Virus record (IMG/VR): IMGVR_UViG_3300047160_003987
DNA length: 64,000 nucleotides
Source: an uncultured virus (IMG/VR IMGVR_UViG_3300047160_003987)
Taxonomy: Duplodnaviria > Heunggongvirae > Uroviricota > Caudoviricetes
Reading direction: 5' to 3' (one strand)
Shown: positions 1-64,000 of the stretch, one piece after another
Position numbering within the stretch: position 1 is the first letter of the stretch
Layout: the number at the start of each line of letters is the position of its first letter
The notes under the pieces: generated by a model
Seen by the model: only the letters and a program-made list of their open reading frames with translations
Told to the model about the DNA's origin: nothing
Databases searched by the model: none
Translations under genes and position numbers: made by a program

Positions 1-117
1 TTTGTCTTTCAGCGAAAGCCCACTTTTGCGGCCTGCGCCTTCAAGCGCTGTCGCATGATCAGTGAGACGGCAGATCATTTCGAATTGGTCATTTGAGACC
101 GTTTTCACGTCACTCAT
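1..117 (-). CDS. hypothetical protein, partial (runs off window start)
   Basis: ATG at 117 with AAGGAGG upstream; frame open to base 1 (MSDVKTVSNDQFEMIC...). Confidence 0.5.
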   Translation of the reverse strand, partial: MSDVKTVSNDQFEMICRLTDHATALEGAGRKSGLSLKDK

Positions 118-153
118 CACTTCACCTCCTTGGTCACCTCATCCAGCCAAGCC

Positions 154-182
154 TTGGGGGTGCGGTAGTACCGCACCCCCAA
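154..182. repeat. 29-bp palindrome
   Basis: TTGGGGGTGCGGTA-G-TACCGCACCCCCAA, 14-bp perfect arms. Confidence 0.9.
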
Positions 183-185
183 CTT

Positions 186-227
186 GTTTATTCCTCCCTT
201 GCGCGGGTTTATTCCTCCCTTGCGCGG
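186..227. repeat. perfect 21-bp tandem duplication of the 3' end and stop of CDS 209..397
   Basis: GTTTATTCCTCCCTTGCGCGG x2; minus strand reads ...RAREE-TAA twice. Confidence 0.9.
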
Positions 228-397
228 GCGATCGCGTGCTCGAGCCATTGGTCCACTCGGCGCACGCGGTCCTCGTACATGTACAGTTCGATCTCCCCAC
301 AAAGGAAGGATCGTTCCAGCAACGGCGGCACATCGCTTTTATCTTGGTCCGCAACATTGCGGTGCGCGGGATGACTGTGCGGTTTTCTGGCTTTCAT
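209..397 (-). CDS. hypothetical protein
   Basis: 62-aa ORF with GAGG RBS, collinear with neighbouring early genes. Confidence 0.55.
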   Translation of the reverse strand: MKARKPHSHPAHRNVADQDKSDVPPLLERSFLCGEIELYMYEDRVRRVDQWLEHAIARAREE

Positions 398-404
398 GAT
401 CCTC

Positions 405-617
405 TTATCCCCTCTTTTTATTTAAGCGCCGGCTGATCTCTGCACGCATGCTTTCGCGCTGAATATCACTAAGCTGATCAGACTCCACATCAGAGATCAA
501 TTCAGAAGTGGTATACAACGCCCATTCCGAGACCGAGCGAGACCGACGGCGAGGACGTGCCGCTGCAAGAGCTTCCCATGCTCCACCGAATTCGCCGCCC
601 GGTATGGTCTTGGTCAT
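405..617 (-). CDS. hypothetical early protein
   Basis: 70-aa ORF starting directly after AGGAGCATCAC leader motif. Confidence 0.7.
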   Translation of the reverse strand: MTKTIPGGEFGGAWEALAAARPRRRSRSVSEWALYTTSELISDVESDQLSDIQRESMRAEISRRLNKKRG

Positions 618-709
618 GTGATGCTCCTGTATGCGAGCCCCAATGGCTCAATAATTATTTGTACCTTAAGAGAGGCGACGGTTCAACCGTCGCCCCAAGT
701 TATCCACAG
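618..709 (-). promoter_or_regulatory. early module copy 1: DnaA-box 12-mer, sigma70-like promoter, 5' hairpin, leader motif
   Basis: Minus strand: CTGTGGATAACT(709-698)-11 nt-TTGAAC-17 nt-TACAAA-8 nt-GAGCCATTGGGGCTC(649-635)...GAGCATCAC-ATG. Confidence 0.75.
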
Positions 710-716
710 CTATCCT

Positions 717-1019
717 TTACTCATCGTCGGAAACATGCCTCTGGACGATAGCTACCAGTGTACCCTGTGCATCTAAGGCGTCAATTTCTGCTCTCGCGGA
801 ACCGTCAGAGAACGAGGGATAGTCGCTAGGAACAGTGTAGACAAGATAGGCACTGTCGTCAGATGCAAGAGAGCAGCCTGGCCGGTATTCAGTGTAGTCG
901 TAGCCGAACTCCTTATCCACGGTCCCATCAGTCTTACGCGCCGCGTGCACGGGATCGTCAGCGTCAAGATCAGACCAGATATAACCGGACGCGTTATCAA
1001 CCAAAATGTAGCGGGTCAT
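717..1019 (-). CDS. hypothetical early protein
   Basis: Start reassigned to MTRYILVDN, directly after GAGCATCAC. Confidence 0.75.
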   Translation of the reverse strand: MTRYILVDNASGYIWSDLDADDPVHAARKTDGTVDKEFGYDYTEYRPGCSLASDDSAYLVYTVPSDYPSFSDGSARAEIDALDAQGTLVAIVQRHVSDDE

Positions 1020-1114
1020 GTGATGCTCTTTCGTTGGCGAGCCCCAGTGGCTCAATAACGATATGTAGCCACAGCCATGGCATCGGTTCAATTGCTATCT
1101 CGAGTTATCCACAG
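1020..1114 (-). promoter_or_regulatory. early module copy 2
   Basis: CTGTGGATAACT(1114-1103)-11 nt-TTGAAC-18 nt-TACATA-8 nt-GAGCCACTGGGGCTC(1053-1039)...GAGCATCAC-ATG. Confidence 0.75.
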
Positions 1115-1361
1115 TTTGATGCAGAATGCTCTCGATGATCAGCTGCAGATCGAGCGCGACCGTGCGTAGAGCTTTGCAGCGCTCGCTGTGCTCGTGAAGC
1201 GCCATCCTAACATCTCCGCCCTGATAGTCCCGGACTTGTGGCCAAACACCTGCAAGGGCTTTTATGGCTTCCTCACAGGATTTCTGCGCGATCTTGTAGT
1301 CTTGCAAAAGGTCCTCAGGGTGGGTCCCTGTTAGCCTATTGATCTGCGGATATTCCATCAT
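1095..1361 (-). CDS. hypothetical protein
   Basis: GGGAGG RBS before MMEYPQIN. Confidence 0.65.
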   Translation of the reverse strand: MMEYPQINRLTGTHPEDLLQDYKIAQKSCEEAIKALAGVWPQVRDYQGGDVRMALHEHSERCKALRTVALDLQLIIESILHQTVDNSR

Positions 1362-1569
1362 TTTCCTCCCGGTGATGCATGCGGGCATGCTCCATAAGCG
1401 TAAAAATATTCTCGAGTTCTACTCTCTTGCAGGCATCGGCTAGCCGCCAGCCTTGCGAGCAGTGATCACATTCGATGACCCAATGAGGATGCCGTATATA
1501 AACGGAAAAGTCTCTCCTCAAGAGCGTCCGAGCTTGTTTCCTGCTATTGTCCGCTTTCATTCGTCCCAT
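1336..1569 (-). CDS. hypothetical protein with CxxC
   Basis: 77-aa ORF, AAGGA RBS, ECDHC motif. Confidence 0.55.
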   Translation of the reverse strand: MGRMKADNSRKQARTLLRRDFSVYIRHPHWVIECDHCSQGWRLADACKRVELENIFTLMEHARMHHREENDGISADQ

Positions 1570-1585
1570 TGCGGTTCCTTTCCAA

Positions 1586-1605
1586 GATCCTGGTTAACCA
1601 GGATC
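1586..1605. promoter_or_regulatory. perfect 20-bp palindrome, candidate operator
   Basis: GATCCTGGTTAACCAGGATC just upstream of CDS 1336..1569. Confidence 0.45.
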
Positions 1606-1620
1606 ATAGTAACAAGATAA

Positions 1621-1649
1621 CGGGCGCCGGCGAAATATGCTGGCGCCCG
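1621..1649. terminator. GC-rich hairpin, probable intrinsic terminator
   Basis: CGGGCGCCGGC-GAAATAT-GCTGGCGCCCG; TTATCTTGTT follows on minus strand, downstream of CDS 1669..2040. Confidence 0.55.
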
Positions 1650-1668
1650 CCACCTCCCAGCCTATTGG

Positions 1669-2040
1669 TTATGGAACAGTGTTTGTGAAACCTACACCCA
1701 CGCCCACACCAACATTCCTGGACGCGCCAGCCGCGACCGCCGCACCGTTACCGATGCTCGCTGCACCGGAAATGCTATTGCTTTGACCCGCCGAGGCACC
1801 GACTGCACTGGTCAATGAACCGGCCGGCGTAGTGGTAGCAATACCAGCACCCAACGACGTATTGGTGCCAGTAGCCAGTGAACCTGCGGCAGCAGTTCCA
1901 GTTGATGCCGCCAGGTTCGCAGTGTTGACTTGACCAAAATTGGCCCCCGCACCGAACGATAGAGCTGATGCAGCATTAGCTGCGTCCCCCATTGCCAGGA
2001 GCAACGCACACGCCGAGACAACGTACCAGACTTTCTTCAT
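1669..2040 (-). CDS. secreted Gly/Ala/Ser/Thr-rich small protein
   Basis: Signal-peptide-like N-terminus MKKVWYVVSACALLLAMGDAANA; low-complexity mature part; GAGGA RBS. Confidence 0.75.
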   Translation of the reverse strand: MKKVWYVVSACALLLAMGDAANAASALSFGAGANFGQVNTANLAASTGTAAAGSLATGTNTSLGAGIATTTPAGSLTSAVGASAGQSNSISGAASIGNGAAVAAGASRNVGVGVGVGFTNTVP

Positions 2041-3004
2041 TCCGTTTTTCCTCTTCTGTTTTCGCCTTGGGTTGGACTTCAGGATGGATCATCTGCAGCC
2101 AAAGCGGCGTCTGCAGTGAGTCCGCCAATCTAGAGATCGAATGAGGCTCTACAGCCTTTTCAGTCTGCTTCTTGACGGGACTTGGTACCGGCAGGGGTAC
2201 TGCCACCGACGATGGTCTAGTGATAGGCCCCGAAGCCACATGCGGAACTTGTTTTGGCTTCGAGGTTACGGCGTCGGCCCAGTGTCGGCATTTCTGGTGG
2301 CCTTCGTCGTAATTGGAACACGGGCGTTCTTTGCCCGTTGCGCCCTCGATCAACATAAGCGTTCCCGAAGGCAGAGATGCTGTTTGCACCGAGGCGTAGG
2401 TCGCAGGCAAAGCAGTTGGCGCATAAACCGGCGCCGGCCGAGGCATATACTGCCCGCACACTTCGGGCATCGAGTTATAAACTTCCGTCGTCTGACATAT
2501 CCGGGCCACAGCCGCCTTCTTGAGACCCATGGACCACAAAGTTCGACTGTCTAAACGCGCACTACAGTCTCGATCAGGGATCGAACCACCAAGTGTGATC
2601 CCAGTCCCGAGCCAAGACCCACCGCCGCTCACCGAACCAAGGCAGCTTTCGATCCCCGCGGCCGCGAGCCCCGGCGCAAAAACCGACGGAACAGTCGAGA
2701 CCGAGCTATGGCCAACGTTATCGATGGTGCTGGTGCTGGTCGTGGAAGCCGGACCCGGGTTGATGATGACAGCGCCGCCGACAGCGGAGCCGCCCGTACC
2801 AACTCCAACACCTACGCCAGTCCCGCCTTTGCCGCCTTGACCGCCCTGACCCGAGATCGCCGTCGCCTGCGATGCAGAGATCGAGGTCGACTTAGCCGCA
2901 CCGACACCTATCGCAGTGTTACTACCCTGCTGAGGCAAACCACCCGCAAGCGCAGGTGTAGCCGAGAGCGCCAAGAACGTGGCGCCCAGAAACAACGTTT
3001 TCAT
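1976..3004 (-). CDS. secreted protein with Gly-rich linker and Cys-containing domain
   Basis: Start MKTLFLGATFLALSATPALA after GGGGAGCATTCCAC; core ESCLGSVSGG...DCSARL...AAVARICQ. Confidence 0.75.
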   Translation of the reverse strand: MKTLFLGATFLALSATPALAGGLPQQGSNTAIGVGAAKSTSISASQATAISGQGGQGGKGGTGVGVGVGTGGSAVGGAVIINPGPASTTSTSTIDNVGHSSVSTVPSVFAPGLAAAGIESCLGSVSGGGSWLGTGITLGGSIPDRDCSARLDSRTLWSMGLKKAAVARICQTTEVYNSMPEVCGQYMPRPAPVYAPTALPATYASVQTASLPSGTLMLIEGATGKERPCSNYDEGHQKCRHWADAVTSKPKQVPHVASGPITRPSSVAVPLPVPSPVKKQTEKAVEPHSISRLADSLQTPLWLQMIHPEVQPKAKTEEEKRNEESLVRCLGVCVAPGNGGRS

Positions 3005-3244
3005 GTGGAATGCTCCCCTATATGGAATACGATGTGATGCATTTGATCTGGGGCACCAGTTCACAGGAGATAAGACCGGTGCCCCAGAGGCGGGCGTTAT
3101 TTCATGACCACGGACACCTCCCGCTGGTCCATGTCACAGAACCTCGACGCATATGCCTAGATCTCTGCGCCAAGCCCCCTGTGCCGGGGTAACAACACGT
3201 GCAGTGTTCACTTGTTTATGTCCGCATTGTGTCGATCGAGAACA

Positions 3245-3421
3245 TTATTTTACTTCGATGATGCGGATGGTATCGCCAATTCGGAGATCCCACCCCCGGA
3301 TCACTTCTTGAGCAACTTCACTAACCTTGATGTCAAACCCCTCGTCAGCCTCGTCGAGGTTGACAGTGGCACTATCCAATTTGCCGCCGCGACCGCCGAG
3401 AATGATCTCAATTTTACACAT
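3245..3421 (-). CDS. 58-aa hypothetical early protein (below ORF-track cutoff)
   Basis: Manual translation MCKIEIILGGRGGKLDSATV...GDTIRIIEVK*; ATG directly after GAGCATCAC. Confidence 0.7.
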   Translation of the reverse strand: MCKIEIILGGRGGKLDSATVNLDEADEGFDIKVSEVAQEVIRGWDLRIGDTIRIIEVK

Positions 3422-3531
3422 GTGATGCTCTCTGTTTGGTGAGCCCCAGTGGCTCGTTCATGAGGTGGTGTCTTGTGCCATGCTCTAGGTTCAATGTCAA
3501 CGTGACGTTGACCCTTTCCCTGTGGATAACT
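3422..3531 (-). promoter_or_regulatory. early module copy 3
   Basis: AGTTATCCACAG (3531-3520, inverted relative to copies 1, 2, 4), TTGACA/TTGAAC, 33 nt, GAGCCACTGGGGCTC (3455-3441), GAGCATCAC-ATG. Confidence 0.7.
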
Positions 3532-3727
3532 CGGCAGCGGTCCTTGCTTGCTCCCGCAGCTCTTTATCGACCACCATCCAAGCCTCTACGCCACCATCGG
3601 CGCAAACCTCGTCGGGATCGATCCCGCGTCGTGCGCATTCCTCCCGCGCCTCAGTCTCTCGTTCTTGTTCCGGGGTGATGTCGTGATACCCGATATCGAT
3701 CAAATGGTCTCCAAACATGATGCCCAT
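3497..3727 (-). CDS. hypothetical protein
   Basis: 76-aa ORF directly downstream of the helicase, GGAGG RBS. Confidence 0.6.
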   Translation of the reverse strand: MGIMFGDHLIDIGYHDITPEQERETEAREECARRGIDPDEVCADGGVEAWMVVDKELREQARTAAELSTGKGSTSR

Positions 3728-3730
3728 GGC

Positions 3731-5224
3731 TCAGTCCTCCTTTGCTATCGGCCATCTCGCGTTTCTTCCCTTGCCCCGCACCCACGCGATATTGCGATGG
3801 GTGATCCAGTTTTTCGTATCCCTCGAGATCGCCGGCGCAGCCCGCACGTCCTTCATGGCGTTGGGCCATACCTCAAACCGCTCGCGATATACATTGGCAG
3901 CCCAGCCCGGCTTCCACCCCTTTAGCTGGGCATAGGCCAAAAGCTCGGCGTAGAACACGCGCCGATCAATACTCGCCCGCTCTTCCTTCTTCTTGCGCTC
4001 GATCTCTTTAAGCTCACCCGGTGTCGGCTCAATCGTGCAATGCGCCACAGTCACATGCTGACACATCGGGCATTTAGACATGCCGGGAGCTTTCAAAAAA
4101 CCACAGGCGGGGCATTCCTTCGGCAGCCTGATGCGATCAGTTACGCTCGCAACGCGGTCGGTGTCCGCCAATAATTCAGTATGGTTGACATCGATATCCG
4201 TCACAAAGCCGAGGTTCGAATGAGTGCTGGTATGATCGAGAACTAAAAGGAAGTCTTTGCCGGGAGCCGTCCGCAGGCCACGCCCCATGATCTGCACAAA
4301 CAACATCTCGCTCTTAGTCGGCCGCGCCAGGATGATACACCTGACATCCCAGTCTATGCCCATTGTCAACGTACCAATATTCACCACGACCTCGATCGAA
4401 CCATCATGAAAGCCGCGCTTGATCTCGGCGCGACCGTTTGGTGTCGTGAATGCATCCTGATAAGCGGTTCTGACGCCACGCGCCTCAAATTGCTCGTGCA
4501 GCTTCTTCGCATGCGTGCGATCGACAGCAAAGCATAACGTCGACCGACCGCGACCCTGCTCGATCCATGTCTCGATGATATCCGCGACCAGCTTAACCTT
4601 GCTCATACGTCGTGACAGTTCGCCCTTTTCATAGTCGCCCTGCACCGTCCTGACCCCATCAAGATCCGGATGACTCGATGCATAAACTTTGAAGTCGGAT
4701 AGCAAGCCCTTGTCTATCAATTCCTGCGTCGTCGATGCTTTGATCAGCCGCTTGAAATATGTCCCTAACACTTTGTGCCAGGGCGTAGCCGATAAACCGA
4801 TAACAGGCTTTTCCCACCATACCCCAGGTGTCTGCATCCACGTGCCATAGGCATCGGACCAACGATGCACCTCATCTATCACCACGACGTCGGCCGGCGG
4901 CATCTCACGTCGCTGCAACGTCTGCACCGAGGCCACCTGTACCGGCATGCAGCCATCCGTCTGCCGATGGTTCTGCTGGATCACCCCGATATCGCTGATG
5001 CCCTGCCCATTGAACATCTCGACCGTTTGATCGATCAAAGAGATCGCAGGAACGATGAAAAGGACTTTCTTGTCTTTCATGCGCGCCCTATTCACCAGTT
5101 CAGCCGACAATACCGTCTTGCCATAGCCTGTCGGCGCCTGCATCACGATATGCCTGTCCCCCTCACCAACCGCCGCCCGCAAATTATTCAACGCCTCGGT
5201 TTGATCCTCCCGCAATGACCTCAT
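3731..5224 (-). CDS. SF2 DEAD/DEAH-box helicase (RadD/YejH-like) with C-terminal Zn ribbon
   Basis: Walker A APTGYGKT, DEVH, GLSATP, QIMGRGLR, CPACG...CPMC; ATGA overlap supports start at 5224. Confidence 0.92.
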   Translation of the reverse strand: MRSLREDQTEALNNLRAAVGEGDRHIVMQAPTGYGKTVLSAELVNRARMKDKKVLFIVPAISLIDQTVEMFNGQGISDIGVIQQNHRQTDGCMPVQVASVQTLQRREMPPADVVVIDEVHRWSDAYGTWMQTPGVWWEKPVIGLSATPWHKVLGTYFKRLIKASTTQELIDKGLLSDFKVYASSHPDLDGVRTVQGDYEKGELSRRMSKVKLVADIIETWIEQGRGRSTLCFAVDRTHAKKLHEQFEARGVRTAYQDAFTTPNGRAEIKRGFHDGSIEVVVNIGTLTMGIDWDVRCIILARPTKSEMLFVQIMGRGLRTAPGKDFLLVLDHTSTHSNLGFVTDIDVNHTELLADTDRVASVTDRIRLPKECPACGFLKAPGMSKCPMCQHVTVAHCTIEPTPGELKEIERKKKEERASIDRRVFYAELLAYAQLKGWKPGWAANVYRERFEVWPNAMKDVRAAPAISRDTKNWITHRNIAWVRGKGRNARWPIAKED

Positions 5225-5475
5225 TGGCAGCCCCCCTGAGCGGTTTTCCACTGCTCGAAGCTGTCCGGTAGCCCGGCAGGCAAATGATCGATGGTGGTGC
5301 CCTCTGCGCCCTTCTCACGCAGGCATCTGGCCAGGACATCTCTGTCCGACCGGACAAACGACACATTGCGCCACCGTTTGGAACTTTCATGACGCTGCAG
5401 GATCCACTGAATACCGTCACTCGCCAGCGCCCAACCGTCCGCGACCGCAAATTGCTTATCCTCAGTCGACTTCAT
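5221..5475 (-). CDS. hypothetical protein
   Basis: ATGA-coupled on both sides. Confidence 0.65.
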   Translation of the reverse strand: MKSTEDKQFAVADGWALASDGIQWILQRHESSKRWRNVSFVRSDRDVLARCLREKGAEGTTIDHLPAGLPDSFEQWKTAQGGCQ

Positions 5476-5672
5476 GCCTTCACTCCCCATCGTTTGAACT
5501 TCACGATCAACGCAACATGCGTCTTGTCGCAACAAAACCGTTTCGCAATGACGCGGTGAGCAATACCGGCCGCCGCCATCATCCTGATCTCGATCACGTC
5601 AAGCCACGTCAGGCGGGCATGGGGGTTATTCTCGCCGGATCGATGTCCGTTTGCCGGCCAAACCTTGCTCAT
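5472..5672 (-). CDS. small DNA-binding protein resembling the C-terminal HTH of HNH homing endonucleases
   Basis: GENNPHARLTWLDVIEIR motif followed by HTH-like segment; no HNH catalytic part. Confidence 0.6.
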   Translation of the reverse strand: MSKVWPANGHRSGENNPHARLTWLDVIEIRMMAAAGIAHRVIAKRFCCDKTHVALIVKFKRWGVKA

Positions 5673-5986
5673 TGCGCACCCCCATTCCCAACACGGGGCA
5701 AAACCTCATCAGGCTGATCGATGTCGCCCCATGTGGTCTGAGCAACCCGGCCAACTTCCTCCGGTATCGCCCCAACTATCCAGCCCAGCCCAGCCTCCCT
5801 GATCCACGCCAACGCCGTATTGCTCCCGATCAGGCCATTCCTGAGCGCTACCCCAATAGTCGTCATGTCTGCATCCCACGTTTTTGCCCTGAGGCTGGCG
5901 GCCCGAAGCGCGGTCAGCAAAAATTCGCGGTGAATGTCTTCCTGTGCGTCGCTCATGGTTCTGTTTCCCGTCCGTCGTTTCGTCAT
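5669..5986 (-). CDS. hypothetical protein
   Basis: AGGAGCATCACAGC-ATG leader. Confidence 0.7.
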   Translation of the reverse strand: MTKRRTGNRTMSDAQEDIHREFLLTALRAASLRAKTWDADMTTIGVALRNGLIGSNTALAWIREAGLGWIVGAIPEEVGRVAQTTWGDIDQPDEVLPRVGNGGAQ

Positions 5987-6007
5987 GCTGTGATGCTCCT
6001 CCCTGTA

Positions 6008-6334
6008 TTATCGGCAGGGCTCGCCTGACATCTCCGCTAGCACGTCCATCACCACGTCGCGGCCCTTGATGATCGGCGGTTTTGACGGTGCTAGTGATGG
6101 ATTGCGGGAGATGTCGTATGGCGTCGGTTTGTACAGGTCCTTAACCTTTGGCGGCTTCTTGCGCTGCTGTTGCTGCAGCCATTGCCGTTCTGCTTTGCGC
6201 GCCTTCGCTTCGAGCGTATCCCGTGCTTCGTTGTAGACCATGCGTCCGGTACGCTTGATCACCGTGCCATGCTCCAACCTCTCCTCCCTTGCTTTGAATT
6301 TTCGCGCCCGTCCCCAGTTCATTTTTCCGGTCAC
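6008..6334 (-). CDS. basic hypothetical protein
   Basis: AGGAG RBS, GTG start, first gene downstream of the large non-coding region. Confidence 0.65.
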   Translation of the reverse strand: MTGKMNWGRARKFKAREERLEHGTVIKRTGRMVYNEARDTLEAKARKAERQWLQQQQRKKPPKVKDLYKPTPYDISRNPSLAPSKPPIIKGRDVVMDVLAEMSGEPCR

Positions 6335-6770
6335 CGTGTTGCTCCTGTTTCCTGAATTTTAGACATACTGCCCCATTTCTTTCCTGAGATAGCCTAGTAG
6401 GCTTGTCTCTCGTCCGGTCCCCGGACGGCGGGCGCGCTGCCCGGCGGAAAGGTCTTTCTCAGGTGGTTCGCCAGCCGTAAACGGGTCAAACCGGGCAAGC
6501 CCAATAGCCTGCATTCCCTCTGGCAAGGGTATTACGACCGAAACCGGCTTCTATGGGGCGGGACATCCGTGCGACACCCAACAGCTCGGTTTCAGACCGA
6601 CCACTGGGCAGGACAAACGATCCCGTCCAGAGGTTTTTTGGAAACCACCGGTGGAACCTGCTTGCAATTTGTGGGGGGTGTGTTAAGTAAGAGACACAAC
6701 GACCGCAATTCCAAACATTTCGGTAGTTTCAGAGAGGGCCAGCGCTGACAACGTCTGGCCCTTTCGCTTT
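6335..6770 (-). ncRNA. candidate long structured RNA / origin region
   Basis: No ORF of 60 aa or more; serial hairpins (CTGGACGGGA/TCCTGCCCAG, TCGGT/ACCGA, CCCT/AGGG, CGTCCGG/CCGGACG, AGCCT/AGGCT); TTGCAT at 6802-6797. Confidence 0.45.
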
Positions 6771-6771
6771 T
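6696..6771 (+). ncRNA. candidate ~75-nt antisense RNA
   Basis: TTGCAA (6662-6667) and TG-n-TAAGTA (6681-6689) upstream; ends in AGGGCCAG...CTGGCCCT hairpin plus TTCGCTTTT. Confidence 0.45.
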
Positions 6772-6857
6772 GTAGTAAGCCTCAATTCAAACCGTCATGC
6801 AAGTGTTAAAAATATCACACTGGAAGATGATACCGCATCGGCCGTGGGTATTGTAAT

Positions 6858-8159
6858 ATGGCGCATGAACAGCTTGTAAAAAACAAAGTTCTTCTATGTC
6901 CGGGCGATGCTTGGCATTTTTTGAAAGATACTCCAGACAACAGATATGATGCGGTCGTGACCGACCCGCCTTATGAATTGGGTTTCATGGGCAAAGACTG
7001 GGATCGTCGCGGCATTGCGTTTGATGCAATGTTCTGGGCTGAAGTGCTTCGTGTTCTCAAGCCTGGTGGCCACCTTACAGCATTTGGTGCCTCTCGCAAT
7101 TATCATAGGATGGCCTGTGCGATCGAGGATGCAGGCTTTGAGGTTCGCGATAGCCTGATGTGGATCTTTGGGACGGGGTTCCCGAAGTCACATGACATCA
7201 GCAAAGGGATCGATAAAGCGGCAGGGGCGGTACAGGAAGTTGTCGGTACTCGACCCAATGCCGTGCCATCTTATAGAAATAGCGCCAAAGGCGACGGCAC
7301 AAAAACCAATGACGGGCGCGACGCCGCCAACTGGGATGAATATAAGGCGCGCAGCACAAAGAATATTACTATCGCGTCAACCGCCGCCGCCCGCGAATGG
7401 CAAGGTTTCGGCACATCTCTAAAGCCAGCATTCGAGCCCATCGTTCTCGCGCGCAAGCCGCTGTCGGAAAAGACCGTTGCCGCCAACGTGCTGCGCTGGG
7501 GAACGGGGGCGATCAATGTTGATGGGTGTCGGGTTGGCATTCGAGAGAAGCCGAAAGTAACTAATCCTAAACGCACTTCGAACACCTATGGTGCAATTGA
7601 ATCGCCGGGCGGAAAACTACTACCGGATAGCCGCTGGCCGGCTAATATCTGCCACGACGGCAGCGACGAAGTGGTGGGGATGTTTCCGATGACCGGGCCG
7701 AGCAATGTGCGCCGCTCCGAAAACGAAGACATCGCTCAATCGACTTGGGCGTTAGGACGTACAGGCATCACGCCGAGGGGCGTATCGGATAACGGCGGCT
7801 CCGCCGCCCGCTTTTTCTACAGCGCAAAAGCTGATAGCAATGATCGCATCGCTTCCAAACATCCGACTGTAAAACCTATCGACTTGATGCGATGGTTGAT
7901 CCGTCTTGTAACGCCCCCCAATGGCTTAATATTGGACCCGTTTGCAGGAACTGGAACAACGGCCATTGCTGCGCTCTATGAAGGTATGCGATGCGTCTTG
8001 GTCGAGAATGAAAAAGAATACCAGGATGATATCAAACGCCGCATGAAATTATACGGAATGGGACCGGACCAATACGCCTATGAATTAGCGAAGTTGAAAC
8101 CAGTCGACCTTGGACCACTTTTTTCTTATTCCAATATTTCTGCACTCGATGGCAAATGA
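6858..8159 (+). CDS. N6-adenine/N4-cytosine DNA methyltransferase (beta class)
   Basis: VTDPPY motif IV N-terminal, HPTVKP, ILDPFAGTGTT motif I C-terminal. Confidence 0.92.
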   Translation: MAHEQLVKNKVLLCPGDAWHFLKDTPDNRYDAVVTDPPYELGFMGKDWDRRGIAFDAMFWAEVLRVLKPGGHLTAFGASRNYHRMACAIEDAGFEVRDSLMWIFGTGFPKSHDISKGIDKAAGAVQEVVGTRPNAVPSYRNSAKGDGTKTNDGRDAANWDEYKARSTKNITIASTAAAREWQGFGTSLKPAFEPIVLARKPLSEKTVAANVLRWGTGAINVDGCRVGIREKPKVTNPKRTSNTYGAIESPGGKLLPDSRWPANICHDGSDEVVGMFPMTGPSNVRRSENEDIAQSTWALGRTGITPRGVSDNGGSAARFFYSAKADSNDRIASKHPTVKPIDLMRWLIRLVTPPNGLILDPFAGTGTTAIAALYEGMRCVLVENEKEYQDDIKRRMKLYGMGPDQYAYELAKLKPVDLGPLFSYSNISALDGK

Positions 8160-8635
8160 TAAGCCTTCGCTCGGTTCCATATTTTTAGAACCTTGAACTG
8201 GTCTTGGTGAAATATCCCGAACTGACTGTCGGGGGGGTCGTTGACCTTGATCGCGTACGGCTGCAGATCAAAAGGAAAGGGAATTTCCAGAATTGAGTAA
8301 GCGTCTATCTTCTTTTCGTCCTCGCTTACGAAACCATAAAGAAAATACTTCACGGTCCCCTTTCTGATCTTGTCAATCTCAGTCAGCGTACCATTGGGGC
8401 GAGACCATCTGATCGTGATATCGAATGGATGAGCAATAAGCCACTTGGCTGTGCGCAGCCGAAGCGCGCACCTGATCGTCGGAGCCGCCAGCACAAAAAA
8501 GTCCGTCGCTTCTTTCTGATCGGCCCACTGGTCCTGAATAAAGCTTGAAGCATCCAACCCGAAGAACCGGCCAAGAATGCGCTTGACCATATCGGCATGA
8601 TGCTTTTCCAGGCGCATGTCATCCTGAACAGTCAT
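8126..8635 (-). CDS. hypothetical protein, possible restriction-endonuclease-like fold
   Basis: ATGA-coupled to the MT-A70 gene; D..KEATD, DITIR, TEIDKI, YFLYGF pattern. Confidence 0.55.
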   Translation of the reverse strand: MTVQDDMRLEKHHADMVKRILGRFFGLDASSFIQDQWADQKEATDFFVLAAPTIRCALRLRTAKWLIAHPFDITIRWSRPNGTLTEIDKIRKGTVKYFLYGFVSEDEKKIDAYSILEIPFPFDLQPYAIKVNDPPDSQFGIFHQDQFKVLKIWNRAKAYHLPSSAEILE

Positions 8636-9720
8636 TCGGCTGCTCTCTTGAATTTCGCCGTCTCATTGCCAAACTGAGCAAAACCTGGATGCTGTTCACG
8701 AGAAAAAACATCCAGCCGTGATCCAGCTGTGACCCGCGCAATGAGTTCGTAGAATTCCTTCGGCTTGCGCGAGTGTTCACGCCGCGGCCATTCATTACAG
8801 ACAAAGAAATTTTTCGTGTCAACAAAGACCGGCGTACCCTTCCGAGCATAGACGATGAACTCGGCATTATACTGGGGCAGATCATGCGGTTGAAACCCGC
8901 CAGGCTTGTGCCAGATCATTGTCAGCACATACCGCAGCGACAATTGATCCAGTATAGCGAGGCAGGACGGCAGATATTTCTCTGTCGTCCACCAGAAAAT
9001 ATGAGCATCCAGCTTTAGCCTCGGCGCAATTTCTCTTTCCCAGTGAGCCTTAATTTCATCAAGCTTCATGACGGGATAGTCGAAGGCATCCTGGTTGGGT
9101 CTGACATCACGATCGATCTTCTGCATGTACCATGGCGGATCACTCACGACCACGTCGAACGGTCCTTCTGCGGAAAATGCCGCAGCCATGATCTTCCTTT
9201 TCATTTTCGCCTTGTTGTGCTGCCGGTGCTTTTGAAGGACCGCATTCGGGTTTACTGCCTTACCTTCATCGACAAGTTCTCTGCAATACCGGTCCTGCAC
9301 AGGTTCTGGAATTTCATTCAGCTTTGTAGCCCGCGCCGATCGCTTATAACCAATGCCCATCTCGGCCCGCGTTGGGATGTTCTTTTCTGGCACTTCCACT
9401 AGGGCCATGCCAGTAATTAACCCGCGCTGCCCACGTTTCCCTGGCTTCGCACCTCGTATCTGCCCTTGTGTCCCCTTGGCCTTCCCGATGATAGTTAATT
9501 CCCGAGCAAGACGTAATTCAGCCTTGACCCAGATCTCACCTGCTTTATTGGCCACATCACTCACTGCGGAATATTTCCTCTGAACTTCCTTCGCCTCGAC
9601 AATTACCGCGTCGAGTTCAGATAATGTTCGCGCCCCTTTGATCTCTATAGCGAGACGTTCCAATGCCTTGAGAACTTTTGGCACTTCTGCAAATGTCTTG
9701 AATGAAACAATTTTCCCCAT
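8632..9720 (-). CDS. MT-A70 family N6-adenine methyltransferase
   Basis: FDVVVSDPPW, YPVM, IWHKP, EHSRKP, RLDVFSRE, FGNE. Confidence 0.92.
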   Translation of the reverse strand: MGKIVSFKTFAEVPKVLKALERLAIEIKGARTLSELDAVIVEAKEVQRKYSAVSDVANKAGEIWVKAELRLARELTIIGKAKGTQGQIRGAKPGKRGQRGLITGMALVEVPEKNIPTRAEMGIGYKRSARATKLNEIPEPVQDRYCRELVDEGKAVNPNAVLQKHRQHNKAKMKRKIMAAAFSAEGPFDVVVSDPPWYMQKIDRDVRPNQDAFDYPVMKLDEIKAHWEREIAPRLKLDAHIFWWTTEKYLPSCLAILDQLSLRYVLTMIWHKPGGFQPHDLPQYNAEFIVYARKGTPVFVDTKNFFVCNEWPRREHSRKPKEFYELIARVTAGSRLDVFSREQHPGFAQFGNETAKFKRAAE

Positions 9721-9721
9721 A

Positions 9722-10201
9722 TTACCAATTCCTCCCTATTGGTGGTCTTATCGCCCACCAGGCCAATAACATCGCCTCGGCCCTGTTGTGATCTCGTTTG
9801 CGAGGCAGGAAGTTTTCGAGATGAGGCCATAGCCTGAGCGCCAACCCGCGGGATGCTTCCTTGTCTTCACTGATCAGCTTAAAATAGCTTTTCCATGTCT
9901 GCGGCGCGACCAGTTCGAGCGGCGCACCAGTCGCTATGATGCTGGCCGCTTTGAGCATCCCATAGGTCACGCCGAAGCGGAATGACCCGACACGACCATC
10001 GCGCGGCATCGAATGGACTTCCTCGATGACAACGCGCTGTGGCATCAGACGATACATCCAAGGCCACAGCGCGCCGACATTGATCTCCCGCCGCTTGCCG
10101 ACATTGAGGGTCGGAAGATCAATGACATCAGCGAACTCGCCATTGGTCGGGTCTAGCGCAGCGGCGGCCCCATCAATACCAGGATCGATCGCGATGATCA
10201 C
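9722..10201 (-). CDS. RuvC-like Holliday junction resolvase
   Basis: IIAIDPG, VVIEEV, FRFG..YG, VAPQTWK, RAEAMLLA. Confidence 0.88.
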   Translation of the reverse strand: MIIAIDPGIDGAAAALDPTNGEFADVIDLPTLNVGKRREINVGALWPWMYRLMPQRVVIEEVHSMPRDGRVGSFRFGVTYGMLKAASIIATGAPLELVAPQTWKSYFKLISEDKEASRGLALRLWPHLENFLPRKRDHNRAEAMLLAWWAIRPPIGRNW

Positions 10202-10959
10202 GCCGCAGGTTCTTGACGCTTGGTAAACAGCGGACGCTCTTCCACGACGTCAGCCACAGCCTTGATCTGATGCGCTCTGAACTGCGATCGCGTCATCGAG
10301 ACACCAGAAGAGACCGGTACCTCTTCCTCATCAAGCTTTTTGAACCCTTTGGTAAGCTCTTCTTGATGATCGTGAAAGCCGCGCATGTAGGCATCATATC
10401 CAGGCGTGCCGGGTGCGTAGACCGGCGATGCCGGCTCGCCGGTACGACTGGCTTCCTCACCATCGGCATAGGCCATCATCTCAACATCATGACTGTCTTC
10501 TTCCTGCATGAACAGATCTAGCTGCTTGCCGAGGGAATACCCAAGCCAGCCAGCGATCGTGCAGTCTCGTGCGATCTGCATTTTGATCTGTTTCTCGCCT
10601 GCTTCCGCTTGCAGTCGGAAAGCCATGTCGAAGTCGCGCTGTAAAAACCCGTCCGCTTTGGCTGACTTGTACCCGTTGCGCACGTTTGACTGCGCCGTCG
10701 CCAACGCAGCTTTGAGCTTTGCTATTTTGGGGAGATGAACATCGAGAAACAATTTCTTTGCCTCGGCATCCACCTTGGCATTGCGCCGAAGCGCGATCTC
10801 CGGGGCCCTGTCTATAGTCCTGGCAGACCTCATTGCCGCTTTGCGCTTGATGCCGGCCGGTATGCGCTTCGCTTTTGCTTTCTTGGTAGCTCGCTGTTTC
10901 ATCGATGTCTCCGTCATGTGAGTAGGGAAGGGCGGACCCGGCAGCACCTGGGGGGACAC
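10198..10959 (-). CDS. hypothetical protein; GapR/DUF2312-like central region and RMF-like C-terminal motif (start uncertain, 10917 possible)
   Basis: VRNGYKSAKADGF...F segment; AYADG...PVY...YMRGF segment. Confidence 0.55.
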   Translation of the reverse strand: MSPQVLPGPPFPTHMTETSMKQRATKKAKAKRIPAGIKRKAAMRSARTIDRAPEIALRRNAKVDAEAKKLFLDVHLPKIAKLKAALATAQSNVRNGYKSAKADGFLQRDFDMAFRLQAEAGEKQIKMQIARDCTIAGWLGYSLGKQLDLFMQEEDSHDVEMMAYADGEEASRTGEPASPVYAPGTPGYDAYMRGFHDHQEELTKGFKKLDEEEVPVSSGVSMTRSQFRAHQIKAVADVVEERPLFTKRQEPAA

Positions 10960-11029
10960 TGCTGCCGGGCCCTATCGCGGCCTTCTATCCGTCCGAGGGG
11001 GGCACGACGAACGGACTTCCAGCCCCGAA

Positions 11030-11245
11030 TTACGTATAGTCGGAAGGTCGCAGATGTTCCCGGGAAATACCAATGGCCTTAGACAATTTTGTCACATGCT
11101 TCAACGGGATCACCTTCCACCTGGTTATGGCCTGTCTGCTGATCCCCAATATCTCGGCGAGCTGCACTCGGGTATACCCGCGCCTAAGCAGGTTCCGATA
11201 TGCCTCTCTATCGTTTCTGTGGATAACTTGCCAATTACTGCCCAT
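11030..11245 (-). CDS. Cro-like HTH regulator
   Basis: QLAEILGISRQAITRWKVIP...ISREHLRPSDY; divergent from the recombination operon. Confidence 0.85.
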   Translation of the reverse strand: MGSNWQVIHRNDREAYRNLLRRGYTRVQLAEILGISRQAITRWKVIPLKHVTKLSKAIGISREHLRPSDYT

Positions 11246-11337
11246 GCCACATTATGCCGATGCAAAGCTATGTTGACAAGAACAATACATCCGTTTACGA
11301 AAGACCCATGGGCCACAGGGGCCCGCTGGAGCATCAC
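11217..11337 (+). promoter_or_regulatory. early module copy 4
   Basis: CTGTGGATAACT (11217-11228), TTGACA (11273-11278)-17 nt-TACGAA-8 nt-GGGCCACAGGGGCCC (11310-11324), GGAGCATCAC-ATG. Confidence 0.75.
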
Positions 11338-11562
11338 ATGTCTGACTTCCCCACCATGATCATCGAACTGAACGACAATTCTTTCTGGCAAGTTCGCGAG
11401 ACCGGTTCTGCCGATCTTGCTCACGTCTGGCTCGGTGTTCAGGGCCGCTTCAATGCCAAGACCAAGGTCTTCACACCAAAGCCGAACCGCAAAGGCTCAG
11501 GCAACCGTCCCCGGCTAGTTTCCAAAGCTCACTGCTATCGCGTTCACGTGGCTGCCAATTAG
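11338..11562 (+). CDS. hypothetical early protein
   Basis: Start MSDFPTMI directly after the leader motif. Confidence 0.7.
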   Translation: MSDFPTMIIELNDNSFWQVRETGSADLAHVWLGVQGRFNAKTKVFTPKPNRKGSGNRPRLVSKAHCYRVHVAAN

Positions 11563-11578
11563 GCAGCCACTTCCTTTC
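11548..11578 (+). terminator. hairpin, possible intrinsic terminator
   Basis: GTGGCTGCC-AATTA-GGCAGCCAC then TTCCTTT. Confidence 0.5.
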
Positions 11579-11610
11579 CTCATTCCCGCAACCAACACCG
11601 AGCATCACCC

Positions 11611-11775
11611 ATGTTTACCGTTGAAACCTCGAATGGCCAATATGCCAAATTTTTCAGCCTCCAGGACGCCAAACGGTTCGCCGAAAACCTCAGGGAACTG
11701 ACCGGCAGGAACTATGACATTTACAAGCATGAGATGGTCTGGACGACGTCGCTGCTGGAGGAGGCATACCCATGA
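11611..11775 (+). CDS. 54-aa hypothetical protein (below cutoff)
   Basis: GAGCATCACCC-ATG; MFTVETSNGQYAKFFSLQDAKRFAENL...EEAYP*. Confidence 0.65.
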   Translation: MFTVETSNGQYAKFFSLQDAKRFAENLRELTGRNYDIYKHEMVWTTSLLEEAYP

Positions 11776-11870
11776 AAAAGGATCTTCTTGTCGACATCGG
11801 AATATGCCTGTTCCAAGCTGCCTGCGTTACCGTCATCATCATCGCCCTAGCAACTTTGATCGGAGTCTGA
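11772..11870 (+). CDS. 32-aa single-TM peptide
   Basis: GGAGGAGG RBS, ATGA overlap; MKKDLLVDIGICLFQAACVTVIIIALATLIGV*. Confidence 0.55.
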   Translation: MKKDLLVDIGICLFQAACVTVIIIALATLIGV

Positions 11871-11871
11871 C

Positions 11872-12768
11872 ATGTCAAACGTTGAAACCCGCGGCATTGG
11901 CGACAACGTCAACGTCGATCAAGCCAAGATCGTCACCAACCGCTTAGAACTCGACTATGCGGAAAGCGTCAAGCGGGTCCACAAATTGTGCGATGAAGCC
12001 CTCGCCCAGCCTGACGTCGTCCTCAGTGATCAGACTGCCCTGCAGCTGGGCGCCCTAATCAAACGCATCCGCGATCATGATCGCAAACTTGAAGCCTTTC
12101 GTGTCGCCGAGAAAGACCCTTATTTGCGCGCCGAACAGGGGGTCGACACTTTCTTCTTTTCGCTTCGTGATCTTTTGACAAGACGGAATAAAAATGACCG
12201 CGCGGTGAAGCCCGGTGCAGCCGATGATCTGCAGGCGCGGATCGACCGCTGGCAGGATGAAAAAGCGGCCAAGGAAAAGGCTCGCCTGGAAGCCGAGCGC
12301 CAACGCGCCGAGCGTGAGGCCGCGGAAGAAGCCGCTAAGCTAGCCGCGGCACAGGCAGAAGCTGATGAGGCTGCCCGGGCGGCTAGCCGGGCCAGGTCCT
12401 ATCAGAAAAAAAACCAACTCGCCGAATTGGCTCGCGATGCTTCCGACCGTGAGGCGGATGCCAAGGCGGCGGCCGATCTTGCGGCCATCAGGGCCGAGGA
12501 GGCCCGCGTAGCTACGCTGGCCAAGCCGGCTGACTTGGTCAGAGTCCGTGGCAATGATGCCAATGGAGGCGGTGTCACACTGACAGCCGCGCGCGAGGGC
12601 TACGCTATCCTCATCGATCGCAACAAACTCGATCTCAATGCCATACTTCCGTATCTTACCGATAGCGAGCTTGAGAAAGCATTGCGCGGGTTTGCCAAAG
12701 CCACTGGCTACGTGAAGCAACTTCCCGGCGCCGAGATCGGCTTCAAAAATAGAGGGGTGACCCGCTAA
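11872..12768 (+). CDS. coiled-coil protein of the recombination operon
   Basis: 298 aa, Ala/Glu/Arg-rich helix, ends LPGAEIGF. Confidence 0.75.
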   Translation: MSNVETRGIGDNVNVDQAKIVTNRLELDYAESVKRVHKLCDEALAQPDVVLSDQTALQLGALIKRIRDHDRKLEAFRVAEKDPYLRAEQGVDTFFFSLRDLLTRRNKNDRAVKPGAADDLQARIDRWQDEKAAKEKARLEAERQRAEREAAEEAAKLAAAQAEADEAARAASRARSYQKKNQLAELARDASDREADAKAAADLAAIRAEEARVATLAKPADLVRVRGNDANGGGVTLTAAREGYAILIDRNKLDLNAILPYLTDSELEKALRGFAKATGYVKQLPGAEIGFKNRGVTR

Positions 12769-13028
12769 TGTCTATGCAGCAAGATATCAACAACAAAGTT
12801 GAGGCTGAGTTTAGCCGATGGTTGATCACCTCGGTGGATCTTTACAGAACGGCTGACCTTCCTTTCGAAGCATCAACCGAGCATATAACATCCCTCATGT
12901 TGACGGGCGCGCTCTCGGCGCTGATGGCCAACATGAAAGGCCCGAAAAATAAAAAGCTGAAAAAAATACACGCCGCTATTGATACCGCATTCGAAATAGC
13001 CTGTAAGCGCGCGGATAAGGAACTTTAA
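12768..13028 (+). CDS. hypothetical protein
   Basis: TAATG-coupled 86-aa ORF. Confidence 0.6.
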   Translation: MSMQQDINNKVEAEFSRWLITSVDLYRTADLPFEASTEHITSLMLTGALSALMANMKGPKNKKLKKIHAAIDTAFEIACKRADKEL

Positions 13029-13091
13029 AACAATGAAACGCCCATACATTCCGCTGCACGCGCCGGTAAAGAGGAAGAAGATTGTCTAACC

Positions 13092-13577
13092 ATGAAACGA
13101 CCAAATGTTCCTTTCCGAATAAGACTTAAGGTGCTCGAAAGACAAGTTTTCCTCGACCGCAAATTTTTGAACGAGGATGAGAGGGAAGCATATCGCGAAT
13201 GGTGCAATCTGCGCTGCCACGGCAAGAACATGCGTTGCAAGATACGCATCCTGATCGAGATCTTGTTCGGCGGCAGACAGGTTGAGCTGGACCATGATCC
13301 GGCTCTGGTATTACGACGCAGGAATAAGCGCACAGGTGACTATATACCTGCTGCTAACAATCCTCGCTTTCTCGTGTATCGGACTAAACCTGATCACCTG
13401 CGCAAGACTATTGGGCGAGCTACCGGCGCTGAACGAACCGTCACAAGCAAAGGATCGGATCGATGGCTGGCGAAAAAATTCCAGAAACTGGAACACCCGA
13501 AAAAGTCGAAGTCACGGAAGATACCATCGAGATCGTTCCGTCGCGCATCGCCACGACCGGCGCCCTCCTGCCGGTGA
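13092..13577 (+). CDS. HNH-like endonuclease (degenerate)
   Basis: ELDHDPAL...NNPRFL...HLRKT, basic tail. Confidence 0.6.
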   Translation: MKRPNVPFRIRLKVLERQVFLDRKFLNEDEREAYREWCNLRCHGKNMRCKIRILIEILFGGRQVELDHDPALVLRRRNKRTGDYIPAANNPRFLVYRTKPDHLRKTIGRATGAERTVTSKGSDRWLAKKFQKLEHPKKSKSRKIPSRSFRRASPRPAPSCR

Positions 13578-13804
13578 TCATCTGTGACTGTTGCGGAAAA
13601 GGGTTTTTGAATTGGCTACCAAGCGGGGTCGATGAGGATCCGCTGTGGTACTGGGACGGAGGCAACGTCGGCGGTTATGTCTGCGGTGGAGCCCTCAGAA
13701 TGATCAGCCGCGAAACTGCCATCATGATCGCGGATAATTTTCAAAAGATAGGAGTGGAAGCATGGTTAAGAGGACAACGAAAGCCGGACGAATTACTGCA
13801 ATAG
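13574..13804 (+). CDS. small Cys-containing hypothetical protein
   Basis: GTGA-coupled; ICDCCGKG...YVCGG. Confidence 0.5.
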   Translation: MIICDCCGKGFLNWLPSGVDEDPLWYWDGGNVGGYVCGGALRMISRETAIMIADNFQKIGVEAWLRGQRKPDELLQ

Positions 13805-14658
13805 TGCCGGCGCACAATGTAGTCGCGATAGATAGCACATCGCGGCTGATGCAGGCCATTGCCATAGCGGCCGCGGACCCGAAGTGCAATGTGCAGAAGA
13901 TGCAGGCGCTGCAAAAGATGTTCGAGGACATGGAGGATCGTCTGGCGAAGATCGCCTATGACAATGCACTCGCCGAACTGCAGGCTGAACTGCCTCAAAT
14001 AGATCGCACCGGCCGGCTGATCATCCGCAAGAAAGACCCGAAAACCGGCGAGAGAACCGGCCCCATTGACCAGGCGACGGCTTATGCGAGATGGGAAGAC
14101 ATCATGGATATTCTGCGGCCGGTCCTCAGCCGGTTCAGGTTCTCGCTGTCATTTCGCACCGCCAATGATGATGCCGGACGCATCAAGGTAACCGGTGTCC
14201 TGGCGCGCAGTGGGCATCGCGAGGAGACTACCATCACGCTACAGCATGATAGCACCGGCTCGAAAAACCCGGTGCAGGCGGTCGGATCATCCAACTCATA
14301 CGGCAAACGCTACACTGCTGGACTGCTTCTGAACATCGTCACCTGCGGCGAGGACGATGATGGCGGCACCCGACGCGAGCCTGCCGGCAGAAAGACAATA
14401 AGCCCCGAACAACATGCCGAATTGATCAAACTTGCAGAGGAAGCTGGCGCTGACATCGCACGGTTCTGCGCTATGCTCAAGGTCGACAGCCTCATCGACA
14501 TCCCGGCATTGCGGTATGAGGAAGCCAAGGCCCAGCTGTTGCGCAAGAAGAAGGCGAAGGAGAGAAAAGCCGCCGAGGCAACCTCTGACTTCCCGGGTGA
14601 CAGACCTCTCAAGACTGAACCACCCAAGAACGAGTTCACCAAGGGAGGGATGCGATGA
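13762..14658 (+). CDS. erf: ERF-family single-strand annealing protein
   Basis: YARWEDI..., SGH.E, QAVGSSNSYGKRYT...LNI...DDDG. Confidence 0.9.
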   Translation: MVKRTTKAGRITAIVPAHNVVAIDSTSRLMQAIAIAAADPKCNVQKMQALQKMFEDMEDRLAKIAYDNALAELQAELPQIDRTGRLIIRKKDPKTGERTGPIDQATAYARWEDIMDILRPVLSRFRFSLSFRTANDDAGRIKVTGVLARSGHREETTITLQHDSTGSKNPVQAVGSSNSYGKRYTAGLLLNIVTCGEDDDGGTRREPAGRKTISPEQHAELIKLAEEAGADIARFCAMLKVDSLIDIPALRYEEAKAQLLRKKKAKERKAAEATSDFPGDRPLKTEPPKNEFTKGGMR

Positions 14659-15293
14659 AGGTGATGAGAGAAAGACCGTCGATGACGTCTCGATATAACA
14701 TCATTGAGTGCGAGCAGGGATCGCCGGAATGGTACGCCGCCCGGCGCGGCATCCCGACATCAAGTCGCTTCGGCGATATGATGGCTATTGGCGAAGGCAA
14801 GACACGCCTGCGCTATATGCGTGAATTGGCTGCCGAAGTTATCACCAATGAAACCACCGAGACCTTTTCCAACGAAAAGATGGAGCGCGGCCGCAAGTTT
14901 CAGGCGAGGCTAGAGGCGATGTACCTCTATGACAATGACGATATCCAGGTCGAACACGTCGGCTTTATCCGTTCTACATTGATGGCGACGGGCTGCAGCC
15001 CGGATGGCTTGATCGGCGATCGGGGCATGGTTGAATTCAAGTCGACCGAGCCTCATTTGCTGGTCGAAATACTGCAGACCGGAAAAGTCCCGAACCACAG
15101 GGCGCAGGTACAGGGCCAGCTCTGGATCACAGGCCGCGAGTGGTGTGATCTCGTGATAGGCTGGCCAAAGATGCCGCTCTCAGTCACCCGCATCCACCGC
15201 GATGAGAGCTATATGGCTGGTCTACGGTTGGAGCTACAACGCTTCAATACCGAACTTGATCTTCTAGTCTCTCAATTGAAAGCGAAATTATGA
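14655..15293 (+). CDS. YqaJ/lambda-exonuclease-family recombinase exonuclease
   Basis: QGSPEWYAARRG..TSS, GCSPDGLI, VEFK, QVQGQLWITGREWCD. Confidence 0.92.
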   Translation: MKVMRERPSMTSRYNIIECEQGSPEWYAARRGIPTSSRFGDMMAIGEGKTRLRYMRELAAEVITNETTETFSNEKMERGRKFQARLEAMYLYDNDDIQVEHVGFIRSTLMATGCSPDGLIGDRGMVEFKSTEPHLLVEILQTGKVPNHRAQVQGQLWITGREWCDLVIGWPKMPLSVTRIHRDESYMAGLRLELQRFNTELDLLVSQLKAKL

Positions 15294-15805
15294 GACGTCG
15301 CCCGATCAAAGTCGTATGGACCGGCGCTTCGTTCGTTCCTCAGGGCCGGGAGATGACCTATTGTCAGCATATGTTCAGGGTTGGCGAGATCTTCACGATC
15401 GACCCCGAGCAGGAACGCGACATGAATTCACACCGGCATTATTTCGTCCAGCTGAAGGAAGCGTGGGAGAATTTGCCAGAGGAATATGGAGAGCAGTACC
15501 CGGACGAAGAAATTTTCCGCAAAAAGCTGTTGATCCAGTGCGGCTATTACAATGAGTCGAGCATCGTCTGCGACACCACCAATGACGCCTTCATCCTGGC
15601 TGCGTTCATGGCGGACGCGGATAGGTCAGCTACGATCAACGTGCACGGCAATGTCATTCAGAAATTTGTGGCGCGATCCCAGAAAGTGCAGTTAATGGGA
15701 CGGAAAGAGTTTCAGCAGTCGAAATGGGCGGTGCTCGAATTGGCTGCCTGTATGATCAATGTCACCCCAAAACAGCTGGAAAAAAATGCCGGGAGGAGCG
15801 CCTAA
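15290..15805 (+). CDS. recombination-operon protein (NinB/DUF1367-like)
   Basis: R...SHRHYF..LKEAWENLPE, RKKLLIQCGY, M..KEFQQSK. Confidence 0.6.
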   Translation: MRRRPIKVVWTGASFVPQGREMTYCQHMFRVGEIFTIDPEQERDMNSHRHYFVQLKEAWENLPEEYGEQYPDEEIFRKKLLIQCGYYNESSIVCDTTNDAFILAAFMADADRSATINVHGNVIQKFVARSQKVQLMGRKEFQQSKWAVLELAACMINVTPKQLEKNAGRSA

Positions 15806-16208
15806 AAAAGTACCTGATGAGATCGTGGCCTTTATCAAGGAGATCATCAACATTGACCGGCGCGAGCGACAGATGGCAGGCTTTATCCAGGGAACCACCC
15901 ATCTGGTAGACCGGATCGCTGCACACTTTGGCCTCAGCGTTGACTATGTGCAAGACATCAAGAAATTGAAAGAACGCCGGTATGTGCGTGCGTCCCTGTT
16001 ATTAGCAAACGACTGGTATACGGTTCCACTTGAAAAGCTTGAGCGAATACGTCAACGCCGCATACGTAAAGGTTTTATAGAGGGCCCCTGGAAGCCGGTC
16101 TATACGTACGGCCGTCCTGGTACGGGAAGCTTCAAACAACGACTGAGGCGCCGCGCTAAGCGATCTAAAGGGGCATTACGCAGGCTTCCCCCCAAACAAC
16201 AGCATTAG
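15759..16208 (+). CDS. basic hypothetical protein (start probably 15786)
   Basis: Last plus-strand ORF; HTH-like segment and Arg-rich tail. Confidence 0.55.
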   Translation: MSPQNSWKKMPGGAPKKVPDEIVAFIKEIINIDRRERQMAGFIQGTTHLVDRIAAHFGLSVDYVQDIKKLKERRYVRASLLLANDWYTVPLEKLERIRQRRIRKGFIEGPWKPVYTYGRPGTGSFKQRLRRRAKRSKGALRRLPPKQQH

Positions 16209-16501
16209 AACTCTTTCGGGCGACGGTAGATGCAAAACAGGCTCTGCCCCCGGGAACAAACATGGTCCTGGTCATCCTCCGACCAATGCAGCCTCGGGTC
16301 GGAATAAGACAACATCGGAAACCCGCGGACCCTGACACCATCCTTCAGTTCTTCGACCACCCCATTGGGAACCGGGCGGCAGTCAGCCCCGCCACAGCAT
16401 TGCGGTGAATACCAGCTGTGACCTTGCGCAGATGCGCATGCGCATAAAACCATCCCCATTAGAATACCGACCGCGACCTTAACCAGTTGGAATATCATCA
16501 C
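16205..16501 (-). CDS. small secreted Cys-rich protein
   Basis: Hydrophobic N-terminus then HSWYSPQCCGGADCRPV...HVC...FCIY. Confidence 0.7.
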   Translation of the reverse strand: MMIFQLVKVAVGILMGMVLCACASAQGHSWYSPQCCGGADCRPVPNGVVEELKDGVRVRGFPMLSYSDPRLHWSEDDQDHVCSRGQSLFCIYRRPKEF

Positions 16502-16604
16502 TATCCTTCCGAGGTTCCAAATAGGCCGTTAATTTGGCAAATTAGCCGCCAATTTCTTTTTGTTCCCCCGACGTTCCGCCTCTGTTCGAACCTCGGACAA
16601 AATG

Positions 16605-16649
16605 CCCCCCCCCTATTTCTGTCCGGGACAGAAACTAAACGGGGGGGCG
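16605..16649 (-). terminator. long hairpin after the endolysin gene
   Basis: C-tract/G-tract arms around TTTCTGTCC/GGACAGAAA; ATTTT follows on minus strand. Confidence 0.55.
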
Positions 16650-16650
16650 G

Positions 16651-17664
16651 TCATCCAATGAGCGCGGGTGCCGGGTAGATCACCTCGACGGTATCGTCGG
16701 TTCCGATCCCTAATGCCACCATCAAGCCCGGGCTTAAGTCTGCCACCCGTCCGGTGTCCTCATGTGGGCCCCAGTCTGCCGGCCATGCCAGAGCCTGCCG
16801 GCCGGTCTTGGGAGAGCGGACAAACGCCCGCAGCGTCGGATCCGCCAGCATGGTCTTGGGTGTAATTTCGTAGTCCCACCGGCAGGCGATATACGGCTTT
16901 GACGGATCGAGGCGCCTGGCAAGCCCAGACGTGCCCGGTGGCTGCTCGTCTAAAAACAGGTGGGGTGCGTCTTCGTATTCGTAAAAAAATGCAAGCCCTT
17001 CGTCCGGGTCCACACCCGTGTCAGCCGGTCCGCCGAACCAGCTGCACTTGCCGACTTCGGTTATGGCCACATTGATCTCTAAACGATCTCGTTCCTTCTC
17101 TCCCGCTTCCGCCACCGTAAGGTCCTTGCCGGCGAGCACTTCCGCGATCGCGAGGCACAGCTCATCGAAATGCTCGTGGTAGAGATCAACGTCAGCCTGC
17201 GAGTCCACAAAGCAAACCTCGATCAGCACTGCTGGGGCTGCCGTATTGTTAAGAAAAAACAGATCATCAGTATGCTTGCCACCGCGGTCTATGAAACCGG
17301 CCGTATAGGCCATCGTCGCCGATAGATCGATCGCGAGCGCATCAGCAGTCGTATAGAAGACCTCACAGCCTTTTGGCTCGTCGGTAGTCTGACCTTCCGG
17401 AAGATAGGCATTGAAATGAACGCTTGCGTCGATGTCATGCGGCCCTTGAGCATTATGAAAGTCAACGATGCGGTTCAGATTTTCCTGTTGATCGTTGCTG
17501 ACATCATCATGGTATGTCACCACGTCGACGCCCAAACGCCTGAGATATTTTGCGACTTCTTCAACAACACGCCGCGCTTCATCAACTTCATCGATGATGC
17601 CCTCGGCGCCGCGGATATGCAGTCCATGACCACTGCTCATCACAATCCGTAATTTGGCATCCAT
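16651..17664 (-). CDS. endolysin: N-acetylmuramoyl-L-alanine amidase (Amidase_3) plus C-terminal DPBB/RlpA-like domain
   Basis: SSGHG...E...SVHFNA...VLIEVCFVD; C-term CSWFGG...ADWGP...RVADLS. Confidence 0.85.
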   Translation of the reverse strand: MDAKLRIVMSSGHGLHIRGAEGIIDEVDEARRVVEEVAKYLRRLGVDVVTYHDDVSNDQQENLNRIVDFHNAQGPHDIDASVHFNAYLPEGQTTDEPKGCEVFYTTADALAIDLSATMAYTAGFIDRGGKHTDDLFFLNNTAAPAVLIEVCFVDSQADVDLYHEHFDELCLAIAEVLAGKDLTVAEAGEKERDRLEINVAITEVGKCSWFGGPADTGVDPDEGLAFFYEYEDAPHLFLDEQPPGTSGLARRLDPSKPYIACRWDYEITPKTMLADPTLRAFVRSPKTGRQALAWPADWGPHEDTGRVADLSPGLMVALGIGTDDTVEVIYPAPALIG

Positions 17665-17705
17665 GCAAACCTGCCTTTCTCATCACGCTTAAGAGGACGG
17701 TGGTT

Positions 17706-18962
17706 CTAATTTCTGGGAAAAGGCGCTGTCGGCACCACAAAACCTGCATCACTGGCATAACGGGCAACGCCTTTGGTGATGCGAACTTCGTCCACATAAC
17801 CTTGGAATGGATATAGACCGGCGGCATCCATTCCAATTGATATCTTGGCGGTGCAATTAGCGAGATTTCTTACCGTCGTTGTGCTGCCGATCATGACGCC
17901 ATCGGAATACATCCGAACCTTTGCTCCATCACAGTCGACAGCAATATGATGCCATGCATTGATGGACGGTGTGCTTGCCGGCGCCGCTATATCAAAATTA
18001 TTATCCGTTACAGCAACCGCTGTATTCCATGAAAGCTGATTAACATTAAACCACAGCACCCAGGCATGCTGATTGCCAAGATGATCCCATTGCGACAGAA
18101 TAAACGAATTTGCAGAACCATAAGCGAGAGGATATATCCAAAGCTCGACCGTGAAATTGCTCGTGCTGAAATACCAGTCATTGCTATCAGGCCACGTTAT
18201 CGCGCCATTACCGCCATTATAAGCATTGAGCGATGCTGTCCCGAACTTTTTGTTGCCTGTGCTGATTACAGCGGTGCCGACCACAGTCGCCGTGCCATGC
18301 ACGCTCGGACTTTCATCAGTCATTCCAGGCGTGGTGGTTGAGCCGTTCACGTCTTCAAAACCCAACAGCAGAACGACATTGCTGATATAGGGATCATGCG
18401 AGCCAAATACACAAAGCCCGATACTTTCATAAGCGAAACACTGACCGCCCGTACCAACATAGAAATATGAATTTGGAGCATTTTCCGATGACATCCAAAC
18501 AGTGGGGACATCGGTAAAAGCAGTGCTCAATTTTCCCGAAACTGTGACATTAAACCCGGTCCCTACTGGGGTTATGGTTGCGGTGCCTACAGCGCCAGTG
18601 CCTAGAGCAGTCGGGCCACTGGCCGTGCCGGCCTGCAAATCAAGCTCGCTATAGAACCCGTAGATCGAACCACCATCTGTTATCCACAGTCTGACATAGC
18701 GGTTATTAGCGCCAGTACCGCGGGCAATCCAAAGTGAGGCCCGTATGCTTGTATTGGCGGTGACATTGACCCCTGTGTACTTGGTATTATGATTCCCATT
18801 AAGGGTATTATCTGCAAATGTGGAAGCAGTCATTGATCCGCTGGCGCCAATCGCATTATTAGGCGTATCTGTTCCCAAATTTACGTTGGGACCCGTAAGC
18901 GTCCGGGGAATACAGACGGGCGCGCCAGATGGCCAGAGCAATGGCTGTGACTGTGGTTGCAT
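17706..18962 (-). CDS. LamG/concanavalin-like tail or receptor-binding protein
   Basis: FTVELWIYP...WHHIAV...GYVDEVRITKGVARY. Confidence 0.85.
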   Translation of the reverse strand: MQPQSQPLLWPSGAPVCIPRTLTGPNVNLGTDTPNNAIGASGSMTASTFADNTLNGNHNTKYTGVNVTANTSIRASLWIARGTGANNRYVRLWITDGGSIYGFYSELDLQAGTASGPTALGTGAVGTATITPVGTGFNVTVSGKLSTAFTDVPTVWMSSENAPNSYFYVGTGGQCFAYESIGLCVFGSHDPYISNVVLLLGFEDVNGSTTTPGMTDESPSVHGTATVVGTAVISTGNKKFGTASLNAYNGGNGAITWPDSNDWYFSTSNFTVELWIYPLAYGSANSFILSQWDHLGNQHAWVLWFNVNQLSWNTAVAVTDNNFDIAAPASTPSINAWHHIAVDCDGAKVRMYSDGVMIGSTTTVRNLANCTAKISIGMDAAGLYPFQGYVDEVRITKGVARYASDAGFVVPTAPFPRN

Positions 18963-19024
18963 TACGTTAGTCCTGTTTCATGCTTCGTCAAATTCGCGGG
19001 CCTTTCGCCATTCAATGTTTATGG

Positions 19025-19867
19025 TCATGAAAGATTTGTACCAGATATGATCCAGGCCGTCGTATCGGTCTTCAGCGCCGTGCAACAGCCATATTGCGCC
19101 AATGTGCGCGAGCCCGTGGTGCCCGCACCCGCGAGATACATGGTGTCACTGGCAATGGCGATCGTCAGAGCATTGGCGCTCAGGTTCACGAACGATATGA
19201 CCGTGCCAAGCGTATAGGCCACACTAGCATTAGCTGCGATGGTGAATGTCCTGGCATTGGCGTCACTAGCCGGATGATAAATGAACTTGCCGGCGTCGCT
19301 CAGCACAGTCGTATAATTGGCGCTATTGGAATTCTCAGGAATAATGCCGGGCGTCCCAATAGCTGTGGTGACAAACGCCGTCGTCGCGATCTGCGTCGTG
19401 CTGGTCCCGACCGTTGCTGTTGGCGCAGTAGGCACACCGGTTAGCGCCGGAGAAGCCAAAGTCGCATAACTCTGATTGACAGCCGCGGTCACCAACCCCT
19501 TGCCGTTGACGGTGATGCCTTGAAACGTGCCGATATTGGAATTGACCGTTGCGAGGGTCGTGGTGATTGTAGCCGCGCCAGCGCCAGTGACATCGCCAGA
19601 TAGCGTTATTGATGTCCCAGTCGCAGCCAGCACATTCGCCCAAGTCGCATTGATCCTGCCATAGATCGTCCCATCAGACGGCGCATCGGCAAGACCACCA
19701 CCGCCACCGCCCCCCGACGCCGCCGCCAATTGATCGATGGCATCCTGCACATTCGTCGCAGTGAGCGTACCGCCACCGGACAATGGCACGCCTTGATCCG
19801 CACGAACATTCCGAGCTGGACCATCGGTTGATCGCAATGACTGCTCGCTATCGATCACCGGCATCAC
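19025..19867 (-). CDS. tail fibre protein
   Basis: ATNVQDAID, DAPSDGTIYGR, SPALTGVPTAPT, TQIATTAFV motifs. Confidence 0.8.
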   Translation of the reverse strand: MMPVIDSEQSLRSTDGPARNVRADQGVPLSGGGTLTATNVQDAIDQLAAASGGGGGGGLADAPSDGTIYGRINATWANVLAATGTSITLSGDVTGAGAATITTTLATVNSNIGTFQGITVNGKGLVTAAVNQSYATLASPALTGVPTAPTATVGTSTTQIATTAFVTTAIGTPGIIPENSNSANYTTVLSDAGKFIYHPASDANARTFTIAANASVAYTLGTVISFVNLSANALTIAIASDTMYLAGAGTTGSRTLAQYGCCTALKTDTTAWIISGTNLS

Positions 19868-20967
19868 AACACCCTGATGATGTAGTTCACGCCAACCGTC
19901 GGCTGCACGATCGGATGAAAAGTACTGCTGCCGGCATCGTATGTATTGCTGTTTCCATTTGCGCCGCCATTGACTAGAACACCGGTCGTGCTGCTGCCCG
20001 TGGTTCCGCCAGTCGGTGAATTGTTGATCGTATAGTAACCAGTGACATCGGTCGTAGCGATCCCAACTGCCGGAAAATAGTTATAGGTATGAGTATGACC
20101 AGGATCGTATATGTCGGCCCTATGGTGATGTGCCGCCAGTTCTGCCACAGTCAGCTGATGGCTTTCGCTGCCGTTTGCGCAACTGGCACCGACCACTGTC
20201 ATCGCCGTTCCGCATCCAGTCGAAGCAGACGTCAGCCTGCCAGCTGCAGAGCTACCCGGCATGGTGTCGAGCCCGGCAATAACGCGCCCGCGAAGATCGA
20301 TCACCTGAAATAGACCGGCCGAACAGATACCCGGTGCCGGGCTGCCGATCAGGGCCCAATAGGTCGCGTAAGTCGTAGTCGAGATGCACTGACCATTGGC
20401 GAAAACATAGCCAGCTGGCGCCACCGTGCCTGTATACGCAATGACGCTACCGAGCGGCGTACCGCCACCGCCGCCGCTGCGCACGATCCACGAACTGCTT
20501 GCCGCCTGATATAACATGATCGTCGGCACGCCAGCCGATACAGTAGCTGGGCTGCCGGGCGATGAGACAATCGCCTTCGCCGCTCCTCCATCAGCCGCAA
20601 GCGTCGGGCTTCCAGAGCTATTGACGTTGAACGTGACGCCAATAACCATCCCGTCATTCGGTGGATCTGGAAAACCTTGATTGGTCGTAACGGCAAAAGC
20701 GGTCGGGCCGCCAGTCGTCTTTAATGCGCCAGAGGTATCGGCCGCCTGTTCGGCTAGCCGCGCCATCATCGCGCGGGCGCTGTCGTTCACGACCGATGGC
20801 GGCATTCCTTCTATGAACGATATCGATGGATCAGAATTCCCGTTCTGGGAGGCTGTCATACTCCATTGCCAGAAAGCTGCGCGCGCCTGCTCGATCCCAT
20901 ATTGCATGCTCAGCGAGACCGCAGCGATCAAACTGATAAGACCGAGAGCCTTAAGCATCCGCTTCAT
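19864..20967 (-). CDS. tail fibre with phage tail-collar domain
   Basis: PLGSVIAY...APAGYVFANGQ...DLRGRVIAG...HPIVQPTVGVNYII. Confidence 0.85.
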   Translation of the reverse strand: MKRMLKALGLISLIAAVSLSMQYGIEQARAAFWQWSMTASQNGNSDPSISFIEGMPPSVVNDSARAMMARLAEQAADTSGALKTTGGPTAFAVTTNQGFPDPPNDGMVIGVTFNVNSSGSPTLAADGGAAKAIVSSPGSPATVSAGVPTIMLYQAASSSWIVRSGGGGGTPLGSVIAYTGTVAPAGYVFANGQCISTTTYATYWALIGSPAPGICSAGLFQVIDLRGRVIAGLDTMPGSSAAGRLTSASTGCGTAMTVVGASCANGSESHQLTVAELAAHHHRADIYDPGHTHTYNYFPAVGIATTDVTGYYTINNSPTGGTTGSSTTGVLVNGGANGNSNTYDAGSSTFHPIVQPTVGVNYIIRVL

Positions 20968-21791
20968 GTCGCTTGCTCCGGTGGTGATGGCGGCGTGAGA
21001 CCGAGGGTGCGGTTCATCATCGCCTGTGACAACATCCGAGCCCGCATCATCGCAGGCGTCATCATTGGCTGTATGGGCGCCATCGGTGGCAATGAGGGTG
21101 GGGCATTGGCCTGTTCCTGCTGAGCGATCCTGTCTTGTATGTCTTTCATCTGGCCCGCAACATCAGGTCCCTGTGGCTGCTGTGTACCATCCTCGGTCTG
21201 ATCGGTCGACTCTGCTTCTGCGACGGCCCCCGGCTGTCCCGGCTGTGCTGTGGCATAGCCTCCTGATGGCGACATGCCACGCGTGCCAGCAACAGACTGG
21301 AACGGCGCCATAGCCTGACCGCCCATTCGCGCCACCTTGTCTTCCATATTCCGTCGCCAACCCTCCTCAAACGACTGCGGCGTCTGCAACGAAGCTTTCA
21401 TATTCTTCTCAAACGGGTTGCCGGCAATATTCGACATCTGCCCCTTAGTATAAAACCCTGCGCCCTGCTGATGCATCATGTAGGTCTCGATCGGCGTCGG
21501 ATCGCGACCGAAATGAGCCCTGAACTCGGCGGCATTGGCTTGCGCATAGCGCGCGGCCGCCATCGCATTGTCCATCGGGTTGTAGATGTCGCCTTGGCCA
21601 TGATCATGCCATACACCGTGGCCAAGCTGGTACAGGCCTTTGAATTGCGTGGCATTGCGCATGTTACTAAACGGGTTTACGCCGCTCTCGATCTGGGCAA
21701 CAGCGCGCCAATGTGCCGGATCCATCCCAGCTATGGCAGCCGTCCTGTTGATCGCGTCATCCACACTCGAATAACCCTGAGCATCATCCAT
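20964..21791 (-). CDS. virion-associated lytic transglycosylase (SLT-like)
   Basis: AQIESG, GLYQL, NPMDNAMAAARY, YMMHQQG. Confidence 0.75.
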   Translation of the reverse strand: MDDAQGYSSVDDAINRTAAIAGMDPAHWRAVAQIESGVNPFSNMRNATQFKGLYQLGHGVWHDHGQGDIYNPMDNAMAAARYAQANAAEFRAHFGRDPTPIETYMMHQQGAGFYTKGQMSNIAGNPFEKNMKASLQTPQSFEEGWRRNMEDKVARMGGQAMAPFQSVAGTRGMSPSGGYATAQPGQPGAVAEAESTDQTEDGTQQPQGPDVAGQMKDIQDRIAQQEQANAPPSLPPMAPIQPMMTPAMMRARMLSQAMMNRTLGLTPPSPPEQAT

Positions 21792-21967
21792 GATCGTCCG
21801 CCTCGTCTTTATCGTCTATCTGCTCGTCATTATCGGCGTCATTCATTTGTGGCATCGCTTCACGGTGTGGTTTGTTAGAGAAGAAGGCATTGTGCCCGGT
21901 CTCTTTCTCTGTGCTGCGCTCCTTCTGATCGCATGCCTGCCTTATTGGAATGCGAACGACTGATACC

Positions 21968-24589
21968 CTACTGGGATGACTGATCATCCTGCCGCGTCAA
22001 TTGCGGGAACGTCATCGCACCTATCTTGCCAGGATAATATGCGCCCTGCCGTGGAAAAGGTGCACGCTGGCCCAAGAACAAGTCCTTTGCACGCCGCGTT
22101 TGCCGCCACGTCGCGAGCTTATCAATAGCCTCCGAAGCCGCATGGCCCGCGCTATAGTGAGCCCCGATGCCGATCAAGCCATGCCCGAGCCCCAAACCAG
22201 TGATCGCCATCTTGATCAAATTCTTCGTCATGCCTCTCGCAGTTTCCATGTTCTCATAACCCGAACGCGAATAGTTCACGGTGCCTTTCACAGGAACTAT
22301 CCGTCGATGCGCCTCACCGATCGACTTAAGCACCAGCTTCTCATTGGGTGTCAGCATCTTGTCGGCAAGATCAGTGTCGAGAAAATTACCGATATTGTTA
22401 GCGATCTTCTGATGACCCCATTTGGTAGTACCCTCGACTTCTTTAGTAACCTCCAATAGCTTGGCGAGCTTGAGCCTCGCCCATGTGTCGGCATTGCCGC
22501 TGTTGACCAATGCATCCCGCAACGCTTCTGCGACTTTCCCGCCACCCGCTTTATCCAGCGTCGCCAGCAGCTGCTCGCCCGTCATGCGCACGCCACCAAT
22601 CCGACCCGTCAGCTTGCCAATGATATGCTCAGGCGTATCCTTGACCGGATCGATGTCCGCAACCCTGCGCAGGTCGCTGGCATGCTGCCGCAGCCGCGTC
22701 TGCTGGCCCTGATCGTACACCGCATCCGCCAACTGCCGGTGAGACAGCATCTTCTCGATCCGCTGCGCCTGCTGCACAAACGGCACCGGCTTGCCACCGG
22801 CCGGCGTTTCAGTCAGATGCTTGATCATGCCACTTTTGATCTCCCCCCATTCCGGACTGTTGGCGCCGAACACCCGATCACGCAAGTGGTTCAGGATCGG
22901 CACCGCATTGCTGGCGAACGGGTTGTCAGGCGTGCCAAACAATGTGCTGACGATCTTTTCCGGCTGCATTTCCTGACCAGGGTATTTGCCGATCACATTT
23001 TCCATAAACTTGCCGACAACATCGCCCGTTCCCTTTCGCGAGAATGTCTCGCGTTCTTGTGCATGAGCCGCCCGCGCCGCTTGCAGGGACGATAGGATGT
23101 CATCTGCATTGCCTGTAAGCAGACCACCGTCAGTCGTTGTCCTTTCCAACCAATTCTGAAATTCGTCTGTAATGCGACCAACCGCGCGCGCATCCGTGTA
23201 AACGCCGCTCGATCGTGCCTCCGCATTAGCCAACCGCCGATAGATCACTAGTTCCTTGAGGATATTGTTCATATCGTCTGGTGTGATCGCCCGCGGTGGA
23301 GGCTGCCCTGGAGCCCGAGCCTCGTTCGTAAAGCGAAGACGTCCAACCTCGTCATCGATCATCTTCAAAGCAGCAGAGCCATACTTTGTCGTAAGGGGAT
23401 CAAGCCTAACCCGGTCTGCACCAGGAGCCGTATCCAATGCCGTACGAAGTTCATTGCCGACACTGACCAACCTGCTTGGATCATAGCTGCCTGGCTGCCT
23501 ACGGAAGTAGTCATAGGCGCGGTTGGTGGCATCCCGCGCAGTCCTGAACAGTCCGCGAATGCCTCCGCTAACCGTATCGCCGACGTCCCGAGCCGCCGTC
23601 GCCGCAGGCGCTGCACCACCGACCGCCGCCGCAGGCGCTGCACCGCCAACATCTCGGATCAGCTGCTCGGTCTGCTGCTGAGCCGCGCCGGCGCGCGCAG
23701 CCTCGGCTGCTGCCCGCTGGTCCTCCATCTGCCCGATGTCGAAAGCCGCCCTGTTGCCAGCCTGCAGCGGCGTCATGCCGGCCGATCGCCCCGAGGGATC
23801 GATATAGTCGTGAAGGGTCTGATGCGCGGCCTTCATGGCCGCGTCGGTCTGCGCTTCAGCATCCGTCGCGGTCGGCACCTGCGTGCCGATCATCCTCTGC
23901 TCTTCGGCGCTGGTCGCCGGGTTTTGCGTAACCACTGACTCACGAACCGGTATGTTCTGTATCTCTCCAGTCGGCGTTGTGACCGGGATCGTGTTGGGGG
24001 CGCGCGGCCGCGGCACCCACATTCTTCGCGCGGCATCCCAGATATGCCCGGCTGCCTTGCCGATCAGCACGCCGCCTACCCCGCCACCTAAGCCCCTGAG
24101 CGCCCCTTCCTTGGGGTCCTCACCGCGCAGATAGGCGTCAACAGCGCCTATGGCAGCATTAGAAGCCCCACCCATAATTGACGCGGGGACAACATCGCCA
24201 GTCATCCCGAGCAGCCTGGCAGGCCCTGCAAACTCGCCAGCAAACATGTACGGGAGCGAACCGATAGCAGCGCCTTCCACCTTGCTCCTGATGGGATGCG
24301 CCTGCCGGTAAGCATCAATGCCAGCCCGTATCTGCGCCAGGTTCTGAGCCTGCGTGCCACCCTTAGCTTTGGTTCGAAGCCACGCTGCAGCTGGAGCGGC
24401 ATAGGCGCCGATCCCCGGCAGATCTTCTGCCGCGGAGATCGCCGAATAGTTGCTTCCATCGCCCTGATCTGGAGCCGGAGCCTGCGTGCCGGCATAGTGT
24501 TGAGACATCGCCGAACTAATAGTGTCCTGCGGCGTGTCATCCGGAAAATTGAACTTCGACTGATCTGGCCCAATGATAGTGATGGTCAT
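21968..24589 (-). CDS. putative internal/ejection virion protein
   Basis: Large helical Ala/Gly-rich ORF in the post-tail position; ATGA-coupled start MTITIIGPD. Confidence 0.65.
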   Translation of the reverse strand: MTITIIGPDQSKFNFPDDTPQDTISSAMSQHYAGTQAPAPDQGDGSNYSAISAAEDLPGIGAYAAPAAAWLRTKAKGGTQAQNLAQIRAGIDAYRQAHPIRSKVEGAAIGSLPYMFAGEFAGPARLLGMTGDVVPASIMGGASNAAIGAVDAYLRGEDPKEGALRGLGGGVGGVLIGKAAGHIWDAARRMWVPRPRAPNTIPVTTPTGEIQNIPVRESVVTQNPATSAEEQRMIGTQVPTATDAEAQTDAAMKAAHQTLHDYIDPSGRSAGMTPLQAGNRAAFDIGQMEDQRAAAEAARAGAAQQQTEQLIRDVGGAAPAAAVGGAAPAATAARDVGDTVSGGIRGLFRTARDATNRAYDYFRRQPGSYDPSRLVSVGNELRTALDTAPGADRVRLDPLTTKYGSAALKMIDDEVGRLRFTNEARAPGQPPPRAITPDDMNNILKELVIYRRLANAEARSSGVYTDARAVGRITDEFQNWLERTTTDGGLLTGNADDILSSLQAARAAHAQERETFSRKGTGDVVGKFMENVIGKYPGQEMQPEKIVSTLFGTPDNPFASNAVPILNHLRDRVFGANSPEWGEIKSGMIKHLTETPAGGKPVPFVQQAQRIEKMLSHRQLADAVYDQGQQTRLRQHASDLRRVADIDPVKDTPEHIIGKLTGRIGGVRMTGEQLLATLDKAGGGKVAEALRDALVNSGNADTWARLKLAKLLEVTKEVEGTTKWGHQKIANNIGNFLDTDLADKMLTPNEKLVLKSIGEAHRRIVPVKGTVNYSRSGYENMETARGMTKNLIKMAITGLGLGHGLIGIGAHYSAGHAASEAIDKLATWRQTRRAKDLFLGQRAPFPRQGAYYPGKIGAMTFPQLTRQDDQSSQ

Positions 24590-26943
24590 TGTGTAAATCT
24601 CTTGGTAGTCGGATCCCAATTATAAGTGCTGCCCGGCTTCACCACCTGTATTCCTCTTGCAGCCGCGTCAGCCTTAGCTGCCTCTTCGTGCATCTTGTCT
24701 CCTCCAACCATCCGGTCGACCTTCTTGCCGGTCTTTAGCCCCTCGATAACATCCTCAATATGCGCAATTTGCGCCCGCTCCTTGTCAGTCACGAAATTCG
24801 CGCCTTTCGGCCAGTAGCGGGGATCATCCCCATATTTTCGGTCGCGATCGGCTTCAGTCTCTTCGAGACCACCCTTCAAAAGGTCAAGCATACCCTCCAG
24901 GGAGCCGGCTGCTCCCTGCCTCGACTGGAAGATATCAGAAAGATATCCCTTCATCATCGCACGCTCATGGACACCGCCCGACCTCGTGCCTGACGTGAGC
25001 GCACCGACTTCGCCCGTAAGGCCCTGACCGGTTACACCGACCCTATGCTCAAGGCCTTCCATCTCGCTGCTTTCCGCTTTCAGCCTGTTAAGACCATGAG
25101 CCACCCTCTTCCAAGGGAAGCCGGACAAATGCGCATCCATCATATCGTCAGCAATGCTGACAAAGTGATCCAAGCCCTGCCCCAAACTGAAAGCTCTCAG
25201 ACCGGCGCCTTTTGTTGTGCCACCAAGCTCACTTTCATAGGCTTTGCGAGCGTTGATGGCGACAGGATCATATTGTTGACCGATGCCGGCGCCATATAGG
25301 CGAGCAAATGACTCAATACCCTTGCCATACGCCTGACGTCCCGCAGGGTTGAACATTCCAGCTAGAGCGGCTTTTATGTCACTCTGCACAACAGGTGAAA
25401 ATTGGTTGAGAAATTCATCGGCAACCTTGTTCTGATCAAAGTTCTGCTCGTTATATCCCGGTGCGAAGAAACCAAACCCAGTGCCACCAAAAGACCGTGG
25501 CGCATTTTGATCTCCCAGCTGTTGTGGCTGGCCGCCCGTTTGCTGAATGTTGCTTCCCGCAGGAGCATTGGGCAGGGTTGGTCCAGTAGGCGACGGAGCG
25601 CCACTACCAGTGCCACCACCCCCGCCTCCACCGACACCACCGCGACTACCCGGTCCCTCGTCGAGATAGAAATGATCTGCCGGGTTCTGCGGATCAACCA
25701 TTATTACTCGTTTGGTCGGGCCAAACATACCAGGCTGCTCGACTTCCACCTTCTCATACTTAGTCGGGCTTGCAAACTTCGTCATCAACGAGTCAAAAAG
25801 CTTCGGGTTGGTTGCGCCAGCCAGAGCAAGGTTGTGAGCCTGCTGCGGATCCATGCCGCTGTTCTGCAGCGAAGAGAGCAGCGCGTTGTAGCTTGCTTGC
25901 ATGCCGCCCTGCTGCTGCTGCATCGCGATGTCTTGCTGGATCGCCGGGATCGAATAAGCAGCCGCTCGCCCGATGCCCTGATGCAGGCCTGGCGCCCCCG
26001 ACATACCGGCGCTGATCGCCAACAGCTGGTTCTGGTGCTTACTTAACCAGTCGCCAATGCCGCCAAGAATGCCAGCTGCATTGAACGGAGACTGTGGAGC
26101 AGACTGATCCGACATAACCGTCTGCCGCGCAGCAGGCGAGACCGCCGACGGAGGCTGACCAGTCGTCGTCGGGGTGATAGTAAGAGGAGCACCAGGCGCA
26201 GTATGCGGATCATGTACGCCCAGCCGCTCGCCTTCCGTTATGTCCCCGGTCGAGCCATCGACCTCGCGAGATGATCCCGCCACACCTTCCGGTCCCAGCT
26301 GAGAAGTCTGCTGCTCAGGCTGCCCTCCTACTACACCTTCCGGTCCCATCTGAGATGTAGCAGCTGTTGCAGGTGTCGATGGCAACAGCCCTGCACTGGG
26401 CGACCAGAAAATATTTTGCCCAGGCTTCGCTTCGGAAAACGCTTTCAGGTTCTCTCCGATCTTACGGAAAGGCTGACTTTCACCGATCCTGCGCAGAACC
26501 GCGCTATCACTTGTCTCATCAGGAGAATAAATACCGAGAGGGTTACGATCCACTGGCGGCAAGGATGGCCAAGACAAGGAACGCTTGTCTGTCTCCTCCG
26601 GCCTTAATTCAGTCGGTGTTTGTATAGGAAGATCCGGAGGCCGCCGCGGTGGGTACGGCTGCGCTGTGTTAAAACCCTGCAAGTTTGCACCGAGCGTTGC
26701 AACACCTCTCCTAAGCGGCGGCACCCATGGCGACCCACCCACCTCGCCTTGGCTCAAATTGGTCGACGTCTGCTGTGGCAAGGGGGGAGATATTACTTGC
26801 GGGGGAGGATATGGTGTATTGAAACTCTGCAGGTTTCTGCCGAGCCCGGTCACGACAGGGTTCGGACCCATCTCATCCGGGCTATAGGTGCCCAATGGGT
26901 TATAATACATCCGGTTGAGAAGGTTCTCCAGATAGTTGGCCAC
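24586..26943 (-). CDS. putative internal/ejection virion protein
   Basis: GGAGG plus GTG start at 26943; Pro/Gln/Gly-rich N-half with internal repeats (NPLG.YSPDE; LG.NLQ.FNT). Confidence 0.65.
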   Translation of the reverse strand: MANYLENLLNRMYYNPLGTYSPDEMGPNPVVTGLGRNLQSFNTPYPPPQVISPPLPQQTSTNLSQGEVGGSPWVPPLRRGVATLGANLQGFNTAQPYPPRRPPDLPIQTPTELRPEETDKRSLSWPSLPPVDRNPLGIYSPDETSDSAVLRRIGESQPFRKIGENLKAFSEAKPGQNIFWSPSAGLLPSTPATAATSQMGPEGVVGGQPEQQTSQLGPEGVAGSSREVDGSTGDITEGERLGVHDPHTAPGAPLTITPTTTGQPPSAVSPAARQTVMSDQSAPQSPFNAAGILGGIGDWLSKHQNQLLAISAGMSGAPGLHQGIGRAAAYSIPAIQQDIAMQQQQGGMQASYNALLSSLQNSGMDPQQAHNLALAGATNPKLFDSLMTKFASPTKYEKVEVEQPGMFGPTKRVIMVDPQNPADHFYLDEGPGSRGGVGGGGGGGTGSGAPSPTGPTLPNAPAGSNIQQTGGQPQQLGDQNAPRSFGGTGFGFFAPGYNEQNFDQNKVADEFLNQFSPVVQSDIKAALAGMFNPAGRQAYGKGIESFARLYGAGIGQQYDPVAINARKAYESELGGTTKGAGLRAFSLGQGLDHFVSIADDMMDAHLSGFPWKRVAHGLNRLKAESSEMEGLEHRVGVTGQGLTGEVGALTSGTRSGGVHERAMMKGYLSDIFQSRQGAAGSLEGMLDLLKGGLEETEADRDRKYGDDPRYWPKGANFVTDKERAQIAHIEDVIEGLKTGKKVDRMVGGDKMHEEAAKADAAARGIQVVKPGSTYNWDPTTKRFTQ

Positions 26944-26944
26944 G

Positions 26945-26996
26945 TCAGCCTCCAAAACCCTGTGTCCCGGTTAACCTCCGAAACCCTGTGATCCGG
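26945..26996 (-). repeat. diverged 26-nt tandem duplication of a gene 3' end
   Basis: GGA TCA CAG GGT TTC GGA GGT TAA then GGG ACA CAG GGT TTT GGA GGC TGA (GSQGFGG*/GTQGFGG*). Confidence 0.85.
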
Positions 26997-27525
26997 GCAA
27001 AATGCCTGCGCCTTGCATGATCGCCGAGCCCGGCAGTTGCGCTTGCTGTGGTGACATTGGAACCCCACCCGGTTGGTTCAGACTAGCTCTGATCATGTTC
27101 ATCCAATTTATCGGGTTGAGCTGTCCCAACGGCGAGGTCTGCGGGTTGAACGGATAAGGCTGTGCCGGCGTCGGCAGCTGCACCGGCGGCTGCTGCAGCC
27201 CGGCCTGCTGTGGCGAGAGGATGGACTGCTGGCCTGGCGGCGGAGCCGCGGGCCCGTATTGCGGGCTGTAAGGCGATCCAGGCAGTCCCTGTTGGCCCGG
27301 AAGCGGCGGCGGTCCCTGAGGCCCACCGGCCGCGACCGTCGTATCCGGGACCGTAGCGCCTGGCGCTATATTAGCCTGCGGGGCAACGGTTGGAGCCAGC
27401 GCCGCCTTCGCCGAAGCGAGGTTCTTACCAAGCCCCTGCAACGACTTGCCCATCGACGGTGCATCTTTGATATCGGCATACGACAACGTAGGAAAATTTG
27501 CCATTGGTGGTGCGCCACTGGGCAT
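26971..27525 (-). CDS. Pro/Gln-rich virion-module protein
   Basis: 184 aa, AAGGAG RBS. Confidence 0.65.
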   Translation of the reverse strand: MPSGAPPMANFPTLSYADIKDAPSMGKSLQGLGKNLASAKAALAPTVAPQANIAPGATVPDTTVAAGGPQGPPPLPGQQGLPGSPYSPQYGPAAPPPGQQSILSPQQAGLQQPPVQLPTPAQPYPFNPQTSPLGQLNPINWMNMIRASLNQPGGVPMSPQQAQLPGSAIMQGAGILPGSQGFGG

Positions 27526-27528
27526 TTG

Positions 27529-28617
27529 TCATCTCCTTGCGTCTTGCAGCATACCCATCGTTGCTGCCTTGCGAGTTGCGAGATTGTAGCTAACATGTTT
27601 GAGACCGGCAGGATCGGTCGCGACAGCCTGTGGTGTCTTCTTCTCGACTTCATCGGCCATCATGCCAATCTGATGCGTCGGAGATCCCTTGAAACGGAAG
27701 CTATATATTTTCTGATCGTCGTGCGTCCTGCCGATATCCTTGATGTCGGTCTTGGCCCGGCGATCGGACTTGGGCCACAGCGACCCGATCGTGCCGGCGA
27801 TACCGGAAATGTCGCCGATCAAGTTCGAAAACTGGTTCTCTGCAGGCTTCTGTATGCCGGTTTGTGTCTGGTTGGCAGTGGTCGTGCCACCCATGCCGCC
27901 AAGCCCCATGGCAGCTGCCAGCCCCGGCTGGGCATTCGCGAACGGCTGCTGCTGCAATTGGTTCGCCACCTGCCATTGCGCCATGGATGGCGCCATACCA
28001 AGGCTCGGTAACAGGCCGGCACCCGCCAATGCCTGCTGCATATTGCCGCCGATGGCTTGCGCCGTGTTGATGCCGGCATTGGCCAACGTCTGGTTGGCAG
28101 TCATGAGGTTGCCAACATTTCTGTTGTACTGGTCTTGAATGAGCGGCGCCTCACCTTGTGCCAGACCGAGCGCGGCTGTTTTCGCTTCGCCTCCCGCACC
28201 GCTCGGCTCGCGTCCCGCAGCGGCATATTGCCCCTTTACCGTATTCATAATGTTCTGGTTCAGCGTATTGAGCGCTTCGCCAAAACCGGGGGTACCGTAG
28301 GGGTTTAAGTTTGCAGGGTTGGCAAGACCGGACAAGTTGGTCTGCAGGTTTTGGTAGCTGGCCGGCAACATGCCGGCTGCATTGAAAACGCCTTGAACCG
28401 ACTTCGAGGCTTGCGGAAGATAATTCGGAAGACCGCCCGCTGAAGTCCACAGGTTCTGGCCAGCTTGCTGCTGTTGACTCGTCATGGCCGGGTTGAGACC
28501 ACCATAGTACTGCGCCATGCTGGTCAACAGCGGCGATGCAGTTGCCCATGGGTTCGCTGTCGTCGTGCCACTCGACGTTTGCGTGGTAGTTGCAGGCGTG
28601 GTGTCGAAAAAACCCAT
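27529..28617 (-). CDS. pilot/tail protein with C-terminal peptidase S74-like domain
   Basis: SDRRAKTDI...IYSFRFKG...IGMMADEVEK..PQAV...VSY. Confidence 0.8.
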   Translation of the reverse strand: MGFFDTTPATTTQTSSGTTTANPWATASPLLTSMAQYYGGLNPAMTSQQQQAGQNLWTSAGGLPNYLPQASKSVQGVFNAAGMLPASYQNLQTNLSGLANPANLNPYGTPGFGEALNTLNQNIMNTVKGQYAAAGREPSGAGGEAKTAALGLAQGEAPLIQDQYNRNVGNLMTANQTLANAGINTAQAIGGNMQQALAGAGLLPSLGMAPSMAQWQVANQLQQQPFANAQPGLAAAMGLGGMGGTTTANQTQTGIQKPAENQFSNLIGDISGIAGTIGSLWPKSDRRAKTDIKDIGRTHDDQKIYSFRFKGSPTHQIGMMADEVEKKTPQAVATDPAGLKHVSYNLATRKAATMGMLQDARR

Positions 28618-28619
28618 TG

Positions 28620-28664
28620 TCAGCCTCCGATCGCTGTACTCATTGTATCAGCCTCCGACCGCTG
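28620..28664 (-). repeat. diverged duplication of a gene 3' end (period 28)
   Basis: TCA GCG GTC GGA GGC TGA ... ACA GCG ATC GGA GGC TGA (SAVGG*/TAIGG*), 16/17 identical. Confidence 0.85.
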
Positions 28665-28956
28665 AAAAGTCGAAAAAGCGATCCATCGCCGGGTTACTGT
28701 CGTGCGTGATGATGAAGCTACCATTTAACACGGTGGAAACCCAGACCGACGTTTGTGTTGCAGCTGCACTCGCACTACGTGGTGTCAATGCGACCATCGA
28801 GGACACCGAAATAGTCGGAAAAGTCACCATCGTCGAGGTAGCATTCGGTGTCAGCTGTATCTGACCGACATTATTCGAACGCCCATCAACCAGTTCATTC
28901 ACAGTCGAGACGACCGCGTAAAGATCCTTTTCGTGTGGCTGAAGCCGCCGTGCCAC
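28648..28956 (-). CDS. small tail-associated protein
   Basis: 102 aa, VNELVDGRSNNVG..LT motif, tail-module position. Confidence 0.7.
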   Translation of the reverse strand: MARRLQPHEKDLYAVVSTVNELVDGRSNNVGQIQLTPNATSTMVTFPTISVSSMVALTPRSASAAATQTSVWVSTVLNGSFIITHDSNPAMDRFFDFSAVGG

Positions 28957-28958
28957 TG

Positions 28959-31262
28959 CTAACCTCGTGTACCCAAGAAACCAAGATCAGGCGACCGTGT
29001 TCCTCTGTATGGGAGGACCGGCGGCACCGGCTTGGCCCCCGGTGGAAGCTCATCTTCTTCGTCACCTCTTAGTGCGTGATACCAGTCTCGGTAACGTGTT
29101 TTCCTTTCATCAGTTTGCTGCTGCGCATGCTGCGCTACTGCAGGCGCCGCCCCGATACCGCTATCTTCGAATAGGCTCATTGGTTTGGTCAGCAATTCGC
29201 GGCGCAGACTGTCGGGAATATCCATGTGATAAACAGAATAAGCTTTCGGCTCAAAAGGTTGTCGTCTCTCCTCGTTTGGTAATTCACTGCGCACAACCTG
29301 CACGCCATGAGCCTTGCCGATCTTGTTGGCCTGGTCGACACGGCGGCGGTTGTAATAGTCGCGAATGCCTTTGTCGGCTTGGATCGCTTCAGCCCGCTGA
29401 TCCGGGGCTAATTCCGATATATCACGACCTTGGTCGCGCAGCATCACCAATGGGTTGGTGGTATTTTCCTCACCTGCCGTCCACGAAATACGCGGATAGC
29501 CTTTTTCTGCAGCCTCACGCAATTGATCATGCAGCGCGAGACGCTCCCAGCCAGTGCCCGCGAATGGAGCGTTCGGCACAACATCCTTACTTTGCAAACG
29601 GCCAATTTGATATCGAAGCGTTCCGATCTGGTTATTAAGATCGTCCAAGTTTGCCATATATCTTGGATCGTTCTGATCCAACTGGTCACGCTGTCGTCTC
29701 AGATCATCCCGTTGTTTTGACAAACCTGCTACTTGTGTATCGATGTCTTTAGCATATCCCTTATCCCGTCCCTGCTGATGCCAGTCGCTCTGGTTCTCTT
29801 CATCGTGCAGACTGCGAATTGTTTGTGGCCACACCTCATTTGGCATGTTGCGACGTAGATCATCCTCCTGAGCCCGCAAAGCCTGCAATTTGTCCTGTAG
29901 CGGCTTCATTTCTGGAATATTTTCCGCCGCCTCAAACTGTCGCCTCACCTCTCTCGCATCAATCCTTCCCTCACTATAATCCTGCCTGATCCGATCATCA
30001 TGTTGACGGCGTATTCCATTGATCTGTCGCGCAACCTCTCCCTGTTGCTGTTGAATATCATCGTTCTGCTGCAACATTCTTTCACGCTGAAAGTTCTGTG
30101 CCGCCTGCTCTGGCGTTAATGGCTGATCGAAAGAACGATCAGTAGACCGCCGATGAAACAGCACATTCGGCTCATCCCAATGGCTGCCATGTTCTCTAGT
30201 GAAATTGTCACCTGATGTCGGCATCTGGATTAGCCGCTCACGATAGTTCTCGCCACCGGGAAGCTTGTATTCCTCATATTCTGGTACTTGAAATGATGAA
30301 TTTAAAGAACCATTGCGTTGTAAATATTCATAATACTCTTTTGGGTTATCCCATAGCGCAGCGTCTTTAGCGCTTAGATCATCATACTGATCCTTGATAT
30401 TGTATTGCTGCTGTGCCGTCAGATCTTCCCACGACTTATTACCTTTCTCAATTCTGTTGAGTTGAACCGGGTTCGCTTGAAGATGCTCCTCGATCCCAGT
30501 ACGAGATATCTTGGTGTTGCCCAACCCTTCCAATGCCGGCCCAAGCTCACGCCATTGTAATTCTTCAGGCTTGGCGCCGAACCGCTTCAGCTGGTTGAGC
30601 CATTGCAGCCCGGTCAATTCCTGCGAGGGAATACGAGCAAGCGCGCTTTCAATGCCTGTCGTGTATTGTGGCGCATGCGCTGCAGTCGAGATCGCCATAC
30701 CGGGTTGGCCGGTGTCGGATAATAACTTCCTACCCATGACGCGAAGATCAAGCCCCGGCGCAGCCGCCCTTTCTAGCGCGCTTGCCCCGCCGCCGCCTGC
30801 TAAGCTTGCCAGATCCACAGAACGTTGGATCGGCTCATCAGATGAATGGCCGCTCGGCCCCCACATTGACACCCTGCCAGCATAGACATCGCTCGGCAAT
30901 GTGGCTCCGCTCTTGATCACCTCATCAACACCTCGCACCAGGTTCTGGCCTGTGGACGTCGCAAGTCTGCCGAATGCTGTACCAGGAGATATCTGCGGCC
31001 CCGAGGGGATCAGCGGCGCCCCAACATCTGGAAGGTTGTTACCGCCTCCTTGTTGCGGCCTAGGGCCAATATCTGGCGATGCTGGGACCGGTGCCGACGA
31101 CGTTAACGCATGAAACATCGGATAAAGCGATGGATGCTTGATCGCCGACCACATCGTCGACAAGCCGCTCGGCCGATCAGCATCCTGCTGGGCGGCAAGG
31201 TTTTCCAGCGCCTCCTGGTCCTGCCGGTCATTGCTCGGTGCCAGTGTGCCAAAGCCGGGCAT
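28959..31262 (-). CDS. large virion protein with polyvalent-protein-type domain
   Basis: LPGGENYRE, SHWDEPNV, EENQSDWHQQGR, PNAPF, AAEKGY motifs. Confidence 0.65.
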   Translation of the reverse strand: MPGFGTLAPSNDRQDQEALENLAAQQDADRPSGLSTMWSAIKHPSLYPMFHALTSSAPVPASPDIGPRPQQGGGNNLPDVGAPLIPSGPQISPGTAFGRLATSTGQNLVRGVDEVIKSGATLPSDVYAGRVSMWGPSGHSSDEPIQRSVDLASLAGGGGASALERAAAPGLDLRVMGRKLLSDTGQPGMAISTAAHAPQYTTGIESALARIPSQELTGLQWLNQLKRFGAKPEELQWRELGPALEGLGNTKISRTGIEEHLQANPVQLNRIEKGNKSWEDLTAQQQYNIKDQYDDLSAKDAALWDNPKEYYEYLQRNGSLNSSFQVPEYEEYKLPGGENYRERLIQMPTSGDNFTREHGSHWDEPNVLFHRRSTDRSFDQPLTPEQAAQNFQRERMLQQNDDIQQQQGEVARQINGIRRQHDDRIRQDYSEGRIDAREVRRQFEAAENIPEMKPLQDKLQALRAQEDDLRRNMPNEVWPQTIRSLHDEENQSDWHQQGRDKGYAKDIDTQVAGLSKQRDDLRRQRDQLDQNDPRYMANLDDLNNQIGTLRYQIGRLQSKDVVPNAPFAGTGWERLALHDQLREAAEKGYPRISWTAGEENTTNPLVMLRDQGRDISELAPDQRAEAIQADKGIRDYYNRRRVDQANKIGKAHGVQVVRSELPNEERRQPFEPKAYSVYHMDIPDSLRRELLTKPMSLFEDSGIGAAPAVAQHAQQQTDERKTRYRDWYHALRGDEEDELPPGAKPVPPVLPYRGTRSPDLGFLGTRG

Positions 31263-33007
31263 CAGCGATCTCCCGCTATTTCGCTCTCAGGCTGCGCGCC
31301 ACGCACATAGGTCCAACTCGATCCCGCCGTAATGCGCACCCGCATGCGCTGGTAGCGGCTCTCGATCGGATCGATCGGCGCCATCCCCATGTCATCAATC
31401 AGATTCTCTGCGGTGTAGAGCGGGAGACTTTGCGGCGAATTGCGGTAAGAGACCGAGCAGTACACCTGCGTTGCATCGGTGATCGGCCGCATCGCATTGG
31501 TGAACAGCATCTTGCCCTTGCCATCCGCCTCGCCGGTTTCCAATGTGGCCTCCAACGTCGGACCATCGAAAAAGTTAAGCGCATGGTTGGCATCGAAAGC
31601 CGACAGCTGCGCGATAGCCGCCTTAACAATGCTGTCGAAAGAAAATGACGGCTTCACCATGCCGCCCATGTCCGGATAGGTCATGGCCTCGATCGAACCG
31701 CCGATCGCACCACCGGACACGTAAGGATGCACGAAGGTCGAGCCAATGAGATCGGCATGGGTATCGTCAATGATGTTAAAGCGCCAAACGCCATTGGCTT
31801 CGATCGTACCCTGAACCCCCTGCACCGTCGCGAAGGGCTGCGCTGCAAGGCTGAAGCTGGGCTTGACCACAGCGTCAAGCGTCAGCCGGATCGCTCCAGC
31901 GCCGTTATCCTGCGCATTCTGTACGTATAATTGCTCAAGTGTGTATGTATCCAAATTTTCCAATGTCAGACCGGGCTTTGCCAATGAAGCGATGAACTCG
32001 CCAGTGACATTAACCCGCGTCCATTTGTTGAGCACATAGTCATAGACCAGCATGCGGTTGAACTGCCCGAACGCCCCGCTGAGCTTGGTCTTGTAAACCC
32101 AATAGACACGCGTCGCTGTCGGACCCACAGCGCCAATGATCAGCTGCAACTGAGAGGAGTCAACTTCATTGAAAAAAGTGATATTGACCTTATCCTTGCC
32201 GATGTCGACAGGATCGGTAGTCGAGACGATCATCCTGAACCCGGCCGCACTCAGATAGAACACGCGGTTGCCGACGTTCATGACCGAATATTTGGCATAC
32301 AGCACCTCCTGCGTCGAAAAGCGATAAAACTGGAAGATCGCCACGCTGCCGGCCGCATACGTCATCGAACGGATAGACTGCTCCTGAAAGATCGTGCCAT
32401 AAGCATCGCCGCCGCTCACTACCAAAGTCGAGCCACCATCCGGGAAGTCCTGAAAGTCCGATAGCCCACTGCCTGAGTCCCATTTCTCTGGGTCATCAAG
32501 GTCGCTCCATTGCACCCGCTGAGCACTTTCTTGCAGTGCTGTGAGCACCACGAAAAACCCGATGATAGCGACCCAACCGGCAAATGGTGGGTTGCCGTCA
32601 AGGTCCACGAACGAAGTCGATGTCGACTGCAAAAGCTTCTGTGGCGGAACATTCTTCTGCACCGCGATAATGAGATCGTTGAACTGAGCAAACACCCAAT
32701 TGTCGTCGATCGGAACGGCGCCATAGGACACGCCGCCCTTCGACGCCAAGGTCCACGACAGATCAACCTGGTTCATGATGTAAAGATCAGTGGCAGTGCC
32801 AGCCACGATCGTCACCGTGCCATCAGCCTTGCGGCCATAGAAGTAGCCACGACAGGGACCGGGCAATGACTGCGTGTATGATGTCATGCTCTGGATAGGG
32901 CCGTATCCATCGCTCTTCGGCACGACATTGAAGATCACCTGCGAGTCCGCCTGCCCGAGCGGCGAGATGTCAGGTGCATAGTCCGGAAATGGTATCGTGT
33001 CGGACAT
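31262..33007 (-). CDS. tail tubular B / nozzle (beta-propeller) protein
   Basis: 581 aa, FPDYAPD start, RVQWSDLDD, position after the adaptor gene. Confidence 0.7.
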   Translation of the reverse strand: MSDTIPFPDYAPDISPLGQADSQVIFNVVPKSDGYGPIQSMTSYTQSLPGPCRGYFYGRKADGTVTIVAGTATDLYIMNQVDLSWTLASKGGVSYGAVPIDDNWVFAQFNDLIIAVQKNVPPQKLLQSTSTSFVDLDGNPPFAGWVAIIGFFVVLTALQESAQRVQWSDLDDPEKWDSGSGLSDFQDFPDGGSTLVVSGGDAYGTIFQEQSIRSMTYAAGSVAIFQFYRFSTQEVLYAKYSVMNVGNRVFYLSAAGFRMIVSTTDPVDIGKDKVNITFFNEVDSSQLQLIIGAVGPTATRVYWVYKTKLSGAFGQFNRMLVYDYVLNKWTRVNVTGEFIASLAKPGLTLENLDTYTLEQLYVQNAQDNGAGAIRLTLDAVVKPSFSLAAQPFATVQGVQGTIEANGVWRFNIIDDTHADLIGSTFVHPYVSGGAIGGSIEAMTYPDMGGMVKPSFSFDSIVKAAIAQLSAFDANHALNFFDGPTLEATLETGEADGKGKMLFTNAMRPITDATQVYCSVSYRNSPQSLPLYTAENLIDDMGMAPIDPIESRYQRMRVRITAGSSWTYVRGAQPESEIAGDR

Positions 33008-33015
33008 AATTCATC

Positions 33016-33792
33016 TCAAAAGCTCATTGGACGCACCCGCCCTAGCGTCGATGTGATCTTATTGCCTTCGCGTTTCAGCTCAGTGAATGCGCGATAGGCC
33101 TCACCAGGCTGCGGGTCCGGATAGGGCGACATCGCAAGTGCCATCTGTTGGTTTCGCGTGACGTGTGTCGCGACCTCAAACTTCGCACGAGATCGGATCA
33201 GCCGCTCAGCGTTCTGCGGCGTCATCCAAACATTGTTTTCCTCGACGTCTGACGATGGCGGCGGCATTGCAAGATGGCAGCCGATCCAACATTTATAGGC
33301 CGCCACCGGGACCGGATAGAGGATCAGCGTATTGCCTTCATATGCATAGCTCGTCGGCAACCCGAATTGCGTAAAAAGCTGAATGTTCAGGTGCTGGCGT
33401 TCCGGCGTATTCTGCGACAGTTTCATCAATGTATTGCCAATTTGAATGTTGATGTAGTCGATCATAAACATGGTCGAGATGGCTGGGCAGTCGGCCGTCG
33501 AATAAGTCGACTGAGATGGCACCGTCATGAACGTAGTCGGCATCGCCGGATCGATCTCATTGAAGCGAAAACGGTGCTTCTGATACTCATAGATCGCCGT
33601 ATCGATCGCATTGCGGATCGCCTCGGCATTCGGCCGTGACTGAGTTGCCGTGCCGCGCGCACCGGCCAGATCAAACCGTGCTCCAAGCTCAGCCGCGATC
33701 CGAAAGATCATGGTCGTGAGATCAGACACGATGCCAACGCCAGCAAAGCCGGCGCTAAACCCTGGACTAAAGGCGCGATCGGTATCGCTCAT
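33016..33792 (-). CDS. head-tail adaptor / tail tubular A
   Basis: G.PTSYAY...LYPVP...NVWMT...LIRSRAK. Confidence 0.75.
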   Translation of the reverse strand: MSDTDRAFSPGFSAGFAGVGIVSDLTTMIFRIAAELGARFDLAGARGTATQSRPNAEAIRNAIDTAIYEYQKHRFRFNEIDPAMPTTFMTVPSQSTYSTADCPAISTMFMIDYINIQIGNTLMKLSQNTPERQHLNIQLFTQFGLPTSYAYEGNTLILYPVPVAAYKCWIGCHLAMPPPSSDVEENNVWMTPQNAERLIRSRAKFEVATHVTRNQQMALAMSPYPDPQPGEAYRAFTELKREGNKITSTLGRVRPMSF

Positions 33793-33835
33793 TGTATTCT
33801 CATTGCAGTGCCACTCATTGTATTCTCATCGCCGT
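33788..33835 (-). repeat. diverged duplication of a gene 3' end (period 26)
   Basis: ACG GCG ATG AGA ATA CAA TGA ... ACT GCA ATG AGA ATA CAA TGA (TAMRIQ* twice, synonymous changes only). Confidence 0.9.
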
Positions 33836-35035
33836 CACTGTGCTGTCTTTAGAATTGCCGGTCGTATTGAACGCGATCTTGCCGGTAGTTGCGGTGATAT
33901 CCTTGCAGCTGATCCTGATGTTGCCGGCCGGCGTTGCAAGAACGCCAGATAGTGATATCTTGGTCGTGGCCGCCGCAGTGATCTGTGCAGCAGCGCTAGA
34001 GATAACTGTCGTACCATCCCACAACTTGCAGTAAAACGTCGCCGCAGCCGTGTCATTCAGCGTCACCGTCCCACTCGCAAACCATGTGCCACTGACGCCC
34101 TGTGCCACGCTTGGTCCATCGAAGTAATTCGCAGTGTTTGTAAGTGAAACATCCGCACCGAGAGAATTGACAACAGAAGTCAATGATACCGCGCAGGTAC
34201 CCGTGCTTGTGATCACGCCACCCGATAGGCCGGTGCCACAGCCGACCGACGTCACAGCCGGCGGGATGGTCGGCTGACCCCACGCCGGAATGCCTGTTGC
34301 ATTTTCAGAGAGGAAATTAGTCCCAGAATTGTTCCCCGGGATCGTGACCCAAGCGCTGCCATTATAGTAGGCGACATCACCGGCGCGAGTCGGCGTCGGG
34401 AATGCAAGGCTAGCAAGGTTGCTCGCCCACGACGGAACACCGCTGCTGCTTTCCTGTAGAACTGCAGTTGACGTATTGTTGCCGGGAATGGTGACCCAAG
34501 CGGTCCCATTGTAATAAGCAACATCGCCGGCTCGGGTCGGCGTGGGAAACGCAAGGCCGCTGAGGTTGGTGACCCATGAGGGAACGCCTCCACCCGTCTC
34601 CTGCAGCACAGCCGGCGTTGTATTATTGCCAGCTAACGTAACCCACTGTGTCCCGTTCCAATAGGCGATGTCTCCCGTCCGGGTGATCGGGGGAAAGATA
34701 TTGTTAGCCGCACCAGACTGTGTAGTCGCGCCTGTACCACCTCCAGCGAGCCCAAGCGCGACTGAGCAGACGTTGGTGAGACCGGTGGTGCCGAAGTAAC
34801 AGGCATGGCTGTTGGCCGTGAGCGGCGATGTCGGCAGCATCGAATAAATGACATTATTGAGAAACTGACGCAGAATGGCCGGCGTGATGCCACCCGCGGT
34901 CTGATCGGGAAATTGCGTCTGCACGTCATTGAGAAGCTGCTGTTGCGTACAGGGCGCCGTGCATGTCGGGGTCGTCTGAGCTTCGCAGACAGACAGCCAT
35001 AGCGTGGAAAGCAGGATAGCAAGAAGTGCTCGCAT
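33815..35035 (-). CDS. fibre-like protein with three ~41-aa repeats
   Basis: FP..TR.GD.AY.NG..WVT..GNN....L.E...G.P.W x3; signal-like N-terminus. Confidence 0.7.
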   Translation of the reverse strand: MRALLAILLSTLWLSVCEAQTTPTCTAPCTQQQLLNDVQTQFPDQTAGGITPAILRQFLNNVIYSMLPTSPLTANSHACYFGTTGLTNVCSVALGLAGGGTGATTQSGAANNIFPPITRTGDIAYWNGTQWVTLAGNNTTPAVLQETGGGVPSWVTNLSGLAFPTPTRAGDVAYYNGTAWVTIPGNNTSTAVLQESSSGVPSWASNLASLAFPTPTRAGDVAYYNGSAWVTIPGNNSGTNFLSENATGIPAWGQPTIPPAVTSVGCGTGLSGGVITSTGTCAVSLTSVVNSLGADVSLTNTANYFDGPSVAQGVSGTWFASGTVTLNDTAAATFYCKLWDGTTVISSAAAQITAAATTKISLSGVLATPAGNIRISCKDITATTGKIAFNTTGNSKDSTVTAMRIQ

Positions 35036-35071
35036 ACGCGCCTCCTCCGCGGTAACCGCGGCTGAACCGCG

Positions 35072-35566
35072 CTACCCTATAATACAATACCAGCGACCAG
35101 TAGACGTTGCCGACCAGCATGATGCGCTCTTCAATGCTGCAACGGCCATGGCCGCACCAGCACTCGCCGCAGCACCACCACTGACGATAACGTCGGTCGC
35201 TGCAAACGGAAACACGTTCATACTGTTAGCAGTGTTATTGACTACGATGATGTTTAACGCCGCATCCACATTGGTTGGCGCCCCCAAGGCTGTGATCGAT
35301 GGCATCTTTACACTATCGCCGATCGTCGCAACGGTCGTAACCAAGGTAAAACCGGCTGTGATCTGATAGGAATTAACCTGGGTGCCCGATGCCGTCGCGG
35401 TCACACCAAGATCAGTCGACAACGCCCGTATCCCCACCTGGCTGATGGAACGCTGCTGCGAGGTATCCCGGCCGCTGATAGTCAGCGCCAGTGCCGCCGA
35501 AGCCAGAACACCCACCAGGCCCAAAACGATGCCACCACGGACGCCTAAATTAAGCAAACGCTTCAT
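35072..35566 (-). CDS. putative structural protein
   Basis: 164 aa, TTVATIGDSVKMP...NVFP motif. Confidence 0.65.
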   Translation of the reverse strand: MKRLLNLGVRGGIVLGLVGVLASAALALTISGRDTSQQRSISQVGIRALSTDLGVTATASGTQVNSYQITAGFTLVTTVATIGDSVKMPSITALGAPTNVDAALNIIVVNNTANSMNVFPFAATDVIVSGGAAASAGAAMAVAALKSASCWSATSTGRWYCIIG

Positions 35567-35581
35567 GGTCCTGTCCCTCGC

Positions 35582-35619
35582 AAAAAGAGGCTAGGCGGAA
35601 GAGGAGCCACCGCCCGGCC
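35582..35619 (-). terminator. intrinsic terminator after capsid/cement genes
   Basis: GGCCGGGCGG...CCGCCTAGCC-TCTTTTT. Confidence 0.7.
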
Positions 35620-35632
35620 CAAGGCTGGGAGG

Positions 35633-36049
35633 TTACGACTGCCATCCGCCCTCGTATTCGATGACGACAATGGCTTGTCCTGCCGTCGGTGCACCTGTGG
35701 CGTTCCATACCGCCTGCGGCAGCACATCGCCTGCCGCCGTCAACGACCGCCCCATACCACGGGTAATAGAATTGACCACCACCGCCCCGGTCCATCCTAC
35801 GTCGCCCGCCGCAACGATGTTGTTGTATGCCGCGCCAACAGTACCAACCGTCACCGTGGGCGTGGTGCCATTGAACGCTGTCACCACCTCCACCGAAACG
35901 TTCAGAATATAAGCGCCCTGTGGCAAATAGTTCGCAAAAGGAACAGCGACACCCGAGGCGGCGTCGTTCCAATTGATGGTCTTTTTCAGCGTATTTGCAA
36001 CTTGCCGCGGGTCCTGGCGGGCAGCCGTGCCTAGAACATTGGTAGCCAT
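35633..36049 (-). CDS. capsid cement/decoration protein
   Basis: LPQGAYI....V.V.TAFN...TAGQA.VVIEY, directly after the capsid gene. Confidence 0.7.
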   Translation of the reverse strand: MATNVLGTAARQDPRQVANTLKKTINWNDAASGVAVPFANYLPQGAYILNVSVEVVTAFNGTTPTVTVGTVGAAYNNIVAAGDVGWTGAVVVNSITRGMGRSLTAAGDVLPQAVWNATGAPTAGQAIVVIEYEGGWQS

Positions 36050-36059
36050 ATCTGCCTCC

Positions 36060-37172
36060 TTAGGTCGCCGGTGCCGCGTATGTCGACATGACGATCGTGC
36101 CGTAGTCGATGTTGTTGTACTTGGTCTTCTTCATGCCGTGGATGGTGAGCGCGCTGATCTCAAGCCTGCGCTTATGATCAAACAGTTCCTCGTTCCACGT
36201 CAGTTTGCTCGGGCCATTGTCACGACCAAAGCCCATCATGCAGGCCTGCCCACCCAGAAAGATCGCCCGCCGCACGGTCGGCACGTCGGCGCCGGCCGCC
36301 GAAACGCCGTCGGTGACGTCATAAGCTGAGCGCAAGATGGTGGAATTGTAGATACCGATCGAACCGTTGAAGATGCGGTTGCCGGTTTCCTGTCGGCCCA
36401 TCGATGCCGCTTTCTGAATATCGATGAACTGACCGGTCGAGGTGTTGCGGCGGACCGCCGTCACTTGGTAGGGATGGAGGTATGCGACATACATATCCTC
36501 CAACGTGTTGTTGTAGTCGCTACGGCCGTTCGAGCGCGGATCGGTCCCCTTGATACGGATCGGCCGGATCAGCGGTGTCGCCGTGATAGCCGCCTCCTTG
36601 GCCTTATCGATCATGTCGAGCGTAAACGTATCGCCAGCGACCAGAAGATCGTCGGAAGTTCGGTTCGACTGCCGAATAATGCGCGATGCCGATGGTGCAG
36701 TAGCCGGGTTAAGCCCGGTATAGCGGACATCGGTCTGAACCGAATACCCGCAAACCTGGTTAAAGAATGCCACCGAATACCGCTTGGCATACCAGTCGCC
36801 GAGGCGGCTCTTGGCGGTGTTGCGCAGGTCCCATGGGACACGCTGCTGGTCGATGGTGCGCCGGCTCTTGACGCCCGCCACAGCCATCAGCTCGTTAATG
36901 ACAAGCTGGTCGCTGTAGGTCGTGAGAGCCTCGCCGTTGCCTTCCGCCAGCTGGTTCTCAGAGAAACCAGCCTGCTGCAGCTGCATCACGATCGCATAGG
37001 TGATGGCATCACCCGGACCTTTCGATAATGCATCCTGCATATGGATGATACTGTTCTCATCGTCACCGATGAGAGGCGCAATAGCCGTATATTTCAATGC
37101 TTCGTAGTCAAGGACGCGAGACCATAGCTTGACCGCCATGGTGTCATTGACGGGAAAGGAGGTAGTGGCCAT
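36060..37172 (-). CDS. major capsid protein (N4-gp56/DUF4043-like)
   Basis: AVKLWS, L.KGPGD.IT, EGNGEAL, YLHPYQ, RAIFLGGQA, W.EE.FD, GMKKTKYN..DYG. Confidence 0.9.
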   Translation of the reverse strand: MATTSFPVNDTMAVKLWSRVLDYEALKYTAIAPLIGDDENSIIHMQDALSKGPGDAITYAIVMQLQQAGFSENQLAEGNGEALTTYSDQLVINELMAVAGVKSRRTIDQQRVPWDLRNTAKSRLGDWYAKRYSVAFFNQVCGYSVQTDVRYTGLNPATAPSASRIIRQSNRTSDDLLVAGDTFTLDMIDKAKEAAITATPLIRPIRIKGTDPRSNGRSDYNNTLEDMYVAYLHPYQVTAVRRNTSTGQFIDIQKAASMGRQETGNRIFNGSIGIYNSTILRSAYDVTDGVSAAGADVPTVRRAIFLGGQACMMGFGRDNGPSKLTWNEELFDHKRRLEISALTIHGMKKTKYNNIDYGTIVMSTYAAPAT

Positions 37173-37415
37173 GGTGGCACCCTTGCGGTCGCGCCCGGAC
37201 CCATAAGAGCCCGTGGCACATTCTGCGATATGCGTGGGTGCAGAGTTTTTAACGCCTTAGTGCGTTCTCCCCTACTGCAGGGGGCGGAAACCGGTTAACG
37301 AGGCGGCACTCGGAGGGTTTTCGATGCCCACAAACGGGGAGGTATTCCTCCACAGAGACGCTTTACCTTGCCTAGATGTGGCGGCCAGCCCGTCTCTGAA
37401 GTCGGCATAAAGACA

Positions 37416-37444
37416 TATTTACCTCAAACCAGAGAAAGACGCAA
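37416..37444 (-). promoter_or_regulatory. sigma70-like promoter for the capsid operon
   Basis: TTGCGT-17 nt-TAAATA, about 240 nt upstream of the capsid ATG. Confidence 0.55.
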
Positions 37445-37445
37445 G

Positions 37446-37655
37446 CTAGCTATGAAACTTGGGCCGCCTATCACCGGCCATCTGCCGACGAAATATTTCT
37501 TTGGCGTTGGCTTCGTCCTTCATCATGCATTCGAAGCAAACGTTGGCACCATTTTTGCCATAGGGCCGAAGCTCGTCTTCCTTGCCGCAGTCCTCACACT
37601 TGCCATCTGGCTCGGCATAAATGAGGAAAATGTTGCCGTCTATCGTTCGGCTCAT
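37446..37655 (-). CDS. small Zn-finger-like protein
   Basis: AGGAG RBS; CEDCG...RPYG...CFEC. Confidence 0.7.
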   Translation of the reverse strand: MSRTIDGNIFLIYAEPDGKCEDCGKEDELRPYGKNGANVCFECMMKDEANAKEIFRRQMAGDRRPKFHS

Positions 37656-37666
37656 TAGTTGGTCTC

Positions 37667-37912
37667 CTACCTCGAGGGAAAGTGCAAGCCACCGCCGGAA
37701 CCCAAGAGGCAGCTGAAGAACGCGAAGATCACATAAACCACCATGATCGCCACGATCGCCCAAAGGATGATCTCGAGAATACGGCCAATGATTGGAAAAC
37801 CCGAGAGGCTGTCAAGGAATGGGATCAGCAAGCGGATAATGGCCACGATCGCAATGATGATGATGAGCCACACCAGCAACTGTTCGAGGAATCCAAGGTT
37901 GAAGCAGCTCAT
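37667..37912 (-). CDS. two-TM membrane protein (holin candidate)
   Basis: Two long hydrophobic segments; GGAGG RBS. Confidence 0.65.
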   Translation of the reverse strand: MSCFNLGFLEQLLVWLIIIIAIVAIIRLLIPFLDSLSGFPIIGRILEIILWAIVAIMVVYVIFAFFSCLLGSGGGLHFPSR

Positions 37913-37923
37913 ATCAGCCTCCG

Positions 37924-38259
37924 TCAGTATCGCCAGCCCCAGCGCCTGCCATAGTAGCGACGAACCATCAACGGCGGCCGAAGGCCATACACCTCGTCAT
38001 CGCTCTCAGCATAGCCATTGCGATAGCCATAGGCCGAGATCGCTGGAAATGGATCGATCACGACTGGACCACCGTAGTAGCCATAGCTCGGGCCACCACC
38101 GTAGTAGCCATAACTCGGCAATACCGGCAAAGCGCCTTGACCCCCCCAAGCCGATGCATTGCCATAACCGTCATAACAGCCGCATTTCGCTAGGACGGGA
38201 GATGTAACAAAAAATAGTGCAACAATTATTGTTATAAAAACCCTCAAGAGCATTTTCAT
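37924..38259 (-). CDS. secreted Gly/Tyr-rich protein
   Basis: Signal-like N-terminus; PSYGYYGG x2. Confidence 0.6.
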   Translation of the reverse strand: MKMLLRVFITIIVALFFVTSPVLAKCGCYDGYGNASAWGGQGALPVLPSYGYYGGGPSYGYYGGPVVIDPFPAISAYGYRNGYAESDDEVYGLRPPLMVRRYYGRRWGWRY

Positions 38260-38270
38260 TGAAATTCCTC

Positions 38271-39557
38271 CTAATATCGCCCCGAGAAGTCCCGCCCCAT
38301 GATCGCATCCAGTTGAGACTTCGGCATATTATCAACATAAATACCGAATTCTTCGTCGTTCATATGCAGCAGCCGCTCCATGCTCAGAGGCTCGCCTGGC
38401 GGACTGCCGCCGCCATCGGACAGCGAGCGTGACGCATTCGCACCGGCCATTTCCGCCTGTATCTGCGCCACCGCACTGGGCATCCGTGGGGCAAGACCAT
38501 TGGACATCCCGGGGGCAAGACCATTGACGGCAGGCCGGTTTTGCCCCAGCCCCCCCGATCTGGGCGCCACTGGAACTCTGGTCGGGGGTGCAGGCTGCTG
38601 CTGTTGGGGCTGCGGCGGCCGCCAACCACGCGCCTGGGCATAGCGCATGATAGAACGCGCCGGGCTGCGCCGGTTCTGCAGCGCATCACTGACCAACTGC
38701 CGTTCCTCATTGTTGAACTCGTTAATGATCTGGTCGACCTCGGCTTGCGTGAACCGTTCATTCGGGTCTCGCGGGTCCTTCTCGAAGAGCGCAAAGCTTA
38801 GCTCGAGCAGCCGGCTGTTCTTCAAAAACTGATAAGCGCCCTCGGGCCCAAAAAAGTGCTGCCCCTCCGCAGTCTGCGTAAACCGGTTGGTGTCGTTGGT
38901 GTAGTCACGCACCATGTTCTGATAGGACAGCTGGTCTTGCGTATCCTCCTGCTGCTGCATAGAGGAATTCATCATGAATATCTGCCGGCGCTGCATCTGC
39001 GCGATCGAGGCGGCCAAATCGATATTCGGGTCGATCGTTTGCTCCAACATCGGGTTCTGCAGAATTTGCTGCTGCCGGGCGTATTCCTGCTCTTGCGGTG
39101 TCAGTTCCCGAGGGGGTGGCGGCGCCATCAGCGCGTCATTGAGGATCGCCAGCCTTTCCGCCAGCTTGGCCTGGCTGATCCGCCCCTCTTCCAGCTGGGC
39201 TCGGAACGCCTCATTATCGGCGCGCGCCTGTTTCAACAGCCGTTGGTGCTTGCCATAAGAGATCGTGCGCTGTTCCCTGCCGGTCCGCGGATCTCGGATC
39301 ACCTGATCCGGTTCATCATCCTCTTCAGGCTCAGGCTTGGGCTGTGCGGGAGCCGGTGGTGCGTGCTCTCCGGTGTCGGGCCCGGGCGCATCAGCACCCT
39401 CCTCTGGGGTTTTTGGCAGCGTCCTGTCGGCATCGCGCATCTCGTCGAAGGCTTGCTGTTCCTCCGGCGTCAGCCCCTGCTCGTTAAGCTGATCGGTCGG
39501 TTCCGGGATATGGCCTTCCTCAACGTCCCCAATTCTCTCCGCCTGCAAGCCTGCCAT
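38271..39557 (-). CDS. putative capsid scaffolding protein
   Basis: Acidic disordered N-terminus, coiled coil, C-terminal SLSDGGG...LLHM.DEEF; between portal and capsid. Confidence 0.7.
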   Translation of the reverse strand: MAGLQAERIGDVEEGHIPEPTDQLNEQGLTPEEQQAFDEMRDADRTLPKTPEEGADAPGPDTGEHAPPAPAQPKPEPEEDDEPDQVIRDPRTGREQRTISYGKHQRLLKQARADNEAFRAQLEEGRISQAKLAERLAILNDALMAPPPPRELTPQEQEYARQQQILQNPMLEQTIDPNIDLAASIAQMQRRQIFMMNSSMQQQEDTQDQLSYQNMVRDYTNDTNRFTQTAEGQHFFGPEGAYQFLKNSRLLELSFALFEKDPRDPNERFTQAEVDQIINEFNNEERQLVSDALQNRRSPARSIMRYAQARGWRPPQPQQQQPAPPTRVPVAPRSGGLGQNRPAVNGLAPGMSNGLAPRMPSAVAQIQAEMAGANASRSLSDGGGSPPGEPLSMERLLHMNDEEFGIYVDNMPKSQLDAIMGRDFSGRY

Positions 39558-39906
39558 CGTCCTCTCCCTGCTGTTTCTTGTGCTCGATGATAAAATTGGC
39601 CACGTTTATCCATGTCGAGGCATCAAGCGGCCCCTGAACTGAACTGTTCCCCTTAATGACCTTGACGCACCCGAGCGGCCATTGCGGATCCTCGAACGGG
39701 CTGAACATCTCTAACCGAAACCCGTTGAAATGCGCGCTCACAAGGTCGCGGACCTTGCCCTGTTCTCGGTTTCCCCTCACCGCAGCAACAGGGATCGGCT
39801 TGTCGACCACGACATCGTCCCATTTGACGGCATCGAGCAGCAGCAGGTGGAAATACTCTTGGGCCTGCCGAAGCATGGCGTGCCGGGCTGAGATCGTTGA
39901 GATCAT
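39520..39906 (-). CDS. hypothetical protein
   Basis: ATGA-coupled to portal. Confidence 0.6.
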   Translation of the reverse strand: MISTISARHAMLRQAQEYFHLLLLDAVKWDDVVVDKPIPVAAVRGNREQGKVRDLVSAHFNGFRLEMFSPFEDPQWPLGCVKVIKGNSSVQGPLDASTWINVANFIIEHKKQQGEDDGRLAGGENWGR

Positions 39907-42446
39907 TGTTGGCCTTCTGATGGCCCCTGTAATGCCCCCGCCATTGCCGTAAAGCGGGCAATATCACTCGTCCGCCTGTTATGCTCGTCCTGCTGCCTCA
40001 GCTGCTGCCCCTTGAGCCCCTGGTCGCCGGTCTGTTTCCGCCTTTGCAGCTCGCGTTCTGCCTGCTGGTTGTTCTGATCCATCTGCATCTGTTGCGCATC
40101 CAACTGCTGCTGCCGGGCCGTTAAATGCGCCTGAATGCGATCGGTCAAGGCCTTGTGCCTGGCAGTCTCCGCCGTGTGGCGATCGATCATGGCGCCGTGG
40201 GTTTCGACCGCAGCACCATGCCGGGCTACTGCGCGGTCGGTGGCGTCGTTCATCATGTTGCTGGCATGCTGCTCGCGATCGATATTGCCCTGCTGCATGG
40301 TGTTGTGCGCGTCGATCAGCGCCTGATGCGCCTTGGCCCGATCCAGTTCAGCCTTTGCAGCCGTACTCATGGCGTCGATATGATGCTCAAACCCAGCCAC
40401 GTCGTTCTTGGCCATCAGGTTCTGCGCCATGGCCAAGTCGTAAGTCGCCGTCGATGTCGTGCCGCCGGCCTTCGCATTCTGCATTTCCGCCGTGCTCTGA
40501 TCCTTGTTGATCTCCGCCACCAGCTTAGAGATCGCCAGCTGCTTCATCGTCTCCTGCCACTGCTGCTGGCCCGGATCGGTCTGCTGCTTCTTGGCAAAGG
40601 TCTTCTTGAGCGCATCAACAAAGGCGGCCGGCAGCGGCGAATACTCCAGCGCCAGGATCAATAGCTCTGGATCAGACATGAATTGTTCCTTGAACGCCGA
40701 GAGCATCGGCTGCATCACCGCCCAATTCGCCTCTTTCATGTTGGGCGACGTCGGCGCATCATCGACCACGACGTCATAGGTGCCTGTCGTCTTGTCCTTT
40801 GTCACCGCCACCACGCCGGCAAATTCCTGCCCGGCCACCCGCACCATCGTGCCATCCGGAATACGCGTCTGAATAAAGAATAGCCGCTTGCGTCCCACGA
40901 TCTTGAGGAAACCGCGCAGGCTGTCAAACATGGTCGCAAGCACCGTCATGCCAGCCTGCTTGCGCATGTGCTCGATGATGCCAGGCTGGTCCTTGTCGGC
41001 CTGTCCGAGCAGTTCGAGGTTGATGCCGGTCACTGCCGTAATTGACTGGATCGCATAGGTAAGCAAGTTGACATAGGCAGAAGCATCACCCTGACCAGGC
41101 TTCGGCATAACCTTGGGTTTGTTGCCGCTCAATGCCCCCGGCGCCATCCACGTAATGCCCTCCGGCATCGCATAGGTCTCTTCCGCCTGCCGTTGATCAT
41201 CGAACGCATCCGCCTCGGCGAGAATACCGCCCTTGGCCGTCGAGTTCATGATCTGCATGATCTGGGACATGAACTTGTTGGCCCACAATTGCGGATCGCG
41301 CATCACCCGCACCAAACCATACCACTGCCGCTTTTTGGCATCGAAGGCGCCTGTAATGACGCCCCATGAAAACTGCTGGCCACAGGGCGCGGGATCAACC
41401 TTATCAAGTAACCCTTCGGCACCGAGGAAAGCCTGGTAGTAACGCCAGCGAAAGGCCTTACGCGAATGGATGGCGATGTTGGTACCAACCTTCTTGCCGA
41501 TCTGCTTCATGCGCCCGGCGATCTTGGCATACTGATCTTCGTCATACTCCTGCACAGTGTTCGTTGCGGCATCGGCAACGCGCCAATAAGGCTCCTTTTC
41601 GCGCCATTGCACCACCACCACTGTTACCTCATTGCGATCGTCATAGTCCTCCCATAGCGCGGTATTTTCGTTCCGAATGCGCTTTTCCTCGATGCTCTTG
41701 AGCGTGGCCTCATCGAGGTAGTTCTGGTTGGCCCATTGCGCATCGATCTGCAGCCGGGTCTTACCAGGAAACATCTGCAGTGCATCGATCAACGGCATCC
41801 GGCGCAGCCGTCCCATGCGTCGCGCATCACGCAGGTTTTTCTTACGCGAGGTGCGGTCCCAAACGAACTCGCGACTGTCGATCTGTTCCTCGATATATGA
41901 TCCTTCCGGCTCGTTCTCATAGGAATAACGCGACTCGGAAACACCTAAACCAGTGCCCAATGCCTGCTGAAATGACTCTGACTGTTCGTCTTCGGCATCA
42001 CAGCCATCACCCATCCATTTCGACGTCGCGGTAAGCAACTCATTCTTGGCACTGTCGGCATTGTTGCGGGGAAGGAAGTTGATCTCATGCCGGCCATTGA
42101 TCTCCATGCCGGCAATGGCGCGCAGAATGGTCTCAACCCGGTTGAAAACAATATGCGGCCGGCCCTGCTCGTCTAACAGCTGCTTATCTTCATCCGAAAG
42201 CTGATCGCCAGAGACAAAGCCAAGGTCGTCGGTGGCTTGTTTGCGCCACTTCAGGGAATATTCGAGATCGGAAATGATATTCGCTTTGAGGATACGGAAT
42301 TGCTGCTGCGGCGGCTTCTTCGACAGAGGGATCAGCGCGCGACGGTCGGCCTCATCTGTCCCCGACATCCCATCATGTTCTGAACCCGGTGTAACGTCCG
42401 AATAGTCAACATCGTCCAGAACTGCCGCCGCTGCGTTCCGCGCCAT
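39903..42446 (-). CDS. portal protein (P22-like)
   Basis: FVSGDQ...GRPHIVFNRV, YGLVRVMRDPQLWANK, VTGIN..LLG, YDVVVD. Confidence 0.9.
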   Translation of the reverse strand: MARNAAAAVLDDVDYSDVTPGSEHDGMSGTDEADRRALIPLSKKPPQQQFRILKANIISDLEYSLKWRKQATDDLGFVSGDQLSDEDKQLLDEQGRPHIVFNRVETILRAIAGMEINGRHEINFLPRNNADSAKNELLTATSKWMGDGCDAEDEQSESFQQALGTGLGVSESRYSYENEPEGSYIEEQIDSREFVWDRTSRKKNLRDARRMGRLRRMPLIDALQMFPGKTRLQIDAQWANQNYLDEATLKSIEEKRIRNENTALWEDYDDRNEVTVVVVQWREKEPYWRVADAATNTVQEYDEDQYAKIAGRMKQIGKKVGTNIAIHSRKAFRWRYYQAFLGAEGLLDKVDPAPCGQQFSWGVITGAFDAKKRQWYGLVRVMRDPQLWANKFMSQIMQIMNSTAKGGILAEADAFDDQRQAEETYAMPEGITWMAPGALSGNKPKVMPKPGQGDASAYVNLLTYAIQSITAVTGINLELLGQADKDQPGIIEHMRKQAGMTVLATMFDSLRGFLKIVGRKRLFFIQTRIPDGTMVRVAGQEFAGVVAVTKDKTTGTYDVVVDDAPTSPNMKEANWAVMQPMLSAFKEQFMSDPELLILALEYSPLPAAFVDALKKTFAKKQQTDPGQQQWQETMKQLAISKLVAEINKDQSTAEMQNAKAGGTTSTATYDLAMAQNLMAKNDVAGFEHHIDAMSTAAKAELDRAKAHQALIDAHNTMQQGNIDREQHASNMMNDATDRAVARHGAAVETHGAMIDRHTAETARHKALTDRIQAHLTARQQQLDAQQMQMDQNNQQAERELQRRKQTGDQGLKGQQLRQQDEHNRRTSDIARFTAMAGALQGPSEGQQ

Positions 42447-42472
42447 GTCTCATCTCGCTGGATACCCGTCTC

Positions 42473-42961
42473 TCAGCCCCCCATCCTCTTTTCCAGTATC
42501 TTAAGCCGCTTGTCGAAGTCATCGAGATATTCGATCATGCTCTTCGGCGGCGCATTGTATTCCCCATACATCTGTTGCCGCAGCACGTTGATCTTGTCCT
42601 GCAGCATCACCGCATTGTCGTCGGTGGCATCGTACAGCATCTCAAGCGTCAATTGGCTTGGCCTCGGTTCATTCTGGATCGGTATGACCGCAGTCCAGCA
42701 ATGATGCTGCTGCTGCTCACTATACTCATGAACCCGCTGCTCCCAGATCACATCCTCAGCCTCAAAACAAACAATGAGGTCGACCGAGCCATCGTCCTCG
42801 TGCTGCTTGAGCACGACCGCGGGAAACTCAGTGCGTCCCTGTCGCATTGCACCATGGCGGCCGCGATAGACCACCCAATTGCCGATCCCAACACGTTTGA
42901 TCTTCTGGATATTCGGATCGGCCTCAGCCATCCGCTTTGTCGTCTCCATGAGATGGCTCAC
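42473..42961 (-). CDS. hypothetical protein
   Basis: GGAGG plus GTG start; 162 aa. Confidence 0.6.
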   Translation of the reverse strand: MSHLMETTKRMAEADPNIQKIKRVGIGNWVVYRGRHGAMRQGRTEFPAVVLKQHEDDGSVDLIVCFEAEDVIWEQRVHEYSEQQQHHCWTAVIPIQNEPRPSQLTLEMLYDATDDNAVMLQDKINVLRQQMYGEYNAPPKSMIEYLDDFDKRLKILEKRMGG

Positions 42962-43229
42962 TTTGGGGTACCTCCTTCATAAACTGCTTGGCCGCCTTGA
43001 TCGCTAATTCATTGATATCCTCGCGCAGAGGTGCCTCGATCTCTACCGTATGCTCGGTTCCCCCGGGATCAATAACACGGAATGTCAAAACCTGCCACTG
43101 ACCCTTGCCATCCGAGGTGGCACGATAGTTCATCAAGCCGTCTTTGAGACTATAGCCAGCTGGCAACTGATCTATGAAGTGCTGTCGCACCAGCCTTATT
43201 CCCGAGAGCGGCATTTCTTCTTCTCCCAT
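42924..43229 (-). CDS. hypothetical protein
   Basis: Collinear ORF in the packaging operon. Confidence 0.55.
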   Translation of the reverse strand: MGEEEMPLSGIRLVRQHFIDQLPAGYSLKDGLMNYRATSDGKGQWQVLTFRVIDPGGTEHTVEIEAPLREDINELAIKAAKQFMKEVPQSEPSHGDDKADG

Positions 43230-43483
43230 GCCTCGATCATACGCTCGCTATACTCATCCGCAGCCATCAGCCTGTTTCGATCATCAAGCTTAACCTCAAT
43301 GACGTTACAACGGTCAGAGGTTGGCGGTGCGTCATAGTCGGTCACCCTGGGATCATGCCAAAGCTGAATGCGATATCGGCCATTGGGGCCAAGGCGATCC
43401 ATCAACATATGATGGGCTTGATCCAGCTGTGTCGCATGGCTGCACTCAAACATATACATCGCAGTACCTCGGTCTCTCATCAC
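43196..43483 (-). CDS. hypothetical protein
   Basis: Start overlaps the orphan HiPIP 3' copy. Confidence 0.55.
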   Translation of the reverse strand: MMRDRGTAMYMFECSHATQLDQAHHMLMDRLGPNGRYRIQLWHDPRVTDYDAPPTSDRCNVIEVKLDDRNRLMAADEYSERMIEAWEKKKCRSRE

Positions 43484-43514
43484 TCTTTCCTGTCAAAATA
43501 CTTGCACCAGCCCT
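43480..43514 (-). repeat. orphan copy of the HiPIP gene 3' end (direct repeat with 44302-44336)
   Basis: 30/35 identical; GWCKYFDRKE* versus GWCKYFDRKG*; 4 of 5 differences synonymous. Confidence 0.9.
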
Positions 43515-43516
43515 GA

Positions 43517-44296
43517 CTATACACCGCACATCCCCTCACATTCATTGTTGAAAAGATCAGGCTGACCGATCTCGGCATCACTGCGAAGATCTACTTCCGC
43601 CAACAGCTTGCATGACCGATGCATGAATTGTTGTCCTTTCATCTTCGCCTGATGGCGGATGGCTGTATCGACTTTAATCGCATCAGCCAATTCCTCACTG
43701 CTCAATGACCGCCATTGCGCATCAGAATGAAATGGACACCCAATGCAAGAAGACTTCGGAGCATTCCAACCGGCGCGATCGAGCCACGCATGACAGTCCG
43801 CACGGTTCATTCTTAATTCGATCAATGGCCATCGGTTAACGACATACTGCACGCGCGATGGTTTCATGCGGAAAGCTTCATCGGTGGAGATGCCAAGCCA
43901 CATCTCCGTGGCACCCTTTGCGCGCCGACCGCCGTACATCTCCACGATCTTGCGACGAACTGGCTCGAGCTTGTAATGCGCAGTACATTGCCGGCGACCC
44001 ATGCCGATCGATCCATCAGTCTTGATAATAAACCAGGGAACCGCAGCATATTGTCCAGCGCGAGCCGATACCCCGGCGATCATGTCATCGCGAATATTGC
44101 TCGTGCTGACCCGATAGACTGGAAACGCTAAAACTTTCTCTAGCCGGCCAAGATGCTCGTAGACCGCCCTAGGCTCCCAACCCGTATCGGCAAAGATCGC
44201 ACAGTCCGGCATAGGTCCGATCTCTCGCTTTGTCGCCATCAACGCAAGCGTCGTCGACTGCACACCAGCCCCGAGAGAAATGATCCTCAATACCAT
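43517..44296 (-). CDS. PAPS-reductase/adenine-nucleotide alpha-hydrolase superfamily protein
   Basis: PP-loop ISLGAGVQST, IFADTGWEP, RQCT, KSSCIGCPFH, C-terminal ECEGMCG. Confidence 0.85.
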   Translation of the reverse strand: MVLRIISLGAGVQSTTLALMATKREIGPMPDCAIFADTGWEPRAVYEHLGRLEKVLAFPVYRVSTSNIRDDMIAGVSARAGQYAAVPWFIIKTDGSIGMGRRQCTAHYKLEPVRRKIVEMYGGRRAKGATEMWLGISTDEAFRMKPSRVQYVVNRWPLIELRMNRADCHAWLDRAGWNAPKSSCIGCPFHSDAQWRSLSSEELADAIKVDTAIRHQAKMKGQQFMHRSCKLLAEVDLRSDAEIGQPDLFNNECEGMCGV

Positions 44297-44301
44297 AATT
44301 A

Positions 44302-44466
44302 TCACCCCTTCCGATCGAAATACTTGCACCAGCCCTTCGGACTGATCAGCCCCTTCACGATCTTGCAGCCATCCGGCTCAATGAAAAACCTGCACAGCGC
44401 GCAACGCTCGTTCATGTATTTTGCCCAAGACGTATAGTCTGCCGCCTCCTTGCTCATGGTACCCAT
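44302..44466 (-). CDS. HiPIP-like high-potential iron-sulfur protein, 54 aa (below cutoff)
   Basis: Manual translation MGTMSKEAADYTSWAKYMNERCALCRFFIEPDGCKIVKGLISPKGWCKYFDRKG*; Y...CxxC-x8-C-x12-C with ISPxGWC; AAGGA RBS. Confidence 0.8.
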   Translation of the reverse strand: MGTMSKEAADYTSWAKYMNERCALCRFFIEPDGCKIVKGLISPKGWCKYFDRKG

Positions 44467-44482
44467 TATGTTTCCTTATTCG

Positions 44483-44677
44483 TCATAGATCATCCACAAA
44501 CTGGAATAATTCGATATCCGTAAAATATCTGGTCCAGGCCGGATCTTGCCTCACATGCGTAAGAAAGGCCGCCTTGGCATGATCGTGATCCTTCGCAAAC
44601 CGCAGACACGCCGGCCATAGCTCATCCATATCCCATTCGCGTTTCCATTTATCAAACCATCGTCTTATAACGCCCAT
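44483..44677 (-). CDS. hypothetical protein
   Basis: 64-aa ORF overlapping the TerL stop. Confidence 0.55.
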   Translation of the reverse strand: MGVIRRWFDKWKREWDMDELWPACLRFAKDHDHAKAAFLTHVRQDPAWTRYFTDIELFQFVDDL

Positions 44678-46227
44678 TGCGAGCCTTTCATTTTCTTTTT
44701 CTCCTTGCTGCGGCTGCCATCCGCCAGCCAGATGCCGTCAGGCTTCAGTCCGACCGCCCCCGTCATCCCGGCGTCAGCCGCATTGCTCGCCCAATTGTGC
44801 AACGGGACCGACGTCCACTGTGCCAGCTGTTTGCTCCACGTCTTGCGGTAATTATCGAGGCATTCCACCAGCCTCGTACAATGCTCGCTATCGATCCACG
44901 TCAATGACAGCATCTTGCGCAACGCCTCGATCGCATCCTCCTTGTCAAGTACCCGAGGCACGATCTCGAAGTCGATCCCAAGGTCTGACGCTATCTCCTT
45001 CCGCGTCTTCGCATCATTCGCCCAACTGCGATGGCCAATATCATGCGGGCCATAATGTTTGCCAAGCGTAAAGCCACGCTTTGCAGCGATCTCATGCACC
45101 TTGCTGGCATAATGCTGCACGCCCTCGCCAACGTTCTCGTAATAGTCGATAATGCGATGCCGCGTTCCGTCCGTCTGATGAAACCAAATAGCGTTCTGGT
45201 TATTCTTGGTTTCCAACCCGATATCCCAGAACGTATTGACCAAATAGTTGGGATCATGCGGGATCGGATAGCCTATCCTGCGCTCTTCTCTAGCCTTCTG
45301 CATCTCCTTCTTAAACCACGTGCCCTCCATCGAATTGTAGAAGGTCTCTTCCATCATGCTCGGAAATTCCGAGTGCATGTCGTCGCGCCCGAGCGTCTGA
45401 TGCTTCAGCACATACCAAGCTTTCTGCTCCGGCGTCAGACTGATGGCGTGCTTGTGGAACAGAATATCAAAATAGTCGCGCATCTCGCTGCTGATGATCG
45501 CAAGGTTGGTCTGCACCGCATATTTCGGGTCCATCCACCATGCGAAAAAATGTAACCTGAAGTCTAGCTGTGACAGCGACTGCCCTGAGCGCATCTTGGC
45601 CTCGGCGGTCTGCACCATGTCATAGAATTGACCGCTTGTGCCGTGCGCGGTGCTTTCGATCTTTACCTTTTGACCGGGGGCGATGGTATTTAAGGCGCCC
45701 GTTTTTATCTCGCGTGCAATATCCGGTTTGTCCGTCGCTATCTTCCCATACTCCGATATATGCAAATACTGCAGCGTCCCACCGCGGTGGCTGGTCCCCA
45801 CATAACACGTAGATCCGTTTGACCATTTAAGCTCCTCTTCGTTGTCCTTGATCAACCGGATCGTTTCGCGCACCGAAGACGGCGTCCCTATATAGGCGGT
45901 CCTAACCTTCTGCAGCTTCAGCTTGGCATCATCCAGCGTATAGTCGATGATGCCTGCCGTGAAGTTCTTGCGCCAAATACAATGATCGGCAATGTCTATG
46001 GCTATCTCAGAAGACATGCCAAGCTGCCGGGCCTTGACCACGATATCAAGCAGCCATTGCTCTCGTGCATACTTCTGTTGAGCTACCCGCCGCCGATAGG
46101 GCACCAATTGCCCCTGTTCATTAAGGATCGAATACAGAGAATTCATCCGCCTATCACGATCGGAAAACCGATAGCGCAAGTCTTTATAAATGTCTGACCC
46201 CTTGAGAATAGAAACTGGTTCGGTCAT
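44665..46227 (-). CDS. terL: terminase large subunit
   Basis: VKARQLGMSS Walker A variant, LHISE Walker B, IESTAHG, nuclease FWDIG...YGPHD...HNWASNAADA. Confidence 0.95.
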   Translation of the reverse strand: MTEPVSILKGSDIYKDLRYRFSDRDRRMNSLYSILNEQGQLVPYRRRVAQQKYAREQWLLDIVVKARQLGMSSEIAIDIADHCIWRKNFTAGIIDYTLDDAKLKLQKVRTAYIGTPSSVRETIRLIKDNEEELKWSNGSTCYVGTSHRGGTLQYLHISEYGKIATDKPDIAREIKTGALNTIAPGQKVKIESTAHGTSGQFYDMVQTAEAKMRSGQSLSQLDFRLHFFAWWMDPKYAVQTNLAIISSEMRDYFDILFHKHAISLTPEQKAWYVLKHQTLGRDDMHSEFPSMMEETFYNSMEGTWFKKEMQKAREERRIGYPIPHDPNYLVNTFWDIGLETKNNQNAIWFHQTDGTRHRIIDYYENVGEGVQHYASKVHEIAAKRGFTLGKHYGPHDIGHRSWANDAKTRKEIASDLGIDFEIVPRVLDKEDAIEALRKMLSLTWIDSEHCTRLVECLDNYRKTWSKQLAQWTSVPLHNWASNAADAGMTGAVGLKPDGIWLADGSRSKEKKKMKGSQWAL

Positions 46228-46233
46228 CGCGCA

Positions 46234-46602
46234 TCACAAGAATGAAGCCGCGTCGCAGAACGAAAAGGTCGCTCCCGCGTTCCAGTTGATATAATTAAAA
46301 CCCGATAGCCGTCGCGACAAATTCCCGGCTGTGCGCGCATTGCTGGCAAGTGGCCCAAGTAACTGCAACTCATATCTAATTTGCTGGTTATCCGGAACCT
46401 CAATCCCAAGCACCCTTGCCGTGTCAATACCCGGGCCAGGGAAGATGATCGACACCGGCGTCGCACCATTGGAAACCCCCAGCGCGCTCCATACGGGGGG
46501 TTCTTCAGCAAGCCACACCGTATCCACCGCCATGCGCCGCTGATGCGAGACAAACATTTGCGCAAGGCCGTTGTACCCGAAGATGCGGACCGTGAAAGCC
46601 AT
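46234..46602 (-). CDS. hypothetical small beta-rich protein
   Basis: TGATG-coupled 122-aa ORF. Confidence 0.7.
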   Translation of the reverse strand: MAFTVRIFGYNGLAQMFVSHQRRMAVDTVWLAEEPPVWSALGVSNGATPVSIIFPGPGIDTARVLGIEVPDNQQIRYELQLLGPLASNARTAGNLSRRLSGFNYINWNAGATFSFCDAASFL

Positions 46603-46802
46603 CAGTGTCTTATCCCTATCGAACCAAACCGGCGCTTGCCGACCGGCTTACCTTTGTGCACCCGCGCCGGAAGGTGCTTATAGGCTCCCGGCCCATGTGG
46701 TGATGCCGCTATGAACTCCCGCGCCACCTTTGCGGTCTTCTCTGGGGCATTTTCTGCTGCCCAGCGAGCCCACCGGTTTTGTGCCAAAGACACGAGCGGC
46801 AT
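46602..46802 (-). CDS. small basic protein
   Basis: GAGGAGG RBS; MP.VS.AQ.RW...LPARV. Confidence 0.7.
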   Translation of the reverse strand: MPLVSLAQNRWARWAAENAPEKTAKVAREFIAASPHGPGAYKHLPARVHKGKPVGKRRFGSIGIRH

Positions 46803-46820
46803 TTCACCCTCCTCATCTAT

Positions 46821-46907
46821 TTACCAACCGGACTTTGGCTTCGGCCTGCGCCAGCTAGGCTTTGGCTTCGGTCTGCGAGGCGGCTTGGGTTTTGGTTTCC
46901 TTGCCAT
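46821..46907 (-). CDS. 28-aa Pro/Lys/Arg-rich peptide
   Basis: GAGGAG RBS; MARKPKPKPPRRPKPKPSWRRPKPKSGW*. Confidence 0.6.
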   Translation of the reverse strand: MARKPKPKPPRRPKPKPSWRRPKPKSGW

Positions 46908-46923
46908 TTCGTTCTCCTCATTT

Positions 46924-47036
46924 TCACCTACGGGCTTGGCTTTACTGGCGATGCCCTGCTGGAACCGCCAGTAAACATCTTTGATCATCTACGAACCTGG
47001 CCACCCCCTGTTACCTACGGGGTTGGCCACCGCTGT
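46924..47036 (-). repeat. three diverged copies of the 3' end of CDS 47011..47589 with an intervening inverted repeat
   Basis: SGGQPRR* (47036-47011), GGGQVRR* (47010-46985), SQARR* (46941-46924); TTTACTGGCG/CGCCAGTAAA at 46941-46975. Confidence 0.75.
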
Positions 47037-47589
47037 AGGCGACTGAACCACTCGCGGAAGCTGAACCGCTTGCGCTCCCGCTGCCGCCGTCCGGGGGGAC
47101 CGGTTGCGGCTTGCCACCTCCGCCCGGTGGGTACCAGATCAGAACAAAACCCCACCTGTTCGTCCAGTACCATTGCCAGCCCTCGCTAAGCCCACCATCG
47201 GGCGGACATATCGGCGGCTTTTCCGGTGGGGTTGGCGGTTCTGGCAGCACGATCGGATGCGCCGGATGGGGCGGCATCGGCCGCGCCCACGGCGGCGAAT
47301 AACCCGGATCAACCGGAGGCTCGGGATAGTGGATCGGCGGTGTCGCCACTGGAGGATAATAGATCGGCGGCGTCGCTATGCCAGCAGGAGGATAGTGGAT
47401 CGGTGGCGTGACCACAGCATCTGGAGGCCATACCCCAGGCGGTTGGTAGATCGGATGCGCCGGATAGACCGGGGGTGTCGCGATCGGATGCGCAGGAACA
47501 GGCGGCGGTCCAGGGATGCCATAGCCTGGATCGACCGGACGCTGCTGATCATCAAGCAGAATGATGTACGCAAGAGAACTCCTCGCCAT
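47011..47589 (-). CDS. proline-rich repeat protein
   Basis: PVDPGY x2, PAHPI and TPPI(H/Y)YP repeats; AGGAGG RBS. Confidence 0.75.
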   Translation of the reverse strand: MARSSLAYIILLDDQQRPVDPGYGIPGPPPVPAHPIATPPVYPAHPIYQPPGVWPPDAVVTPPIHYPPAGIATPPIYYPPVATPPIHYPEPPVDPGYSPPWARPMPPHPAHPIVLPEPPTPPEKPPICPPDGGLSEGWQWYWTNRWGFVLIWYPPGGGGKPQPVPPDGGSGSASGSASASGSVAYSGGQPRR

Positions 47590-47603
47590 TGTGACCTCCT
47601 AGC

Positions 47604-47972
47604 CTATTGGTTATCCGCCATGAACCCGGGGGGAAGCACATTCCCCATCCCACCGGTAACACCGGGGACCGCTGTCGGTGCGCCCATGTCCGGTAACGAG
47701 GCCGCAGCGCCCGGAACGGGTAAAGGCGCAGCAACGGGCCGTTTCTTTCCGATCGCCCCAAAGGGCGCTTTCGGCAATGCTGGCATTTTGGGGATACCAG
47801 GCGGGGCCGCGATCGAAGCGGCGATCCTGTCATGATGGGCTTGCGTGATGTGCCCCTGCTGCAGCAGATGTTTTGCACTGGCACGGGTCAGGTTGCGCAT
47901 ATGAGACGGCGTCTGTGCCATCATCTGAGCCGGTGTCTTTGTCATCATCATATGAGCTGATATCTTTGCCAT
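47604..47972 (-). CDS. Met/Pro/Ala-rich hypothetical protein
   Basis: 122-aa ORF. Confidence 0.6.
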   Translation of the reverse strand: MAKISAHMMMTKTPAQMMAQTPSHMRNLTRASAKHLLQQGHITQAHHDRIAASIAAPPGIPKMPALPKAPFGAIGKKRPVAAPLPVPGAAASLPDMGAPTAVPGVTGGMGNVLPPGFMADNQ

Positions 47973-48014
47973 GATAGCGACCCTTTCTCAAAACGCCGGC
48001 ACCGTATCAGACCA

Positions 48015-48254
48015 TCATGACAGATGCCATATTCTCACGAGTTTGAGCCCCTTTTCGGTGCGCTGCATCTTCCACAGATGGCCCTTCTGATCGGCGAATA
48101 CCTGCATGAGACCGGCTTGCTCTGGCAGCATGGCCGCCTGCCACGGTATCTCATCGATACCGCCGTTCAAGATCATATACCGGATGGTATTATGGTTGGC
48201 CTTGATCTGTTCGATCGGCGTCAGTCGGCCGCCATCATCCGCGCGCTTATCCAT
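48015..48254 (-). CDS. hypothetical protein
   Basis: GAGGAGG RBS. Confidence 0.65.
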   Translation of the reverse strand: MDKRADDGGRLTPIEQIKANHNTIRYMILNGGIDEIPWQAAMLPEQAGLMQVFADQKGHLWKMQRTEKGLKLVRIWHLS

Positions 48255-48271
48255 TATGACCCCTCCTCGAG

Positions 48272-48312
48272 AAAAAGGGCGGCGGAAGGAGCATCACCAC
48301 CTCCCGCCGCCC
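48272..48312 (-). terminator. intrinsic terminator whose loop is antisense to the GAGCATCAC leader
   Basis: GGGCGGCGGGAGG-TGGTGATGCT-CCTTCCGCCGCCC-TTTTT (13-bp stem with one G-U on the minus strand). Confidence 0.8.
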
Positions 48313-48362
48313 CGGCGTCGCACGCTTGCTGCTGCTGCAAGGACCATACGCCAAGCCACATT

Positions 48363-48686
48363 CTATCTCTGAGGTTCCACATGGTCAACTGGGGGCTTAC
48401 TCTCGACTGGAAGCTTATTCCCTTCGGTCTCGACTCGGGGCTTATTACCTTCGATCATCTGCTGCACGACCTCGCAAGTCTCAATGACCGCCACCGCCTT
48501 GCCATCAGCCAAATTGATCAGGCAATTGGTGGCCTTGTGATACATCCGATCATGCTCGGTCACACCTTCCCGCGGCCCACGCAGACTCGTTATCTGATCC
48601 GGGTTGACCTCAATGGCCGCGCCATCAGCACCATGCAATAGAATAAGAACGAACAGGAAGAGCATATCTTCCCCCATCTGTTGCAC
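48363..48686 (-). CDS. FlbD-like small protein
   Basis: LILLHGADG..IEVNPDQI...INLADGK...V.ET...V pattern. Confidence 0.55.
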   Translation of the reverse strand: MQQMGEDMLFLFVLILLHGADGAAIEVNPDQITSLRGPREGVTEHDRMYHKATNCLINLADGKAVAVIETCEVVQQMIEGNKPRVETEGNKLPVESKPPVDHVEPQR

Positions 48687-50494
48687 TACGCAAGGACAAC
48701 CCCCTTCCAGGCGCCGTCATATATCCAGAACTTGTGGTTGGTCGTGTCATAGATCATAGGCACAAGACCGGTATATGTCGCCGCGGGAACACCAGTCGGT
48801 GCACCGGCGCACGTGGGAATGTAAAAGAAGCCGGTTGTGGCAGTCGTAGCAAGCGCGCCACCGACAGCGGCCCCGACAGCAACATTGCGCTTGCTGTCGA
48901 TACGAAGCGCCTCAATAGGGGAAACAGAGCCACTGGCGGCAACATCGAAATACAAAGCCCCCGGCATCCCGCCAACAGCTGGAACATTATCAACCAGCGC
49001 ACGGATCTGAGACGATCTGCCAAACTGCGTGCTGTCATCCCCGGCAAACACAAGCCGGCCAATTTCATCCGCATTCTGAACCGTGGTGAATGTACCGGGA
49101 CTGGTAGACCGGGACTTGAGCATCTGCAGAGAAACGCCTCGGTTATCCGCTATCCAGGCCTGATAACCCGCCCCACCGGTAAAGTCAGCATAACCGGCAA
49201 TATTCAACCTCGGTACGGATAACCCGGATGCCGCATAACGCTGGCCCGTGGTCAGGCCCAGGAATGTCTCCCCACTCGGTCCGGTAAATATGCCAGCCAG
49301 CGCAGGCGAGCTGACGTTGCCGCCCCCGTTGCCAACGTACCACGTGTTTCGAACCATGATGGTCGTGTTGGCAACGGCATTGTTGATACCATAGCCAGCA
49401 TTGTTGCGGATCGTTGTGCCATCAACAAGGATGATAACCGTCGTACTGTTGTTCCGAATGCCATCCCGACCCGAATTGTAAATTGTCCCGCCGATAAACT
49501 GCACAATGCCGTTATGGCCGCTGACAATACTTACATCGTCCTGGCCGGACGAACTCGATGCGATCCAGGTGCCATCAAATGAAAACCAAGCACTGGCATT
49601 GGTCAACGTGTCGGCAAGCTGAACACATGGCCCGCTTGACGGACTATCAAGCGCCAAAGCCGGACCGAAGAAAACCTCACGGTTGCCCTCGGCGGCATAG
49701 TCATTTGAAATACGTAAATTTATGCCGTTGCCAATAACGTTGCCCGAATTGAAATACAGTCCGCCAAACCCGCCAGCGACATGAACGCCGATAGCGCATA
49801 ATGAAACCTTCAGGCCTTCGCGAATGGTTAGATCAGCCTTTGCACCTGTACCCACTGTGCCGTTAATGCGCAGTCCATCCTGTTGGGCAACTATCTCACG
49901 CCCACCATAGACGCAATTATCCAAAGCATCCCACCAAACGCCATTGAAAAGCTTGTTGCCGGCCGCGCCGTAGCGGGACTGCCCGGCTACGCTGAAATTA
50001 ATTTCGGACTGGATGACGTTCTTGATATGAACGGCAGCGCCTGCCGTCATGGTCGTATTGCTATCGATATAAATAGAACCAATTCTTATCCGGGCCTGCT
50101 GCACAGCGCCAGTAATGTCACCCACAGTAATGATGTCTGATGTGGTTCCCGCACCTGTATATCTAATTACGACCTCTGTAGCGGCACTCTGGGTTTCTAA
50201 CGCAAAATAACTGCCATTCAACGTCAACGGCTGCGATGTCATGTAAATGCCGGAAGATAAAACACCGGCTCGAGGAGCAGATAAAGAAGCGCCTGCCAGC
50301 CATGTAAAAAACGCCTGCAAAGCAATACTGTCATCCGTCGCACCATTCCCAACAGCGCCAAAGTCTTTTGCATTCGCAACCATTGCAAACCGGTCCGCAA
50401 GGTCCTGCGATGTCGTTCCCACACTCGCCAAAAACGGCAAGCTATTTATGTCGGTCCCCACAATTTGGCGAGAAAAGACCATTGTTGCCTCCAT
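48686..50494 (-). CDS. tailspike / right-handed beta-helix protein
   Basis: NAKDFGAVGNGATDDSIALQA pectate-lyase-3-type start; Gly/Asn-rich coils; fibre-like C-terminus. Confidence 0.8.
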   Translation of the reverse strand: MEATMVFSRQIVGTDINSLPFLASVGTTSQDLADRFAMVANAKDFGAVGNGATDDSIALQAFFTWLAGASLSAPRAGVLSSGIYMTSQPLTLNGSYFALETQSAATEVVIRYTGAGTTSDIITVGDITGAVQQARIRIGSIYIDSNTTMTAGAAVHIKNVIQSEINFSVAGQSRYGAAGNKLFNGVWWDALDNCVYGGREIVAQQDGLRINGTVGTGAKADLTIREGLKVSLCAIGVHVAGGFGGLYFNSGNVIGNGINLRISNDYAAEGNREVFFGPALALDSPSSGPCVQLADTLTNASAWFSFDGTWIASSSSGQDDVSIVSGHNGIVQFIGGTIYNSGRDGIRNNSTTVIILVDGTTIRNNAGYGINNAVANTTIMVRNTWYVGNGGGNVSSPALAGIFTGPSGETFLGLTTGQRYAASGLSVPRLNIAGYADFTGGAGYQAWIADNRGVSLQMLKSRSTSPGTFTTVQNADEIGRLVFAGDDSTQFGRSSQIRALVDNVPAVGGMPGALYFDVAASGSVSPIEALRIDSKRNVAVGAAVGGALATTATTGFFYIPTCAGAPTGVPAATYTGLVPMIYDTTNHKFWIYDGAWKGVVLA

Positions 50495-50543
50495 TCATCT
50501 CATGTAGGTCCCAACAAGTTCATCTCATGTAGGTCCCAGCAAG
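50494..50543 (-). repeat. 25-nt tandem duplication of a gene 3' end
   Basis: TTG CTG GGA CCT ACA TGA GATGA then TTG TTG GGA CCT ACA TGA GATGA (LLGPT* twice, one synonymous change). Confidence 0.9.
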
Positions 50544-50767
50544 TAAAAACCATCCGCACCCAAAAGAAGCTCACCGTCAGCCCCCACCAAATAAACCAAC
50601 CCAGACCCCAATAAATAAGCACCATCTCCACCCTGAAGGAACGCGCCATCAGCCCCCTGCAAATAAACTAACCCATCCGGTGGAACAGGAAGCTGAGGCT
50701 CAAACACAATGCGCCGCGCGCTCTCGATCGTGTAGCGAAGCTGCGCCTTCGTGGTGAGAATTTTCAT
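50525..50767 (-). CDS. small protein with L.G(A/G)DG repeats
   Basis: YLQGADG, FLQGGDG, YLVGADG, LLLGADG. Confidence 0.65.
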   Translation of the reverse strand: MKILTTKAQLRYTIESARRIVFEPQLPVPPDGLVYLQGADGAFLQGGDGAYLLGSGLVYLVGADGELLLGADGFYLLGPT

Positions 50768-51255
50768 TTCTTCTTCTTAACGTCTGCAGCAGGTGATCTC
50801 GATGACGGAGATACATCCTCGACCGGCGAAACCTCTTCCCATGGCGGCATAGATGATCTCTTGGCTACATCCGGTTGTGCGTTCTTGACCATATCGGGTC
50901 CCTCGATCTCCCCTGACTGCCCTGTGCTAGGTGGCGGCATGTAACCCGGGGGCCACGGCACCGGGTTGTTAGGGTTGAGCGGCATATTGACCGGATATTG
51001 CCCATAATGGGGCGGAATAGCTGGATCATCGCCATCCTTCACCCATTTCGGGATCTTTTGACTAGTGATCGAAAGATCAGTCAGCGCATCCTCGACTTTG
51101 TAGATGATCGCCTGCACACGTTCCTGGCTGTTGCATTGGCCAAGATCACCTCTGATCTCTTTGAAGGCCGCCGTGTTCGCCTTGATGACATCGACAAGAC
51201 CGTCATGCGAGGTCTTGGCATTCAACACCGGCAACAACATTGCGTTGGTATCCAT
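50764..51255 (-). CDS. hypothetical protein
   Basis: GGAGG RBS, 163 aa. Confidence 0.65.
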   Translation of the reverse strand: MDTNAMLLPVLNAKTSHDGLVDVIKANTAAFKEIRGDLGQCNSQERVQAIIYKVEDALTDLSITSQKIPKWVKDGDDPAIPPHYGQYPVNMPLNPNNPVPWPPGYMPPPSTGQSGEIEGPDMVKNAQPDVAKRSSMPPWEEVSPVEDVSPSSRSPAADVKKKK

Positions 51256-51267
51256 CCTCTATCCTCC

Positions 51268-51531
51268 CTACGGAAGCATTTTGAATAAATGTGACTTCTG
51301 CGTCGGCGATCCGCTGTCATAGGCAAATATCACCTGCACCAACGCATCATGCGCCCCCGTGACATCAGCCGCAACAATATCGGTGCGCGCATCTTGCGAT
51401 GCGAAATACCTCGTAATGAGCGTGCTATCCGCATCTATGATCGAATTGGTCGTGCGCAGGTCTTCGATCATCGCAATGAGGCTCTGGATCTTCGAGACAT
51501 ACAAGTTCATGAAACTGATAGGGTTCGACAT
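51268..51531 (-). CDS. hypothetical helical protein
   Basis: 87 aa; RBS lies in the duplicated gene end. Confidence 0.65.
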   Translation of the reverse strand: MSNPISFMNLYVSKIQSLIAMIEDLRTTNSIIDADSTLITRYFASQDARTDIVAADVTGAHDALVQVIFAYDSGSPTQKSHLFKMLP

Positions 51532-51580
51532 TTACCCAACTCCCATTCTGAACATCTTATCCGACTCCCATAAGAGACAT
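51532..51580 (-). repeat. diverged duplication of a gene 3' end (period 25)
   Basis: ATG GGA GTC GGA TAA ... ATG GGA GTT GGG TAA (MGVG* twice, two synonymous changes). Confidence 0.8.
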
Positions 51581-52228
51581 TGTTCCGCCCTTCGCCGCCG
51601 CCGCACCAGTCGCAGTGTAGTATGTTGACGCAACGACCGCCCAACTGCCAGACCCCGATGTGAATGCACAAACTTGCGTCCCCGTCGCCGAAACTGACTT
51701 CCATTCCTCGCCGCGGCCCGACACCGTACCCTGGTTCATCAGCGTAAAACCCGAGCCCGCCGTCGGGGTCGGACCCGTCGTCACCATTCCAACATGAACA
51801 ACCTCAGTCGCAACCGTCGTCGCCCCCGTCGTCACCGTCCCGTTAGCCGATGCACCGGAATTCGTCGCCGACTGATCCAGCACAAACCCATTCGCATTGC
51901 CACCACTGTCCGTGATCTCGCAAATGCCGACCGAAAAGAACGTCGCCGTGCCCGTATAAGCCACCGACACCGTATCAGTCCCACCAATGCCCTGCTTCAC
52001 ATAGTAGGTCTTGCACTGACACGTATTGTCGCTGGTGGTCCGTGAACCAACCAGTATGAAGGTATTGCCCACCGTATCGGTCGGCGTGCTGATGGTGAGC
52101 GAATTGTCGCCTGTCACATGGACGATAATGCCGCGGTTGGCCGTCGTCGCCGACGTGAACGCCGCAGTCATGGGACTCGACGGCGTCAGCGTATCAGTCA
52201 GTTTAGAGTTGGTAAGTGTAATAGCCAT
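51557..52228 (-). CDS. Thr/Ser/Gly-rich beta-sandwich protein, probable virion appendage
   Basis: PTDTVGNTF motif; ends in hydrophobic MSLMGVG. Confidence 0.7.
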   Translation of the reverse strand: MAITLTNSKLTDTLTPSSPMTAAFTSATTANRGIIVHVTGDNSLTISTPTDTVGNTFILVGSRTTSDNTCQCKTYYVKQGIGGTDTVSVAYTGTATFFSVGICEITDSGGNANGFVLDQSATNSGASANGTVTTGATTVATEVVHVGMVTTGPTPTAGSGFTLMNQGTVSGRGEEWKSVSATGTQVCAFTSGSGSWAVVASTYYTATGAAAAKGGTMSLMGVG

Positions 52229-52231
52229 TGT

Positions 52232-55200
52232 TTATGTACACTGCACATAAAGCGCGGTAATAAAGATCGATGATGCCGCCGCCGACACCGTCGCCGTCCA
52301 ATTGTTCGCCGCCGTCGCCTGCACCATCGCACTGTCAACCGGCACCGTAAAACCTCGCATGTCGCCCGCAGGAACCATCACCGTCATGCGCGTTGTTCCC
52401 GCCGTCGAATCCTTGATCGCAACGTTGACCGCCGTGCCGCTCGTGTTCGAGATCGTCAGGCCATAAATATCGTTGAATACACCCGATGAGCCCGCCGTCA
52501 CGATCGTGGTTTCCGTCGTCGTTGTGATCGTCGTGGTCTGAAGCTTCTTGAGATCGCGCAGCGCCCCCACCACCACCTGCTTGCCAAGCTTGTCAAATAT
52601 TGCAGTGACACGCTGGCCATCACTGACCGCGGTCGGGTTTGCCGTCTTGGCAAGGCCGCCAATTTTCTGTGGGTTGCCGCTGTCCGTCGTGCCGGACGCT
52701 ATTTCGCCGACACACTGCTGGTTCACAGTCGACTTGATATTCACCAGCACGTTGCCGGCGCTGTCCAACTGCAACGGCGAGGAATTGCCGCTGGTGATCG
52801 TCGTCGGCGTGGTGTTGAACTCACCCCCGATCAAAATAGCCTGCCCAGGCGTCGCAATGTTCTGCGTCGAGGCAAAGTCAAAGACACCGCCGCCATTGCC
52901 GACACAGCGCGAGGTCCATGTGCCACCTTGCGAGGCCGTGCACAGGAAATTCGCAGCATTGTTCTGAAATGCCAGCGTCTCATGCGCCGCCGTCGTCAGA
53001 TCCGACTGCACCGCCACCGTGCCCGTGCCGGCAATGACCGTCGACAACCTGGCGCGGACGTTGGTCGCCCCCGTCGCAATGATCTGGAAGGCCTGGTTCG
53101 TGCTGGCCACAAACGTATAGGGGTTGGTCAGCTGCGATCCCGTTACCGGGTCGATCAGCCGGCTGACCGGAATGGTCTTGTAATTCGTGCCGCCATCATA
53201 CGACTCTTCGAACGTCACTGCGCCACCCGTCAGCGTCGTACCCTGTGTCAGCTGGCCTACAATGGTGTTGTAGGTGACAAATGTTGTCGCCAGCATGCTG
53301 ATGACGGAATTCAGCGTCGTCACCGACGTCCATGATCCAGTGCCTTGCGTCGGACTCGGCGTATAAACCCACAATGGTGACGCATTGCTGCCAAGCTCGA
53401 TCCCCGTCGCCGTCCGCAAATTGACAAAACCGGCGCGGTTGGCCGTCATCTGCCACGCACCGCCCTGCCCATTGGTCAAGGCATTGTTCGTGGCCGTGGT
53501 CTGGAAAAAACCGCCCGCAGGCGTGTAATTGGTCGTGCCCGCGGTAAATGCCGCCGCGTCCTGCGCCGCCGTGCCGCCACTGCCGGCCCCCGCCTTGATG
53601 TTGACCAGCAAATTGCCGGACCCATCCATCTGCAGCGGGCTCATGTTGCCGCTGGTGATGGCCGTCGGCGACGTGTTGAACTGCGCCAGCGCCATTACGC
53701 CATTGGCCACACTCGCGCTGTTCTGCGTGCTCGACCCAATGCCCCAGTTCGCCGCCGTCAGCGGATCAACCTGCCCCTTTAAATTTGCCGCCGTGGCCTG
53801 TTGCACCGTCACCGCGGCCGCAACGCTCACCGGCTGTGTCACTGCGCTGCCATCGACCTTCAGCGCCGTCGTATTCGCCCCCGTGCCGGTCAGATCAACC
53901 CGCAGCCCGCCCGTCGTGGTCAGGCTCAATGGGCTGGTCTGGGCCGTCGTATAAGATGGCGCAGACGTCGTGACTGCCCCCATGCCCAAATTGCCCGTCT
54001 GTCCCGATGTCGTCGACCCCTGGGTGGCATTGCTCGGTTGGTTGGCGCTGGTTGAAGCGCCGGTCGGCAGCGATACCGTGCCGCTGACATTGGTGATGTT
54101 CCAGGTCCCGCTCTGGCTGGCCGGAAACACCCCGCCCGTGCCCGTCACCAGCCACGCCGTGGTATTCGCCGTGTTGCCCGGTTGAACCGTCCAGGTCCCA
54201 CTCTGCGTCACCGCCACAGTGCCGCTGACAGGCTGAGTGACCGCCGAGCCGTCAACGCGAAGCGCACCGGCCGTGGTCAGCGAAAAAGGACTAGTCTGCG
54301 CGGTCGTATAGCTTGGCGAACCGGTAGTGACGGCGCCCATGCCCAACGTACCAGTTTGGCCCGACGTCGTTGATCCCTGCCCCGCATTGCTCGGTTGGTT
54401 TGCGCTGGTCGACGCCCCGGTTGGCAGACTGATCGTTCCAGAGATATTCGTGACGTTCCAGGTGCCGCCTTGGTTCGCCGTCACGGTCCCGCTGACCGGC
54501 TGCGTGGCTTGCCAGAACGTTCCGCTCACCGGCTGGGTGACAGCTGAACCATCGACGCGTAGGGCCCCGGCAGTCGTGAGCGATAGATAATTGCTGGTCG
54601 CCGTCGTGTACGAGGGCGCCGCAGTAGTCACAGCACCCAAAGCTAAACCGCCCGTTTGACCGGACGTGGTGCTCGCTGCAGCAGCGTTCGTAGGCTGGTT
54701 CGCTGAAGTAGCCGCTCCCGTAGGCAGGGGCAGGCTGGCAGCACTCACAGGCTGGGTCGCCTGCCAAAACGTTCCCGTGACCGCCACAGAGGCGTTCGTC
54801 AAATTGACGTTCGCGCTCGTCGACGTCATCGCCCACGTCGTTCCGTCCGGCTTCATACTCCATGGGGCACCCCCTTGGTTCGCCGTAACCGTGCCAGTCA
54901 CCGTCGCCGTGCCAGTAATGCTGACCGAACCCGATACCGGCTGTGTCGTCGCACTGCCATCAACGCGTAAACCACCCGCGGTCGTCAGGCTTAACGGGTT
55001 GGTCTGCGCCGTCGTGTAGGTCGGCGCACCCGTCGTGGTAAACCCCATAGCCACGTTGCCAATTTGGCCCGAGCTGGTCGAGCCAACTGCCGCCGCCGTG
55101 GGTTGGTTCGCCGATGTAGCCGCGCCAGTAGGCAGTGGCAGGGAGGCCGCCGACACCGGTTGCGTCGTCTGCCAGAACGTCCCCGTCACCGCGACAGACG

Positions 55201-58200
55201 CATTCGTCAGGTTGACATTGGCAGACGTCCCAGTCAGCGCCCAGGCCGTCCCGTCCGGCTTCATCGTCCATGGCGCACCTCCTTGGTTCGCAGTGATGGT
55301 CCCAGATACCGGCTGCGTCACCCCCGAGCCGTCAACCACAAGCCGGCCAACCGAACTCAACAGCAAGCCGTTCATTTGCCCCGTGGTCAGCGTCGGCGGG
55401 CTGGTCAAATATTGCCCGCCTATCGCCGTGCCCGTCGCTGGAAAGCTCGATCCGAACGAACTCGATGTCCCGCCGCCACCCGAGCCCGCGATCACATTGA
55501 CCCGAACCGCACCACTGGTATCCAGGCTGATCGGACTGGTCTGGCCCGTCGTATAGCTCGGGTTGCTGGTCGTCACCGCACCCATCGACAGCGCGCCAGT
55601 CTGGCCACTCGTTGTCGACCCCTGCGCCGCATTGCTGGGTTGGTTGGCCGATGTCGCGGCGCCGGTCGGAAGGCTGATGGTGCCTGAGATATTATTGATA
55701 TTCCAAGTGCCGCCCTGCGAGGCCGTGCACAGCAGGTTGGCAGCATTGTTCTGGTAAGCTACCAACTCATTTAAATTCGGCGTCGATAAATAATAGATCG
55801 TGACCGTGCCAGTCCCAGCGATCACAGTCGACAACCGAACACGAACCTGGGCGCTGCCCGTACTAACGATCTGCCAGGCCAAATTGGTGTTCGCTACCAG
55901 CGTATACGGGTTGGCAATTTGCGCCCCCGTCGACGGATCGATCAGCCGCCCAGCCGGCACCGCCTTCCATACCGTGCCATTGTCAAACGTCTCTTCAAAC
56001 GTCACCGCGCCGCCAGTGATCGTGGTCCCTTGCGTCAGTTGCCCCTGCAGCGTGTTATATGCAGCACTGCTGCTGGGAATAACTGCGACCGTCGTGTTCA
56101 GCGCCGTCGCCGAGGTCCATGCCACCGAACTCTGCGTCGACGGCAAACTCGGAATGACAAAAAGCGGTGAGCCGCTAACACCCAATTGGTTGCTGTTGGC
56201 ATCCCGCAAATTCACCTGCAAAGCCCGATAGGCCGTCAGCTGCATCGTGCCCTGCTGGCCAGCTGTCAGCGGGTTGCTGTTCGCGCTCGCCTGATAAAAA
56301 CCGCCAGACGGTGTAAAATTGCTGCTGCCCGCCGTGAACGTGCTTTCATCCGCCGCCGCCGTCCCACCACTGCCCGCACCAGCCTTGATATTCACCAACA
56401 AATTGCCAGCACTATCCAGCTGCAGCGGGCTGGCATTCCCCGACGTGATGGTCGTTGGCGTCGTATTAAACTCGCCACCCACCAGGAACGCATTGGCCGG
56501 CGCCGACACATTCTGCCCGGCAAAGTCCAGGATCGCACCCGCATTGCCAACCGTGCGACTGGTCCAGTTGCCACCCTGGTTCGCCGTGATGGTGCCGCTG
56601 ATCGGTTGCGTCACCGCCGAGCCATCCACCTTCAACGCACTCGAGGCCGTGACCGCCGCCGTGTTGCCGCCCTGGCTGATCGAGGTCAACCATGGCGTGC
56701 TGTTGGCGGTATTGCCGGGCTGAACCGTCCACGTGCCGCCCTGCGAGGCTGTGACCGTGCCGCTGACAGGCTGGATCGTGGCCGAGGCATCCGTGCGTAA
56801 CGCACCCGCCGTGGTGAGCGAGAACGCATTGCTCGTCGCTGTCGTATAGGACGGCGCCGCAGTCGTTACAGCACCAAGAGCCAGATGTCCGGTCTGCCCC
56901 GTCGTCGTACTGCCCAATGTCGCATTGCTGGGCTGGTTCGCTGATGTTGCAGCCCCAGTCGGTAACGAAACGGTCCCCGAGATATTCGTAATGTTCCAGG
57001 TGCCCGACTGCGTCGCCGCCACTGTACCCGAGATCGAGACCGAGCCCGAAATAGGCTGCGTCACCCCGCTGCCATCCACACGCAGCGCCCCCGCCGTCGT
57101 CAGCGATAACGCATTCGACGTCGCCGTGGTGTAGCTCGGCGCACCCGTCGTGACCGCCCCCAGCGATACCGTCCCAGTCTGCCCCGATGTCGTCGACCCC
57201 AGGCTCGCATTCGATGGCTGGTTCGCACTGGTCGACGCCCCCGTCGGCAGCGAGATCGTGCCCGTCACATTGGTGATGTTCCAAGCCCCGCTCTGCGTCG
57301 CCGCAATGGTCCCGCTCACAGGCTGCGTCGCCTGCCAGAAGGTCCCGCTCACGGGTTGCGTCACAGCGCTGCCATCGACTTTAAGCGACCCGGACACATT
57401 GGTCTGCAGCGCCACCATCTGGCCATTGGTCAGCGACGGCGGTGTCGAAAGGTATTCAGCGCCCGCCGCGGTGCCCGTCGTCGGAAACGTCGCGCTGAAG
57501 TTGGAACTTGTCCCGCCGCTGCCCGCCCCACCCGTAATATTCACGTTCAGCGAACCCGACGTGCTCGAGATCGCATTCCCCGACCCATCCTGCGTCCGCG
57601 TCAACCATGTCCCGCCCTGGTTCGCAGTCACAGTTCCGGATACGGGCTGCGTTACACCGGACCCATCCACCCGGATCGCACCCGCCGTTGTCAATGAGAT
57701 CGGGTTGGTGTTCCCATTCGTATACGTCGGCGCCGAAGTCCCCACAGCGCCCTGCACCAACGTTCCCGTCTGCCCGGCTGTGGCCGAACCCTGCGCCGCC
57801 GCCGTCGCCTGGTTCGCGCTCGTGGCCGCCCCAGATGGCAACGGAAGGGCACCAGCAGAGATCGGCTGTGTCACTGCCGACCCATCCACCTTCAGCGCGC
57901 CCGCCGCGCTCACGGTGGCGCTGTTGCCCCCCGCATTGACCGTCATCAGCCATGGCGTCGTGTTCGCCGTGTTCCCAGGCTGCACCGTCCAGGTTCCCGA
58001 CTGGCTCACAGGAACCGTGCCCGTGATCCCGATCGAACCCCCCGAGATGGCGACCGTCCCGGATACAGTCTGCGTCACCCCGGACCCATCAACCCGCAAT
58101 GCACCCGCCGGCGTGAGACTCAGCGGGTTGGTCTGGCTGGTCGTGTAACTCGGCGCCGCCGTCGACGTCGCCCCCATCGCCAGATGCCCGGTCTGACCGG

Positions 58201-58591
58201 ATGTCGTCGACGCAATAGCCGCATTCGTCGGCTGGTTCGCCGCCGTCGCCGCACCCGTCGGAAGGCTGATGGTCCCCGTGATGTTGGTGATGTTCCACGT
58301 GCCGCTCTGCGTGGCCGCCAGCGTCCCCGATACCGACCACGGCCCGCCGCTCTGCGTCACGGCGCCAATAACGTTCGCCCCCGCCTGCAGCACAATGCCG
58401 CCAACAATGTCCCGCGAAATCGAACGCAACTTGGCAGAGACCGACCCCGCAGCGCCAGCTGTCACCGCGAGGTCCGTTGACGCGCCATAGGTGATATTCG
58501 CACCGTCAAGCAGCGTCTGCCCCAACGTCGTGATGGTGCCGGTCCCCGAGGTGGGAACGCCGTTGACGATGCCTACAATGGGATCGGCCAT
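52232..58591 (-). CDS. giant (2119 aa) T/S/G/A-rich repeat protein, probable fibre
   Basis: Many repeats of W..TN.SGT.SLPTGA.TSANQP...SGQTG...APSYTT....SLTT.GALRVDGS.VTQP.SG; two copies of a globular GQLTQGTT.TGGAVTFEE domain. Confidence 0.85.
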   Translation of the reverse strand: MADPIVGIVNGVPTSGTGTITTLGQTLLDGANITYGASTDLAVTAGAAGSVSAKLRSISRDIVGGIVLQAGANVIGAVTQSGGPWSVSGTLAATQSGTWNITNITGTISLPTGAATAANQPTNAAIASTTSGQTGHLAMGATSTAAPSYTTSQTNPLSLTPAGALRVDGSGVTQTVSGTVAISGGSIGITGTVPVSQSGTWTVQPGNTANTTPWLMTVNAGGNSATVSAAGALKVDGSAVTQPISAGALPLPSGAATSANQATAAAQGSATAGQTGTLVQGAVGTSAPTYTNGNTNPISLTTAGAIRVDGSGVTQPVSGTVTANQGGTWLTRTQDGSGNAISSTSGSLNVNITGGAGSGGTSSNFSATFPTTGTAAGAEYLSTPPSLTNGQMVALQTNVSGSLKVDGSAVTQPVSGTFWQATQPVSGTIAATQSGAWNITNVTGTISLPTGASTSANQPSNASLGSTTSGQTGTVSLGAVTTGAPSYTTATSNALSLTTAGALRVDGSGVTQPISGSVSISGTVAATQSGTWNITNISGTVSLPTGAATSANQPSNATLGSTTTGQTGHLALGAVTTAAPSYTTATSNAFSLTTAGALRTDASATIQPVSGTVTASQGGTWTVQPGNTANSTPWLTSISQGGNTAAVTASSALKVDGSAVTQPISGTITANQGGNWTSRTVGNAGAILDFAGQNVSAPANAFLVGGEFNTTPTTITSGNASPLQLDSAGNLLVNIKAGAGSGGTAAADESTFTAGSSNFTPSGGFYQASANSNPLTAGQQGTMQLTAYRALQVNLRDANSNQLGVSGSPLFVIPSLPSTQSSVAWTSATALNTTVAVIPSSSAAYNTLQGQLTQGTTITGGAVTFEETFDNGTVWKAVPAGRLIDPSTGAQIANPYTLVANTNLAWQIVSTGSAQVRVRLSTVIAGTGTVTIYYLSTPNLNELVAYQNNAANLLCTASQGGTWNINNISGTISLPTGAATSANQPSNAAQGSTTSGQTGALSMGAVTTSNPSYTTGQTSPISLDTSGAVRVNVIAGSGGGGTSSSFGSSFPATGTAIGGQYLTSPPTLTTGQMNGLLLSSVGRLVVDGSGVTQPVSGTITANQGGAPWTMKPDGTAWALTGTSANVNLTNASVAVTGTFWQTTQPVSAASLPLPTGAATSANQPTAAAVGSTSSGQIGNVAMGFTTTGAPTYTTAQTNPLSLTTAGGLRVDGSATTQPVSGSVSITGTATVTGTVTANQGGAPWSMKPDGTTWAMTSTSANVNLTNASVAVTGTFWQATQPVSAASLPLPTGAATSANQPTNAAAASTTSGQTGGLALGAVTTAAPSYTTATSNYLSLTTAGALRVDGSAVTQPVSGTFWQATQPVSGTVTANQGGTWNVTNISGTISLPTGASTSANQPSNAGQGSTTSGQTGTLGMGAVTTGSPSYTTAQTSPFSLTTAGALRVDGSAVTQPVSGTVAVTQSGTWTVQPGNTANTTAWLVTGTGGVFPASQSGTWNITNVSGTVSLPTGASTSANQPSNATQGSTTSGQTGNLGMGAVTTSAPSYTTAQTSPLSLTTTGGLRVDLTGTGANTTALKVDGSAVTQPVSVAAAVTVQQATAANLKGQVDPLTAANWGIGSSTQNSASVANGVMALAQFNTSPTAITSGNMSPLQMDGSGNLLVNIKAGAGSGGTAAQDAAAFTAGTTNYTPAGGFFQTTATNNALTNGQGGAWQMTANRAGFVNLRTATGIELGSNASPLWVYTPSPTQGTGSWTSVTTLNSVISMLATTFVTYNTIVGQLTQGTTLTGGAVTFEESYDGGTNYKTIPVSRLIDPVTGSQLTNPYTFVASTNQAFQIIATGATNVRARLSTVIAGTGTVAVQSDLTTAAHETLAFQNNAANFLCTASQGGTWTSRCVGNGGGVFDFASTQNIATPGQAILIGGEFNTTPTTITSGNSSPLQLDSAGNVLVNIKSTVNQQCVGEIASGTTDSGNPQKIGGLAKTANPTAVSDGQRVTAIFDKLGKQVVVGALRDLKKLQTTTITTTTETTIVTAGSSGVFNDIYGLTISNTSGTAVNVAIKDSTAGTTRMTVMVPAGDMRGFTVPVDSAMVQATAANNWTATVSAAASSIFITALYVQCT

Positions 58592-58593
58592 GC

Positions 58594-59007
58594 TCAGAAC
58601 CCGCAGAGATAGTAGGTTGGCACATACGACGCCGGCGTAATAAACACCTGCGTTGGTAGCTGCAACGTATCTCCCAGCGAGCCCGTGGCGGTGATCGTGA
58701 TGTTGTCGGTTCCTACCGCCATGCTGCTAGAGTTGACCTGCAGCTGGTTCCCGACAATGGTAAAATACCCCAATTGATCGTACGTCAACGAATAGGTGTA
58801 ACTCGGCGATCCTCCCGTAACCGAGATCGTGGCCACCACAGTCCCAATTGGCGAACCGGCCGGAACCATCAGCGGCGAGGGCGTCAGGACTATGGTCCCG
58901 CTCGGAACGTCCTCAATGATCCCCAGATCAGCAAACCTCGGGAATGCCCCGAGAAACGCAAGATAGACTGTTAACGCACCCGAGGCGGCTTCAAACCATC
59001 CAACCAT
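58594..59007 (-). CDS. cadherin/Ig-like domain protein (start uncertain)
   Basis: P.GT.VATISV...YTYSL...FTIVGNQLQV...ITITAT; ends PTYYLCGF. Confidence 0.65.
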   Translation of the reverse strand: MVGWFEAASGALTVYLAFLGAFPRFADLGIIEDVPSGTIVLTPSPLMVPAGSPIGTVVATISVTGGSPSYTYSLTYDQLGYFTIVGNQLQVNSSSMAVGTDNITITATGSLGDTLQLPTQVFITPASYVPTYYLCGF

Positions 59008-59537
59008 TTGCGGTGCTCCGCAATGTCCTCAGCCAATTGCGTCTCGCGAAGCTCAAGATCGTGTTCAACCCGCATGTTCTTCTCGATCACCTTCTTAAGC
59101 GCATCCTCCCGCTGGCCTATATCCTTGGCTTTGCGATCTAGCTCGCGCTCACGGCCTTCCAACATGACCTCGCGTTCCTCTACCTTCGCCATCATCTCAG
59201 CCGCCTTCCGCTCAGCATGCTCAGACTGCTGCTTGGCTCGCTCGGCTGCCTCCCGGGCCGCCTTCGCATATCCAAACTCGCTGGTCGCCTGCGAGGCCAG
59301 CTTGTCCGTCTCATGCCGGATCTTCTCAGCTTCAGCATGGGCATGCTTGGCAGCCGCCTTGTCATCCTCTGTTGCCTTGCGCTGTTTCTCGTACGCCTCC
59401 TCGATCTTCTTGCGCTCCTCTACCATCAGCTTCAACGCCGCCCGCGCCTTCTCAGGGTCCGCCAATACCTGAAGCAAAGCAAAAACAGAACCAGCATCAC
59501 CTGAGACCGGCGGCAGATAGGGTTGCAGACTCATCAT
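58971..59537 (-). CDS. coiled-coil protein
   Basis: Glu/Lys/Arg/Ala-rich heptad-like sequence. Confidence 0.7.
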   Translation of the reverse strand: MMSLQPYLPPVSGDAGSVFALLQVLADPEKARAALKLMVEERKKIEEAYEKQRKATEDDKAAAKHAHAEAEKIRHETDKLASQATSEFGYAKAAREAAERAKQQSEHAERKAAEMMAKVEEREVMLEGRERELDRKAKDIGQREDALKKVIEKNMRVEHDLELRETQLAEDIAEHRKWLDGLKPPRVR

Positions 59538-59547
59538 CGCTTTGCCC

Positions 59548-59865
59548 TCATGAATTGGTGATCACGCTCACAACATGGCCGGCGCCATCCTGCACCATCT
59601 TGTATTCAGTCTGGTTCGCCGCAAGCCTTTGGTTGTTCGCCGTCGCAGTCGTCGTCGCCGGCGGGCCTATCGCGATCGAACAGACCACATCCGTATGCAG
59701 CCGGACCAGACGCGTGTTCGCATTGAAGGGCGATGACTGCGCCGCCGAGGCGCCTATCGTTATCGGCGCCTGATCCACGATCCCGGGCTCACGCACCAGC
59801 TGCGGCGCAGAGTTGGAAAAGGCCTGCGGAAGGTCATGATATTCAGTGACATATAGTTTCGCCAT
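59548..59865 (-). CDS. small beta-rich putative structural protein
   Basis: MAKLYVTEY...QSSPFNANTRLVRLHTD..CSIAIG..RLAANQTEY. Confidence 0.75.
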   Translation of the reverse strand: MAKLYVTEYHDLPQAFSNSAPQLVREPGIVDQAPITIGASAAQSSPFNANTRLVRLHTDVVCSIAIGPPATTTATANNQRLAANQTEYKMVQDGAGHVVSVITNS

Positions 59866-60049
59866 GCTTATCCCCTTCTTCGGCGATCAATTGCTTGATG
59901 CGATCATGATCAGCATGAGCTATCAATTTCTCAAAAACCCTGTCGCTCATCGCAAGCAACATCTCGATTTCCAGCTTAAGCTTCTTGATCTTGCGCTTTC
60001 GCCTGCGCTGCTTCCTGCCCATATCCTGCCTCAGCTGCTTCCTGCCCAT
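59843..60049 (-). CDS. small basic protein
   Basis: MGRKQ duplicated in frame (16-bp repeat at 60007-60022 and 60034-60049). Confidence 0.5.
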   Translation of the reverse strand: MGRKQLRQDMGRKQRRRKRKIKKLKLEIEMLLAMSDRVFEKLIAHADHDRIKQLIAEEGDKHGETICH

Positions 60050-60117
60050 GCCATCGCCTCAGTTCTCTACCCACTGCCTTCATAGCAGGTTTCGCCCGAA
60101 CTGGAAATGCCGCGGTA

Positions 60118-60330
60118 TCATTCCGTCTCCAACATCATAGCCTCGATCTCGCCGAGGCCCTGCAGATACTTCATCCCAATAAGCGGCCCCATATGGTCCC
60201 GCATCCGCACGTCAGTCAGGCACATCCGCAGCGTCATGCAGGCTGCCTCGAAGGTATCGACTTGGTGCGGCGTTAACAGATGGCCGTTAACAACGATCTC
60301 AGGCATGACTTCCTCAGCGACAGGCATCAA
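60118..60330 (-). CDS. hypothetical protein
   Basis: 70-aa coupled ORF. Confidence 0.55.
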   Translation of the reverse strand: MMPVAEEVMPEIVVNGHLLTPHQVDTFEAACMTLRMCLTDVRMRDHMGPLIGMKYLQGLGEIEAMMLETE

Positions 60331-60710
60331 TGCACCTGCACCGCAACTAACCCAAGCTGCCTTTCCATCAGCCGGCTAAACTGCTTGGAAAGTCTCTGCG
60401 CTCCCTTGCGCGTGCAGTCGAGACAGAACGGGCAACCAAACCCCTCGATCTCCTTCGCCCCATCCTCACTGAGTTTAGCAAACCCGAAACCGCCCAAATT
60501 CCCAGGATCATCATCATCGAGATCCTCGAGGCGGTGAATAACCTTGGTGCAGGAAAAGCAGCGCGGCCTCTCATCGGTATACTGAAAATGTTTGTCCCAA
60601 TGTAAGAACGCTTGAAGGAACTCGCGTGCTTGCTCAGTACCCGCATCCGCGGCCCGCGCTGTTTCCTCAAAGTCCTGTATACGGATCATCTGAATGCCAA
60701 CGACCGTCAT
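60327..60710 (-). CDS. Zn-finger-like hypothetical protein
   Basis: CFSC...CPFCLDC; ATGA-coupled. Confidence 0.6.
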   Translation of the reverse strand: MTVVGIQMIRIQDFEETARAADAGTEQAREFLQAFLHWDKHFQYTDERPRCFSCTKVIHRLEDLDDDDPGNLGGFGFAKLSEDGAKEIEGFGCPFCLDCTRKGAQRLSKQFSRLMERQLGLVAVQVH

Positions 60711-61288
60711 TCTCTGCCTCCCAGCTTTTGCGGCTTGTACTCAATAGGTATCGAACGTGAGCGCTCGATCTCATCGATCTCGTCAATAAGCGTCTGCAGA
60801 ATATTGGCCTGGTTTTGACCACTCAGCTCTGTCGTCGCAATAGCCGTCAGCTTCGCATGAACATAGCCAGCAACATCGCGAGCATAGTCGCGAGACTTAT
60901 CGTATAATCTCTCGATCTCTGCCTCTAACGCGTTGGTCTTGGCTATCGTTAGTGGTGTCACCGGCTGATGCGATATCTCATCAAGCATAGCCATTATGTC
61001 GCGGATCGCGGCCGCATGGTAATGCATCCCCATCAAAAGCATCTGCTTAGGCGTAATATCGTGGACGTCCCCAGATGGCCCATTGATGATACGGGCGACC
61101 GTAATGCGCCGATCGATCACTACCGGATCGCGCATGGCTTGGCCTCTACGCCCCAGCGCCTCATACATGATCTCACCCGGGCTTTCGTGGGTGCGGCGCA
61201 GTCGGCGGACACGCTCGCCCTCATACCCTTTGGGCTTAGGCCGCTTGCGAGCATTGCCCCGATGCTCACCTTTCTTGCTTCCGGCCAT
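60707..61288 (-). CDS. terminase small subunit candidate
   Basis: N-terminal KKGEHRG..RK..K and ARDVAGYVHAKL motif typical of TerS-like proteins. Confidence 0.6.
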   Translation of the reverse strand: MAGSKKGEHRGNARKRPKPKGYEGERVRRLRRTHESPGEIMYEALGRRGQAMRDPVVIDRRITVARIINGPSGDVHDITPKQMLLMGMHYHAAAIRDIMAMLDEISHQPVTPLTIAKTNALEAEIERLYDKSRDYARDVAGYVHAKLTAIATTELSGQNQANILQTLIDEIDEIERSRSIPIEYKPQKLGGRE

Positions 61289-61476
61289 CTCGCCTCAACT
61301 CCCTGACGCCACGTTTCCTGTGCTGCATATCTTCCAGCACAGCAAGCGCACCCTGGCAAAGAGCGGCCGCAGCACGAAGCCATTCAATGACATCAAGCTC
61401 CAGCCTGGCACGCCGTCGCCTGTCAAACCGTGGCCTGCGCTTCTTGGCTACCAGGCGTCGACCGCCAGTACGCTTT

Positions 61477-61851
61477 TTACTTTCGGCCATCTCGCTTCAG
61501 TTCCATGTTGCGCTGCTTCTGCTTGAACCGCGCCTTGCGCTCTTTAGCCGTCATTGCCTTGAGGCCGATCGGCGGCCGACCACCAGAACGTTTTGGCTTC
61601 ATCTGGAACGATTCCTGCGATGCTTTCGTTCCAGCAGGCGCTTCCATTCCAACAGACCGTTCCGTTCCAGGCTTTTCCATTCCAGGCTTCTTGCCTGGCT
61701 TATCAGGCGCCATCCTCTGCTTCACCTGCGCTATGATCTCGCGTAACGTAGCCGAGGACTGCGGTATGGGGGCTTTAGCATTAGCCTTCCAGCGAGCCTC
61801 TCTGGCCAGCCTGAGCGCCTTGATCTGCCGTTCTTTTTCGCCTATTTCCAT
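61477..61851 (-). CDS. basic hypothetical protein
   Basis: GGRPPIGLKAMTAKERKARFK motif. Confidence 0.6.
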   Translation of the reverse strand: MEIGEKERQIKALRLAREARWKANAKAPIPQSSATLREIIAQVKQRMAPDKPGKKPGMEKPGTERSVGMEAPAGTKASQESFQMKPKRSGGRPPIGLKAMTAKERKARFKQKQRNMELKRDGRK

Positions 61852-61860
61852 TGGTTTATC

Positions 61861-62073
61861 TCACTGTGCTGCCTCTGCTACAGGATCCATTGACTCTGAT
61901 TCCTCGTAGTCAAATAGCCCGCACCTCATCAACATAATGGCCTCTGCATTGAAGGATACGCCTCGCCTCTCTGCCCGCATATTTATGCTGGCGAATAACT
62001 CAGGTGACATGGTGACAGCTATCCTGATACGATCGCCTCGCAAATTTCCCTTAACGCCTTTAGCCATCATCAA
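61861..62073 (-). CDS. Arc/ribbon-helix-helix DNA-binding protein
   Basis: RIAVTMSPELFASINMRAERRGVSFNAE. Confidence 0.7.
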   Translation of the reverse strand: MMMAKGVKGNLRGDRIRIAVTMSPELFASINMRAERRGVSFNAEAIMLMRCGLFDYEESESMDPVAEAAQ

Positions 62074-62330
62074 GCGGTGCCCCCGCGGTTGGTAGGTTTC
62101 TCGACGAACATCCTTTCAGCCTGCTGGGCTGCGGCGATCGAGAGCAATTTATTGCCGAATTCAGTCAGGACGTTCCCCATGATGACCATGGTGGCGAACA
62201 CGGTTCCCTCATCATCAAACAGGTCGATATGATAATGGTCGCAGTTTCCGCACATATAGCCGTGCCAGCCGGCGGCCAGCATACGGCCATCCTCAGCGAG
62301 CCGCGGTTCAGCCTGGGTTTTTAACACCAT
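62070..62330 (-). CDS. hypothetical protein
   Basis: CGNCDHYH motif; GAGGG RBS. Confidence 0.6.
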   Translation of the reverse strand: MVLKTQAEPRLAEDGRMLAAGWHGYMCGNCDHYHIDLFDDEGTVFATMVIMGNVLTEFGNKLLSIAAAQQAERMFVEKPTNRGGTA

Positions 62331-62607
62331 TGATATGATCCCTCACCATGTCCTGCAGCGTCTGGTTCTTACTGATGCGGCGCATCATCTGGTCAACGTC
62401 TTTGTGGACGTTGTCGAATATCCGATCGAGCGGCGCATCGGCCGGCAGCCCGATCTCGACGCGATGCGTGAGAATACCGAAACAACAGACAAAGCCCATC
62501 ACATAGCTGACTTCATCGAGAGGGGGTTGGCCCATCATCGCCTGAACCCGGTTCGCCACATCGAACCCCTTCTCGATCGTGTTCCCCATGTCGTGCAGAT
62601 CCGGCAT
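62308..62607 (-). CDS. hypothetical protein
   Basis: GAGGA RBS before MPDLHDMG. Confidence 0.6.
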   Translation of the reverse strand: MPDLHDMGNTIEKGFDVANRVQAMMGQPPLDEVSYVMGFVCCFGILTHRVEIGLPADAPLDRIFDNVHKDVDQMMRRISKNQTLQDMVRDHINGVKNPG

Positions 62608-63250
62608 TATCGTCATCCTCTTTTGGTACCCAATGCAAAGCGGCTGCGACTGACTTCGTGAGGGCCTCCTTCTCTGCTGGGACGTAAACAAGCTGCTCTA
62701 AGTCAGGCAGTCCCCTGTATATCGCCTCTAGCACTTCACCACGGCTCGCGAGCCGACCCTCGGTGTACCATATCACATTGGTAGGCTCTTTCAGAGAAAA
62801 CAGCACACCGCCATCCACCTTCTTGAGACGATAGCCCTTGGTGATCCAGATAGCCGTCACGCCGGGGTTATGCAGCAGCGGCTCACCGGCCATTGTGCCA
62901 TCAGGCACATCGATCTCATTGCGGCGCATGCGGGGGTTGGACAGGAAAGGACAGGCTTGCACCGCATAGACGGCGCATTCGAGATGACATGGCGGTTCGC
63001 TCGTCACCCGGTTGACGGTGCACATGGGACCGAGCACGAAGCAGAGATATTGCCCCAACTTGGTGCCGCACAGCCAGCACAGCTTGTTCTTGATGCAGCC
63101 TTCGAACTTATCCGGATCCGCGGCACGGAAGTCGCCGCTTTCCGGAACGAAATATGGCACCGGATAGCCACGGGCATTGATCGGCAGCCGGGACATGCGC
63201 ATTGGCATGCGGATAGACCGGATCGAGGCGTTGAGCTTATTTACATCCAT
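62513..63250 (-). CDS. Cys/His-rich phage protein
   Basis: RGYPVPYFV, LCWLCG, EPPCHLECA.YA..ACPFL; GGGGAG RBS before MDVNK. Confidence 0.75.
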   Translation of the reverse strand: MDVNKLNASIRSIRMPMRMSRLPINARGYPVPYFVPESGDFRAADPDKFEGCIKNKLCWLCGTKLGQYLCFVLGPMCTVNRVTSEPPCHLECAVYAVQACPFLSNPRMRRNEIDVPDGTMAGEPLLHNPGVTAIWITKGYRLKKVDGGVLFSLKEPTNVIWYTEGRLASRGEVLEAIYRGLPDLEQLVYVPAEKEALTKSVAAALHWVPKEDDDNAGSARHGEHDREGVRCGEPGSGDDGPTPSR

Positions 63251-63498
63251 GGTGGCGTCTCCCCTTCGATCAGAAGGTTCGCCGGCCAATGCGGCAATTT
63301 TCCGGTCCTGTTGTAGGCCTCCCAGATCAGATGCACAAACCGACCCAGATGCAAGGGTATCTGCTGATCACCTTCCAGCCTATGGATGCGGTTCTCGACG
63401 TTCTGATCCGATCCGGTATAGCCGATGATGTGGATGGCAAAGTCGAGCTTGTTGAGCCCCATTGCACGACGGATCATCCTTAACTGAGTTCCGGTCAT
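63241..63498 (-). CDS. XRE-like HTH protein
   Basis: MTGTQLRMIRRAMGLNKLDFA...IHRLEG...IP. Confidence 0.7.
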   Translation of the reverse strand: MTGTQLRMIRRAMGLNKLDFAIHIIGYTGSDQNVENRIHRLEGDQQIPLHLGRFVHLIWEAYNRTGKLPHWPANLLIEGETPPWM

Positions 63499-63710
63499 CC
63501 TGTGAGCCTCCGATGATGTCGGACGGTGTTGCCAAACAGAGATAGAGCATCTTCGAGGTCCTGTCCAAGATGGCTGATGGTCATATGCTTAGGCTCGTTC
63601 ACAAGCCAGAACGCCGCTGTGTAATTGGGAAGATGGGAATGGACGCTGCGGCTTTGCCACAGCTCCATTCTGATCCCGTCGATGGTAACCCTCCAGAGCA
63701 CTGCACTCAT
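63495..63710 (-). CDS. hypothetical protein
   Basis: GGAGG RBS, ATGA-coupled. Confidence 0.65.
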   Translation of the reverse strand: MSAVLWRVTIDGIRMELWQSRSVHSHLPNYTAAFWLVNEPKHMTISHLGQDLEDALSLFGNTVRHHRRLTG

Positions 63711-63865
63711 CGGAACACCTCCCTCAATTCACGGATCGCATATTCCCGCTTGGGGTATTCCCTGCGGGCCACCCGCCATGCGTCACGCTCGTCTTTGGCC
63801 TCCACCGTTGCGTCAAAATACCAGTGTTCGGCGCGCTCCCACACTCTAACATCGAAATATTTCAT
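63707..63865 (-). CDS. 52-aa hypothetical protein (below cutoff)
   Basis: GGGAGCATCACA-ATG; MKYFDVRVWERAEHWYFDATVEAKDE...REVFR*. Confidence 0.65.
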   Translation of the reverse strand: MKYFDVRVWERAEHWYFDATVEAKDERDAWRVARREYPKREYAIRELREVFR

Positions 63866-63876
63866 TGTGATGCTCC

Positions 63877-64000
63877 CTATTCGTCCTGCAGACCGAGATA
63901 GTGTTCAACCATGTCGGCGATGGCGCCGAACCGGGTTGCCCCATAGCCGCGGATGCGACCTTCGTCCGCGCTCTCGCGATAGGCCCCATACTCGCCATTG
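63877..64000 (-). CDS. hypothetical protein, partial (enters from window end)
   Basis: Open frame ...NGEYGAYRESADEGRIRGYG...LQDE*. Confidence 0.45.
   Translation of the reverse strand, partial: NGEYGAYRESADEGRIRGYGATRFGAIADMVEHYLGLQDE

Follow-up and report, generated by a model that had tools for sequence, protein, structure and literature searches.

Borg extrachromosomal elements carry pervasive local tandem repeats, which Schoelmerich et al. 2023 describe as perfect and A-enriched (PMC9879509). The repeats reported here, found in an uncultured soil phage, resemble the Borg repeats as that paper portrays them (PMC9879509): they are locus-specific, head-to-tail, independent and recent, and absent from relatives, and they lie between genes or in ORFs, where units persist only in frame. 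Unlike the perfect repeats of Borgs (PMC9879509), the phage sites mostly hold two copies, often diverged, of 21-28 nt, and the phage units typically span a stop/start junction. A second related case is that of MIRUs, short repeats described as lying at start codons inside operons, with an internal ORF coupled to the downstream gene by a -4 (ATGA-type) overlap and with little disturbance of expression (review PMC12548453). An ATGA-type overlap of this kind is present in the phage at sites 4 and 6 (listed below), as well as at a repeat pair in the relative L025. However, MIRUs form one family spread over many loci and their units are longer than 21-28 nt, whereas each phage unit copies its own locus and no sequence is common to the sites.

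The duplication of gene ends at att sites, or by cassette insertion, is also similar, in that a working end is followed by a slightly different spare copy and that a gene separates the two at one site. In contrast to att-site duplication, there is no recombinase and no common core, the copies of seven of the eight sites are separated by no cargo or by just ~60 nt, identical copies exist, relatives display arrays of 3-5 units, and repeats of the same size occur in genes. Finally, in engineered refactored genomes (T7.1, decompressed phiX174), overlapping coding and ribosome-binding sequences are reportedly separated by duplicating the overlap. The phage junctions recall this design, as the end of the upstream gene (A) and the initiation region of the downstream gene (B), once superimposed, would now be two independently changing copies, but here the process is natural and unplanned, and concerns only ~1/8 of the junctions.

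Echoed gene ends in the window

We analyzed a 64,000-nt stretch of phage DNA, hereafter the window. About one in eight of the gene junctions carries a head-to-tail copy of 21-28 bases, the unit of which comprises the last codons and stop of the upstream gene together with the start signals of the next gene. A first-pass annotation had claimed at least eight echoed gene ends, and reading the sequence confirmed the eight that it listed, all on the minus coding strand, as follows:

Site 1, 186..227 (-): 21-nt unit in two identical copies, RAREE-stop; the unit is the last 5 codons and TAA of ORF 209-397, plus 2 nt
Site 2, 26945..26996 (-): period 26, GSQGFGG-stop/GTQGFGG-stop; copy 1 (26971-26996) is the true end of ORF 26971-27525 (..GSQGFGG, TAA), copy 2 (26945-26970; ..GTQGFGG, TGA) bears a GGAGG Shine-Dalgarno
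Site 3, 28620..28664 (-): period 28, SAVGG-stop/TAIGG-stop; spans the end of ORF 28648-28956 together with the start region of 27529-28617, which encodes the ejection protein
Site 4, 33782..33838 (-): period 26, TAMRIQ-stop twice (33788-33835); duplicated ATGA stop/start overlap of ORF 33815-35035 and ORF 33016-33792
Site 5: repeat of ~35 nt, GWCKYFDRKG-stop/GWCKYFDRKE-stop, flanking an 813-nt PAPS-reductase-like gene
Site 5 working copy, 44302..44336 (-): GWCKYFDRKG-stop, real end of ORF 44302-44466 (54 aa, zinc-ribbon-like)
Site 5 cargo, 43517..44329 (-): 270-aa PAPS-reductase-like protein, phrog_424, E 5.6e-45
Site 5 spare copy, 43480..43514 (-): GWCKYFDRKE-stop, TGA overlapping the ATG of ORF 43196-43483
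Site 6, 46924..47036 (-): three copies, GGQPRR-stop/GGQVRR-stop/SQARR-stop, in the true frame of the 192-aa gene; copy 1 is the end of the 192-aa ORF 47011-47589 (GGQPRR, TAA), the copy at +26 nt (GGQVRR-stop) has its TGA overlapping the ATG of the 55-aa ORF 46821-46988, and the third (SQARR-stop) lies at +87 nt
Site 7, 50494..50543 (-): 25-nt unit twice with 1 mismatch, LLGPT-stop; the unit is the end of ORF 50525-50767 (LLGPT, TGA) plus 7 nt
Site 8, 51532..51580 (-): period 25; end of ORF 51557-52228 (MGVG, TAA)

To count echoes, we compared the last 18 nt of each gene end with the following 90 nt, using a threshold of at least 13/18 matches, and we derived the expected number by pairing gene ends with the downstream regions of other genes. 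The results show that 7 of the 78 gene ends in the window are echoed within 90 nt, versus 0.16 expected; the eighth echo, at site 5, is 822 nt distant, beyond the cargo gene. This is far beyond chance, and the same test finds no echo among the annotated gene ends of P22 (0/68) and lambda (0/64). An annotation-free scan of the whole window, requiring at least 75% identity across the whole unit, gave 13 tandem pairs at periods 21-27, compared with 0.15 in 20 Markov shuffles, and none at periods 28-60, in agreement with the narrow size range noted previously. All pairs with a period not divisible by three (25, 26, 26 and 28, and weaker ones of 25 and 26) are located on junctions, while in-gene pairs have periods of 24 or 27 and are in frame. 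A cargo gene between copies is found at one site only (43480/44302), and this gene is missing from the relatives G002 and L025.

The first-pass annotation had argued against simple slippage. Indeed, classical microhomology slippage does not fit the recent pairs, in which flanking homology does not exceed 1 nt (1 nt each at site 1 and site 7). No motif common to the units was seen by eye among the sites, the single 10-mer that recurs does not exceed chance (6 matches versus 4.67 expected), and an inverted repeat is absent at four of the seven sites tested. A hairpin (154-182) with a 14-bp stem adjoins site 1.

Duplications at gene starts, inside genes and in relatives

Echoes also affect gene starts (3/78 versus 0.28 expected), and duplications of the same size are present inside genes:

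Start echo, 13029..13111 (+): spacing 59 nt; ORF 13092-13577
Start echo, 47898..47975 (-): first 8 codons of ORF 47604-47972 in three in-frame copies (27, 24 nt)
Start echo, 60001..60049 (-): 27 nt, in frame; Shine-Dalgarno, ATG and first codons of ORF 59843-60049
In-gene, 38474..38521 (-): 24 nt, in frame, NGLAPGMS/NGLAPRMP, linker of a 428-aa protein
In-gene, 23596..23649 (-): 27 nt, in frame, 883-aa protein
In-gene, 46824..46877 (-): 27 nt, in frame, RRPKPKPSW/RRPKPKSGW, small ORF 46821-46988
In-gene, 48401..48454 (-): 27 nt, in frame, close to the C terminus of ORF 48363-48686

At 13029..13111, a mini-ORF of 18 codons (MKRPYIP..) resembles the beginning of ORF 13092-13577 (MKRPNVP..), 5 nt upstream of which it terminates. 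The gene matching ORF 47604-47972 in L025 has a separate 26-nt duplication at its start, and relatives of the 428-aa protein are ~10 residues shorter at the NGLAPGMS/NGLAPRMP linker.

In relatives sharing ~75-80% nucleotide identity, sites 2, 3 and 4 are single-copy, as seen in the sole available relative (1/1), in 3/3 related loci and in 14/14 non-identical related loci, respectively. Searches for relatives and in viral contigs found no strain of intermediate relatedness (90-99%), so that none of the duplications could be dated, or observed as a polymorphism within the strain of the window. At another junction, where the window is single-copy, a 25-nt unit is present in three identical copies in L007, L009 and L014, in five copies in L016 and in at least five in L049, as well as in three slightly diverged copies in six further loci. 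Moreover, L009 harbors a 26-nt pair at one junction, and L025 a 27-nt unit in three copies at the 3′ end of a small gene. A 70-kb relative sharing the Erf, YqaJ, NinB-like and RuvC-like genes has no echoes, indicating that the trait is clade-specific.

These results disagree with the proposal that an incoming allele supplies a new gene end, as integrative elements do at att sites: the relatives are single-copy, DNA-pattern scans of viral contigs for sites 2, 4 and 7 revealed neither a donor nor an empty-site form, and no strain was seen that uses the spare copy as its gene end. Identical or 1-mismatch pairs (sites 1 and 7), the arrays of 3-5 units, and the duplications in genes and at gene starts also argue against it. 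Likewise, replacement of gene ends driven by ERF/YqaJ is contradicted by P22 and the 70-kb Erf/YqaJ relative, both without echoes.

Differences between the copies and the reading-frame rule

Codon differences inside the echoes comprise 14 synonymous, 2 stop-to-stop (TAA/TGA switches, at sites 2 and 6) and 5 non-synonymous changes, bearing out the mostly synonymous character reported in the first-pass annotation. If copy 2 were pure junk, a synonymous-type share of 0.39-0.45 would be expected instead of 16/21 (P 0.003-0.016 against this junk-copy model, computed on 16/23, including two boundary codons outside the site-5 repeat). For such an excess to be explained, copy 2 would have to be under roughly the same constraint as copy 1. 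Comparison with relatives assigned three derived differences to copy 1 (site 2 GGC>GGT and TGA>TAA; site 4 ACT>ACG), all synonymous or stop-to-stop, and three to copy 2, two of which are non-synonymous (site 3 TCA>ACA and GTC>ATC). Drift after local duplication is expected to produce this pattern, in which the working copy shows the synonymous changes and the spare copy the non-synonymous ones. Counted manually, the coding part of the units has 11 mismatches in 97 nt, and the part after the stop 10 mismatches in 30 nt plus 2 indels. This distribution is compatible with constraint on the initiation region of copy 2 and none on the tail of copy 1, and the synonymous bias fits a division of labor in which copy 1 would serve coding and copy 2 ribosome binding.

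Among duplications that copy the true start and whose length is not a multiple of three, the first base of the mini-ORF stop falls in the interval -5 to +1 relative to the true start in 5/5 cases, the chance being ~1/3 for each. At site 3, the mini-ORF MSTAIGG-stop ends 5 nt before the true ATG; at site 4, the stop of MSGTAMRIQ-stop overlaps the true ATG; and at site 8, the TAA of MFRMGVG-stop abuts the ATG of ORF 51268-51531. The extra ATG of site 7, as read from the sequence, likewise terminates at the echoed stop, and copy 2 is closely followed by the GGAGG and ATG (50482) that belong to the tail-fibre gene itself. At site 2, the GGAGG of copy 2 is located 5 nt upstream of the GTG start of the 785-aa gene. 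With mini-ORF stops in these positions, the hand-over of ribosomes could be preserved.

Origin and persistence of the duplications

Taken together, we consider that the echoes are probably local head-to-tail duplications of a narrow size range, filtered by selection. A somewhat unlikely alternative is out-of-register (illegitimate or homeologous) recombination between related phages, that would join gene A, its end and a few B bases from one parent to the last codons of A and gene B from the other, both copies having been working gene ends until the event; this is the idea of the first-pass annotation minus the att site. The synonymous excess over a junk copy, the stop switches at sites 2 and 6 and the cargo gene of site 5 are in line with such a scenario. 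Moreover, recombination at junctions does occur, as the relatives L009/L010 are mosaic gene by gene (aa identity 96, 76, 54, 74, 85, 85, 46, 73, 63, 45 and 38%) and, in L011, a crossover is located no more than 250 nt from the site-4 junction. The site-4 spare copy differs at 1/21 positions from the L011 working end and at 2/21 from the window's working copy, and may thus be a foreign or ancestral allele, while at site 3 the fragment of the B start in copy 1, ATGAGTA, is nearer to L007 (ATGACTA) than to the window's own ATGGGTT. However, the L011 crossover, the sole one seen at a junction, is in register and left no echo, the relatives are all single-copy and no donor was found in the viral contigs scanned. 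Illegitimate joints would be expected to give a broad spread of overlap lengths rather than 21-28 nt, and identical or near-identical pairs, like the identical arrays of 3-5 units, cannot stem from diverged parents; the in-frame duplications of the same size inside genes and the polarised non-synonymous changes in the spare copy also oppose this origin.

Another proposal, which concerns persistence and is compatible with local duplication as the origin, is that the repeats are kept for a function, chains of stop/start mini-ORFs setting the passage of ribosomes from A to B and changes in copy number (3 versus 5 units before a 581-aa virion gene in relatives) tuning or switching expression. Short ORFs are described as delivering ribosomes to a coupled downstream gene (review PMC12548453), the spare copy retains the Shine-Dalgarno and the stop, copy number varies at one junction among close relatives, and one gene start has undergone separate duplications in the window (27, 24 nt) and L025 (26 nt). 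We nevertheless find this quite improbable, given that the frame rule, which would suit it, is equally expected from the purging of harmful variants, that same-size duplications inside genes cannot act in this way, and that the majority of sites have just two copies, which are fixed throughout the contigs sampled. The echoes could also be footprints left by a mobile element or by a nuclease cutting with a stagger of ~26 bp, either as target-site duplications once an insert had been cleanly lost or through the filling-in of staggered breaks. This would account for the narrow sizes with their sharp upper limit, the flanking homology of at most 1 nt and the gene still lying between repeats at one site. 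Yet no transposase or integrase is among the families listed for the scanned ORFs (79 with PHROGs, 30 with Pfam), as the first-pass annotation had remarked for integrases, no motif common to the units was apparent by eye, arrays of 3-5 units are unlike target-site duplications, and clean excision leaving the duplication alone would have to be the rule, making this origin very improbable. As for an assembly artefact joining strain mixtures at junctions, several related strains do co-occur in the same soil samples, but this explanation is largely refuted: contigs from four other soil runs, assembled independently with a different assembler, span sites 4-8 without any difference or gap, both copies are present in viral contigs of other samples at site 4 (n=4), site 7 (n=4) and site 2 (n=3), and an artefact would not follow a reading-frame rule or always contain a stop codon.

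In the local-duplication model that we favor, in situ duplications of 21-28 nt would arise genome-wide in this phage clade and persist only where harmless. We speculate that their size reflects events of the end-joining or fill-in type that involve little microhomology, if any, and that longer repeats might be quickly erased by the annealing recombination of the phage. Sites 5 and 6 need a second event to account for the extra DNA between copies (an 813-nt gene and ~60 nt, respectively). Since genes in this phage overlap (ATGA, TGATG) or lie next to each other with spacers of a few nt, a duplication that is not a multiple of three should survive only if it spans a junction, where copy 1 would still end gene A and gene B would still obtain its Shine-Dalgarno, spacer and start from copy 2; within genes, survival would be limited to in-frame duplications (24, 27 nt) in tolerant linkers or termini. 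In units that take in the start codon of B, the additional start would create a mini-ORF (7-18 codons) closed by the echoed stop, which coincides with the true start or lies just upstream of it, such that terminating ribosomes, if the mini-ORF is translated, could be handed on. The overlapping functions would then separate, copy 1 retaining coding alone, drifting at synonymous sites with a post-stop tail free to decay, and copy 2 the role in translation initiation alone.

Echoed gene ends and their controls

Read on the coding strand, all eight sites reported in the first-pass annotation are as described: at each, the last codons and stop of one gene (A) recur as a second head-to-tail copy next to the start of the following gene (B). 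We call such a repetition an echo, the copy that ends A the working copy (copy 1), and the copy on the B side the spare copy (copy 2). At site 6, in the true frame of the 192-aa gene, the end is GGQPRR* (asterisk, stop) and the copies read GGQVRR* and SQARR*.

Echo sites in the window
186-227 (-), site 1
26945-26996 (-), site 2
28620-28664 (-), site 3
33782-33838 (-), site 4
43480-43514/44302-44336 (-), site 5, copies on either side of a gene
46924-47036 (-), site 6, with a third copy
50494-50543 (-), site 7
51532-51580 (-), site 8

For 78 gene ends, the final 18 nt were compared, ungapped, with the 90 nt that follow, and the best match was recorded. At least 13 of 18 positions agreed for seven of the 78, at offsets of 21, 25, 26, 28, 87, 26, and 25 nt, where mismatched gene/downstream pairs predict 0.16; the eighth echo is 822 nt away, beyond a PAPS-reductase-like gene. 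The identical test found no echo among the 68 annotated gene ends of P22, which has Erf, or the 64 of lambda. An annotation-free scan for tandem pairs whose whole units are 75% or more identical returned 13 with periods of 21-27, vs. 0.15 in shuffles, and none with periods of 28-60. With a 15-of-18 criterion and periods of 19-29 nt not divisible by three, the window has four matches, all on junctions; among the controls, unrelated viral contigs (332,686 nt) gave three, distant prophage loci (149,270 nt) two, the related genome G002 (70,172 nt) one, P22 none, and lambda one, the ori iterons.

The units are head-to-tail and built from local sequence, each matching its own neighbour only, and no sequence is shared among the units of the eight sites. 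The only recurring 10-mer, TGAGATGAAT, was dropped as a junction motif, its six matches being at chance level (4.67 expected). Hairpin-linked duplication was also rejected: inverted repeats lie nearby only at site 1 (14-bp stem) and site 6, and four of seven sites have none. The site-1 structure (154-182) is a perfect hairpin with a 1-nt loop between the duplication and the next gene's Shine-Dalgarno sequence, and scored as terminator-like on the plus strand.

Chimeric assembly at the junctions, the artefact the first-pass annotation had allowed for, is contradicted by contigs from four other soil runs made with a different assembler, which bridge sites 4-8 with no differences and no gaps (site 4 in three runs, sites 5 and 6 on one 5,875-nt contig, site 7 on three contigs, and site 8 on two). 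No insertion or deletion was seen at any echo in the contigs of these four runs, a contig-level result behind which rare variants may hide; in X19, a soil-metagenome run, parts of the stretch are without cover. Both copies also occur in viral contigs of other samples, at site 4 (four contigs), site 7 (four of four matches), and site 2 (three contigs). Copy number is not polymorphic within the window's strain at the contig level, every contig of the strain having both copies. The echoes are not an artefact.

Junction anatomy and the frame rule

Each unit straddles the junction of two co-oriented, tightly packed genes and comprises the last 4-8 codons and stop of A, usually with the spacer, the start codon, and a few bases of B, such that copy 1 ends A and copy 2 provides the Shine-Dalgarno sequence and start of B. 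In units that contain the start of B, the copy-1 start opens a mini-ORF.

Mini-ORFs opened by the copy-1 start
MSTAIGG*, site 3
MSGTAMRIQ*, site 4
MFRMGVG*, site 8
18 codons, before 13092
MKTPSRHMT*, in the related locus L025

In all five of these duplications, whose lengths are not multiples of three, the stop of the mini-ORF begins from -5 to +1 nt of the first base of the true start, with a chance of about 1/3 for each. Such placement is expected if variants in which the extra start leads translation out of frame past the true one are eliminated; three in-frame start duplications merely lengthen the protein. Duplications are also found at gene starts, of which 3 of 78 are echoed (0.28 expected), and within genes.

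Duplications at gene starts and inside genes
60022, start echo, 27 nt
47921, start echo, 24 and 27 nt
13092, start echo, 59 nt
23596, 38474, 46824, 48401, in-gene, in-frame duplications of 24 or 27 nt

The pair at 38474 (NGLAPGMS/NGLAPRMP) falls within a linker that is shorter in relatives by about 10 residues. All in-gene pairs have periods of 24 or 27, and all pairs with other periods lie on junctions. Since gene starts and gene interiors carry 24- and 27-nt duplications, the duplicating process is not aimed at gene ends; with almost no spacer DNA in the genome, lengths not divisible by three can survive at junctions alone. A small secreted-looking protein rich in YGY repeats (37924-38259, minus strand) contains PSYGYYGG twice, owing to a 27-nt pair at 38068-38118; this repeat is also found in relatives and is thus older than the junction echoes.

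The synonymous lean remarked on from the sequence alone is a real excess over what a junk copy would give. The codon differences inside echoes comprise 14 synonymous, 2 stop-to-stop, and 5 non-synonymous changes, leaving out two boundary codons at site 5 (16 of 21 of synonymous type), compared with an expected share of 0.39-0.45 for a spare copy that is free junk (P 0.003-0.016, computed before these two codons were dropped). If changes fell about equally in both copies, the expected share would be about 0.64, and 16 of 21 would be unremarkable. Six differences could be polarised with relatives: three are derived in the working copy, all synonymous or stop-to-stop, and three in the spare copy, two of them non-synonymous. 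By manual count, the coding part differs at 11 of 97 positions and the post-stop part at 10 of 30, with two indels. After a local duplication, copy 1 would be under coding constraint only, its tail being free, and copy 2 would be constrained only as the initiation region of B; both the polarity and the divergence by part fit this division of labour.

Gene content, relatives, and the insertion at site 5

The 64-kb window is coding nearly throughout, mostly on the minus strand, and megablast of 10 kb of it found no match among named phage records; it looks like a tailed phage whose lineage has no close named relative. Families assigned through PHROGs and Pfam include a major head protein, portal, large terminase, ejection and tail-fibre proteins, and an endolysin, as well as a helicase, two DNA methyltransferases, a RuvC-like resolvase, a NinB-like protein, and two recombination genes.

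Recombination genes named by PHROGs/Pfam
13762-14658, Erf
14655-15293, YqaJ-type exonuclease

No integrase, transposase, or recombinase catalytic family occurs among the best five PHROGs families for each of 79 ORFs or in the Pfam results for 30 ORFs, which agrees with the earlier remark that no integrase is visible, and the same 30 ORFs contain no Pfam match to Ku, ligase, or polymerase genes as end-joining candidates. The Rfam scan at gathering threshold and the tRNA scan were both empty. The window sequence is present in 24 soil-metagenome runs (21 samples and studies) at 0.91-0.99 of sampled words, 12 of them bearing a possible-source mark, and the distant prophage relatives of the head protein are mostly in alphaproteobacterial assemblies, among them those of Shinella, Phenylobacterium, and Hyphomicrobiaceae.

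Several other elements were observed. A 2119-aa ORF (52232-58591, minus strand, 62% GC, no PHROG match) has 33-nt in-frame repeats at 54485/54518 and 57308/57341, and its homologue in G002 has similar ones. After the endolysin gene, a long C-run/G-run inverted repeat (16590-16650, minus strand; ccgccccccc...ggggggggc) may be a terminator between converging gene blocks. At 11030-11900, a divergent regulatory region with a 16-nt tandem repeat (11229-11263), a minus-strand 71-aa HTH gene (Cro/repressor-like) faces plus-strand genes that lead to the Erf/YqaJ/NinB-like block. A weak ParA-like match lies at 61861-62073.

The relatives found by scanning viral and metagenome contigs share about 66-89% of amino acids with the window. 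Over the 10 kb compared, the nearest record, G001, shows no difference, and six contig loci (L001-L006) are 100% identical at the tested sites, so they allow no comparison; protein-seeded scans of viral contigs and one metagenome scan contained no strains of intermediate relatedness, every hit being identical or at most 89% identical in amino acids. DNA-pattern scans of viral contigs for sites 4, 7, and 2 returned identical contigs with both copies and chance matches whose unrelatedness was checked; the site-4 pattern also matched related contigs, every one single-copy. In all, site 4 is single-copy in 14 of 14 non-identical related loci, site 3 in three relatives (L007, L009, and G002), and site 2 in L009.

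Relatives have tandem units of their own. At the junction before a 581-aa virion gene, single-copy in the window (33007/33016), a 25-nt unit consisting of MRPMKF*, 4 nt, then ATG or GTG is present as three identical copies in L007, L009, and L014, five in L016, at least five in L049, and three slightly diverged ones in six other loci.

Examples of 25-nt arrays before the 581-aa virion gene
L016:4580-4710
L007:1714-1790
L010:4725-4805
L049:1-130

L009 also has a 26-nt pair at a different junction, and L025 has a 26-nt pair at the gene start where the window's own duplications measure 27 and 24 nt, along with three copies of a 27-nt unit at the 3′ end of a gene. G002, a complete 70-kb relative, matches 52 of the 78 window proteins (26 without match), including Erf, the exonuclease, the NinB-like protein, the resolvase, and the helicase, and has no such tandem pairs. 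Duplication is thus the habit of a sub-clade, and the Erf/YqaJ module is insufficient for it. In three related loci (L009:3392-5004, L010:6543-8155, and L008:2091-3769), the 581-aa gene is separated from the virion gene that follows by about 1.6 kb of additional DNA, which the window is without.

At site 5, an 813-nt PAPS-reductase-like gene (phrog_424; 43517-44329, minus strand) separates a 54-aa zinc-ribbon-like gene from ORF 43196-43483. Neither G002 nor L025 has it: in G002 the small zinc-ribbon gene is followed directly by a homologue of ORF 42924-43229, and in L025 that gene and the cargo are both absent. On gene order in these relatives, the cargo at site 5 was truly inserted. The former junction can be seen in the spare end, which has an ATGA overlap with ORF 43196-43483; the gene either landed in a pre-existing duplication, or one illegitimate joint made both. 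The distant locus L067, which has a homologue of the small gene with no PAPS-reductase gene after it, was set aside as uninformative. Small-gene content varies among relatives across the terminase-to-portal stretch.

Origin and meaning of the junction duplications

Local tandem duplication filtered by selection is the most likely origin, and the feature is strongly non-random and clade-specific. The first-pass annotation had instead proposed att-like replacement of gene ends by an incoming allele, possibly driven by ERF/YqaJ. The att-like version is at odds with the lack of a recombinase family in the scanned ORFs, of a common core, and mostly of cargo, which att-type integrative elements or cassettes would lead one to expect: six of eight sites are strictly tandem, with cargo between copies only at site 5 (the 813-nt gene) and site 6 (some 60 nt ahead of copy three). 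As for the ERF/YqaJ version, P22 and G002 show that phages of the Erf/YqaJ type can be free of echoes. For the diverged pairs, out-of-register recombination between close relatives is conceivable and, in our view, improbable. The single junction of L011 is one mismatch from the site-4 spare copy, as such exchange might predict; no exact donor, having the spare copy for its one functional junction, turned up in viral contigs or one metagenome scan, and the only recombination joint at an echo junction, that of L011 itself (upstream like L014, 80.7% to the window; downstream like L016, 76.3%), crossed over in register within 250 nt of the gene boundary and left no duplicate. A mosaic-boundary test did not discriminate, per-gene identity jumping equally at echo junctions and at echo-free ones.

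For local tandem duplication, a lower size bound would follow because the unit has to include the stop of A together with as much sequence upstream of B as Shine-Dalgarno spacing demands; at each of the seven tandem sites, copy 2 starts 15 nt or more ahead of the start of B. The flanking homology of recent pairs is only 1 nt, which favours joining or fill-in over slippage between direct repeats. An upper bound might exist, as a conjecture, if repeats beyond the minimal length for efficient annealing recombination collapse quickly. In E. coli this threshold reportedly lies in the mid-20s of bp (Shen and Huang, 1986). Stable multi-unit arrays in relatives weaken the erasure idea. The narrow size range is possibly an interesting point. 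A bolder and rather doubtful proposal is that a DNA process in this phage clade, or in the host, measures out about 26 nt (2.5 helical turns) by a physical ruler and keeps making junction duplications, and that mini-ORF relays and copy-number-variable arrays uncouple coding from ribosome-binding signals and tune virion-gene expression. Such a ruler could be fill-in and rejoining of staggered breaks, or survival only of repeats too short for Erf/YqaJ erasure; if true, this would be a natural version of genome refactoring.

Among described repeats, those that come closest are the locally arising ones of Borg elements (PMC9879509), which are in tandem, and MIRUs (PMC12548453). Like the former, the window has local units of independent, recent origin with only multiples of three inside ORFs. 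Its mini-ORFs, coupled to the downstream gene (stop at -5 to +1 in five of five), resemble the internal ORF of MIRUs, which couples to the gene downstream at -4 spacing (PMC12548453). The repeats here are not a dispersed family, and their unit size is tighter and shorter. The open-access literature searched contained no account of such junction duplications in phages.

The window thus provides a tailed-phage example of how tightly packed genes tolerate insertions: the survivors are only those duplications that remake A's stop and B's start signals in a frame that lets ribosomes pass. The diverged pairs suggest that a C terminus and the next gene's ribosome-binding site evolve apart after duplication. 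For annotation, spare copies and mini-ORFs are a warning, as they resemble alternative gene ends or tiny genes. Only the narrow size range and its confinement to a single clade might hint at new enzymology. For phage evolution, echoes are non-essential DNA where a new gene can enter, as at site 5.

Follow-up and report, generated by a model that had tools for sequence, protein, structure and literature searches.

In this study, we found that the gene-free gap at positions 6335–6857 of a 64,000-nt stretch of DNA from an uncultured tailed virus (the whole stretch is hereafter called the window) encodes a real, conserved structured RNA that belongs to no known Rfam family. The RNA is part of a previously unnamed antisense-controlled module, likewise real and conserved, that occupies the place of the initiator gene in a lineage of phages. 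The best explanation, to which we give about an even chance, is that the gap is a replication-initiation module in which an antisense-controlled origin RNA replaces the initiator protein. We hold it slightly less probable that a whole tailed-phage lineage, in which neither integrase nor ParA was recognised, uses interchangeable RNA initiators, swapped with ordinary wHTH initiator genes, to start replication; if so, one antisense-controlled slot would be shared by two or more covarying pseudoknotted folds that are unrelated to each other and by several further unclassified cassettes, and a folded RNA would play the part of an O-like initiator towards the helicase and primase that the phage itself encodes.

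The window carries a tailed-phage gene set (P22-like portal, capsid, terminase, ERF, YqaJ, RuvC-like resolvase, methyltransferases and SF2 helicase), as judged by Pfam and PHROGs searches of 78 ORFs selected from the 277 present. The same sequence or protein also occurs on contigs of 64,026 and 64,621 bp, so the window probably covers almost the entire phage, with little expected beyond it. The closest named helicases come mostly from Alphaproteobacteria, and the phage host is probably alphaproteobacterial. The preliminary description had noted that no initiator, primase or polymerase is recognisable, and none was recognised by Pfam and PHROGs in the 78 ORFs, by tblastn and profile searches for primases or by tblastn for initiators. 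The lack of a primase is true of the window and is not part of the system, because most relatives with the region encode a Toprim primase. Next to the gap, the divergent methyltransferase gene opposes the direction of the surrounding operon, has no evident Shine–Dalgarno (SD) sequence ahead of its ATG and is possibly leaderless; a methyltransferase in this orientation is missing from the related loci L008, L010 and L011. Elsewhere in the window, a 2119-aa ORF in the virion gene region (52232–58591, minus strand) has no PHROG match and only sub-threshold Pfam matches, and the region 16208–16651, where the early and late operons converge, has folding z-scores of about −2.4 (plus) and −1.8 (minus) and probably holds terminators.

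The gap contains no ORF of 60 aa or more and has stops in all six frames. The two opposing promoter-like sites and the terminator-like end of a short plus-strand RNA that had been proposed beforehand were found again (Table 1); a strict consensus scan of the window detected neither promoter nor terminator. Folding z-scores of the gap are −2.6 (minus) and −2.4 (plus), which is suggestive only; the antisense RNA scores −5.1 on the plus versus −2.6 on the minus strand by a cruder shuffle, and the core by itself only about −1.7. As the z-score of the core is modest, the real support for the RNA comes from conservation and covariation. The Rfam/Infernal search proposed at the outset came back empty, with 0 matches at gathering in the 64 kb (Rfam 15), and scans of positions 6000–7000 and of 12 related loci gave chance matches only. 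Resemblances to RNase P, the cobalamin riboswitch, twister and HDV motifs were considered and dropped for want of an Rfam match. Searching the gap by blastn revealed nothing among 50,697 GenBank phages and only chance matches of 24–36 nt among plasmids, and a metagenome scan, dominated by an unrelated chance match that recurred many times, added, among the matches listed, only copies of already known loci. We found no description of these RNAs in the literature searched, although the more than 10,000 candidate viral RNAs from IMG/VR reported in PMC10690425 may include them unnamed.

Table 1 Features of the RNA module and its surroundings in the window, and loci of related phages that hold the type A RNA
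Feature	Location	Strand	Remarks
SF2 (ResIII/DEAD) helicase	3731–5251	−	Pfam, PHROGs; operon downstream of the RNA
Small helical protein	5669–5986	−	Mutually exclusive with phage Toprim primase
Small basic protein	6008–6334	−	Next after the type B RNA in every member but L226 (10 of 11)
11-codon upstream ORF	6331–6366	−	Just past the pseudoknot; stop overlaps GTG start at 6334
Type B structured RNA core, ~235 nt	6372–6602	−	11 members by covariance model
P1, long helix with inner domain	6599–6587 with 6546–6535	−	Arm-swap significant
P2 hairpin	6529–6516	−	
P3 hairpin	6512–6495	−	Arm-swap significant
P4 hairpin	6494–6475	−	Arm-swap significant
P5 domain, variable	6451–6379	−	Arm-swap not significant
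Pseudoknot	P4 loop 6486–6479 with 6378–6372	−	Arm-swap significant
Switch stem of sense RNA	6641–6732	−	Strand X (6732–6705) pairs with strand D (6665–6641), directly before the core
Antisense RNA promoter, predicted	6662–6689	+	−35 TTGCAA 6662–6667, 16-nt spacing, −10 TAAGTA 6684–6689
Antisense RNA (ctRNA/RNA I-like), predicted, ~77 nt	~6696–6771	+	Terminator hairpin 6732–6765, T-run (U-run of the RNA) 6768–6771
Sense (long RNA) promoter, predicted	6774–6802	−	−35 TTGCAT 6802–6797, 17-nt spacing, weak −10 CTTACT 6779–6774; start ~6768
N6/N4 DNA methyltransferase, divergent neighbour	6858–8159	+	Pfam, PHROGs; outside the RNA module
Type A RNA, related phages	L008 5258–5440; L010 4782–4990; L025, L011, L027, L033, L035, L038, L047, L051, L054		

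The core of the RNA, here called type B, was aligned from ten sequences, and a covariance model made from nine of them was run on 50 sources, where it also found L041 and, weakly, L055. In the nine-row MAFFT alignment, 20 tested pairs are 89.9% paired, and nine of the 20 show compensatory changes, a count reached by none of 500 shuffles and set against 1–5 in slid controls; the pairs were chosen by us, with P3 and P4 omitted since the alignment misregisters both, the structure was derived from the same sequences, and L044 is closely related to L050. The alignment-free arm-swap analysis of the ten sequences gave −13.5 versus −8.7 for P1 (p = 5e-5) and was significant for P3 (p = 5e-5), P4 (p = 2.5e-4) and the pseudoknot (p = 0.003); P5, for which the arm of L226 was mis-picked, did not reach significance (p = 0.07). 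A run of hairpins had been read beforehand on the minus strand, one of them with a G-U pair favouring that strand; in the window, P1 and P3 favour the minus strand, G-U pairs making P1 the more stable on the strand that is transcribed (−13.5 vs −8.9 kcal/mol). The compact multi-helix fold holds invariant unpaired nucleotides. At its 3′ end, the window RNA has no long G-rich or AT-rich tract, the best stretch being 19 purines in 25 bases inside the next ORF. The inner domain is doubled in L041 (4351–4530) and L055 (3290–3500), which suggests that it is a modular protein- or RNA-binding element. The model found no match in 151 genomes of a Bradyrhizobium family sample, which was one without a positive control.

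The type B core lies behind an antisense module whose order of parts (promoter, antisense RNA, folded core) is kept across 29 distinct phage leaders, retrieved with the helicase, with the small ORF and with patterns in the DNA and chosen by eye and by profile. The long sense RNA begins with ~75 nt to which the predicted antisense RNA is complementary, and its predicted start coincides with the end of the antisense RNA. A TTG stands at the sense −35 position in 21 of the 29 leaders, and an antisense promoter-like match lies at the corresponding distance in 20, compared with none of 29 control windows, by a pattern set after the sequences had been seen. Of the two strands, the antisense one gives the more stable hairpin in 26/29 leaders; a TTT tail follows the hairpin in 22/29, and the letters of its stem vary between phages. 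Strand X, which lies inside the antisense-covered part of the sense RNA, pairs better with its own strand D than with those of other leaders (29 leaders; cognate −14.0 vs non-cognate −10.2 kcal/mol, permutation p = 5e-5). In the predicted fold of the window RNA, P1–P4 are recovered when the RNA is free, and P3 is lost once 76 nt are blocked. Among 72 GTDB helicase loci, the module was found only in L267, which falls in the same helicase cluster as L047, and a viral pattern scan returned 113 stretches, nine of which scored as the module (seven known and two new type A).

In 11 other leaders, the slot holds an RNA of type A, unrelated to type B (Table 1), and two later members, L408 and L420, were assigned to it by eye. 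In type A, a covarying H-type pseudoknot (P1, p = 2.5e-4; P2, p = 5e-5) precedes a long pyrimidine/purine hairpin, whose 3′ strand is rich in G, and a purine tract; L010 has a G5-A-G7 run. The members scanned gave no Rfam match. Long hairpins and purine tracts form the 3′ ends of types A and C, remote from any start codon, with 20–25 purines in 25 bases (23–25 in several); comparable tracts sit behind the initiator genes of L039 and L256. Further unclassified cassettes occupy the slot in L014, L026, L043, L046 and the pair L040/L049. In L046 (2300–2800), the purine tract of the cassette is apparently reversed, being pyrimidine-rich on the sense strand, which hints at a DNA-level element.

The slot is also exchanged with a protein gene. 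L017 and L008 are 88–94% identical on both flanks of the slot, yet L008 has a folded RNA there and L017 a 108-aa HTH_36/O-like (wHTH) initiator ORF with short repeats; the break runs from within the antisense gene to the AT-rich tail. Comparable swaps were seen between L011 and L014 and between L026 and L027. When the first 80 nt of the L017 transcript are blocked, strand D is predicted to pair over the SD and start codon of the initiator gene, a modelled fold by which a protein gene, too, could come under this switch. In a distant phage, L224 (3751–4587), a type B RNA and a small basic ORF are followed by an O-like initiator of which just the C-terminal half is present, as though its DNA-binding half had given way to the RNA.

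To compare module and initiator more widely, we used 123 helicase clusters, excluded 26 with short upstream DNA and added eight loci to the remaining 97, giving 105. By profile and tblastn, 24 of these have only the module, 59 only an initiator, one (L017) both and 21 neither, calls that are partly circular, the module profile having been trained on positive loci that it scores. The profile missed the RNA-bearing L054, L055 and L224. With these three added, 26 of 28 module loci lack an initiator, one has a whole initiator (L017) and L224 the C-terminal half. An initiator is present in 58 of the 77 module-free loci; since the other 19 also lack a recognised one, the absence of an initiator is by itself weak evidence. 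The association of RNA with lack of initiator gives a Fisher p of 2e-10, which overstates the exclusion because the loci are related and phylogenetically clustered. On a quick helicase tree (56 rows), the starred branches force at least four changes between RNA and initiator; L017 and L256, both with an initiator, are placed within groups of phages that carry the RNA, and types A and B are intermixed. Seven helicase–primase loci (L065, L066, L073, L083, L086, L088 and L093) have neither the module nor a recognised initiator, and in several of the seven a DnaA C-terminal-like HTH protein precedes the helicase (e.g., L086).

Searches of whole records point the same way. Searches with three initiator families detected the positive controls but gave no match in the record nearest to the window or in 14 of the 15 records that bear the RNA, seven of these 15 being at least 90% complete; the exception is the C-terminal half in L224. 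A whole-record search with HTH_36 matched 0 of 17 records, among which there was no positive control, and was not used. Neither integrase nor ParA was found in the 15 RNA-bearing records, the only match being in the initiator-bearing L039; a plasmid state that needs copy control is therefore not evident. Of the Rep-independent, RNA-controlled replication or attenuation proposed in the preliminary description, Rep-independence is supported by the RNA-for-initiator swap in sister phages. Attenuation by an intrinsic terminator is not: none is conserved on the sense strand in the 29 leaders, eight of which have weak, scattered hairpin-plus-U matches at unrelated positions.

Small ORFs follow the RNA. 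The type B pseudoknot ends 4–7 nt ahead of a start-codon-like triplet; such a triplet comes after the pseudoknot in 10 of 11 members, as judged by eye, and the peptide that would begin there is not conserved. The small basic protein, which forms 68 clusters at 50% identity, has no family match in Pfam or PHROGs and no fold match, Atlas included; it may possibly be an RNA-binding partner. It is missing from L226, where the primase directly follows the type B RNA, and for this reason we consider it unlikely to be an essential hidden initiator. The RNA likewise runs straight to the primase in the type A loci L010, L025, L027 and L033, and in none of these five loci is there a candidate initiator ORF between the two. 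The small helical protein, for which a helical model gave no fold match, Atlas included, occurs alone in 17 of the 105 loci and the Toprim primase alone in 79, with both in none and neither in nine; the helical protein may be an adaptor that recruits the host primase. An RNase H gene lies between the noncoding cassette and the primase in L049 (4406–4849) and L040 (4454–4897), the only two loci where one was seen beside the RNA; the two are closely related, and their cassette ends in a long pyrimidine/purine inverted tract.

The promoter-like sites are conserved, the structure covaries and the slot is exchanged with an initiator gene. What may follow from transcription of the module is modelled on known systems. 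Host RNA polymerase would transcribe the long RNA leftward from about 6768. While free, its 5′ part would form the X–D stem and let the type B core adopt the conserved pseudoknotted shape that the covariation supports. The folded core could then keep the nascent 3′ RNA on its template as a persistent R-loop near 6370–6330, which by analogy would open the duplex for the phage SF2 helicase and for primase or its substitute, and the RNA of the R-loop may supply the primer after cleavage by RNase H. The ~77-nt antisense RNA would pair with the first ~75 nt, release strand D, misfold the core and damp initiation; copy-number control and incompatibility among related phages would be the expected outcome.

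We favour this origin-RNA reading because RNA and initiator are swapped in the near-identical L008 and L017, because module and initiator rarely co-occur and the tree needs at least four changes, because L040 and L049 carry an RNase H gene immediately after the RNA, and because of the purine tracts of types A and C, the lack of a conserved attenuation terminator and the RNAs that run straight to primase. The coincidence of sense start and antisense end, the RNA I/RNA II geometry described in PMC5043065, adds to this. Speaking against an origin RNA, the window core is without the purine tract that an R-loop would favour, and the position of its pseudoknot just before a start-like triplet fits translational control. 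On these two grounds, we give an appreciable but clearly lower probability to a second explanation, in which the RNA is a cis-regulatory leader whose antisense-controlled fold gates translation of, or read-through into, the replication operon in the manner of the IncI/IncB repZ pseudoknot or the repABC ctRNA, perhaps with the basic protein bound to it, the origin being opened by the phage primase or helicase or by an unrecognised protein. Such a leader would account for the pseudoknot strand abutting a start-like triplet in 10 of 11 type B members, for the overlap of the upstream ORF with the next start in the window, for the basic ORF after 10 of 11 type B RNAs and for the repABC-type switch behaviour predicted for L017. 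However, a multi-helix structure of ~235 nt, with several unrelated folds in the same place, far exceeds the ~35-nt leader with which L017 would achieve equal control; types A and C end away from start codons, no terminator is conserved in the 29 leaders, and the presence of the RNA just where the initiator gene is lost is left unexplained.

The compact fold with its invariant unpaired nucleotides, and the duplicated inner domain of L041 and L055, would also suit a trans-acting or catalytic RNA, for example self-processing or in an RNP with the basic protein, that would act in replication or in host takeover and form no R-loop at its own locus. We consider this improbable, as there is no Rfam ribozyme match and no 3′ terminator that would release a discrete RNA, and the RNA is always in the initiator slot. 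Signals of the ssi/pas kind, which load replication proteins onto ssDNA, are the model for a further explanation, slightly less probable still, in which transcription exposes the fold as ssDNA to load primase, helicase or a primosome. The element adjoins primase and helicase genes, and three plasmid replication motifs of comparable length described in PMC5737381, for which we obtained no Rfam match here, could act as ssDNA at this size. Nevertheless, G-U pairs, as in P1, strengthen pairing on the strand that is transcribed, the same type is found with and without primase, and the element is predicted to be controlled by an antisense RNA. The modest z-score of the core would be expected of a decayed initiator gene or of chance structure in a divergent intergenic gap, which we regard as very improbable: compensatory changes across 11 diverged phages largely refute it, and tblastn revealed no trace of an initiator in the window.

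To our knowledge, structured RNA initiators are well understood for ColE1 only. The layout that the preliminary description had likened to ColE1 and repABC, a long RNA with an antisense RNA at its 5′ end, was supported together with its conservation, covariation and link to replication; kinship in sequence was not. As described in PMC5043065, ColE1 RNA II/RNA I shares with the layout predicted for the window a long noncoding transcript, a short 5′-end antisense RNA, the lack of an initiator protein and control by a switch of fold; in two relatives, RNase H is also encoded beside the RNA. The layout is seen at the sequence level in 20–26 of the 29 leaders, depending on the feature, and no initiator was recognised in the window or in 14/15 RNA-bearing records. 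The window RNA is ~400 nt, against 550 nt for ColE1, and has a phage helicase operon downstream, and, unlike ColE1, the phage slot takes several unrelated core folds or a protein initiator. Homology to ColE1 was rejected: matches to its origin, by blastn and with two nhmmer profiles, were all at chance level, and there was no match to RNAI in Rfam. The type B model, used as a test of ColE1-type membership, did not match L317. By analogy, the window system may work like ColE1 RNA II/RNA I without being a member of that family.

In mycobacteriophages of cluster A with parABS (Alma, LadyBird, RedRock and others), initiation is supplied by RepA or by an ncRNA, and the ncRNA origins, which lie beside parABS, maintain a plasmid prophage (PMC7157519). 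These are the nearest phage precedent, compared here by description only; the main text of PMC7157519 has no passage on antisense RNA or secondary structure. Unlike them, the window RNA heads a helicase/primase operon, no ParA was found in the window and neither ParA nor integrase in the 15 RNA-bearing records, and the host is probably alphaproteobacterial. The repABC ctRNA, as described in PMC3155836, is a short countertranscript, started and ended by a promoter and a terminator of its own, that lies before the initiator and disrupts a large stem-loop; L017, with module and initiator ORF, has this design. In contrast, the window has no repA, repB or repC among its 78 ORFs, and no Rfam ctRNA match, no induced terminator was found, and the predicted target of its antisense RNA is a structured RNA instead of an initiator gene. 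Phage T4 oriF and oriG are likewise phage origins opened and primed by a transcript (PMC3016281). They need only a promoter and a sequence-independent unwinding element, and the word 'antisense' does not occur in that review, whose passages on these origins describe no conserved RNA fold (PMC3016281).

Among plasmid leaders, IncI/IncB repZ, in which an antisense RNA binds the loop of a pseudoknot, and the pT181/pIP501 attenuators, in which it induces a terminator, have a Rep gene downstream; they share with the layout predicted for the window antisense-controlled folding beside a start codon and a leader peptide. Unlike in these systems, the window antisense RNA is predicted to bind ~200 nt upstream of the pseudoknot and not its loop, and neither terminator nor Rep gene was found after the window RNA.

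In summary, sister phages that are nearly identical but have, behind one and the same antisense switch, either an RNA or a protein initiator represent a natural swap experiment, and the analysis adds two RNA folds, both new, whose models are backed by covariation. If the main rival explanation held instead, the module would still be new, as a family of large phage leader RNAs under antisense control. If the origin-RNA reading is true, it would account for phages whose genomes encode helicase and primase yet lack an initiator, would show how protein and RNA initiators substitute for one another and would offer new small replicons.

Follow-up and report, generated by a model that had tools for sequence, protein, structure and literature searches.

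A Conserved, Predicted Phage Hairpin RNA and Its Possible Role as an Antisense Regulator of Early Genes as a Class

Introduction

Class-wide shut-off of early translation in phages is classically brought about by protein, e.g., RegA of T4. The c4 RNA and the CI RNA of P4 are phage-encoded and trans-acting, present complementarity to phage leaders in a loop, and repress lytic-side functions. In P1 and P7, c4 is a 77-nt trans RNA directed against ant, and the reviewed phage antisense RNAs act on single targets or on host genes (PMC12197685). In StxS, as in the PR´-tR´ arrangement of lambda, a constitutive promoter ahead of the late genes gives rise to a short trans-regulatory RNA; StxS acts on the rpoS and stx1 mRNAs and requires Q antitermination as well as Hfq (PMC7547250). 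In the Alphaproteobacteria, Cuckoo/CcsR (alpha-r14) is built of neighbouring hairpins whose stems vary and whose fixed loop motif is complementary to ribosome-binding sequences (PMC4615179). The closest published match to the arrangement described here is the SAS/ESAS system of Cluster K mycobacteriophages, in which a conserved, asymmetric AGGAG tag is found just before the starts of non-structural genes (PMC3203893). Other conserved bases of SAS have no pairing partner in 16S rRNA, about half of the elements have an upstream inverted repeat, and four genomes carry a single copy in opposite orientation away from starts; whether the binding partner is RNA or protein was left open by the authors (PMC3203893). 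In the literature searched, with most subscription papers outside its scope, we found no phage RNA aimed at a tag shared by early leaders.

Here, we report a predicted hairpin RNA of an uncultured phage, the loop of which is complementary to a tag at the start codons of early genes, and follow RNA and tag through related genomes.

Results

The Phage and Its Host

The window, i.e., the whole stretch of 64,000 nt that was analysed, is the nearly complete genome of an uncultured tailed phage of soil origin, and the identical element is also found on a metagenome contig of 64,026 bases. A protein family search assigned capsid (phrog_334), portal (phrog_156), terminase, Erf-like, exonuclease, helicase and cro-like HTH genes. 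No integrase was matched among 91 window proteins, and a tyrosine integrase or resolvase was found in none of five phage records. At the DNA level, there was no match to 50,697 named phages. All protein matches were below 60%, the best for the capsid being 48% (Rhizobium phage RHph_Y1_10), and the phage thus has no cultured relative. The host would be an alphaproteobacterium, judging from the Rhizobium-phage capsid match, the style of the promoters (PMC7703639, accessible text) and a weak GapR-like lead. The latter is a 234-aa protein (10198-10902, -), kept in both phage groups described below, which resembles clusters labelled GapR DNA-binding and RMF weakly, at feature level, and serves as a lead only. 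The genome also has two DNA methyltransferase genes and a PAPS-reductase-family gene (6858-8159, +; 8632-9720, -; 43517-44296, -), as well as an ORF of 2119 aa (52232-58591, -) with many degenerate repeats and no PHROG match.

The Predicted RNA Element

The element and its promoter comprise the following features.

48270-48353, minus strand: predicted small RNA of two adjacent hairpins, about 83 nt, from the fold; no Rfam family
48314-48352, minus strand: hairpin 1 (5´ domain), from the fold; sequence and length vary among homologues
48277-48312, minus strand: hairpin 2, a GC-rich 13-bp stem (48312-48300 with 48289-48277, one G-U)
48289-48300, minus strand: recognition loop GUGGUGAUGCUC with seed GUGAUGCUC; conserved in homologues
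48272-48276, minus strand: U5 tail, from the sequence, with which hairpin 2 could plausibly serve as an intrinsic terminator, in this genome alone
48383-48388, minus strand: -35 element TTGACC within the 3´ end of the upstream ORF, from a promoter scan; conserved in homologues
48360-48365, minus strand: -10 element TAGAAT with -7T after a 17-nt spacer, from a promoter scan; conserved

An earlier note on this DNA had read the minus strand as two hairpins, the second a 13-bp stem with U5, and this holds: positions 48352-48270 fold at -47.4 kcal/mol (z -3.8), and none of 200 shuffles was equally stable. The loop of hairpin 1, given there as AGCA, has 7 nt and reads AGCAGCA. A strict simple terminator scan did not list hairpin 2. 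The complement of the tag in hairpin 2 extends over 11 nt (GUGAUGCU), with eight bases in the loop and the final three in the stem. Unfolding as far as the 11th base, which varies among homologues, costs about 10 kcal/mol vs. 5.7 for the 9-nt seed. A predicted G-C pair within the loop reduces accessibility, and the pairing of the seed amounts to 9-10 bp only.

The promoter (TTGACC-17-TAGAAT, 48388-48360, -) is the best of seven promoter-like matches between 44000 and 52500, with 10 of 12 positions matching, and its predicted +1 at around 48353-48352 would be the first base of hairpin 1. The ORF in which it resides (48363-48686, -) is FlbD-like at an atlas score of 0.85, which is a lead only; the promoter lies in its C-terminal tail, which the homologues in L009 and L011 lack. 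Rfam 15 gave no match in the window and eight homologue loci other than generic hairpins far below the gathering threshold. A peptide encoded through the loop was considered and discarded, as ORFs from the loop AUG run for 7-283 codons with no common frame. Pairing of UGGU in the loop with tRNA 3´ ends, or of GGUGAU with the 16S tail, is conceivable.

A Tag at Early Start Codons

The 11-mer AGGAGCATCAC occurs exactly three times in the window, at 618-628 (-), 5990-6000 (-) and 48287-48297 (+), against 0.06 copies expected, and three copies were reached in none of 100 shuffles. The exact complementarity of the hairpin to the first two sites is thereby as described earlier. The shorter GAGCAWCAC has nine copies vs. 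1.32 expected (0/100 shuffles), eight of which lie 0-3 nt ahead of a start codon; the exception at 48289-48297 is the antisense of the hairpin loop and, in agreement with the earlier note, the sole copy not before a start. That note had counted seven complementary leaders. Their complementarity stands, and the number is raised to eight, in addition to a variant at about 3005-3016. The tags, including one weak site with a mismatch and the variant, are as follows.

618-628, minus strand: tag, ATG 617, ORF of 70 aa
1020-1028, minus strand: tag, ATG 1019, ORF of 100 aa
3422-3430, minus strand: tag, ATG 3421, ORF of 58 aa
5990-6000, minus strand: tag, ATG 5986, ORF of 105 aa; predicted less accessible and outside the top 28 with opening energy charged
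11328-11337, plus strand: tag, ATG 11338, which opens the rightward early operon
11600-11609, plus strand: tag GAGCATCACC, ATG 11611, ORF of 54 aa; best predicted duplex
63867-63876, minus strand: tag, ATG 63865, ORF of 52 aa
6336-6346, minus strand: one-mismatch tag GAGCAACAC, GTG 6334; weak target
3005-3016, minus strand: variant tag GGAGCATTCCAC, ATG 3004, ORF of 342 aa; possible ninth target

The tags contain GGAG and are scattered over the early operons, 37-48 kb and 15 kb from the RNA. The gene at 11338, for which a protein search returned 14 relatives, is followed in its operon by Erf-like, exonuclease and NinB-like genes. Tags are present at 8 of 45 early and none of 47 late starts (Fisher p = 0.002; 92 starts, classed as early or late by coordinate). 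Pairing energies of -14 kcal/mol or lower with the loop are reached by eleven starts, nine early and two late; shuffled loops (n = 500) give 0.9 such starts on average and never 11. When the energy for opening the target is charged, the top five starts are all tagged leaders.

GAGCATC ranks first of its 630 permutations ahead of ATG in the window and in the relatives G002 and G003. When some 30 strong hairpins were ranked in an unguided manner by the frequency with which start regions mirror their loops, the present hairpin came first in the window; its counterparts came third in G002, second in G003 and outside the top six in G008.

A Family of Homologous Hairpins

Homologues were sought by protein synteny, not by loop, in a search for TerL relatives that returned 17 loci. 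Among the close relatives, three distinct ones extend far enough upstream (89%, 83%, and 82% TerL identity), and all of them carry the hairpin with the same loop, altered stems and the promoter, and in one of them the upstream gene differs. The fourth close relative is truncated, and the hairpin was not found at the more distant TerL loci. Of eight loci from a second synteny search, two were already known, one had no upstream DNA, three were new members and two were without the element, i.e., new members appeared at three of five new informative group B loci. Pattern scans yielded members in 9/29, 9/10 and, for metagenomes, 18/64 of the stretches hit. The other 20/29 (mostly within a coding family), 1/10 and 46/64 were non-members, and none of 25 pattern matches in 185,579 bacterial and archaeal genomes was a true member. 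In this sorting, members had stems of at least 9 bp and non-members of at most 6 bp; L062/L065, with an AU-rich 10-bp stem and no promoter, were dropped. A covariance-model search then added members with variant loops, and the family now counts 22 distinct hairpins in related phages with no Rfam counterpart.

The loops fall into 14 of the canonical class GGUGAUGCUC, one ending in GCUUU, six ending in GCG(U), and one UUCGGUGAUGCGG; apart from the window copy, the remaining 13 canonical members read UUGGUGAUGCUC. UUGG opens 20 of the 22 loops and is a YUNR motif, which presents the bases that follow it for pairing in antisense RNAs (PMC6562991, accessible text); the window copy is without YUNR. 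Across 13 aligned sequences, the loop is near-invariant, including a UUG at its 5´ side that pairs with almost no target. In the stem, 94% of cells are paired and 8 of 12 pairs show double-sided changes, a level of covariation not approached in 500 shuffles and far above that of slid controls, although relatedness of the sequences inflates the shuffle test. The structure of hairpin 2 is thus conserved. For the hairpin 1 domain, the group B alignment gave no consensus structure and that of group A an unconvincing one. In L192 (~1190-1330, +) and L030, the 5´ domain has 40-60 extra nt, with a UUCG-capped hairpin in L192.

The promoter motif is conserved as well. TTG..-16/18-TAnnnT precedes all 14 canonical hairpins, 10 of which had not been chosen by promoter, at a chance of about 0.05 per member by our own arithmetic. 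The distance from promoter to loop is 55-71 nt in 12 of the 14, and 106 and 126 nt in the other two. A U-rich tail is found in the window and in the type C members and is weak or missing in most canonical members. In 20 of 22 cases, a gene with a ribosome-binding site follows 16-34 nt downstream; the upstream gene varies.

The element has moved between loci. It is placed ahead of the TerL block in group A. In group B, the genes that follow it are a small QHDPD gene, a ParB-like gene and a terminase from a different family. In type C, seen in context in G007 and G014 and by position in three more, it lies between the cro-like and GapR-like genes, and these copies have U-rich tails and no strong promoter. 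G014 has two copies of the hairpin. Three genomic positions and two unrelated packaging modules fit an action in trans.

Loop and Tag Across Genomes

In near-complete genomes, we counted a start as tagged if GAGCATC lies within 5 nt of an ATG that opens at least 35 codons. Five genomes with the canonical loop have 8, 6, 7, 4 and 6 tagged starts, three with variant loops only have 1, 2 and 0, and three in which no RNA was found have 1, 3 and 0, the permutation mean being about 0.4-0.6 per genome. Canonical loop and tag thus co-occur; the genomes are related, so these counts are not independent, and G009, with three tagged starts and no RNA detected, goes against the trend.

The earlier note had proposed covariation of loop and leaders as a check, and the outcome is mixed. 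One gene with clear orthologues has GAGCATC in 9 of 11 leaders. In G013, the orthologous leader reads AAAAGCAUC (AAAAGCATC at the tag) and the loop has become GAUGCUUU, so that two positions are changed on both sides; this is the one candidate for a compensatory change, in one gene of one genome. In G007, the tag of the orthologous leader is lost. The loop variants in G007, L024, G012 and the second copy of G014 have no mirroring change in leaders, although a 7-bp core is retained. Two further candidates were rejected. A G004 hairpin with loop GUUCAGCU matched only one true leader as a covarying variant, and for GGATTTC in G009 the matches were not leaders. At the G004 site (~25300; L176:5290-5340, +), a promoter-like site and a small hairpin are followed by an 11-bp hairpin, its loop being GUUCAGCU, and by a U-tail, a layout similar to that of the element; a matching set of leaders was not found for it.

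Other Elements of the Early Leaders

A second small hairpin, with a 5-bp stem and a 5-nt loop, is found after early promoters and ahead of the tag, also in many relatives. In the window, it occurs at these positions.

635-649, 1039-1053 and 3441-3455, minus strand: leader hairpin GAGCC-N5 (AUUGG)-GGCTC upstream of tags
11310-11324, plus strand: variant leader hairpin

Its stem is near-fixed (38/43), with two compensatory GAGAC/GUCUC copies, and it is also present in genomes without the canonical RNA. It is probably a separate element of early leaders, and we take it to resemble a boxB-type or operator element. The early promoters, e.g., at 11273-11301 (+) and ~3500-3472 (-) and also in relatives, have a good TTGAC -35 and a -10 that lacks -7T in all 35 scored, a figure that includes near-duplicate rows and was obtained by other rules than those applied to the RNA promoters.

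Further observations concern the surroundings of the leaders. The 9-mer TTATCCACA, which we take to be the DnaA-box consensus, has five exact copies (700-708, 1105-1113, 3521-3529, 11218-11226 and 18680-18688; 0.27 expected), four of which lie 70-110 nt upstream of tagged early leaders. Between the cro-like HTH gene (11030-11245) and its neighbour, an apparent two-hairpin region with a C-rich loop GUGUCCCCCCAGG was noted by eye at 10910-11030 (-); the equivalent region holds the type C loop hairpin in G007 and G014 and a different hairpin in G005. A partial tag also occurs within the operon of the RNA itself. In L118 (~630-647, +) and L143 (~3080-3095), the leader of a gene two places further down reads GAGGCGCATCAC-ATG, which the window orthologue does not have.

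Discussion

Judged by sequence, the element is a conserved and uncatalogued phage RNA element, and a good candidate for an antisense regulator that controls the translation of early genes as a class. We consider it fairly probable that it acts in trans and that its RNA covers the Shine-Dalgarno sequence and spacer of early mRNAs; a single RNA would then probably switch off about eight early genes together. The central idea of the earlier note, one RNA loop opposed to a shared early tag, gains support as a putative pairing from the covarying stem, the restriction of the tag to early genes and the co-occurrence of the two. In this model, host RNA polymerase would transcribe an RNA of about 80 nt, with the ends predicted here, from its own near-consensus sigma70-type promoter. 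A highly stable 3´ hairpin would display a loop of 10-12 nt, the seed of which could pair in vivo with GAGCAUCAC in a duplex of 9-10 bp. The tag overlies the Shine-Dalgarno and spacer sequences (~-12 to -1) of early genes, several of which open an operon, and pairing would block 30S binding and turn down the early genes as a class. Since the promoter has no evident need for a phage factor, synthesis of the RNA would most likely begin immediately, and its build-up from the outset may act as a burst-then-shut-off timer for early genes. Late transcripts that run on from the upstream tail operon may add to the RNA in this genome.

The element differs from each of the SAS, c4, StxS and Cuckoo systems in a defining feature and is a member of none of them. 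As far as the accessible text describes SAS, the element works like it and lies outside its family. Both have a repeated asymmetric tag with a Shine-Dalgarno core before non-structural starts (here 8/45 early and 0/47 late) and a single reversed copy that is not at a start, with one or two per genome in the present relatives. The SAS consensus is GGGATAGGAGCCC with 17-bp ESAS inverted repeats, vs. GAGCAUCAC and a 15-nt upstream hairpin here, and host group and phage type are different. The reversed copy here is the loop of a covarying hairpin behind a promoter, whereas the accessible text describes no such RNA for SAS. With c4 and CI, the element shares a length of about 77-83 nt, the phage origin and a loop that presents short complementarity to leaders. 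It has no match to Rfam C4, forms two hairpins rather than a cloverleaf, and would have many scattered targets in place of the leader of a single antirepressor operon (icd/ant or kil); no antirepressor or integrase family was matched among the window proteins. StxS has its constitutive promoter ahead of late genes; in the present family, a putative promoter precedes the TerL block in groups A and B, and the type C copies lie after cro. The targets, however, would be the phage's own early leaders, the terminator tail is not conserved, and no Q-type antiterminator family was matched in the window. With Cuckoo, it has in common adjacent hairpins, a variable stem and a fixed anti-ribosome-binding loop. 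Cuckoo carries CCUCCUCCC in the loops of 2-4 hairpins, vs. AGCAGCA and UGGUGAUGCU here, and is a generic anti-Shine-Dalgarno RNA, whereas the single phage-borne loop here has a private address of 9-10 nt that includes the spacer.

One alternative, which we regard as unlikely, is that the element acts in cis as the leader of a long operon, with the hairpin as an attenuator or antitermination signal whose loop binds protein or RNA polymerase, comparable to the leader signals nut/boxB of lambda and put of HK022. This operon would hold the packaging genes in groups A and B and, for type C, the replication genes that come after cro; complementarity to the early leaders would then be secondary or incidental. 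The close downstream gene in 20/22 members, the weak U-tail of most of them, and the fact that all three positions head long operons are in keeping with a leader, as are the conservation of a UUG that does not pair and the second copy in G014. Yet a leader function leaves unexplained why the exact complement is enriched at early starts only, why tags track the canonical loop and why the loop changes in G013. Moreover, no antiterminator family was matched among the window proteins, and G007 and G009 have the same downstream gene with no element ahead of it.

A more elaborate version of the trans-acting model, which appears distinctly unlikely to us, would make the RNA a growth-state switch common to phage lineages, based on dormancy, exclusion and CarD. 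In an alphaproteobacterium, promoters without -7T depend on CarD, which drops in stationary phase (PMC7703639, accessible text). The RNA would come from a CarD-free promoter with -7T, and its target mRNAs from CarD-dependent promoters without it. In slow-growing soil hosts, the RNA would prevail and silence the early programme, giving dormancy without integrase and exclusion of relatives with the same address; in growing hosts, early mRNA would titrate the RNA and lysis would follow. If true, the switch would supply the missing trans partner of SAS-type tags.

The earlier note had taken the RNA to be a late one that could silence the early regulon. In the strict form of this reading, the RNA would be cut from the 3´ end of the tail-operon mRNA and shut early translation at the early-to-late switch. 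We hold this to be improbable, and as a general design it finds no support. In the window, hairpin and U5 do close a co-oriented run of tail-like genes, the type C copies look like terminators, sit where the cro-like gene ends and lack a strong promoter, so that 3´-derived members exist, and the elements of groups A and B lie 2-6 kb ahead of TerL, so that their promoter could be late-activated. Against this, the conserved promoter with -7T stands alone and places the predicted +1 at the first base of hairpin 1. An RNA with its own sigma70-type promoter is not simply 3´UTR-derived, nor is it necessarily late. Furthermore, the upstream gene differs between members, the U-tail is mostly missing, and the type C copies would be early.

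Pairing with the tags could also serve mainly to keep the phage silent as a carrier state, or to keep out superinfecting relatives with the same tag, instead of timing a lytic cycle, which we consider very improbable. Loop and tag are common to phages with unrelated terminase and portal families, -7T is present in the RNA promoters and in 0/35 early target promoters (near-duplicates included and other scoring rules applied), and four TTATCCACA boxes lie beside early leaders. A tyrosine integrase or resolvase is, however, absent from 5/5 records and from the 91 window proteins, and none of the 25 pattern matches in the bacterial and archaeal genomes was true. Finally, it is hardly credible that the tag is a favourable ribosome-binding or protein-binding DNA site and the hairpin copy unrelated, for although the tag contains GGAG, the loop GGUGAU is presumably part of an extended Shine-Dalgarno sequence and short motifs are prone to post hoc selection, the loop is invariant in a covarying stem of 13 sequences, the conserved promoter fixes the strand, GAGCATC comes first among its permutations before ATG in three genomes, and late genes, which are most in need of strong sites, are without the tag.

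In conclusion, the RNA and its tag form a pair that is small enough for a two-plasmid test without the phage, in which the natural, putatively compensatory variant could serve as control. If trans-acting control is confirmed, this would be an RNA that addresses an entire early regulon through a private tag in its ribosome-binding sites, and it would provide a concrete answer to the question raised for SAS in 2011, namely what binds the tag and why there is a single reversed copy.
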